Below are positions 1-32,029 of a stretch of DNA of 32,029 nucleotides, piece by piece; positions within the stretch are counted from its first letter, which is position 1, and each line of letters opens with the position of its first letter. Source of the DNA: a plasmid. The DNA is taken from sequence record NZ_CP094937.1, one strand, 5' to 3'. The position numbers were made by a program, and so were the translations under genes. The notes under the pieces were generated by a model, which worked only from the letters and a program-made list of their open reading frames with translations, was not told the DNA's origin and searched no databases.

Positions 1-246
1 TTTATAAGTTTATTAAATACATAGATTATATAATATATAACTACGATATTCATAGCTAATCCAAATAGATCAAATGCCGTAGAATAAAAAATAGTATCAC
101 CTATATTCATCGGACTATTGTATGTGGTAAAAAATTTGAAAGGATACCCATATTCAAACGCAAATCCATCTGATGACGTGCTAGGTAACATATAAGCAGT
201 TAATAATGATATAACTATAGACCACTTAAAAATTTTTTTATCCATA
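1..246 (-). CDS. Partial ORF (start at 246, runs off the window edge) for a small hydrophobic protein (MDKKIFKWSIVISLLTAYML...)
   Basis: Minus-strand ATG at 246 preceded by GAAGGTGA (RBS); no stop before the window start; hydrophobic segments. Not in the ORF track because it is incomplete. Confidence 0.4.
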
Positions 247-583
247 TTTACTTAATCACCTTCATTTTATAATTGTTATAACTTAATTATATCAGAAATT
301 ATACCTAGTCTAGTAATTACTAAAACAGATATTTCTCATTTATATTTAAATAATATAAGTATCTTTTTTATAAACTTTATACCAATATAACAAATCAAAA
401 TTACCATTAAAATAGACACTATTAAATTACTCCATGATAAACTTATAAGTGGCTTCAATTCCATTTTTACTCCCCCTAGTTTTAAAATACAAAAAAATGT
501 CAATTACACATTTTCTAAATCATTATAGCATACTCAATAGTTTTTCTGATTCACGCTAAAAAGAGTTTCATATATATTTGAAT

Positions 584-1248
584 TTAAATTATATAAGCAT
601 CTTTAAATCCTTTTTCTTTAGCTATTTTAACTTTATTTAAAGCATTATTTTTATCTCTATAAGCCCCAATACAGACCTTATATAAAATATCATTTATACA
701 TTCTTCTAATTCAAATAACTTAATTAAATTATTTCTAATAGCTAAAGCTATAGCTTTAATATTATTACTCTCTTTTAAAACTTTTTCTCCTTCAATATTA
801 GATATAAAGTCAACCTCAACTAAAGCTGCAGGCATCTTAGTATGTTTTAAAACTGAAAGCTCCTTACTTAACTTAATTCCTCTATTCCTTATATTAAATA
901 GCTTTGAAATATCTTCACAAAGTCCATTTGAAAAGTTATCTAACTTCTTAATTCCCATTGAATACTCCCAAACTTCAACTCCCCTAACACTTTTATTAGA
1001 AGCCGAGTTTATATGAATAGATAAAAAATAATCTGCTCCAAATTCATTCGCTATTCTAGCTCTTTCTCTAAGTGGAATAAACTTATCTGATAACCTTGTA
1101 AATTTAATATCTAAATCTAATCCTTTTAAATTCTCATTAAGTTCCTTTCCTATAGCTAAAACGACATTTGCTTCACAAGTTCCAGCTTGTCCAATTGCTC
1201 CTGGATCACTTGCTCCATGACCTAAATCAATAACTAATTTTTTCATAA
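584..1248 (-). CDS. N-acetylmuramoyl-L-alanine amidase (Amidase_3 fold) with a C-terminal SPOR-like domain; CwlC- or endolysin-like
   Basis: Product MKKLVIDLGHGASDPGAIG...HINS... is typical of Amidase_3. C-terminus YKVCIGAYRDKNNALNKVKIAKEKGFKDAYII is SPOR-like. Start moved to the ATG at 1246-1248, which follows AGGGGGGAT (RBS). No signal peptide. Confidence 0.85.
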
Positions 1249-1414
1249 AATCCCCCCTATTAATCCCCAAATTGTTAATATTTTCTTGATAATTTAATTA
1301 TAGGGTTTGATATTAATTGAATAAACCAAACTATTGCAATATCTCAATTTTAAAGAAATATAGTTGAAATAAAAAGTTTTAAATAAATACTCTTTTTAGA
1401 AGCCTAATTTACCT

Positions 1415-1451
1415 AGCGTAGGATAGCGGAGCAACGGTTTTATCCTACGCT
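1415..1451 (+). other. Hairpin with a 10-bp perfect stem (AGCGTAGGAT/ATCCTACGCT) and a 17-nt loop AGCGGAGCAACGGTTTT
   Basis: Read directly. It is paired with 31871..31903. Confidence 0.6.
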
Positions 1452-1599
1452 TTATTAAACCTAAATACTTTTTTACCGTAACCCACTTCCAATAATCTAA
1501 AAGTATATATAAAATTAATAAATTTTAATTTCAAAATTAAATATATAGTCCTAAATGTGAAGGTCCTATAAAATAACAATTATATAAGGAGTGATATTA

Positions 1600-1716
1600 T
1601 TGGAAAAAGTAAAAGTTAAATCTAGAAAAAAAAGAGAATCTTTTATAACTATAGATATGGCTATTAAAGGTGGTATTATTTCATTTATATTACTAAGCTT
1701 AGTTTTATTTATATAG
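1600..1716 (+). CDS. Candidate 38-aa small membrane peptide (LEKVKVKSRKKRESFITIDMAIKGGIISFILLSLVLFI), TTG start
   Basis: Strong RBS TAAGGAGTG 7 nt before TTG. Basic N-terminus plus hydrophobic C-terminus. A perfect intrinsic terminator follows immediately. Confidence 0.35.
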   Translation: MEKVKVKSRKKRESFITIDMAIKGGIISFILLSLVLFI

Positions 1717-1738
1717 GTTTGGTTAAAATTTAAAAAAT

Positions 1739-1772
1739 AGGTTATAGCTTTTTGAGCTATAACCTGTTTTTT
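1739..1772 (+). terminator. Rho-independent terminator (11-bp perfect stem AGGTTATAGCT/AGCTATAACCT followed by a T6 run)
   Basis: Read directly: aggttatagct ttttg agctataacct gtttttt. Confidence 0.7.
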
Positions 1773-1888
1773 AAATTTATCGAACCTAATATAACTAAAC
1801 GCAAAGGGAAAGGTGGTGGGGGAGCAGAGAGCGCGGTGGGAGAAGTATGGCCAAGATGAAACGTAATAAATAGTAAGCACAAAAATAA

Positions 1889-1955
1889 AGCTACATATTA
1901 GCTCATATCCTAATAAAAAAATCCTATGTTATATGAGTTAATATGTAGCTTCATT
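1889..1955. repeat. 21-bp inverted repeat (1 mismatch) around a 22-nt loop: AAGCTACATATTAGCTCATAT ... ATATGAGTTAATATGTAGCTT
   Basis: Read directly. Sits in a 460-bp leader upstream of the DUF1659 operon, near a purine-rich tract at 1800-1850. Confidence 0.5.
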
Positions 1956-2189
1956 TCGTATGTCTTAGTTTTTATGTAGTGTAATCTTGGAACATACTGG
2001 GGCTGATTAACCGCAGGTTTAACAGCGTACAGTTCTTTTTAATTATATAAGCTCATGCGTAGCATTTATTTATAAAAATTTTTTTCATCAATAATCTCAC
2101 TCCTATATAATTCCCAACTATCTTTTAGGACTTAATCGAGCCTTTTTACTACACTTAAGTTAAATTAATTTTTCAAAGGAGGAATGAAA

Positions 2190-2438
2190 ATGCCAGATAT
2201 GAAATTAGCTCCAAATGCTTCAGAAGTTGCTCAAATGTCAGCTTTAAGAATCAAATATGACTGTGGTTTAGGTGACAACGGAAGAACAATAGTTAAAACT
2301 AGAAGTTTTTCAAACGTTAAAAACGATGCAAAAGTAGTTGATGTTTACAACGTAGCTGAGATATTAAACGGTCTACAAAAACATGACGTACTATCTGTTG
2401 TAAAAATAGACAACACAGAATTAACACCAGCAAATTAA
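2190..2438 (+). CDS. DUF1659-family small protein
   Basis: Sequence pattern (SALRIKYDCGLGDNGRTIVKTRSFSNVKNDAKVVDVYNVAEIL) matches the small DUF1659 proteins that pair with DUF2922 in Firmicutes. AAGGAGG RBS; the ATG at 2190 has better spacing than the one at 2184. Confidence 0.6.
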   Translation: MPDMKLAPNASEVAQMSALRIKYDCGLGDNGRTIVKTRSFSNVKNDAKVVDVYNVAEILNGLQKHDVLSVVKIDNTELTPAN

Positions 2439-2464
2439 TTTTAAATAAGAAAGGGGATTAAAAA

Positions 2465-2698
2465 ATGAGAAATATAGAAACTAGATTATTAATGGTTTTC
2501 TCTACAACTCTTGGAAGGAAAGTAAGCTTATTTGTATCAGATCCTAAAGAAGATATAACTGAAGCAGAAATAAAAGAGGCTATGGACCAAATAGTTGCTA
2601 AAAATGTATTTGCGCCTAGATTCGGAGAAGAACTTGAAACAGCTTTAGAAGCAAAAGTAGTTCAAACTGCAACTACTGGATATGACTTAGTTATATAG
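2465..2698 (+). CDS. DUF2922-family small protein
   Basis: MRNIETRLLMVFSTTLGRKVSLFVSDPKEDITEAEIKEAMDQIVAKNVF is the characteristic DUF2922 pattern. GAAAGGGG RBS. Confidence 0.6.
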   Translation: MRNIETRLLMVFSTTLGRKVSLFVSDPKEDITEAEIKEAMDQIVAKNVFAPRFGEELETALEAKVVQTATTGYDLVI

Positions 2699-2707
2699 TA
2701 ACACATG

Positions 2708-2738
2708 GAACGTCTCTTTGAACTTCTGAGGGACGTTC
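2708..2738 (+). promoter_or_regulatory. Conserved inter-gene stem-loop (GAACGTC...GACGTTC) between the DUF2922 and yvrJ-like genes, followed by a T-run
   Basis: Read directly. The same block recurs, with the stem disrupted, in the decayed copy at 5217-5262. Confidence 0.4.
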
Positions 2739-2775
2739 TAATCAATTTTTAAAGTTTAATTGGAGGAATAACTCG

Positions 2776-2931
2776 ATGGAACTAGATTTAATGGCTCTAG
2801 TGTCAAATTTAGGATTCCCTGCTATCGTTACAATGTATTTGTTAATTAGAATAGAAGGTAAGCTTGAAAATTTGAGTACTAGTATAAATTCACTTAGTTC
2901 AAATATATATGAATTGAATAATAAAAAATAG
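2776..2931 (+). CDS. yvrJ: YvrJ-family small membrane protein (51 aa; MELDLMALVSNLGFPAIVTMYLLIRIEGKLENL...)
   Basis: Not in the ORF track because it is shorter than the cutoff. GGAGG RBS 6 nt upstream of the ATG. The sequence matches the YvrJ family signature (LVSNxGFP...YLLxRxExKL). Confidence 0.6.
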   Translation: MELDLMALVSNLGFPAIVTMYLLIRIEGKLENLSTSINSLSSNIYELNNKK

Positions 2932-2978
2932 AGAGTATATCTATTGAATTTTTCAAAAGATACACTCTCTATTTTTTA
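2930..2978. terminator. Bidirectional intrinsic terminator (13-bp stem with 1 mismatch, then T7) between convergent genes
   Basis: agagagtatatct ... agatacactctct atttttt. Confidence 0.6.
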
Positions 2979-3000
2979 TTTAATATATTTTTTAAACTAG

Positions 3001-3891
3001 TTAGTTCATCCAACTAGTCCTCCAACTCCCATCTTCATAAATTATTTCATTAGTATTGGTGCCCTCATAGAAACTTGTTGCATTATAACACGCTTTATAA
3101 AATGCAAAATATAAGTTCTGCTTATTGTCATAATACAATTTATTTGTAAATAATATCTCTGCAGTTTTATCTTTATTAGTTAACTCAATAAAATCTTTAT
3201 TTCTAGATTTTATTATTAAGTCCTTATCTTTTATTAACTTATTAAGAATTATATTTAACTTTTCTTTTTTTAATTCTAAAAGTTGATTTTTTTCTTCATT
3301 AAACATTTTTAAATTATTTTTATCGAAGGGAATATTTTTTAAAGTAAGCTCTTCTTTTTCCGCATCTTTTAATTTTTTATTATCTATCAAATCTCCAAAT
3401 TTTTCAATTTTCGAATGTATAAAATCTTGATCAAATTTTAGATTTTCACTTTCAATATTTATTAAATTTTTATTATCAGGAACATCTGATTTCTCTTGAA
3501 TTTCAAAATCAAAATTATTATTTGAATTTAATATAGGTGCTAAATCATTCAATGTAACATGTATAGTTTTAATATCCTCATAAGTTAAAACTTGTGAGGA
3601 ACTATCAGAATTGCCTAATGGTGTAGATGTACAATAATATACAAAATCTAAGTTACTTTGACTATTGCTTTGAGGAACTATATATGCTCCTGCAAATACT
3701 GGAGTATCATTACAATAATCATTATTCAGACTTCCTTCATCAGAGTTACGATTGCTAATATACTTAATTACCTCTTCATCTAAGCGTTTTTTTAAATTTT
3801 GATATTGAGTCTGAGATAAATCAGTCTTATTAAAATAACCTTTTGAAAGGCTTTCAACTTTAGCATTATCTTTTGAATTAATTAATTCCAC
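3001..3891 (-). CDS. Hypothetical Asn/Lys-rich protein. It is in frame with the upstream lipoprotein ORF and separated from it by a single TAA, so it may be the distal part of one longer lipoprotein gene
   Basis: Long ORF. Only a GTG start, with GGAG abutting it, and no internal Met for about 180 codons. Same frame as 3904..4233. Confidence 0.45.
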   Translation of the reverse strand: MELINSKDNAKVESLSKGYFNKTDLSQTQYQNLKKRLDEEVIKYISNRNSDEGSLNNDYCNDTPVFAGAYIVPQSNSQSNLDFVYYCTSTPLGNSDSSSQVLTYEDIKTIHVTLNDLAPILNSNNNFDFEIQEKSDVPDNKNLINIESENLKFDQDFIHSKIEKFGDLIDNKKLKDAEKEELTLKNIPFDKNNLKMFNEEKNQLLELKKEKLNIILNKLIKDKDLIIKSRNKDFIELTNKDKTAEILFTNKLYYDNKQNLYFAFYKACYNATSFYEGTNTNEIIYEDGSWRTSWMN

Positions 3892-3903
3892 TCCAAATTT
3901 TTT

Positions 3904-4233
3904 TTAAAAAAATTCTTTATCATAATTAATATTAAATGTAATTGTATCTCCATTTTTAAAATTACCATTTTCCTTTTTAGATTCTTTAGTTGTAGGAACT
4001 ATTTCAATGAAATAGTCAGATTCATCTAAAAGAACTTCAGCATTTTTTAGCCCTAATTCGTATTTTAGAAATTTCTCTTCATCGAAAGTACATTCTATTT
4101 TTCCCTTACCACTGTATCCACTAATGGAATAATCAAAGTAATTTGCTATATCTTTCTTTTTAGTTCCACATCCAACTGTAAATATACCTATGCATAGTAT
4201 GAGTAAAACAACTAAATATTTAAGTTTTTTCAT
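3904..4233 (-). CDS. Lipoprotein (signal peptide with lipobox FTVGC)
   Basis: MKKLKYLVVLLILCIGIFTVGCG... is a classic Gram-positive lipoprotein signal. Confidence 0.6.
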   Translation of the reverse strand: MKKLKYLVVLLILCIGIFTVGCGTKKKDIANYFDYSISGYSGKGKIECTFDEEKFLKYELGLKNAEVLLDESDYFIEIVPTTKESKKENGNFKNGDTITFNINYDKEFF

Positions 4234-4423
4234 AAATTTACTGTCTCCTATATTTTTTGTATAACTTTAATATTAAGTTAGCTCTAGTTTTTTGTAAATA
4301 TTTACCAAAAAAGTTTGAATTTTACTTACAATATTAATATATTTACTCAAAGAAGGCCTCCATAATCTATTTAGATATAGAGACCTTCTTTATAACTATT
4401 TTGTTAAAAATCAAATTTACTAT

Positions 4424-4590
4424 CTACAATTACGAATAATAGCCCTAAAATAGCTTTCAGACTTTCTGTACTTACTAGCCAATTCCTTTGTATTAAATCC
4501 ATTAAACGCTTCTATAATTTCTCTATCACGAGATTCTTTATATATCATCTTTTCAGCAGGAAAGTACACATATATCCCTCCAAATTCTTA
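4424..4590 (-). pseudogene. N-terminally truncated copy of the Mor-like regulator gene at 12386..12640 (C-terminal ~48 codons, about 80% nucleotide identity)
   Basis: Direct nucleotide comparison with 12386-12560. An in-frame TAA lies just upstream of the conserved EFGG...YFP block. Confidence 0.6.
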
Positions 4591-4703
4591 TGAGATATAT
4601 GTTAAGTCCACAAAATAACCTCATCTAAAAGTGATAAGGAGATTCTCTCAAATAGTTTATTCAGTAGGACCATTTAAAAGAATATCCGTACTACATAAAA
4701 AAA

Positions 4704-4739
4704 AACCACATATTTATAAAAACCCATTTTTCGATACAC
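4704..4739 (+). repeat. Copy 1 of a 36-bp conserved motif: AACCACATATTTATAAA(G/A)A(G/C)CCATTTTTC(G/A)(A/T)(T/C)(A/G)CAC
   Basis: Matches the copies at 10713, 20702 and 20824, all in the same orientation. Confidence 0.6.
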
Positions 4740-4765
4740 ATACTTTTTAATGCGTATATATGTTA

Positions 4766-4880
4766 TTTGTAATATTAACTCTTTTGAAGTTGTATTTTCT
4801 ATTAACATTTGGAGTAATGTTTTATCACCATGAACTACTTTGTCTAAAATTATATTAATTTTGCTTTTGGGATACATCTA
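4766..4880 (-). pseudogene. Fragment of a parA-like gene (homologous to codons ~56-83 of the ParA at 6008..6814)
   Basis: The translated LDKVVHGDKTLLQMLIENTTSKELILQ matches ParA LYKVVHDDKTLFQMLTENTTAKEVILK, and the nucleotide sequence aligns with 6570-6670. The listed ORF 4674..4877 is a chimera of this fragment plus the 36-bp repeat. Confidence 0.6.
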
Positions 4881-4970
4881 TTAATAAAACTCTATTAATT
4901 TTTTACTAAATTCAATAGCTGTAAATATTGTTATAGTTGTCTTTCAAACCCAACCTTTAGCATTTAAAAT

Positions 4971-5022
4971 TAAAAATAAATTAAAAATAAATTTTATAAA
5001 ATTTATTTTTAATTTATTTTTA
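4971..5022. repeat. Symmetric array: 2 x TAAAAATAAAT, a central palindrome, then 2 x ATTTATTTTTA. Looks like a centromere or operator site
   Basis: Read directly. AAAAATAAATTTTATAAAATTTATTTTT is a perfect 28-bp palindrome. Confidence 0.5.
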
Positions 5023-5076
5023 ATTTTAAATAGCATTATTATAGAATTAATTTTAAATAATAAAGCGGATTTAAAA

Positions 5077-5403
5077 ATGAGAAATATAGACACTAAATTA
5101 TTAAGTGTTTTCTCTATAATGATTTAAAAGGATAATACAATTTAGGCATAAATAGAGGTAAAAGTAGTTCAAACTTCAACTAATGGATATGACTTATTTG
5201 TATATTAACTCTTGAAACATCTCTTTGAACTTCTGATTGACGTTCTAATCAATTTTAAAGTTTAGGAATAACCCTAGTATCAATCCAAGACTCCTTTATA
5301 TCGTTACAATATATTTGTTAGTTAGAATATATTGTAAACTTAAAAATTTGAATACTAGCATAAATTCACTTAGTTCAAATGTATATGAATTTAATAAAAA
5401 TAA
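5077..5403 (+). pseudogene. Decayed second copy of the DUF2922 and yvrJ-like region (a stop after 16 codons, with remnants of both genes and of the inter-gene stem-loop)
   Basis: Nucleotide similarity to 2465-2930: atgagaaatatagacactaaattattaagtgttttctct..., ...agtagttcaaacttcaactaatggatatgactta..., ...tcgttacaatatatttgttagttagaata... Confidence 0.6.
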
Positions 5404-5605
5404 ATATACATCTCTTTATAAAAAATTCCCTCAATTTGTCTATATATTTACATGTATTATTTTTATATACTTAAATCTTTAAAACTCCATCTATAATAAA
5501 GAATTCATAAAAACAATTTTAGATGAATTAAATTCAGCTAAAATTGTTTTTATGAAAATTCTATGATATACTCCCTAAAACTTTATATTTTTTCAATTTT
5601 AAAAT

Positions 5606-5643
5606 AATGTTTAAATAAATTATTTTTAATTTATTTAAACATT
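5606..5643. promoter_or_regulatory. Perfect 16-bp inverted repeat (AATGTTTAAATAAATT, 6-nt spacer, AATTTATTTAAACATT) overlapping the stop codon of the parA partner gene. Candidate protein-binding site
   Basis: Read directly. Made only of A and T, so it is more likely a DNA-binding site than a terminator. Confidence 0.45.
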
Positions 5644-6007
5644 ATTTATTATTTTTTTTAACTTTATTTTCTTTATCATATTTTTTTACCATCTCTTGAA
5701 CTTTGAAATCACTAGGTAAATTAGCTTTAGTAGTTTTTACAGTACTTTTTATTAAGTTGCTAATTGTCTTTTGAACTGTTGTATTTTTTAGAACAGATAC
5801 AGATTTTAATATTTCTAATTCCTCTTGCTCTAAATAAATTGTAAGCGGAGATTTTTTTACTTTTTTTTCTTCTTTCATATCAAGTAAGTTTACACCATCA
5901 ATGTCTATATCAATATTATTTTCTATAATTGAATCAACTTTATTTTGATAATCATTTTTTCTAATTTTTATATCTGATACATCTTCTTTAAATATATCTA
6001 AAGCCAT
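5642..6007 (-). CDS. Small ParA partner protein (ParG/ParB-like centromere-binding protein of a type Ib partition system)
   Basis: Its start codon overlaps the parA stop (TAAATG), which indicates translational coupling. Small size (121 aa), charged and K-rich. The assignment rests on position only. Confidence 0.45.
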   Translation of the reverse strand: MALDIFKEDVSDIKIRKNDYQNKVDSIIENNIDIDIDGVNLLDMKEEKKVKKSPLTIYLEQEELEILKSVSVLKNTTVQKTISNLIKSTVKTTKANLPSDFKVQEMVKKYDKENKVKKNNK

Positions 6008-6814
6008 TTATAAAACCTCCTTAGCCTTTAACTCTTCTATAAATTCATTAAAATCACTTCTTACTTTGTGAGCTTTTTTAGTTTTTCTACAATAGTCTTC
6101 TAAATCCATTTTATTTAAAATAGCATTTCTAACTACTGTTGTTTCACTTATTTTAGCTTGTACCAAATCTTTTTGTATATTTTCAAACTTATCTAGGTAA
6201 CTATTAAATAAATCTCCTGTACTTAACTTTCTAGTTGTATACGAATTTATAACTACAGCTCTTTTAGTTTTTAATTTAATATCTAAAAACTCTAAATCTT
6301 GTTTAAACTTTTGATAGAATAACTCACATCCTCTTATTGATGCAATATCTTGGTACTCAATAGGTGTAATTATAGAGTCTGATATTAACATAAAGTTTCT
6401 AGCTATAAGATCATATGATGGTGATAAATCTACAAATACATAATCATATTTTTCTATATCTTCTATATTATTTTTAAACCATCTCCATACTGCTTTTTCT
6501 CTTCCCATTTGGGTTGATAAATATTCCGATAATACACTTAAACTAATATCACTTGGTATTATATCTATATTTTTAAATTCCTCTACAGGTGATTTTAATA
6601 TTACTTCTTTTGCAGTTGTATTTTCTGTTAACATTTGGAATAGTGTCTTATCATCATGAACCACTTTATATAAAAATTGTGTTAAATTTGCTTGAGTGTC
6701 TGCATCTATTAATAATACTTTTTTTCCTTCTTTACTCAACTTCATAGCTGTAAGTATTGTAAGAGTTGTCTTTCCAACTCCTCCTTTAACATTGAAAAAT
6801 GAACATATTTTCAT
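6008..6814 (-). CDS. parA: ParA/Soj-family partition ATPase (deviant Walker A KGGVGKTT)
   Basis: MKICSFFNVKGGVGKTTLTILTAMKLSKEGKKVLLIDADTQANL is the canonical ParA N-terminus. At 268 aa it fits type Ib. Confidence 0.9.
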   Translation of the reverse strand: MKICSFFNVKGGVGKTTLTILTAMKLSKEGKKVLLIDADTQANLTQFLYKVVHDDKTLFQMLTENTTAKEVILKSPVEEFKNIDIIPSDISLSVLSEYLSTQMGREKAVWRWFKNNIEDIEKYDYVFVDLSPSYDLIARNFMLISDSIITPIEYQDIASIRGCELFYQKFKQDLEFLDIKLKTKRAVVINSYTTRKLSTGDLFNSYLDKFENIQKDLVQAKISETTVVRNAILNKMDLEDYCRKTKKAHKVRSDFNEFIEELKAKEVL

Positions 6815-6829
6815 AATTTACACCTCATT

Positions 6830-6960
6830 ATTTTAAATTTAAAAACAAATTATTTTTAAATTATTTTAAATTTTTTTTAAATTTTCCTAAACATTTTTTT
6901 AGAATTATTATAACATTATTTTAAATTCAATATCAAATCAAATATTTTAAACTTCTTTAT
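6830..6960. promoter_or_regulatory. AT-rich region upstream of parA with reiterated TAAATT(A)TTTT units. Candidate partition centromere and promoter/operator
   Basis: Read directly. It sits where type Ib systems carry their centromere. Confidence 0.4.
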
Positions 6961-7106
6961 TTTATTCCATGTATATGTAAATATCTTTTTACTTTTTTGC
7001 CATCTGCTCACATATACAAATATGCTTTTTATACTCTAATATAAAAAGTACAATAGATAATATTATTACATAATACCTATTGTACTTTTTCATTAATAGT
7101 ATTGTA

Positions 7107-10100
7107 CTATAACCCCATATAATTATTTTTAGCAATAAACTCATTGCTTCTCTTAACATATTCCTTACACGAAGTTACCTCTTCTAGTATATATTTATCT
7201 TTATTATTTTTTCTATCACACATAAGCATATCAAAAGTTTCAATCATCTTTAAATGTACCCATCTATCCATAGGAAATTCTTCTAAAAACTTATTTAAAT
7301 TCTCCATTGCTATGGTATATTCACCTTTTTCTATATTTACTAATCCAATTCCTTTATATGATCTCTTTTCACCAAACTCTAATCCTTTTTTAAAATATTT
7401 ATTAGCTTCATCATAATTCTCTTGTTCCATAAAAATATCTCCCATAGTAAGATATGAATTAGAATAATGTACAGGAGAATACTCAATAGCTTTTTTAAGG
7501 CATTCATATGCACAATCATATATCCCTTTACCCATATAAACTCTACCAAAGTTATTATATAACTCAGCTGCCAAGTACCCTTTCCACTCCTCTATAGTTT
7601 CTATATTTATTCCAAGTAAATTATTATACTCCTTTAATCTATCATTCATATTGTTTATAGAGTCAAAACTATTCATATAGTCTTCAAGCTTATCCTCTAA
7701 GATTACTTTATAAAGTCTAATGGCCTTATCATACTCTTGAGAATAAAGTGCATTATTCGCATCTGCAACTAATTTATTAACTATATCTTGTATATATTTA
7801 GCATCAAAATCTTCATAGCCACTTTCTAACGCAACAATATCCCCATACTCATTAAACGTATTATTTATTGCATTTCCAAAGTTCAAACTCTCTAAATATT
7901 CATAACTCATCTTAATAGAGTTAACCTTCTTATTAGACTTAAATATATCAACTCTAATTAAATTTATTTCTTCACCTTCTGAATTATGTAGTCTCATAGG
8001 TATATCATTGTAGAATAAGTTCATATGAATAGTAACTTTATATTTTTTTATATTCCCTGACGATTCAATACAATCCCTGAAAGCCTCACTTATATTTGAT
8101 ATAGCATTATGCATATCTACATTCTCCACTGTACATATATGAGTTGTAGAATCATAACCTTGTAATACTATATCTATATTACCTTTAGTATATACAAAAT
8201 GTTTATTGAAAATCTTATTTAAAACAGAGAAAACATCGTTATAACTTAAAGAACCTGTACTATTTTCGATTCTTATACTAGTTTCATTTTGTTTTCCAAG
8301 CAAATTAGTTAATAAATCTCCTCTGATTTCTTCCATTTTTTCTTTACATCTAAGCATTCCTTCTTTATCTTTAGCTTTTTTATAAGCATAATATGCCTTT
8401 CCATAATTTAAGGTTTCTTCTAACCTTTTACCTTCTTTTAGCCAACCTTGAGCAGTTGTAATTTTTAACATTTCTAAAAGTTCTAAGTTTATTTCCTTTA
8501 AATCCTCTACAGATTCTTTTCCAAATAAAGTCTTAACTATATTGGTATCTTTTTCTAAAAATCCAATAATATTTATCCCTCTAGTTATTGCTACGTATAA
8601 AAGATTAATAAAATGTCTTAAATAAGATTGATTAGATCCATTTTTAATTAACTTCCAATAATTTTTATAAGTAGAAATAAAGTTTACACAGAATATATTT
8701 TTATACTCTAAACCCTTTATTTCTTCTATAGTAAACACCCTTCCTTCATTAGCACCTTCAACTACAAACTGATGCTTTTCAACATATGTAGGAACTACAA
8801 TAGCACAATAGTCTCTTTCATTTACTTCCTCTACTAATTTTTTTATATTCTCAATCTTACAAGGTATTATATAAGGTTTCTTTCCCTCTCTTATACACTC
8901 TTCATGTAAGTCGTATTCACTTTTTAATTTTCCAATATTTTCAACTCTTAAATCTATCAACTTATTTATAAAATCAACTACTCCAGAACTGTTTCTATAG
9001 TTTTTATTTATAAATCTTTCTTCATATGAAATTTTATTTTCATAAAAATATGATTTTAAAAGTTTAAAATCGAAGTTGCTATTGTTTATAGTTTGATTTA
9101 TATCTCCTGCAAAAACTATATTTTCCTTTATATTTGATATATTATAAATAAGTTGAAGGTGATTATTTCTGAAGTCTTGTATTTCATCTACAAATACAAA
9201 ATCATATTTAGGTAAATTTATTTTGTTATTATTACTTTCGTTAACAATCATTTCTATTAACCTAATTTCATCTATGTAACCATTCATTTTTATCCAAGTT
9301 TCATACCTATTATAAATAGTTTTGATAAACTGTATTTCCTTATCACTAAAACCATCATGTGTATAACTCTCTTTGTACATATTTATATTATTAATTTCAT
9401 TGTAAATAATAATAGTGCTTAAATTAAAGTCATTAAATCTATAACATGTTTCTAAAAACCATTTTTCAAAATTACTATATTTTATTATCTTTTCTGGATT
9501 TACTCCCAGTTTTTCTGCACAAAATTCATTTATACATAAAAAATCAATACTATTATTTTCATACTTCTTAAATTTATCAAAATAAGTTTTTGCCTTAGAT
9601 TTTAACAATGATGAATAAGTTATATATGCAGATTTAATATTTAGTTCATTATTTAATATTAACTTATAAATACCTATCATAGTTTTTCCAGAACCTGCAC
9701 ATCCTGAAATTATAACTGGCTTTCCTAGTACCTTCAAACAATCAAATTGACTTTCATTTAAGTAATATAAATAATCATCATTATCCTCTTCTAATGCTAT
9801 AGCTATATATTCATCTTCCAGCACTATAGATATTAAATTTTCTAATCCTAGAGATAAATATCTATTTACATACTCTTCAACCTCATTTTTTATATTTTCA
9901 TCAAACTCATCTTCTTCATATGAATTTAAGTCAAGTTCTAGTGTTTTTTCTAAATGTAAATCTAGATTGTTGTTCATTTCTTTACCTTGTACTATTTGAC
10001 TATCATGATTGCAATATTTCAAGAATACGATTTCATTATTATTGGTATCATCAAATGTGAATAGAATTCTATCTCCACTATTTACTCTAAATTTATATAT

Positions 10101-10256
10101 ACTTGTTCCTATTATTTTTCTTATCCATAAACCTTTTGGTATATGCTTTAGACAGTTTGAACTTGTTATTGCATCCGTAAAATAATTTAATTTACTTAGT
10201 ATGAAGTTTTTTCCTTTTATATCTATATCTCTTAAAAATTCTTGTGATATTCTCAT
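7107..10256 (-). CDS. 1049-aa multidomain protein: N-terminal RelE/ParE-toxin-like domain (~90 aa), UvrD-like SF1 helicase core (Walker A GCAGSGKT, motif II DEIQD, motif III GDINQ, motif IV YRNS, motif VI VAITRG), a ~480-aa C-terminal extension ending in TPR-like repeats
   Basis: Helicase motifs read directly from the translation. The N-terminus KGLWIRKIIGTSIYKFRVNSGDRILFTFDD...IVFLKYCNHD resembles the RelE/ParE core (YR.RVGDYRIIY...H). The C-terminal YDCAYECLKKAIEYSP...YDEANKYFKKGLEF segments are TPR-like. Confidence 0.75.
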   Translation of the reverse strand: MRISQEFLRDIDIKGKNFILSKLNYFTDAITSSNCLKHIPKGLWIRKIIGTSIYKFRVNSGDRILFTFDDTNNNEIVFLKYCNHDSQIVQGKEMNNNLDLHLEKTLELDLNSYEEDEFDENIKNEVEEYVNRYLSLGLENLISIVLEDEYIAIALEEDNDDYLYYLNESQFDCLKVLGKPVIISGCAGSGKTMIGIYKLILNNELNIKSAYITYSSLLKSKAKTYFDKFKKYENNSIDFLCINEFCAEKLGVNPEKIIKYSNFEKWFLETCYRFNDFNLSTIIIYNEINNINMYKESYTHDGFSDKEIQFIKTIYNRYETWIKMNGYIDEIRLIEMIVNESNNNKINLPKYDFVFVDEIQDFRNNHLQLIYNISNIKENIVFAGDINQTINNSNFDFKLLKSYFYENKISYEERFINKNYRNSSGVVDFINKLIDLRVENIGKLKSEYDLHEECIREGKKPYIIPCKIENIKKLVEEVNERDYCAIVVPTYVEKHQFVVEGANEGRVFTIEEIKGLEYKNIFCVNFISTYKNYWKLIKNGSNQSYLRHFINLLYVAITRGINIIGFLEKDTNIVKTLFGKESVEDLKEINLELLEMLKITTAQGWLKEGKRLEETLNYGKAYYAYKKAKDKEGMLRCKEKMEEIRGDLLTNLLGKQNETSIRIENSTGSLSYNDVFSVLNKIFNKHFVYTKGNIDIVLQGYDSTTHICTVENVDMHNAISNISEAFRDCIESSGNIKKYKVTIHMNLFYNDIPMRLHNSEGEEINLIRVDIFKSNKKVNSIKMSYEYLESLNFGNAINNTFNEYGDIVALESGYEDFDAKYIQDIVNKLVADANNALYSQEYDKAIRLYKVILEDKLEDYMNSFDSINNMNDRLKEYNNLLGINIETIEEWKGYLAAELYNNFGRVYMGKGIYDCAYECLKKAIEYSPVHYSNSYLTMGDIFMEQENYDEANKYFKKGLEFGEKRSYKGIGLVNIEKGEYTIAMENLNKFLEEFPMDRWVHLKMIETFDMLMCDRKNNKDKYILEEVTSCKEYVKRSNEFIAKNNYMGL

Positions 10257-10346
10257 ATGTTTTACTCCTTAAAAATATTTTAAACTAAATGACAACATTT
10301 AATTTTGAGCTTTTATCTACTTAATCGTTCTTAAATTTTCAACTAC

Positions 10347-10658
10347 CTATTTTAATTTTCGTTCTATTATTTTTCCATTAAATTTAACTTTATTAAATTT
10401 AATAGGCACTCCTTCTTCATCAATTTTAACTAGTATCTCATCATTATCTAATTGATAAAATAAATTTTCTTCATTTAATACAATTTTCATATCTTCAAAA
10501 CTTTCAAACCCTCTAATTGTTGAACTTATAGAATCATTTATATCATATATTTCAATACTATAGTCTTCCTTACCATTTTTTTCTCCATTAGAGTTTAAAC
10601 TGCATATCTTTATATAATCTATATCTAGCTCATAGTCTAGTAAGTTATTATTTTTCAT
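10347..10658 (-). CDS. Small acidic hypothetical protein (103 aa) encoded 90 bp upstream of the toxin-helicase gene, which is the position an antitoxin would occupy
   Basis: AAAGGAGAT RBS. D/E-rich. Co-oriented with the downstream 7107..10256 gene. Confidence 0.55.
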   Translation of the reverse strand: MKNNNLLDYELDIDYIKICSLNSNGEKNGKEDYSIEIYDINDSISSTIRGFESFEDMKIVLNEENLFYQLDNDEILVKIDEEGVPIKFNKVKFNGKIIERKLK

Positions 10659-10712
10659 AGTAATCTCCTTTTACTAATATTATATTTATATATCCTCCGT
10701 ATATAGGGACAG

Positions 10713-10748
10713 AACCACATATTTATAAAGAGCCATTTTTCGATACAC
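10713..10748 (+). repeat. Copy 2 of the 36-bp conserved motif, in the upstream region of the 10347..10658 / 7107..10256 gene pair
   Basis: aaccacatatttataaagagccatttttcgatacac. Confidence 0.6.
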
Positions 10749-11031
10749 TAAGTGATATAAAATATAAATAATTTAAAAATAAATTATTTATATTTTATAT
10801 CAACATAATTATACCATTTTATGGAATTTTAATTTAATTTTAATTTAAATCCACTTAATATTTATATGATTTACTTAAATTCATTTAGGATAATCTGTGT
10901 TTTTCTGCAAAATAGCACCAATTTTATTGAAGTTTAGTAATTCCAATGAATATATATTAACGTTGATATATTAAGAAATAAGATTTAATATTATATTTAG
11001 ATAAATAAGATTTTTAAAGGAGGAAAATAAT

Positions 11032-11247
11032 ATGCCACAATATAAAATTGTAATGCAATATCCAGATGGAACAAATGAAGAGCAAGATGAAATTTTTGAT
11101 ACAGAAGAAGATGCAGAAGAATATGCTCTTTATTTAGTTAGTTGTAGTGTAGAAGGATCGGAAATTTTAAATTTATCAAATCCTGGGGATTATCCACTTG
11201 GAGATTATGAAGAGTCTACTTTTGAAATAATACAGATATGTAACTAA
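11032..11247 (+). CDS. Small acidic hypothetical protein (71 aa)
   Basis: AAAGGAGGA RBS; an intrinsic terminator follows. Confidence 0.55.
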   Translation: MPQYKIVMQYPDGTNEEQDEIFDTEEDAEEYALYLVSCSVEGSEILNLSNPGDYPLGDYEESTFEIIQICN

Positions 11248-11276
11248 AGATGAGATTATAAGCCTCATATCTTTTT
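11247..11276 (+). terminator. Intrinsic terminator (bulged stem AGATGAG/CTCATATCT, then T5)
   Basis: aagatgagattataagcctcatatcttttt. Confidence 0.45.
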
Positions 11277-11577
11277 AATAGGTCAACAAAGTTACAACAT
11301 TATAGACCTATTAAAGTCAATCTAAAATATTGTAAATCAATTGCTAATCTTATATTTTTTGACTATAGTCAAGTTTATGTTAAAAATTATGTACTTTAAT
11401 AAAGTTAGAAATATCAATATTTAAGTAATCATAGTAAAATCAATAGTTTGAATAAACTTTTGTTCCCAATTGCATAAAACACATAAGTTGACCTTGATAA
11501 AAACCTATGTAGTTTATAATTTTAGATATTGTTTATGATAAATTTTAATAAATAATAAAAATTGAGAGGTGTAATTT

Positions 11578-12162
11578 ATGTTAGACGATAAAAACTTAAG
11601 AAAAGAAAAGTTCATACAAATGGCTAAAGAGGCTAGTGCTTTATTTAAAAACTCTTATCCTGATTTCGGAAAATTTATGATAATATTAGATGATGATGAC
11701 CCTCTAAAGGCTATAATAAATAATGATTCACAGATTAATAGACCTATTTTCCCATTATATAATGATTTTATAGATCGATTTAATCAAGAAATCTATCCAA
11801 AGTATTTAGAGTTTGAAAGAATAGGCTTTTCTTATTTTGGAAACTTTAAATTTCAAAACAAGATGACTGCCTTCATGACTCAAGTATTAAATGAACTTAG
11901 AGTTTATGCAAAAAATACGTCTACTGAACTTGATAATATTCAGTTTTCTAGTGAAAATCCAGCTGACAGATTTCAACAACTAAATTCAGTATTATTTGAA
12001 TTTGAAAGTTCTCTAAATACATATATGGATACATTAATTTTGAAATATATTAAAAACTACGATATTGAGATTACAACTATATCTCAATTTAAGTTGAGAT
12101 ATATAGATATCAATAGATATATGAGAACTATGATTCCAAAAGTAATTGAAAATATAGATTAA
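11578..12162 (+). CDS. Hypothetical protein (194 aa)
   Basis: GAGAGGTG RBS and an ORF with no antisense competitor. No recognisable motif. Confidence 0.55.
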   Translation: MLDDKNLRKEKFIQMAKEASALFKNSYPDFGKFMIILDDDDPLKAIINNDSQINRPIFPLYNDFIDRFNQEIYPKYLEFERIGFSYFGNFKFQNKMTAFMTQVLNELRVYAKNTSTELDNIQFSSENPADRFQQLNSVLFEFESSLNTYMDTLILKYIKNYDIEITTISQFKLRYIDINRYMRTMIPKVIENID

Positions 12163-12173
12163 TTTATATAAAA

Positions 12174-12207
12174 AAGAAGATAGCAAACCGTTCGCTATCT
12201 TCTTTAC
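12174..12207 (+). terminator. Intrinsic terminator (11-bp perfect stem AAGAAGATAGC/GCTATCTTCTT)
   Basis: Read directly; the trailing T-run is weak. Confidence 0.45.
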
Positions 12208-12238
12208 ATAACCTTTAATTTAAATTCTATTGTCTACT

Positions 12239-12302
12239 AAGTACAGCACAACAACTTAATTAGAAGTTCCTACTCTTGTAATTAAGTTGTTGTGCTGTAC
12301 TT
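12239..12302. repeat. Perfect 24-bp-arm inverted repeat (AAGTACAGCACAACAACTTAATTA / TAATTAAGTTGTTGTGCTGTACTT) with a 16-nt loop GAAGTTCCTACTCTTG
   Basis: Read directly. No adjacent T-run, so it is not a canonical terminator. Confidence 0.6.
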
Positions 12303-12385
12303 ATTTTAATTTTATTATTTAGCTTATTAACTTAACTCTATTAAATCAAAAAAATCTATTTATTATTTTATTAATATCTAAAGAT

Positions 12386-12640
12386 TTATTTATTTTTACG
12401 AATAATAGCTCTAATATAGCTTTCAGACATCCTGTATTTACTAGCTAATTCCTTTACATTAAATCCATTAAACTCCTCTATAATTGCTCTATCACGAGCT
12501 TCTTTATATATCATCTTTTCAGTAGGAAAGTACACAGATGTCCCTCCAAATTCTTCAAATAGCACCTTGGTTATATCTATTCCAAGTCTTTCAGCTATAT
12601 TTTCAAATTGTGGAGGTAAATCACTCATTTTTAAATCCAT
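12386..12640 (-). CDS. Small DNA-binding regulator, Mor-like or sigma-70 region-4-like HTH (motif FGGTSVYFP, HTH at the C-terminus)
   Basis: AGGAGGA RBS. 84 aa with ...LFEEFGGTSVYFP...ELASKYRMSESYIRAIIRK, which resembles the Mor/C family of phage late activators. Confidence 0.5.
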   Translation of the reverse strand: MDLKMSDLPPQFENIAERLGIDITKVLFEEFGGTSVYFPTEKMIYKEARDRAIIEEFNGFNVKELASKYRMSESYIRAIIRKNK

Positions 12641-12747
12641 AAAAATATCCTCCTATAAAAAAACTTATTTATATGGATATTCTACAACAACCTACATTTT
12701 CCCTACCTAAATCTATTTATATAATAATTTTGTGCGATACTTTAATT

Positions 12748-12963
12748 CTAAAAATTATTATCTATATCGTCATTGCTAAACTCATTAGCAGTTGCAATCA
12801 CTGTAAACAGAGACCCAGCTAATATACCAATTGCCAATCCTCCTGGTACATTTTCTATAACTTTTTTACTAAATTTTGGACTTTTAGATAATGCTATTTT
12901 TACTATCTTGCTAGATCCATCTATTAATAATTTTTCATTTAGAACACATTTAATCTTATCCAT
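12748..12963 (-). CDS. Small membrane protein (71 aa, one TM segment GGLAIGILAGSLFTVIATA)
   Basis: Very strong RBS AGGAGGAG. Confidence 0.5.
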   Translation of the reverse strand: MDKIKCVLNEKLLIDGSSKIVKIALSKSPKFSKKVIENVPGGLAIGILAGSLFTVIATANEFSNDDIDNNF

Positions 12964-13068
12964 TTCAAACTCCTCCTAGTTAATATATAAATTATTTATG
13001 AGTTAATGATATAATAAAATAGCTAAATTTGAATACCTACAAAATGTAGGTTTTGTTTGGAGGACACA

Positions 13069-13779
13069 ATGAGTAAAATAAAAATAGTAAACATATTTGA
13101 AGATATAAATTCAGAAATAACTAAACAATGTAATACTATAGAAGAAGTTTATGACAATATACCTTTTGTAGATGATAATTTTAAAAAATATATAGATATA
13201 AAGCAAGCCTTTCCATGTTCGTGTATGCCATTATCTATAAAAAATATAATAATTGGAGGAACTATAGATACAAAAAATAATATATTTAAAAAAATAAATA
13301 AAAACAGTAAAAATATATCCAACTTAAACATCGAAAGTAAAGATTGGGAAAAGGAACTAATGAATAAAACTATAGATGAACTTATGAGTATTATAAATTT
13401 CAATAAATTTTCTATTCATAGGTATTTAAATAATTTAAAAGTTTATAAAGACCTTGAACTAAATGATATAATAAAAGACTCAAATCATAAAAGAAAATAT
13501 ATAGAAGCAGTTTTTGCAAGTGATAAAGCTAAGTCTAAAAGAAATCCATCTAGAGATTGTATAATAGGAATTAGCTTTGCTTTTAAATTAAACTTAGTAG
13601 AAACAAATTATTTATTAAAAGCTGCTGGATATAATGAACTGTACCTTAGAAACAAGAGGGATATTATCATCGCTAAAAGTATATTAGAAGGATTTAATAT
13701 AAAAAGTCTAAATCTATACTTGATAAAATATGGAGAGTTTAAAGTCGGAAACTTAGATGACGATGAGGCGTATGCTTAA
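13069..13779 (+). CDS. Hypothetical protein (~236 aa from the ATG at 13069)
   Basis: GGAGGA RBS 4 nt upstream of ATG 13069. The listed ORF start at 13057 is a TTG. Confidence 0.5.
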   Translation: MSKIKIVNIFEDINSEITKQCNTIEEVYDNIPFVDDNFKKYIDIKQAFPCSCMPLSIKNIIIGGTIDTKNNIFKKINKNSKNISNLNIESKDWEKELMNKTIDELMSIINFNKFSIHRYLNNLKVYKDLELNDIIKDSNHKRKYIEAVFASDKAKSKRNPSRDCIIGISFAFKLNLVETNYLLKAAGYNELYLRNKRDIIIAKSILEGFNIKSLNLYLIKYGEFKVGNLDDDEAYA

Positions 13780-13832
13780 ACAAACATACTTAATATAGTA
13801 TTTTAAAAAAATTACATAAATAGAGGTGGAAT

Positions 13833-14241
13833 ATGAGTAAAATTTTTAATTTTTTAAAAATAAAAAAAGGGGATAAATTAATTTTTTACAAGGTTTTTGT
13901 ATGGATATTTTTAATATCAATTATATTTAATTGTATTATTAGCGGAACGTATACTATTATCTCATTTATAGAGGAATCAAAAAAAGATAAACTAGTTTTT
14001 GAAGTTATTAAAATAGATCAAACAACTAAATCTCTTGAAGTTGATGTGCATACTAATTTGCCAAATAATATAGAAATAGCTCTATCTGCAAAGCCAGTTA
14101 AAGACTTGAATAAAATAGGTTTTTCAGAGTCAGGATTAGGTATCTATGGGATTGGAAAAGTTAATAATGGTAAAGCTCATATTAAATTTCAAGGATTAGG
14201 GAAATCAGGAAAGTCATTTGTTATATGTAATACTCCATATA
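13833..14241 (+). pseudogene. 5' part (136 codons, N-terminal TM helix) of a membrane-protein gene split by the Tn3-family insertion. The listed ORF 13833..14300 reads on into the transposon IR
   Basis: Removing 14242..18763 (the transposon plus one TSD copy) joins ...CNTPY in frame to TINASIFLNN... of the ORF at 18764..19878. Confidence 0.7.
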
Positions 14242-14294
14242 GGGGGGAGGACGACATACGTGTAAAAATCGGCCACTTAATTTTGAAACCATTG
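14242..14294 (+). repeat. Tn3-family left terminal inverted repeat (53 bp; similarity continues, degenerate, to about 14315)
   Basis: ggggggaggacgacatacgtgtaaaaatcggccacttaattttgaaaccattg. Confidence 0.9.
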
Positions 14295-14355
14295 AAGTGA
14301 CCGATTTACATAGATTTTTATATATTATGTACTAAATTCTTATAAATAGCTATAT

Positions 14356-14862
14356 CTAAAGTTTAATTTCAAATTGATTATACAAATTACCATTTTTTTC
14401 ATGACTTTTAAAGAATACTCCATTATTATTTAAAATAACTTTTTCAGAGCGTATATTAGCTTTAGCACAATTTAATATAACTTTATCAAGCCCAATTTCT
14501 TTTGCATGCGGTAAGGCTAATTCTAGTATTTTATTTCCATATCCATTACCTCTATGTCTTGGAGCAATATCATACCCTATATGACCATCAAAAGGAACAT
14601 TCCCATGTCTAATTCTAATAGAGCCTAATACTTGTTCTTTATCATTTACCAACCAGAAACTAGAACAAGGAACATATCCTTCAGGAAGGTCAACACCTTT
14701 AGCATTATTGTTAAGTTTACTTACATATTGTTTAAAATCTTTATAGGCATCTCTATAAACATACATGTACTCTGTATCCCCTGATACCTTGTAGTCATTA
14801 ATATATTCTAAAAAGCTATTTTCATATTTTATACTTGGTATTTCCAATCTAATATTCTCCAT
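14356..14862 (-). CDS. GNAT-family N-acetyltransferase (passenger gene inside the transposon)
   Basis: Motif RHRGNGYGNKILELAL (acetyl-CoA-binding Q/RxxGxG/A). 168 aa. Confidence 0.75.
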   Translation of the reverse strand: MENIRLEIPSIKYENSFLEYINDYKVSGDTEYMYVYRDAYKDFKQYVSKLNNNAKGVDLPEGYVPCSSFWLVNDKEQVLGSIRIRHGNVPFDGHIGYDIAPRHRGNGYGNKILELALPHAKEIGLDKVILNCAKANIRSEKVILNNNGVFFKSHEKNGNLYNQFEIKL

Positions 14863-14995
14863 ATAAATTTCCCCCTTTATTTACTCTTGACCATAAAAAC
14901 TTAATATTTAGAATTTTTATATTATTATAGCATTAAACTCTAATACTTTTAACTATTCTCTATAAAATGGTTAATGATTTATAAATAAAATACAT

Positions 14996-15010
14996 TATGA
15001 TATAATCATA
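14996..15010. promoter_or_regulatory. Candidate res subsite I (palindrome TATGAT-ATA-ATCATA) in the intergenic region upstream of tnpR
   Basis: Read directly. In Tn3-family elements the res site lies upstream of tnpR. Tentative. Confidence 0.3.
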
Positions 15011-15120
15011 ACTTACAAGTTTTGATTATAAAAAGTGCTCATTGAAAAATCAATACTTTGAGCATGGTCATAACTAGTAATCATAAATGACTATAAAATT
15101 TATACATCAAGGAGCAAAAT

Positions 15121-15699
15121 ATGATTTACGGATATGCAAGAGTTAGTACTAAATCTCAAGAAGATAACACTAGTTTAGAAAATCAAATAAAAATATTGAA
15201 AGAAAATAACTGCAATGAAATTTTTAAGGAAGTACATACTGGAGCTACAATGGAAAGACCTAAATTTATAGAACTAGAGAGAAAATTATGCTCAGGCGAT
15301 ACTTTAGTTATCACTAAACTGGATAGGTTTACAAGAAGCACAGAAAAAGGAATTAGCAAGATAAAAGAATTAGCCGAAAGAGGTATCAAAGTAAATATCT
15401 TAAATATGGGTGTTGTAGACTTGTCTAATGCCATGGGAAAGATGATGTTTACTATATTATGTGCGTTCTCTGAGTATGAAAAAGACTGTATAGTTGAGAG
15501 AATGAAAGAGGGCAAAGCAATTGCAAAACAAAATCCTAATTTTAGAGAAGGCCGAAAAAAAGTACATAAAGATGAGAAAGTAAAACATGCTCTAGATTTA
15601 TTAAAAACTAATACCTATAAACAAGTTGAATCTATGACAGGCATAAGCGTAGCTACATTAGTTAGAGCAAAGCGTAAAGAAAAAGAGAAAAATTTATAA
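15121..15699 (+). CDS. tnpR: Serine recombinase, the transposon resolvase TnpR (catalytic Ser in [11 protein letters not shown]-terminal HTH)
   Basis: [22 protein letters not shown]... is the canonical resolvase/invertase N-terminus. AAGGAG RBS. Confidence 0.9.
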
Positions 15700-15724
15700 T
15701 TTATTTTAAGAAGGACTGACATGA

Positions 15725-25267: not shown

Positions 25268-25299
25268 GTGTGTTCCTCACTTATCTTTGAATTAATTAT

Positions 25300-26049
25300 T
25301 TATACTGTTTTATAAACCTCAAATGTTTTATAAGATTTATCAATTATATCTCCAAAGCTACTATCATATTGTTCAGGGTAAGTATAATTAAAAGTATATA
25401 TAGTGTTATCCTTAAACTTACCATATTCATAGTAAACATTATCATTTTCTTTGTAAGAGATAGCATACCAATCGTCTCCATTATTTTTATATAAAATCTC
25501 CTTATCATTATATATATTAGTAATATCTTTAGGTGAACTATCATCTAGTAAATACATATAACCTGTCGTAAATTCAATTTTTCCATCCTTACTTTTAAAT
25601 CCAATTCCTTTTTGATTATCAGGAATAGTTGAAACTTCTAAAAAACTTGGATAATCAACAGATACACCACATATACTGACTTTATTGTATTCTATATTAT
25701 TTGATATATCAGTTATATTTAATGGATCTTCTCCTATTAAATATCCATATGCATTCTCGTATGATGTATTTTTCACTTCTCTAGCTTTTATATCCCATGG
25801 GGTTTCCCCAGATTCAATAGCTATAATTTTGCCTTTATTTTCAGTTTTTATTTCATTCTCCTTATCTTTGTCAACTTCTTTCTTATCCTCAATTTTTTCT
25901 TTATGGTTGTTCTGTTGACTTGTGCTTGCAAGTTTCTTCTCTTTAATATTGCTACCTTCATTTTCATTTACATTCTTATTTTCACACCCTATAAAAATAA
26001 TTGCTGTTATTAAAAGTATTACTATCAAAACATTCCTTTTACCTGTCAT
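25300..26049 (-). CDS. Lipoprotein (signal peptide with lipobox IFIGC), K/E-rich linker
   Basis: MTGKRNVLIVILLITAIIFIGCENKN... Confidence 0.6.
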   Translation of the reverse strand: MTGKRNVLIVILLITAIIFIGCENKNVNENEGSNIKEKKLASTSQQNNHKEKIEDKKEVDKDKENEIKTENKGKIIAIESGETPWDIKAREVKNTSYENAYGYLIGEDPLNITDISNNIEYNKVSICGVSVDYPSFLEVSTIPDNQKGIGFKSKDGKIEFTTGYMYLLDDSSPKDITNIYNDKEILYKNNGDDWYAISYKENDNVYYEYGKFKDNTIYTFNYTYPEQYDSSFGDIIDKSYKTFEVYKTV

Positions 26050-26318
26050 AATCTACACCGCCTTTTTATTTTTGGAAATTATTGACATTTAATTTTATCA
26101 TACTTACCTATGTATTAAAACACATAACAAGCTTATCTATCAGGTATTTCCTACAAAATTTTCCATAAAAAAACACCTACTTTATAAGTAAGTGTCTATA
26201 CATTTAGCTTTATTTTTCTAACTTAACAATAGTTCCATAAATAATTCTGATATAATTTAAATTTCACATAAAATATTCCATATGTTTTGTACAACTTTTC
26301 TTATATTTATTTTTAATC

Positions 26319-26924
26319 TTATTTTTTTGATTCATATTCCTTCACTCTTCTATAGAACGTATTACTTTTTAACTCTAAAATATCCATTGCTTTAACAGCT
26401 GTAATTTGTCCTGCTTTCCATTCTTTATAAACTTCCTCAAATTTTTCTCCTGGATCGATTTTGCGTCTACCAAACTTAATACCTTTTTCTCTTGCTATTT
26501 TAATACCTTCTCTTTGTCTTTCTTTAGTTCTAAGCCTTTCATCCTCAGCCATATAGCTTAAAAGTTGAAGTATTATATCTGATATTAAATTCTCTAGTCC
26601 GTTCATGTCCTTATACTTTGTTGTATCTAAAAGTGGCATGTCCAAAATTACTATGTCTACTTTTTTTACCTTAACTAATTCATTCCACTCATCTAATATC
26701 ATTTGTTTGTTTCTTCCGAGCCTGTCTAATGATTTTATATATAATACATCGCCTTCTCTAAGCATCCTTTTTAAAAGTTGATACTCAGGTCTTTTAAAAT
26801 CTTTTCCACTTGCAACTTCTAGAAATATGTATTCTTCTTCAATGCCCAATTTTTTAGCTTCTACAATTTGTCTTTCTAATGTCTGATCTTTGGTGCTTAT
26901 CCTTGCGTAAAAAAACTTTCTCAT
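26319..26924 (-). CDS. Serine recombinase (resolvase/invertase family; YARISTKDQ active site, C-terminal HTH)
   Basis: MRKFFYARISTKDQTLERQ... is the canonical resolvase/invertase N-terminus. Confidence 0.85.
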   Translation of the reverse strand: MRKFFYARISTKDQTLERQIVEAKKLGIEEEYIFLEVASGKDFKRPEYQLLKRMLREGDVLYIKSLDRLGRNKQMILDEWNELVKVKKVDIVILDMPLLDTTKYKDMNGLENLISDIILQLLSYMAEDERLRTKERQREGIKIAREKGIKFGRRKIDPGEKFEEVYKEWKAGQITAVKAMDILELKSNTFYRRVKEYESKK

Positions 26925-27155
26925 ACCCTTTTATCCTTTCAAGTGTCATTTTCTATTTCAATAAGTATACTATCATTTTGAAATGTTGCAAATAAAAATT
27001 TGTCGAATTTTTGAATATTAAAAAACAAAAGAATAAACCCCTTTCAAAAAGTAGACTTTTTGACGCACACAGTTTATGTCTTTTGCGTGAATGGTAGTTT
27101 TTTAGGTATAAATGGTATGCTTTCAAATAATCAGTTTAAATATATATATAAATAA

Positions 27156-27191
27156 TAAAAAAATGAAGAACTATTGCTCTTCATTTTTTTA
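27156..27191. terminator. Bidirectional intrinsic terminator (ATGAAGA/TCTTCAT stem flanked by an A-run and a T-run)
   Basis: aaaaaaatgaagaactattgctcttcattttttt. Confidence 0.6.
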
Positions 27192-27214
27192 CTTAATCTT
27201 AAATTATATTATAA

Positions 27215-28027
27215 CTATATAATATTTCTTATTGTTTCAATCTCTTCTATCGTTAAATCTGTAAGATCTCTTATAGTTTCGTTATCCATTCCCTTTAATA
27301 TAGCTTTTTTGGCTATTTCTATAGCTTTCTTTTTTTCACCAACTTCTTTTCCTTCTTCAATAAGGCTCTTTCCTAATTCAGTCACTCTAAGTTCCTCCTT
27401 TACCTTTTCTAAATCTTTACCACTTAAAAATTTATTAGCAAAAGCATATAAAATAGATTCCATATCTCTTTTATATGGACTAGTTATTTCTTTACTTAAC
27501 TTTATAGCCTTTAAGATCTTTTCGCTTTTATCCATTTTTCCACCCATAACTGGTGTAAATGTAAGTTTTATAATATCTTGTTTATCTATATCATTCCCAC
27601 AAGATAACTTCTCTATTATTTCATCAAATACTTTATCTCCATCTTCATTAATCATAGATATAGCATTTACCTTATAAGTATTCATACCGCAATTATATTC
27701 ACTAACAGGATTTTTTATATCGCCTGAGTAAACAACATATGTAGTAACCTTCTTTTTAGTTTGATGGTTAAGCAGCGCTTCATAAGTTCTAAATCTCATT
27801 AAGTCATCTACACCCTTGTTAGTAGTTTGAAATTCGAAATGTATGTAACTATCATCTTCCATTAAGAAAGTATAATCCATATACATATTCTTACTGTCTA
27901 AAACAACTAATTCAGTTGGCCCAATATCTTTTACTTTTTTATCTATTCCAAAGAACTTAAGACCTTCTTCTGCAAAAATATCCATTGCTCTTTTCATTAT
28001 AAAATCTTCATAATTTGGCTTTTTCAT
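27215..28027 (-). CDS. Rpn/YhgA-like (Transposase_31, PD-(D/E)XK) recombination-promoting nuclease
   Basis: N-terminus MDIFAEEGLKFFGI... and C-terminus LIEEGKEVGEKKKAIEIAKKAILKGMDNETIRDLTDLTIEEIETIRN are typical of the Rpn family. Confidence 0.65.
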   Translation of the reverse strand: MKKPNYEDFIMKRAMDIFAEEGLKFFGIDKKVKDIGPTELVVLDSKNMYMDYTFLMEDDSYIHFEFQTTNKGVDDLMRFRTYEALLNHQTKKKVTTYVVYSGDIKNPVSEYNCGMNTYKVNAISMINEDGDKVFDEIIEKLSCGNDIDKQDIIKLTFTPVMGGKMDKSEKILKAIKLSKEITSPYKRDMESILYAFANKFLSGKDLEKVKEELRVTELGKSLIEEGKEVGEKKKAIEIAKKAILKGMDNETIRDLTDLTIEEIETIRNII

Positions 28028-28074
28028 TAGTTCACCGCCTTTAATTAATTATATCACCTTATTTATTAAAATAC

Positions 28075-29166
28075 CTACCAAAACACGTCCATTTCGTTCT
28101 TATGAGCTACATCTTCTTTTTCTTCTAACTTATATTCAACTATTTTATTATCCAAACAACCTTTGAAAAACTTGTATGAACTAACTTTAATAATTTCTAC
28201 ATCATCTCTCTCCAGAGTTATAGATACTGCATCATCAAAAGCTTTTTCCATGTATTCGTTTTTAAAATCAATATTTCTAAAATCCTTCTTAAAACTTCTT
28301 AAAGTCCCCTTAGTAAATATATCTTCATCTGGAACTAAAAACTCAAATTCACTAATTTTATCATTATCTACATTGTCACTAGAAATATCATAGTTTGATT
28401 TAAATGTTCTCTCTTCTTTATTATCAAAAATAGAATTATCATTAGTAAAATACTTTCTCTTGTCCAAATCTTTAACGTAAAAGTCAATAGAATCAACTTT
28501 TCTACCAACTTTATTTTCCTTAAAATCTATCTCAAAATATCCCGTTTCATTAAGTTCTTTTATAGCAGGAAGAATAACTCTTCTTTTAAAATTTCCGTAT
28601 TCAGGATAACTTTCATCTAATTGAAGATACATTTTTAAATCCTCTAAACTATAATTTATTACTGATTTTGTTCCACTCCAAAGTCTAAGAAGATCATATA
28701 ATCTTTGCGAATAATAATTTTTCATACTAAATAATGCTGCTAAATTAGCTGGAGTGTATCCTGTTTGCAAGTAATTATTTAATAAATCATAAATTTTTTC
28801 AGATGCTTCAATTTTAAAAATTTTCCTCTCATCATCATATGTAAAACCATTTAAAAATCCATACTCTCCCCAAATAATTCCTTTTTTATTTTCTTTTTCT
28901 TCCATAAAAAATATACTTTTCTTTCTTAATGAACTTAAAGATTTAGAAATATTCTTTATCGTCTTATCTTTTGCATGTTTAATTATTTGCTTAAATTCAT
29001 CATGTGATATCTCACAACTTAAAACTCCGTTACTTTCCTTTTGAAGTTTATACATCATAAGTAAAAAAATTCTATTTTCAACTAGTGTTAAACTATATTT
29101 GGCTTGAATAAGTAAATTGTTTTTCATCAATATTTTAGGATTTTGAATATCTCTATAATCATTCAT
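28075..29166 (-). CDS. rep: Rep_3-family theta-replication initiator
   Basis: N-terminus LLIQAKYSLTLVENRIFLLMMYKL matches the Rep_3 signature, and iterons lie immediately upstream. Confidence 0.75.
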   Translation of the reverse strand: MNDYRDIQNPKILMKNNLLIQAKYSLTLVENRIFLLMMYKLQKESNGVLSCEISHDEFKQIIKHAKDKTIKNISKSLSSLRKKSIFFMEEKENKKGIIWGEYGFLNGFTYDDERKIFKIEASEKIYDLLNNYLQTGYTPANLAALFSMKNYYSQRLYDLLRLWSGTKSVINYSLEDLKMYLQLDESYPEYGNFKRRVILPAIKELNETGYFEIDFKENKVGRKVDSIDFYVKDLDKRKYFTNDNSIFDNKEERTFKSNYDISSDNVDNDKISEFEFLVPDEDIFTKGTLRSFKKDFRNIDFKNEYMEKAFDDAVSITLERDDVEIIKVSSYKFFKGCLDNKIVEYKLEEKEDVAHKNEMDVFW

Positions 29167-29220
29167 ATTAATACCTCTTTATATAATGTTTATATTAACT
29201 ATAAATTTACAATTTAAAAA

Positions 29221-29336
29221 TGTCAACTTAAATTAATTGACATTTTTATCAATTCCAAAGTGACATATTAAAATTCCAATCTGACATTTTAAAGTTCCAA
29301 AGTGACATATTAAAATTCCAATCTGACATTTTTACT
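29221..29336. repeat. Replication origin: palindrome AATGTCAA...TTGACATT followed by four 21-bp iterons (TTCCAAAGTGACATATTAAAA / TTCCAATCTGACATTTTAAAG, repeated as a 42-bp tandem duplication)
   Basis: Read directly; it lies directly upstream of the Rep_3 gene. Confidence 0.8.
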
Positions 29337-29516
29337 ACTTTAAATCGCAGTATTTCCAAAGCTTTAAGCTATGTCTAAATACTTTAAATACTATTAAATA
29401 ATTCTTTTAAATACAGTAAAGACTAGTAAAGGTAATTTTTCTGTTCTAATCTGTCCTATTTTCAAACACAATACTTTATTTATAACTATAAAATGTGCAA
29501 CAAAAAATTCACTTCG

Positions 29517-29557
29517 TTTGAGCGACTATGTCTGCGAATCATTTCATGTCGCTCAAA
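29517..29557 (+). other. GC-rich hairpin (TTTGAGCGAC, 21-nt loop, GTCGCTCAAA). Its first half recurs at 31675..31704, and the adjoining block AAATTTCATGGCGTCAACG recurs inverted at 22249..22270
   Basis: Read directly. Confidence 0.5.
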
Positions 29558-29655
29558 TTTCATGGCGTCAACGTCCACTCGGTAAACTCGTGTCCCGTTA
29601 CTTAAACGACTTAGTCCATTGCGCAAAAAAGACACATATTCTTATGTGCCTTTTA

Positions 29656-29973
29656 TTAATATAAAGATATAGCATTTTTAAAACTTTCAAATTCCCTTTT
29701 CATTTTTTCTAAATCTACATTATCTCCAACATTTTCTATAAACTTAAAATCTAGAAGTAAATTTATATTATTGTTTAAATCCTCTCTTGTCCACCCCTTA
29801 GGCTCCATAAGCTCATATATATACTTTATATCTATTCCACCTTCAAAATTCGATATAAGGGCATATACAAGTCTATTATCTATATTTAATACATTAACTA
29901 AGCTATCATTTACCATAACAACATTATTAATGTTTTTATACATTAAATCTATTCTGATATTTTTAACTACCAT
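29656..29973 (-). CDS. Hypothetical protein (105 aa)
   Basis: AAAGGGTGA RBS. No recognisable motif. Confidence 0.45.
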   Translation of the reverse strand: MVVKNIRIDLMYKNINNVVMVNDSLVNVLNIDNRLVYALISNFEGGIDIKYIYELMEPKGWTREDLNNNINLLLDFKFIENVGDNVDLEKMKREFESFKNAISLY

Positions 29974-30019
29974 ATAATCACCCTTTTCAATATTTAATTT
30001 TAATTCATAACTCTTCTTA

Positions 30020-30200
30020 TAAGGTCAATTTCCTCAATAGATAAGTCCGTAAGATCTCTTATAGTTTCATTATCCATTCCTTTTAAAATTGCCTTCTTTA
30101 CTATCTCTATAGCTTTTTCTTTTTTTCCTTCATCTATTAAACTTTTTCCTAACTCAGTCACTTTAATTTCTTTCTTTACTTTTTCAAATCTTTTATACTT
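30020..30200 (-). pseudogene. Fragment of a second Rpn-family nuclease gene (C-terminal ~60 codons), homologous to 27225..27420
   Basis: Nucleotide alignment: ...gtaagatctcttatagtttc(g/a)ttatccattcc(c/t)ttta... and ...ctttttcc(t/c)aa(t/c)tcagtcact... are shared. Confidence 0.6.
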
Positions 30201-30261
30201 AAAAAATTATTTATTACCTTAAATTTTTAACATCTAATATTCGTATATTAATTAAGGTTTT

Positions 30262-30897
30262 TTATTTTATATTATCATAAAACTTAATGTATTGATTTAA
30301 TATGTAATTCAATAACTCTTGTTGCGTTACACCACTTTCTTTTAAGTCCTCTGCTATTCTTTCGAATCCTTTTTGAACTTCTAAATCAAGTTTCAAAGTC
30401 TTAGCTCTATAATCCCTTTTCCCTTGCTTAAAATTGTATATTTCTTTTACTATATCTTCTTTAGTCTCCATATTACTTTCCGTAATATCTTTGTAATATT
30501 CGTTTGATCCATCTAATAAAGCTTTTATTCTATCTGCATTATCCATTAAATATGTTAATCTATCTTTTTGATTATTTGTTATCTCTAAATTAGTTGTAAT
30601 ATTGTTTATTACTGGAATATTATTGTTTGGCTCCGGGGTAGTTTTCGTATTACTTTCTGTAATATTACTGTAATATTTCTTTTGTTCCCTCGCTTCAACC
30701 TCAGCATTTTCAAGTATGTACTGTTTTTTACTCTGGCTATATTTATATCCAGCTTTACTAAAATTTTTACTTATAGTCTTTCTAGAAATCCCTATTTCTT
30801 CAGAAAATGAAGTTAATGTTTTTCCTTCTTTTAAGATGTTATTTACGTATTCTATTTGCTCGAATATATCTATATTTTTAAACTGTTCTTTATTCAA
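30262..30897 (-). CDS. HTH-domain protein (N-terminal HTH LTSFSEEIGISRKTISKNF), putative plasmid regulator; contains a repeated ITESN motif
   Basis: Motif read directly. The function is inferred only loosely. Confidence 0.45.
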   Translation of the reverse strand: MNKEQFKNIDIFEQIEYVNNILKEGKTLTSFSEEIGISRKTISKNFSKAGYKYSQSKKQYILENAEVEAREQKKYYSNITESNTKTTPEPNNNIPVINNITTNLEITNNQKDRLTYLMDNADRIKALLDGSNEYYKDITESNMETKEDIVKEIYNFKQGKRDYRAKTLKLDLEVQKGFERIAEDLKESGVTQQELLNYILNQYIKFYDNIK

Positions 30898-31052
30898 GTT
30901 TTCACCTCCTGTAAATATTACTTATTGTAATATTATATATTACTTCTCTATGTCTTTCTGTATGTTTTTTATAATAATATAAATTTATAAAAAAGTTTTT
31001 AATTATAATTCCTATTAACATATAGGTTTTAATTTATAAATACATAGGAAAA

Positions 31053-31089
31053 GAGTTGAAGTAGGATAAAAAAATTCCTACCTCAACTC
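31053..31089 (-). terminator. Intrinsic terminator on the minus strand (14-bp stem GAGTTGAAGTAGGA/TCCTACCTCAACTC, T-rich tail), upstream of 30262..30897
   Basis: Read directly. Confidence 0.5.
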
Positions 31090-31870
31090 TCTACATTTAA
31101 ATATTATACGGTCAATCTCATGGGTCAATTCTGATCTCACAGCTTGAAGTAAAAAACACTTCAAACTGTAATGCCAGAAATACAAATATCTATATTTTAT
31201 TTTCCAACTAGATACTAATAATTTAATTTCTCTAGGCTTAATTTAACTAACTTTTTAATATTACTTTTTGTAATATTTTCGTATTACTACTTGTAATATA
31301 TGATATTACTTTTATATTACTGTATATGTACCTATTGATATAACTTCATCTTATCATTTTTATGGAGTTTGGCTTTCGCCACCGCGCTTTACGCTACAAT
31401 CTTTTTAGTAAAAAACACTAAAAAGGATTTTCACTTCAATCTCTAACTCAAAATCATCGTTCCATCACAATTTATATCTCTTTTAAAATTATATTAGTTT
31501 TAAATTTTTTACTTGTATATGACCTTACGGTCGTGCCCCTCTGACAAATCCTTAAAAGCACTTACACATCTCCGCCGATAACATATTTCACATACATCAT
31601 ATTACATATCATGTATTTTCATATCTTATAGCTCCATGTGTTCGTAACTTTTTAAGGATAGCCATTTGAGCGACTACGTCTGCGAACCACTTCACTCCCA
31701 TACGCCCAATGCCCTAACCTAATATTTGTATTACATACTTCCAATGAAACTTATACGACCTTCACATTTTGTATAACCAGCTAAATATGTTAATTTAAAT
31801 TTCTATATTTAATAATACTACTAGTAAAATCAACTTGGTTACGGTATGAAACTACTTTCGTGGTATCACG

Positions 31871-31903
31871 CATTGGATAAAACCGTTGCTCCGCTATCCA
31901 ATG
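31871..31903 (-). other. Second copy of the conserved-loop hairpin, inverted: stem CATTGGAT/ATCCAATG with the identical 17-nt loop
   Basis: The reverse complement of its loop equals the loop at 1425..1441. The stem sequence differs but still base-pairs. A second shared block TACCGTAACC lies about 30 nt away in both copies. Confidence 0.6.
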
Positions 31904-32029
31904 TTAGTACAACACTAGCTTTTAAGAAGTACTCTATATCTAAAATATATGTTTTTTCAACACAAAAATAGAGTAATAATTTTATATTATTACCCTACCT
32001 AAATTAATATTTATCTTGTAACTATTTTA

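Follow-up and report, generated by a model that had tools for sequence, protein, structure and literature searches.

Two hairpins with an identical 17-nt loop on the clostridial plasmid NZ_CP094937.1 are copies of P1, the first stem-loop of a conserved, structured, ORF-free non-coding element of ~560 nt, which is apparently previously undescribed. We analyzed a 32,029-nt stretch of DNA (the window), which, judging from the continuity of its joined ends, is a circularly permuted circular plasmid carrying one intact and one truncated copy of the element. It is very likely that P1 belongs to this larger conserved structure, and the element probably works as RNA. The reading that best accommodates the data, with a probability of roughly 0.4, is a structured RNA gene of the plasmid backbone of clostridia (Peptostreptococcaceae and related bacteria), of the cis-acting antitermination type.

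Two diverged copies on a circular plasmid

At 1415..1451 (plus strand), the hairpin reads AGCGTAGGAT-AGCGGAGCAACGGTTTT-ATCCTACGCT (stem, loop, stem), and at 31903..31871 (minus strand), the same loop is enclosed by CATTGGAT and ATCCAATG; as originally predicted, the stems differ and each is fully complementary. The 17-mer loop occurs exactly twice in the window with up to 3 mismatches allowed, against 0.01 expected, and the hairpins are indeed rich in G+C (51% and 45%, versus 25.8% window-wide). The second shared block, TACCGTAACC, was found at both sites (1474-1483, plus strand; 31846-31837, minus strand), a third, AAATGTGAAGGTCSTATAA, lies at 1555-1571 (plus) and 31767-31751 (minus), and the homology between the copies, earlier put at ~75 bp, extends over ~178 nt. 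A G+C-rich stem-loop within A+T-rich DNA is what an ordinary intrinsic terminator family would offer, but neither this nor chance similarity has more than a negligible likelihood, given the loop expectation of 0.01, the absence of a U-tract after the stem and of any report from a terminator scan at either site, a 17-nt invariant loop, which is not a terminator feature, and the position of the hairpin at the 5′ end of a conserved element. This led us to reject the terminator family, which the original prediction had named as the finding that would count against it.

When the window end is joined to its start, the sequence is collinear with plasmid NZ_CP094939.1 (93.6% over 1430 nt). Because the window is a permuted circle, the two copies lie ~1.5 kb apart, divergent around an amidase gene, and their apparent bracketing of ~30 kb is an artefact of linearising a circle. 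That the copies are inverted terminal repeats bounding an invertible or mobile segment of ~30 kb, as had been proposed from their inverted placement near both ends of the linear window, is contradicted by this geometry and, even with serine recombinases encoded on the plasmid, highly improbable: pairs in related plasmids and MAG contigs are separated by 1.2-3.3 kb and invariably diverge, with amidase, c2, or ArdA genes between them, CP124692.1 has a single copy, and the repeats, 67-72% identical, resemble RNA genes with covarying helices rather than recombination sites. Divergent pairs recur in L001, L003, L004, L013, L015, L020, L022, L026, L046, and L152.

Architecture, covariation, and relatives of the element

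The intact copy consists, in order, of a leader box, P1, P2, a central multi-stem domain, and a 3′ Flavo-1-like domain (Table 1), with no ORF of at least 40 aa on the element strand. The leader box precedes the P1 stem by 11-12 nt in all lineages. The truncated copy lacks the central and 3′ domains relative to NZ_CP094939.1 3060-3601, a deletion mapped by BLAST against L001, L003, and L004. Internal-deletion variants without the central domain also exist, and the promoter-proximal 5′ domain is kept in every deletion variant.

Table 1. Coordinates of the element copies, their parts, and flanking features in the window.
Feature	Position	Strand	Basis or remark
Intact element copy	31360..31925	(-)	nhmmer model positions 2-537 match 31918..31360
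Leader box TTAAAAGCTA, probable transcript 5′ end	31916..31925	(-)	Conserved in all lineages
P1, intact copy, CATTGGAT / 17-nt loop / ATCCAATG	31871..31903	(-)	Covarying pairs 30:60 and 32:58
P2 5′ strand ACCGTAAC, within TACCGTAACC block	31838..31845	(-)	RNAalifold pairing with third shared block
P2 3′ strand GTGAAGGT, within third shared block	31758..31765	(-)	Helix 4, pairing and covariation
Central multi-stem domain AAUGGCUAUCC ... GUCAGAGGGGCA	31537..31666	(-)	Helices 9-13
Short GNRA/GNA-capped hairpin CGACC-GUAA-GGUCA	31520..31533	(-)	Covariation by eye
3′ domain	31364..31449	(-)	Three-way junction, helices 14-19, Rfam RF01705 match
Truncated copy, 5′ domain only (leader box, P1, P2)	1403..1580	(+)	nhmmer model positions 3-178 only
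P1, truncated copy	1415..1451	(+)	Same 17-nt loop
P2 5′ strand, truncated copy	1475..1482	(+)	Inside TACCGTAACC block
P2 3′ strand, truncated copy	1557..1564	(+)	Inside third shared block
Promoter-like site, intact copy: TTGAAA, 18-nt spacer, TAGAGT	31931..31960	(-)	Consensus scan
Promoter-like site, truncated copy: TTGAAA, 16-nt spacer, AATACT	1364..1391	(+)	Placed relative to leader box
Strong hairpin with T-rich tail	31052..31090	(-)	dG about -22 kcal/mol; ~270 nt 3′ of element
c0 gene, HTH protein, PHROG 2727	30262..30897	(-)	Module recurring after one element copy
DUF1659-DUF2922-YvrJ operon	2184..2931	(+)	Module recurring after the other copy; annotation of related plasmids

Searches of genomes and metagenomes yielded 93 full-length copies (32 clusters at 95% identity) from Peptostreptococcaceae, their relatives, and gut metagenomes, frequently as divergent pairs; paralogous copies have ~560 nt in common at 67-70% identity, without an ORF. 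Over 92 distinct contexts, the P1 loop hardly varies apart from a single Y position, whereas the outer stems occur in at least 8 different fully complementary versions. P2 covaries between the second block (two positions) and the third (one position) as AC/G in 50 cases, TA/A in 12, and AA/G in 7. The central domain (43 pairs) shows compensatory changes in 19 pairs, and the short capped hairpin appears, by eye, as GACC/GGUC, AGCC/GGCU, or GGCC/GGCC across members. Overall, 95.2% of the cells in the alignment were paired, compared with 35-43% when partners were slid, and 33 pairs showed compensatory changes versus 4-14 in the slid controls; none of 500 shuffles reached the observed covariation values. 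The structure is strand-specific, with a fold energy for the intact copy of -139.6 kcal/mol (z -4.6) versus -100.8 for the complement. Covariation and the conserved element thus support the earlier view of compensatory stem change in a functional structured element rather than chance. Of the proposed small structured RNA motif, the kind holds, but neither the small size nor the stand-alone nature does, the hairpin being the first helix of a ~560-nt element.

The only Rfam family matched was Flavo-1 (RF01705; window 31452-31376, 58.7 bits versus a gathering score of 42), and all full-length members tested against it scored above the gathering score (43.6-66.3 bits). The 3′ domain is a three-way junction of a Flavo-1-like core and a GGCGAAAGCC hairpin, closed by GAGUU/AACUC; its conserved internal-loop sequences (GAUUGNAGNGNAAAUCC ... 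GAUUGNANCGNAAAGC) agree with those of Flavo-1, and when Bacteroidetes sequences are read together with their flanks, the same three-way junction appears, its closing helix and second hairpin lying beyond the Rfam model. In its published description (Weinberg et al. 2010, PMC2864571), Flavo-1 is an independent motif of about 76-110 nt, present in multiple copies in Bacteroidetes and Spirochaetes, whereas here it forms the last domain of a much larger element on Firmicutes plasmids, and P1, P2, and the central domain are absent from the Bacteroidetes flanks read. On its own in Bacteroidetes, Flavo-1 occurs in many copies placed sense, antisense, or outside transcripts (PMC9723704), which is a poor fit with a promoter-proximal leader.

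Promoter-like sites and neighboring genes

Across the family, hexamers resembling a -10 box are enriched at a constant distance from the AAAAGC box, with 19 of 30 falling within a 3-nt window against ~2 per offset elsewhere; several have a TG extension, and they are often located just past the terminator of the upstream gene. This positional conservation in the sequences suggests that the element has its own promoter, with a putative transcript start ~22 nt before P1. The hairpin downstream of the intact copy is predicted to be either the terminator of the transcription unit or a barrier inside it, and equivalent hairpins (dG -20 to -29 kcal/mol), frequently bidirectional, stand 120-290 nt downstream of the element in nearly all loci. 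The fixed distance of the -10 hexamers from the leader box and the strong downstream hairpin argue for an RNA.

In at least 3 lineages, synteny places one copy ahead of c0 and the other ahead of DUF1659-DUF2922, and of the 15 loci with c0, most have it downstream of the element and co-oriented with it. This retention of two diverged copies per plasmid, each with a set downstream module, and the preservation of the promoter-proximal domain in the deletion variants point to action in cis, tentatively as an antitermination-like leader. There is precedent for such RNAs: the cis antiterminators of Gram-positive plasmids and ICEs, including canT of Tn916 (341-452 nt) and conAn2 of the pLS20 family (260-600 bp), alongside EAR and HK022 put, comprise large structured RNAs just downstream of a promoter, are orientation-specific, precede terminators and backbone operons, act only in cis at sizes of 260-600 nt on Gram-positive mobile elements, and have RNA polymerase as their presumed target (PMC11658703, PMC8191782). 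The layout resembles conAn1-conAn2 in that relatives of the element adjoin ardA and a small ORF. The element has no sequence homology to Tn916 canT and no Rfam match to EAR; antitermination is putative here, and some copies differ from the known systems in having no co-directional downstream gene. Speaking against a cis leader, about 7 of 24 informative loci have a convergent gene as the next one of at least 70 aa, and a downstream operon is therefore not required.

These convergent loci would suit an "ornate" RNA of the ROOL, GOLLD, OLE, or raiA kind that stands alone and is trans-acting or self-assembling, with a function unrelated to its neighbors and P1 as a protein-binding or tertiary-structure module. 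The element looks like an independent gene, with its own promoter-like site and terminator-like hairpin; it resembles these RNAs and HEARO in size (~0.5-0.8 kb), multiple domains, many covarying helices, and plasmid or phage carriage, many ROOL RNAs being plasmid-borne (PMC5737381, PMC5643018), and it is highly conserved, also at unpaired nucleotides. We nevertheless regard such an RNA as somewhat unlikely: the element has no covariance-model match to ROOL, GOLLD, OLE, HEARO, or raiA at E-values up to 10, occurs in divergent pairs without tRNA association, and would not be expected, if trans-acting, to be kept as two diverged copies per plasmid tied to specific downstream modules across lineages.

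P1 in small replicons and the proposed mode of action

P1 also occurs alone, on unrelated, covarying stems, in six small rolling-circle or inovirus-like replicons with at least 4 Rep types (Rep_1, a Rep with an HUH-like motif, a third unrelated Rep, and G2P), every time on the rep (displaced) strand. The copy in Clostridium aceticum CACET_5p is found ~150 nt 5′ of CTTGATA, a nick sequence of the pC194 type, which is where single-strand origins classically lie, and L096 and L126 have a ~170-nt non-coding cassette in common despite unrelated Rep proteins. The loop contains TAGCGG, close to CS-6 (TAGCGT/A) of ssoA (PMC4598088), and the exchange of a conserved-loop hairpin among replicons, together with its displaced-strand location upstream of the nick site, recalls ssoA-type origins in general (PMC4598088, PMC5703833). 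Either the whole element or at least the P1-containing 5′ domain could be a folded single-stranded DNA initiation signal at which host RNA polymerase or primase is recruited and primes complementary-strand synthesis. One copy per strand would then flank the replication/transfer region, as do ssiA and ssiB, located on opposite strands of RSF1010.

Backbone plasmids encode a PrimPol-like replication protein, ArdA adjoins the element in relatives, and two hairpin loops of the element switch between GNA triloops and GNNA tetraloops, types that are very stable in DNA as well; this loop variation and P1 in rolling-circle replicons suit a single-stranded DNA element, which speaks against the RNA reading. 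For the window, however, such an origin is improbable. The plasmid encodes a theta initiator of the Rep_3 type and lacks genes for an HUH Rep or a relaxase, no significant match to the RSB box of ssoA lies near any copy, and with a divergent pair each strand has just one copy in the functional sense. Moreover, known single-strand origins span ~160-250 nt (PMC5703833), less than half the size of the element, whose multi-domain fold and promoter-like site at a fixed distance fit an RNA gene better. The predicted recognition of the hairpin in single-stranded form has indirect support from the small replicons, which does not extend to the window.

Under the cis-acting antitermination reading, each copy would be transcribed from its own putative promoter, starting ~22 nt 5′ of P1: the intact copy (31925..31360, minus strand) would head a unit running into the c0 HTH gene and then the Rep_3 gene, and the reduced copy (1403..1580, plus strand) a small-ORF/DUF1659-DUF2922-YvrJ unit. 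The RNA would act in cis on its own transcription unit, the invariant P1 loop perhaps docking a conserved host factor, for which RNA polymerase is the most plausible candidate. The nascent RNA may thereby modify the polymerase that made it, giving processive antitermination of the put, EAR, canT, or conAn2 kind through the strong hairpin downstream. The identical loop on unrelated covarying stems in the tiny rolling-circle replicons makes P1 look like an autonomous, portable docking module, which these replicons would reuse, most likely as part of a single-strand origin.

A strand-specific structured element, divergently duplicated

P1, a hairpin with a 17-nt loop found in inverted orientation near both ends of the window, forms the first helix of a structured element that is conserved, multi-domain, and strand-specific and that is divergently duplicated on the plasmid backbone. 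Both hairpins, with their identical loop, lie exactly where the original prediction had placed them (Table), and chance similarity is effectively excluded, with 2 sites for the loop 17-mer in the window against 0.01 expected when up to 3 mismatches are tolerated. The hairpins had also been correctly described as more GC-rich than their surroundings (45% to 51% G+C versus 25.8% for the window) and as followed in both copies by a second shared block, TACCGTAACC (block 2). The extent of the homology had been underestimated: a third block, AAATGTGAAGGTCSTATAA (block 3), is common to both copies ~70 nt beyond block 2, and the copies are 72% identical across 160 nt (BLAST). That P1 is an intrinsic terminator or a chance hairpin is effectively excluded: the loop measures 17 nt, there is no U-tract, and a terminator scan made no call at either P1 site in the window.

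Covariation was assessed on a 29-sequence alignment, A3, folded with RNAalifold, which returned P1, the P2 helix, a central multi-stem domain, and a 3' three-way junction. Standard pairs filled 95.2% of cells, compared with 35% to 43% when partners were slid by 1 to 3 columns; pairs changed on both sides numbered 33 versus 4 to 14, and none of 500 shuffles reached any observed pairing measure. Across A3, P1 pair 30:60 occurs as AU, GC, UA, and CG and pair 32:58 as UA, AU, and GC. In 92 distinct contexts, the outer stems of P1 take at least 8 different, fully complementary forms, and the loop varies at essentially one Y position. P2 is formed by ACCGNNAC of block 2 and GUGNAGGU of block 3, with a block 3 A opposite a block 2 U in 12 of 15 cases and a block 3 G opposite a block 2 A in all 57. 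The structure is that of one strand, since the fold of the sense strand is better by 39 kcal/mol than that of the complement.

A pseudoknot between ACGGU of the loop and ACCGU of block 2 was rejected: the loop C varies (C/U/G) with block 2 unchanged, the pairing partner of block 2 is block 3, and replicons lacking block 2 conserve the loop just as well. Since this conservation persists where the rest of the element is absent, it does not stem from a pseudoknot with the large element and must come either from an intrinsic fold or from a host factor that recognises the loop. Also discarded were an ECF-type promoter composed of block 2 (GTAAC) and block 3 (CGTATAA), for which the ~70-nt spacing is wrong, and a helix closing the 5' and 3' ends, in which the AAAAGCUA box would pair with downstream GGUAUAGC, a pairing inconsistent among members.

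In related plasmids, the 2 copies are paralogous over ~560 nt at 67% to 70% identity, and the intact-copy region of the window lacks any ORF of at least 40 aa on the strand of the element. A profile was built from eight copies; because its match to the other window copy ends at position 178, that copy lacks the central and 3' domains, as judged against the equivalent copy in 3 of the collected loci (L001, L003, and L004). Exact-pattern scans for the hairpin yielded 25 loci in species-representative genomes, 2 matches in viral contigs, and at least 120 loci in metagenomes; all scans pooled, the matches listed include at least 93 full-length copies in at least 32 clusters at 95% identity. Some of these copies have internal deletions but always retain the first ~180 to 230 nt and often the 3' domain. 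The element is widespread in Peptostreptococcaceae plasmids of gut and soil. The degenerate hairpin pattern also matches GATAGTGGAGAAATCATTTTATC at no fewer than ~30 gut-metagenome loci (e.g., L035, L045, and L047); these apparently stand-alone matches were rejected, having no stem and flanks that look coding and are taken for histidine kinase, and any census of the motif must filter them out. An AT-rich central pattern, TGATATGNAATATGATGT, was likewise abandoned for viral contigs, where the matches, except that in L031, look like chance and several lie in giant-virus contigs.

The window matches Paraclostridium bifermentans plasmids. Joining the window's end to its start gives 1430 nt collinear with plasmid NZ_CP094939.1 at 93.6% identity, and the window is therefore a linearised (permuted) circle, on which the copies lie ~1.5 kb apart, diverging from each other and flanking an amidase gene. 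Divergent pairs 1.2 to 3.3 kb apart recur on three further P. bifermentans plasmids, and such pairs are also present on contigs of Romboutsia, Terrisporobacter, Filifactoraceae, and other Peptostreptococcaceae, as well as on metagenome contigs. The original prediction is partly supported: it was right about a functional structured element but not in its candidate that the copies bound a ~30-kb invertible or mobile segment, a reading effectively excluded by the permuted circle and by the constant 1.2 to 3.3 kb spacing of the pair with the same genes between.

Features of the window; numbers are nucleotide positions
Feature	Position	Strand	Sequence or assignment
P1 of truncated copy	1415-1451	+	AGCGTAGGAT / AGCGGAGCAACGGTTTT / ATCCTACGCT
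P1 of intact copy	31903-31871	-	CATTGGAT / identical 17 nt / ATCCAATG
Profile match, truncated copy	1403-1580	+	model positions 3-178 only
Profile match, intact copy	31918-31360	-	model positions 2-537
Promoter-like site, truncated copy	1364-1391	+	promoter consensus position
Promoter-like site, intact copy	31960-31931	-	promoter consensus position
Flavo-1 match	31452-31376	-	RF01705, 58.7 bits
Strong hairpin after intact copy	31090-31052		
Heptad array	31258-31320	-	six GTAATAT/ATATTAC heptads
HTH gene (c0)	30262-30897	-	PHROG 2727
Amidase gene	584-1270	-	
Small hydrophobic ORF	1591-1716	+	41 aa (19 aa from internal ATG)
Terminator-like hairpin	1739-1765	-	convergent to small ORF
DUF1659 and DUF2922 genes	2184-2698	+	SroA/SroB pair
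UvrD/TPR protein	7107-10256	-	1049 aa
Tn3-family transposon module	14356-19878		with adjacent GNAT gene
Resolvase of module	15121-15699		
Transposase of module	15725-18679		
PrimPol-like replication protein	20860-22149	-	429 aa; PHROG 9432 (replication protein), primase/polymerase families
Rep_3 initiator	28075-29166	-	

The Flavo-1 module and other RNA families

The sole Rfam match in the window, Flavo-1, forms the core of the 3' domain and clears its gathering score of 42 bits; sixteen further matches, at 43.6 to 66.3 bits, also exceeded this threshold and came from all 12 tested loci bearing full-length copies. The three-way junction comprises helices 14 to 19, namely a closing helix, a core hairpin with two conserved internal loops, and a second hairpin. 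In Bacteroidetes Flavo-1 sequences with their flanks (supplementary alignment of PMC2864571), a helix GCGU...ACGC closes the module and a second hairpin follows 3' of what the Rfam model covers, a three-way layout judged by inspection only. As these parts flank the Rfam core, the true Flavo-1 module looks larger than RF01705, and because they agree with the layout around the core here, we regard the 3' domain as a genuine Flavo-1 module within a larger element. Flavo-1 was described in 2010 as a comparative-genomics motif of unknown function from Bacteroidetes (PMC2864571), and its copies in Flavobacterium psychrophilum lie sense, antisense, or outside transcribed regions (PMC9723704). In Bacteroidetes or Spirochaetes it stands alone as a short motif, but on these Firmicutes plasmids it makes up the 3' domain of a ~560-nt element, so that the element contains a Flavo-1 module and is not itself a Flavo-1 RNA. 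Orientation relative to replication was dropped as a lead, with 12 of 18 copies co-oriented and no clear bias in a hand count covering three Bacteroidetes genomes from the first alignment part, the origin being assumed at position 1.

Apart from Flavo-1, no riboswitch, T-box, or other known RNA family gave an Rfam match in the window, and no tRNA or tmRNA was found there. ROOL, GOLLD, OLE, HEARO, and raiA had no cmscan match across the whole window at gathering scores, nor at E-values up to 10 over 31200-32029 and 1200-1750. The lncRNA of the L. salivarius megaplasmid was later classed as ROOL. It was rejected as a relative (PMC5643018), as the window element matches no ROOL model. On a Terrisporobacter MAG contig (L010), a skipping-rope RNA (RF02924, 71.5 bits, 351-434 (-)) shares the strand of the element and lies ~1 kb downstream of it. 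Searches of the available literature on the motif, sequence, and hosts found no description of this element, and a ~560-nt family with this architecture and a portable first hairpin appears undescribed. The element resembles known kinds, including large plasmid and phage RNAs, cis antiterminator RNAs, and single-strand origins, and contains the orphan Flavo-1.

P1 in small rolling-circle replicons

Among the matches listed, P1 stands by itself, with no other part of the element, in six replicons. Their loop is unchanged (C or U at the single variable position), their stems covary (CTTGGAT, GGGGGGAT, GAGGGGAT, and CAAAATTGAT), and the hairpin lies on the rep strand in all six. The associated initiators are Rep_1 in C. 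aceticum CACET_5p (L002), which also encodes Zot; G2P/Phage_CRI in an inovirus-like viral contig (L032), with the hairpin directly upstream of the rep gene; Rep_1-like proteins, recognised by eye from a KY..K motif, in two ~2-kb contigs from one sample (L043 and L086); a Rep with an HUH-like motif (HYHVI) in a 1409-bp circle (L096); and a different, unrelated Rep in a 1625-bp circle (L126), both circles being tandem assemblies. The genes of the window include neither an HUH Rep nor a relaxase. Each of the 2 metagenomic circles has a Rep gene, a small RHH-like gene, and the hairpin cassette but nothing else, which would rank both with the smallest rolling-circle replicons.

In CACET_5p, the hairpin lies ~150 nt 5' of the nick sequence CTTGATA on the same strand, and the 2 circles, although unrelated in their Rep proteins, have in common a ~170-nt non-coding cassette, hairpin included. 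A leader, AAAAGCTA...ACTAGCA, is common to L043, L086, and the large element. A host-dependent cassette swapped among unrelated rolling-circle replicons has the look of a single-strand origin (PMC5703833). However, ssoA-type origins belong to rolling-circle replication and lie on the displaced strand, near and upstream of the dso, whereas the window plasmid uses Rep_3; displaced-strand placement is confined to the six stand-alone hairpins. At 7 of 8 sites, local alignment of the RSB box of ssoA (TTATGCCGAGAAAATTT-like) did not outscore shuffles (0.13 to 1.0 of shuffles reaching the score), L043 being marginal (0.04), and the 5/6 match of CS-6 (TAGCGT/A) to TAGCGG of the P1 loop is insignificant alone. 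We consider it improbable that the element serves as a single-stranded DNA initiation element. In characterised systems, single-strand origins are bound by RNA polymerase; the occurrence of P1 in single-strand-origin-like cassettes is, by this analogy, the sole and indirect pointer to polymerase as a putative P1 partner.

Transcription signals, gene context, and possible action in cis

A conserved leader box, YTTAAAAGCYA, lies 11 to 12 nt 5' of P1; the sequence upstream of it shows no conservation between lineages and often starts with the terminator of the preceding gene. Hexamers resembling a -10 box, several with a TG extension, fall within one 3-nt window from the leader box in 19 of 30 cases versus ~2 per offset elsewhere, and because of this pile-up we take the box as the putative start site. 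Nearly all loci also have, 120 to 290 nt past the element, a strong hairpin (dG -20 to -29 kcal/mol) that in many cases looks terminator-like on both strands. We infer that the element is an RNA gene with its own promoter.

ORF clustering over the first 33 loci identified c0, encoding a ~200-aa HTH protein of unknown function, usually downstream of the element on the same strand; a DUF1659-DUF2922(-YvrJ) operon as a recurrent downstream neighbour; and an amidase and an excisionase-like HTH gene recurring between the 2 copies. Some lineages have ardA and a small ORF directly upstream on the same strand, with a terminator between. On a tree of 33 non-redundant copies, c0 follows one copy and DUF1659-DUF2922 the other in at least 3 lineages. 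DUF1659 and DUF2922 correspond to SroA and SroB of S. aureus, reported modulators of sigS mRNA stability (bioRxiv 10.1101/2022.10.19.512975); a functional tie to the upstream RNA element is conceivable.

Between the element and c0, the heptads are spaced 10 to 12 nt apart, ~one helical turn, and this array recurs after the element in L005, L007, L009, L011, L021, L022, and L026; it probably serves as a binding array of operator or centromere-like type, perhaps for c0. The small hydrophobic ORF directly after the truncated copy, also present after full-length copies in L001, L003, and L004, forms with the opposing hairpin a layout like that of a type I toxin-antitoxin locus. The PrimPol-like protein, which related plasmids annotate as a 'DNA-binding response regulator', probably serves relatives without an annotated Rep gene as their backbone replicase. 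The 1049-aa protein combines a UvrD-like helicase core with TPR repeats at its C terminus and may have a defence or maintenance function. The window also encodes ParA, resolvases, and a Tn3-family transposon, whose module is shared with NZ_CP094939.1. GC skew was discarded as a guide to the origin, as it tracks gene orientation and is uninformative.

Our preferred reading, to which we assign a probability of roughly 35% to 40%, is that the element acts in cis on its own transcription unit, whose RNA polymerase it would modify, with P1 as the docking hairpin. We favour it because two diverged copies are maintained, because across lineages each goes with a specific module downstream, because deletion variants retain the promoter-proximal 5' domain, because a strong hairpin comes after the element, and because Gram-positive mobile elements have cis-acting antiterminator RNAs. 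These RNAs, canT (PMC11658703) and conAn2 (PMC8191782), measure 260 to 600 nt and make RNA polymerase terminator-resistant. Antiterminators (canT, conAn2, EAR, and put) lie after a promoter and before terminators, which the element matches by position only; they are co-directional with their operon, and the gene next to the element is co-directional in ~17 loci and convergent in ~7. These convergent neighbours, the difference of Flavo-1 in Bacteroidetes, and the lack of an nhmmer match to Tn916 canT count against action in cis, and an ornate RNA that acts in trans or self-assembles is possible, if on the unlikely side. EAR (epsC) had no Rfam match in the window or the members scanned, and c10, considered as a ConAn1 homologue, had no homologues in PLSDB. 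The Tn916 canT region (L185, 2166-2617 (+)) carries GATAGCGAGCGA beside a short hairpin, a weak likeness to GATAGCGGAGCAA of the P1 loop that is probably due to chance, since there is no profile match.

A broader proposal, which we regard as doubtful, gives P1 two chemistries, in both of which it would dock RNA polymerase or another core host factor. Single-stranded P1 DNA would be the priming site of inoviruses and of clostridial rolling-circle plasmids; P1 in nascent RNA would tether the ~560-nt RNA (P1, P2, central domain, and Flavo-1 module) to the polymerase transcribing the two divergent backbone operons of these plasmids. If true, this would define a new family of large polymerase-modifying RNAs and provide the first functional handle on Flavo-1, an orphan since 2010.

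Large non-coding RNAs rich in covarying helices are rare in bacteria, and the majority of them gave new biology or stay open problems. The present element is modular, its first hairpin circulating alone in tiny rolling-circle replicons and its last domain alone in Bacteroidetes, which makes its function testable, and it connects three topics that have had little to do with one another, orphan RNA motifs, single-strand origins, and the antitermination RNAs of mobile elements.

Follow-up and report, generated by a model that had tools for sequence, protein, structure and literature searches.

A RelE-like domain fused to a UvrD/PcrA-type helicase and a variable TPR array: a candidate stand-alone conflict protein encoded on a Rep3 plasmid

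What role can be assigned to a helicase that begins with a toxin-like domain and ends in a repeat array? The question is raised by a locus on a clostridial Rep3 plasmid, for which a preliminary description had proposed a two-gene immunity module, consisting of a RelE-like/helicase fusion and a small protein that neutralizes it. We analyzed the surrounding plasmid DNA computationally (32,029 nt, referred to here as the window). The described gene pair is real, while its orientation had to be corrected, since both genes lie on the minus strand. The large open reading frame (7107..10256, minus strand) encodes 1049 amino acids, starts with ATG and has an AAGGAG ribosome-binding site 8 nt 5' of the start codon. 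A small acidic ORF (10347..10658, minus strand; 103 aa, pI 4.5, 22 D/E versus 14 K/R residues) with its own ribosome-binding site (AAAGGAGA) is located upstream at a spacing of exactly 90 bp, as had been reported. Right after the stop codon of the large ORF, an inverted repeat (I23; 7031..7102, minus strand) folds into a hairpin with an RNA folding energy of -27.5 kcal/mol (z = -6.5; none of 200 shuffled sequences was as stable). A scan for consensus terminators did not call this hairpin because its stem is AT-rich; it is probably the transcription terminator that ends a two-gene transcript. No terminator was found between the two ORFs and the strong hairpin follows only the large gene, hence both are likely co-transcribed. 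The shared upstream motif of 36 bp mentioned before was also located. It spans about 36-49 nt (AACCACATATTTATAAAGAGCCATTTTTC...) and occurs in four copies in the window (repeat family D4; 4700-4748, 10709-10757, 20698-20746 and 20820-20868), and the copy at 10709..10757 (minus strand) precedes the small ORF by about 50-100 nt. The motif probably serves the plasmid as a promoter or operator.

The N-terminal domain of the large protein (residues 1-98; 9963..10256, minus strand) is basic (pI 9.2). The first ~90 residues had been likened to a RelE/ParE toxin core, and the predicted fold together with the Foldseek search, a check proposed along with that claim, agrees. The AlphaFold2 model (pLDDT 86.8) has the element order beta-alpha-alpha-beta-beta-beta-alpha, which is that of RelE, and its 25 best Foldseek hits among PDB structures are RelE, YafQ, YoeB, HigB, HP0892/HP0894 and YoeB/ParE-type toxins. 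The one exception, at rank 19, is the insecticidal toxin Txp40 (7xbj_A), whose short alignment covers 40 columns. Down to rank 50 the matches are mostly RelE/ParE-superfamily toxins, the rest being Cami1, a CARF-RelE protein (8phj_X), and another chain of Txp40. The top matches reach a probability of ~1.0 and a TM score of ~0.6, with a best E-value of 1.4e-3, and the closest ones are RNase-type toxins (RelE, YafQ, YoeB), while ParE ranks far lower. Thus, AlphaFold2 and Foldseek place residues 1-98 in the RelE/ParE-superfamily fold of ~90 residues. No Pfam family matched the N-domain of the window protein directly, and none of the Pfam and NCBIfam toxin models (ParE_toxin, YoeB_toxin, HigB-like, Gp49, RelE/StbE) did so. 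A few family members match such models below threshold (YoeB_toxin 0.037, Gp49 0.023, HigB-like 0.14), and hhalign of the N-domain against a small YoeB alignment gave a probability of 82% and an E-value of 1e-5. The Foldseek E-values of ~1e-3 refer to a predicted model, and sequence profiles alone stay sub-threshold.

Conservation within the domain is high. In 197 unique N-domains of the family, R63 is present in 194, H84 in 193 and D85 in 187; K55, R57 and D62 are kept in 174-186, and Q87 is nearly invariant as well. By strand register, R63, H84, K55 and R57 correspond to R61, R81, K52 and K54 of RelE, and R63 and H84 to R65 and H83 of YoeB; this matching does not rest on superposition, and hhalign proposed another register. 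Conserved polar residues at the putative RelE-type catalytic positions suggest that the N-domain is functional. The domain shares with the RelE/YoeB/YafQ/HigB toxins the predicted fold, the secondary-structure order, the length of ~90 aa and the basic charge. If the strand register holds, a conserved Arg and His also fall at the catalytic positions of these RNases. In contrast to these toxins it is not free-standing and has no conserved antitoxin gene. It is followed by an acidic linker that had not been picked up before (residues 99-165; 9762..9962, minus strand), defined by its composition and by the consensus of the family alignment A3. The linker has a pI of 4.05 with 22 D/E versus 3 K/R residues and carries the motifs Y-E-E-D-E-x-D and EDEYI. 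An acidic stretch after the basic domain was found in all members examined, including the related protein ArmD discussed below.

Residues 166-575 (8532..9761, minus strand) form a UvrD/PcrA-type SF1A helicase core, as indicated by Pfam and by the family profile. The full SF1 motif set was found exactly where it had been placed, with GCAGSGKT at 185-192, DEIQD at 357-361, GDINQ at 384-388, YRNS at 420-423 and VAITRG at 555-560. The core is intact throughout, from the Q motif through Walker A (K191), Walker B (D357/E358) and motifs III and IV to the arginine of motif VI (R559). In the family alignment A3 (30 sequences), Q170, G185, A187, G188, G190, K191, D357, E358, Q360, D385, Q388, R421 and R559 are invariant. 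With all NTPase motifs invariant, the helicase looks active, judged by its residues. UvrD/PcrA/Rep SF1A membership follows from the motifs and from Pfam scores above the gathering cutoffs (UvrD-helicase, PF00580, 29.7 bits vs 23; AAA_19, 27.4 vs 25.1), with UvrD_C_2 matching in addition. Against the PDB, the family profile matches PcrA (2e-27), UvrD (8e-16) and GajB (7e-11), and also Rep and HelD.

Two domains between the helicase and the C-terminal tail had been missed. Residues 576-657 (8286..8531, minus strand) form TPR-like helical hairpins in which W605, E608, L612, A621 and C637 are invariant or nearly so. Residues 658-790 (7887..8285, minus strand) form an alpha/beta domain (beta-alpha-beta-beta-alpha-beta with extra strands) that possibly resembles the little-finger (PAD) DNA-binding domain of Y-family polymerases, and is a candidate DNA-binding domain. 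The tail itself (residues 831-1049 and stop codon; 7107..7766, minus strand) is a TPR array by Pfam and PDB matches, as had been suspected. The tandem 34-residue repeats score above threshold in Pfam (residues 896-996; TPR_2 37.9 bits vs a cutoff of 27, TPR_8 31.4 vs 25.7), and consensus-TPR structures in the PDB match the tail with E-values down to 1e-31. The array is the hypervariable or recombining portion between near-identical alleles: compared with the related locus L025, the 219 codons of the tail differ by 70 changes that are non-synonymous and 36 that are synonymous, while in the other defined domains roughly 0-6% of codons carry a non-synonymous change.

The position of the TPR module varies among relatives. 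It is a C-terminal fusion in the window protein and an N-terminal fusion in P0191, and in Fusobacterium ankyrin repeats take its place; this replacement is seen in P0075, P0120 and P0203. In Bacillus, Neobacillus, Anaerobacillus and Paenibacillus loci and on a B. thuringiensis plasmid, a separate TPR gene abuts or overlaps the helicase gene upstream. In the Bacillus-type loci this separate protein and the tail of the window protein are homologues; in tblastn a 282-aa Bacillus TPR protein matches residues ~902-1037 of the large protein with 28% identity (E 1e-4). Thus, it is the TPR module, and not the small ORF, that evolution has conserved as a partner, a point that escaped the preliminary description.

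The protein had been thought to fit no named family. This view is out of date, because a RelE-like/UvrD fusion has been published as ArmD of ARMADA type II (Bell et al., bioRxiv 2025, PMC12458937). ArmD loci are described from E. coli NCTC 12900 and ATCC 8739, the helicase was called GajB-like by the authors, and HHpred related its N-domain to M. jannaschii RelE3 (3BPQ, E 0.0085) (PMC12458937). ArmD comes fourth in a strict ArmA-ArmB-ArmC-ArmD operon, all four genes of which are needed, and the host range is Pseudomonadota and Actinomycetota (PMC12458937). Defence by ARMADA type II was validated experimentally and acts without host killing; the requirement for ArmD covers the gene and its Walker A lysine (PMC12458937). 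The absence of host killing counts against the reading that we propose below. The window protein has the same layout, in which a RelE-like domain at the N-terminus is joined to a helicase of the UvrD family, and 3BPQ is likewise the best PDB match of its N-domain (Foldseek). Both have in common a xRhxxxxR-hydrophobic strand followed by h-h-h-x-(K/N)-H-D, and in both a basic N-domain leads into an acidic stretch. However, ArmD has 704 aa and lacks the little-finger-like domain and the TPR tail, the two proteins share 23% identity in the helicase only (E 2e-4), and the N-domain HMM of the window family gave no significant score for ArmD. ArmA (BrxHII-like), ArmB (PglX-like methyltransferase) and ArmC (YprA-like helicase), which are present at the E. 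coli ArmD locus, were found neither in the window nor beside close homologues, and the window family occurs in Bacillota and Fusobacteriota instead. We therefore reject an identification with ArmD on the grounds of missing ArmA-C, ~23% helicase identity and extra domains. The window protein looks related to ArmD, as a stand-alone member of a rare, little-studied family.

Other systems share single aspects of the architecture. Cami1 (type III CRISPR; PDB 8PHJ) also holds a RelE fold inside a larger sensor protein with no separate antitoxin, and serves as a precedent for a RelE domain that works within a sensor fusion. Cami1 reportedly cleaves ribosome-bound mRNA once its sensor domain is activated. 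Its sensor is a CARF domain binding cyclic oligoadenylate, in contrast to helicase and TPR array in the window protein, and beyond the fold there is no sequence relationship. Gabija GajB, NERD+UvrD and Nhi-type nuclease-helicases combine a UvrD/PcrA-type SF1A core with a nuclease function, which is putative in the window protein. However, GajB works with the separate nuclease GajA, the window family profile is nearer to PcrA than to GajB, and the effector has a predicted RelE fold and not a DNase fold. Membership in Gabija was rejected, as the window holds no GajA and no full-length GajB match, and so was membership in Shango (SngABC), whose TerB-domain SngA and SngB ATPase genes are absent from the window; a distant family member, P0085, does follow SngA- and SngB-like genes. 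Immune sensors of the STAND/Avs type are tripartite and consist of effector, NTPase and TPR sensor. The N-terminal effector, central NTPase and swapped, variable TPR/ankyrin array of these sensors resemble the window protein by analogy of layout only; its NTPase is an SF1 helicase and not a STAND ATPase.

Taken together, we propose with moderate confidence that the large gene encodes a self-contained, helicase-based sensor-effector protein of conflict or defence, with the domain order RelE-type RNase-like domain, acidic linker, SF1A helicase, TPR-like hairpins, little-finger-like alpha/beta domain and variable TPR array. The RNase activity, trigger, target and any defence phenotype that we infer would fit the following sequence of events. 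Helicase and little-finger-like domain, dependent on ATP, would engage nucleic acid that is foreign or aberrant, and the TPR (or ankyrin) array would recognize a variable protein or ligand, or keep the protein switched off. Once activated, the protein would release its RelE-like domain for RNA cleavage. As for Cami1, the most likely substrate would be ribosome-bound mRNA, and protein synthesis in the invaded cell would thereby be shut down. At rest, the acidic linker may act as a same-chain inhibitor that masks the basic nuclease-like domain. Such masking would explain the lack of a conserved separate antitoxin.

The protein belongs to a rare Bacillota/Fusobacteriota family with 241 clusters in 1.84 billion representative proteins. 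An alternative that we consider unlikely is that the helicase works for its own plasmid or mobile element, whether in replication, partition, transfer or plasmid competition, with a catalytically dead RelE-like domain as binding module and a TPR array that binds plasmid or host proteins. In line with this, the gene immediately precedes parA and a parB-like gene on a Rep3 plasmid, and relatives are found near ParA and Rep3 in L006 and L001 and on B. thuringiensis and B. cereus plasmids. Plasmid copies adjoin partition genes in two lineages (the window and L006) and lie ~6 kb from parA in L019, which would also fit a role in plasmid biology. Furthermore, the nearest match of the helicase core is PcrA, which plasmids employ in their replication, and the upstream motif is common to other plasmid operons. 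Against this stand chromosomal copies with no plasmid genes nearby, and members that reside inside ARMADA-type and Shango-like defence operons. Some relatives are indeed located in defence islands: L001 is a plasmid that carries BrxL and PDC-M26A/B, in L006 a NERD+UvrD candidate follows immediately downstream of the family gene, L021 is a SngA and SngB operon with a BrxL-like gene, and L022 is an HKD+Snf2 island. Several members in Bacillus, Fusobacterium and Paenibacillus are surrounded by ordinary chromosomal genes and no recognizable defence neighbours. The nearly invariant polar residues at the putative RelE-type catalytic positions, and the rare, sporadic distribution combined with a hypervariable TPR tail, typical of conflict genes, also argue against a mere plasmid helicase.

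A two-gene toxin-antitoxin-like module, in which the 103-aa protein neutralizes the RelE-like domain, is in our view very unlikely. The small ORF is acidic, co-oriented and likely co-transcribed from its position 90 bp upstream with its own ribosome-binding site, and it is retained in all related Paraclostridium bifermentans-type plasmid loci, where the plasmid variants differ by 4 synonymous and 3 non-synonymous changes. However, 5.8 billion proteins contain just one cluster of homologues, from P. bifermentans, and the ORF occurs only beside helicase alleles of at least 94% identity on plasmids of this type. Homologues with 74%, 61% and 51% identity lack it upstream, and it is missing from all of the 35 other related loci compared. 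Elsewhere in the family, the adjacent upstream gene encodes a TPR protein or a recombinase, or is unrelated. No Pfam, PADLOC, NCBIfam or structure-family match was obtained for it. A type II system has a conserved cognate antitoxin gene across homologues, while this ORF is an orphan, and the same-chain acidic segment in every family member could neutralize instead. Because the small ORF is limited to one lineage and missing from other related loci, the two-gene form of the earlier proposal is unsupported, whereas a defence role as such is plausible from the contexts of the relatives. The small ORF is probably not the antitoxin of the large protein, and probably a lineage-specific passenger or local accessory that is co-transcribed on this plasmid, not a general component.

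An orphaned part of Gabija, ARMADA type II or Shango, non-functional alone after loss of its partners, is similarly improbable: PADLOC gives partial, weak GajB matches (best E 7.9e-11, residues 313-575) and distant relatives work within multi-gene systems, but PADLOC and Pfam find no GajA, ArmA-C or SngA/B-like gene in the window, such partners are consistently missing across the Bacillota clade, the ORF is intact with all motifs invariant, and the additional domains acquired within the clade argue for autonomy.

For the self-contained sensor-effector, a wider meaning can be put forward tentatively. It is possible, if rather doubtful, that the family represents a new class of single-polypeptide immune sensors that use an SF1 helicase instead of a STAND ATPase. 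In these proteins a swappable TPR/ankyrin array, the helicase and the little-finger-like module would detect the invader and release a RelE-type, ribosome-targeting RNase that is kept silent by an antitoxin-like acidic segment of the same chain. If this is true, the RelE-helicase cassette would be the effector arm that has been recruited by ARMADA type II and by some Shango-like operons.

The large protein encoded at 7107..10256 on the minus strand (1049 aa, ATG start, AAGGAG 8 nt upstream) joins a RelE-like domain, an acidic linker, a UvrD-type helicase and a TPR tail, and the ORFs and domains observed in the preliminary description are hereby confirmed. We propose that it is a self-contained sensor-effector, a reading to which we give an even chance and whose activities we infer from domains, conservation and genomic contexts. 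The N-terminal domain (residues 1-98) has no match among curated sequence models in direct Pfam, NCBIfam and PADLOC scans, and its profile returns only noise from PDB sequences, plus YoeB at E 0.71. The fold shows in a predicted structure. An AlphaFold2 model built from 37 family sequences (pLDDT 86.8) has the RelE element order, and the top 25 Foldseek matches in the PDB, headed by RelE3 (3BPQ), are RelE, YafQ, YoeB, HigB, HP0892/HP0894 and YoeB/ParE-type toxins, with one short Txp40 match as the exception. Down to rank 50 the matches are mostly RelE/ParE-superfamily toxins, with RNase-type toxins first and ParE2 last; the CARF-RelE protein Cami1 is listed as well. E-values are modest (~1e-3) and the match list is homogeneous. 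Across 197 distinct family N-domains, R63 is kept in 194, H84 in 193 and D85 in 187, and K55, R57 and D62 are nearly invariant. Judged by strand register, these residues would occupy the positions of K52, K54, R61 and R81 in RelE, and of R65 and H83 in YoeB, the YoeB residues having been checked against the PDB 2A6Q sequence. Alignment with hhalign to a small YoeB alignment gave 82% probability in a strand register shifted from the structural one, hence a residue-exact catalytic mapping is not claimed; single RelE, YoeB and YafQ sequences, aligned to the N-domain profile in the same way, were uninformative. The N-domain is basic (pI 9.2) and is followed by a linker (residues 99-165) with a pI of 4.05 and 22 D/E versus 3 K/R. 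This pairing of basic domain and acidic segment recurs in all homologues examined and in ArmD, the RelE-like/UvrD component of ARMADA type II.

Residues ~166-575 match Pfam UvrD-helicase and AAA_19 above thresholds, and a 30-sequence family profile recovers from the solved structures PcrA (2e-27) and GajB (7e-11), and also UvrD, Rep, HelD and AddA. The 30 sequences show no variation in the Q motif, Walker A (K191), Walker B (D357/E358), motif III, motif IV or the motif VI arginine. By sequence, the helicase is of the SF1A, UvrD/PcrA type and looks catalytically competent. An identity as HelD (helicase IV) was rejected, as this match covers the core only, reaches 21.9 bits against an NCBIfam cutoff of 543, and HelD has a different N-terminal domain. 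The model of residues 575-835 (pLDDT 77.7, core ~90) has two parts, one of which is an alpha/beta domain (658-786) whose Foldseek matches are almost exclusively DNA-binding little-finger domains of Y-family polymerases (E ~1e-3, probability ~1). The similarity is weak, and nucleic-acid binding by this domain is a hypothesis. Clear TPR repeats follow at 896-996. When the window's gene (7107-10256) is compared with its counterpart on a related locus (L025:6403-9552), the two alleles are 94-97% identical outside the TPR tail, and a difference of 32% of residues is confined to that tail. Over its 219 codons the tail has 70 non-synonymous and 36 synonymous changes, the other defined domains having a non-synonymous change in roughly 0-6% of codons; the tail of a further related locus, L024, has 15 non-synonymous versus 6 synonymous changes. 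No other segment comes close to the TPR tail in divergence between near-identical plasmid alleles, which is the pattern of a putative recognition module undergoing exchange or rapid diversification. In the proposed sensor-effector, the helicase and the little-finger-like domain would engage nucleic acid, and the TPR array would recognise a variable target or hold the protein off. Activation would then expose a RelE-type RNase, leading to translation shutdown, and the acidic linker would act as a built-in inhibitor.

The family is rare, and most of its members come from Bacillota and Fusobacteriota. Of 1.84 billion representative proteins, the N-domain profile retrieves no more than 241 clusters at E up to 1e-3, and 16 loci emerged when 185,579 species genomes were scanned with a pattern. 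Almost every full-length member has the domain at its N-terminus, and the Walker A motif lies 175-205 residues in. A repeat module is the family's constant yet variable companion. It is a C-terminal TPR in the window's protein, C. difficile and Paenibacillus, a set of C-terminal ankyrin repeats in Fusobacterium P0075 and the family members P0120 and P0203, and an N-terminal TPR in P0191. A separate TPR gene abuts or overlaps the helicase start in Bacillus, a B. thuringiensis plasmid, Neobacillus, Anaerobacillus and two Paenibacillus species. In Bacillus, the product of this separate gene aligns to residues ~902-1037 of the window's large protein, that is, to its tail, which is direct evidence for fusion and fission. 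A minority of ~330-aa proteins (represented by P0142, P0147, P0153-P0157, P0163, P0168 and P0169) lack a helicase; they have the RelE-like N-domain together with a stretch of weak similarity to the post-helicase domain.

The window is a plasmid of ~25% G+C. Its Rep3-type initiator gene (28075-29166) has 21-nt repeats of the TTCCAAAGTGACATATTAAAA type in tandem just upstream (29253-29332), which are probably the plasmid iterons, and it carries a ParA gene (6008-6814), with a small gene next in order, as well as a Mor-family regulator, a cell-wall amidase and a Tn3-family transposon. The transposon (14242-18758) is flanked by 78-nt inverted repeats that are 91% complementary, encodes a GNAT acetyltransferase, a resolvase with a Cry35Ab1-type HTH and a 984-aa transposase, and has a third copy of its repeat end at 23119-23152. 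Several segments of the window are duplicated at 73-89% identity (2433-2930 and 5045-5406; 4400-4589 and 12366-12555; 4767-4934 and 6593-6763). One of them repeats part of the Mor-family gene, and 4767-4934 duplicates part of the ParA gene, suggesting a decayed second partition module. A minus-strand gene at 24131-25267, built of 102-nt tandem DNA repeats, encodes a 378-aa protein in which nearly the whole sequence is WG-containing beta repeats (Pfam WG_beta_rep, E 1e-119). The Flavo-1 RNA family has been described from Bacteroidota, and its Rfam match at 31376-31452 on the minus strand (58.7 bits versus a gathering score of 42, E 1.6e-10) is therefore a surprise on a clostridial plasmid. In or near the helicase locus, the Rfam scan gave no match. 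The large gene and the small ORF upstream of it occur in identical or near-identical form in several metagenome assemblies and one Paraclostridium bifermentans assembly. A near-identity DNA search of plasmid and phage collections with the 3.5-kb region gave no match, and a tblastn search of phages with the large protein was negative; nothing indicates that it is phage-borne. A role of the large protein in plasmid biology would fit the recurrent position of such genes near partition genes; we regard such a role as rather unlikely.

The preliminary description proposed a two-gene toxin-antitoxin module, neutralised by the 103-aa acidic product of the small ORF (10347..10658, minus strand), which has its own AAAGGAGA ribosome-binding site and lies exactly 90 bp from the large ORF. 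The two ORFs have no terminator-like site between them, and directly 3' of the large ORF stop codon there is a very stable hairpin (7031-7102, -27.5 kcal/mol, z = -6.5), beyond which ParA has a near-consensus promoter of its own. Thus, small and large ORF are probably a single transcript on this plasmid. The shared upstream motif that had been reported is real. Four copies of this 36-49-nt motif (AACCACATATTTATAAAGAGCCATTTTTC...), at 4700-4748, 10709-10757, 20698-20746 and 20820-20868, read 5' to 3' on the minus strand, all four pointing at minus-strand genes; three precede such genes in intergenic DNA, and the fourth (20820-20868) extends into the 3' end of a 429-aa ORF (20860-22149). One copy sits 50-100 nt upstream of the small ORF, and the motif resembles a promoter or operator shared within the plasmid. 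The ribosome-binding site and the differences between variants (4 synonymous versus 3 non-synonymous) indicate that the small ORF may be a real gene. It has no domain match in direct Pfam, NCBIfam and PADLOC scans and a single homologue cluster (97% identical, Paraclostridium bifermentans), occurs solely ahead of helicase alleles with 94% identity or more, and is absent from every other locus examined. The upstream gene in other loci is a TPR gene or an unrelated one; a 74% homologue has a serine recombinase there, and a 61% homologue an integrase and a 1-kb gap. The small ORF cannot be the general neutraliser of the toxin-like domain. With this distribution, the small protein as antitoxin is the part of the earlier interpretation that is not supported, the RelE fold, UvrD helicase and TPR domains being retained. 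We consider the two-gene model improbable.

Several relatives lie beside defence-related genes, others among housekeeping genes. One on a Rep3 plasmid adjoins BrxL and the PADLOC candidate PDC-M26, and another sits in an island with an HKD+Snf2 protein. In the 74% homologue, a second UvrD-type gene of 645 aa begins 10 nt past the RelE-helicase-TPR gene, before ParA (L006:4012-5949, L007:3705-5642; PADLOC NERD+UvrD candidate C3a187, E 3e-38). A metagenome contig (L021:3135-11000) holds a Shango-like operon that follows a BrxL-like gene and comprises an SngA-like TerB_C protein, SngB (E 1e-158) and, third after the SngA- and SngB-like genes, the RelE-like/UvrD helicase P0085, which matches no PADLOC SngC model at E <= 1e-5. 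In E. coli, genes for a PglX-like methyltransferase and a YprA-like helicase precede ArmD. A related N-motif (YRARLSIRDRLLFSL...RNH) precedes the UvrD core in a 970-aa 'UvrD-helicase domain-containing protein' of Shigella/E. coli virulence plasmids (L020:4518-7430 on the Shigella flexneri virulence plasmid NZ_MW396862; over 100 Shigella and E. coli plasmids), whose gene adjoins virK, capU and lpxM, with ARMADA genes absent from its surroundings. That the large protein is the orphaned part of such a multi-gene system is hardly likely. PADLOC found no partner genes among ten other window ORFs, the 645-aa NERD+UvrD gene has no counterpart in the window, and neither has, beside the large gene, a 240-aa gene found near close homologues (L001, L004).

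The nearest published likeness is ArmD. Protection by ARMADA type II needs all four genes and the ArmD Walker A lysine and occurs without killing the host; the RelE-like domain, for which HHpred matched RelE3 (3BPQ), was left unmutated (Bell et al., bioRxiv 2025, PMC12458937). That entry also heads the Foldseek list for the N-domain of the large protein. We located armD in E. coli ATCC 8739 via a published mutagenesis primer and compared the two proteins. ArmD has 704 aa and, unlike the window's protein, neither little-finger-like domain nor TPR; identity is 23%, in the helicase only. The ArmD N-domain shares a pattern with the family, including the K/N-H-D motif, but is not detected by the family profile, and as the N-domain HMM is not significant on ArmD, the large protein is not filed as such. 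The literature searched gave no further description besides ArmD. The architecture had not been placed in any named defence family; as a kind, the fusion is known from ArmD, yet, measured against what defines ArmD, Gabija and Shango, the large protein belongs to none of the three. It is a variant in its own right, apparently autonomous and with added modules, and in the rare Bacillota/Fusobacteriota clade the RelE-UvrD cassette appears to work alone, having gained sensor-like modules.

The RelE-like/UvrD fusion is new to the literature, where it is essential and mechanistically unexplained in ARMADA type II. The family reaches medically relevant replicons, namely a C. difficile contig, Bacillus cereus-group plasmids and, through the more distant 970-aa relative, the Shigella virulence plasmid. 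As a general matter of design, it asks what restrains a toxin-fold domain that has no separate antitoxin, and the conserved acidic linker suggests a concrete hypothesis. With functions that are so far predicted, the family offers a simple system for the roles of RelE-helicase cassettes in bacterial immunity, and the stand-alone version is a much simpler one in which to address the role of the RelE-like domain and its control by the helicase.
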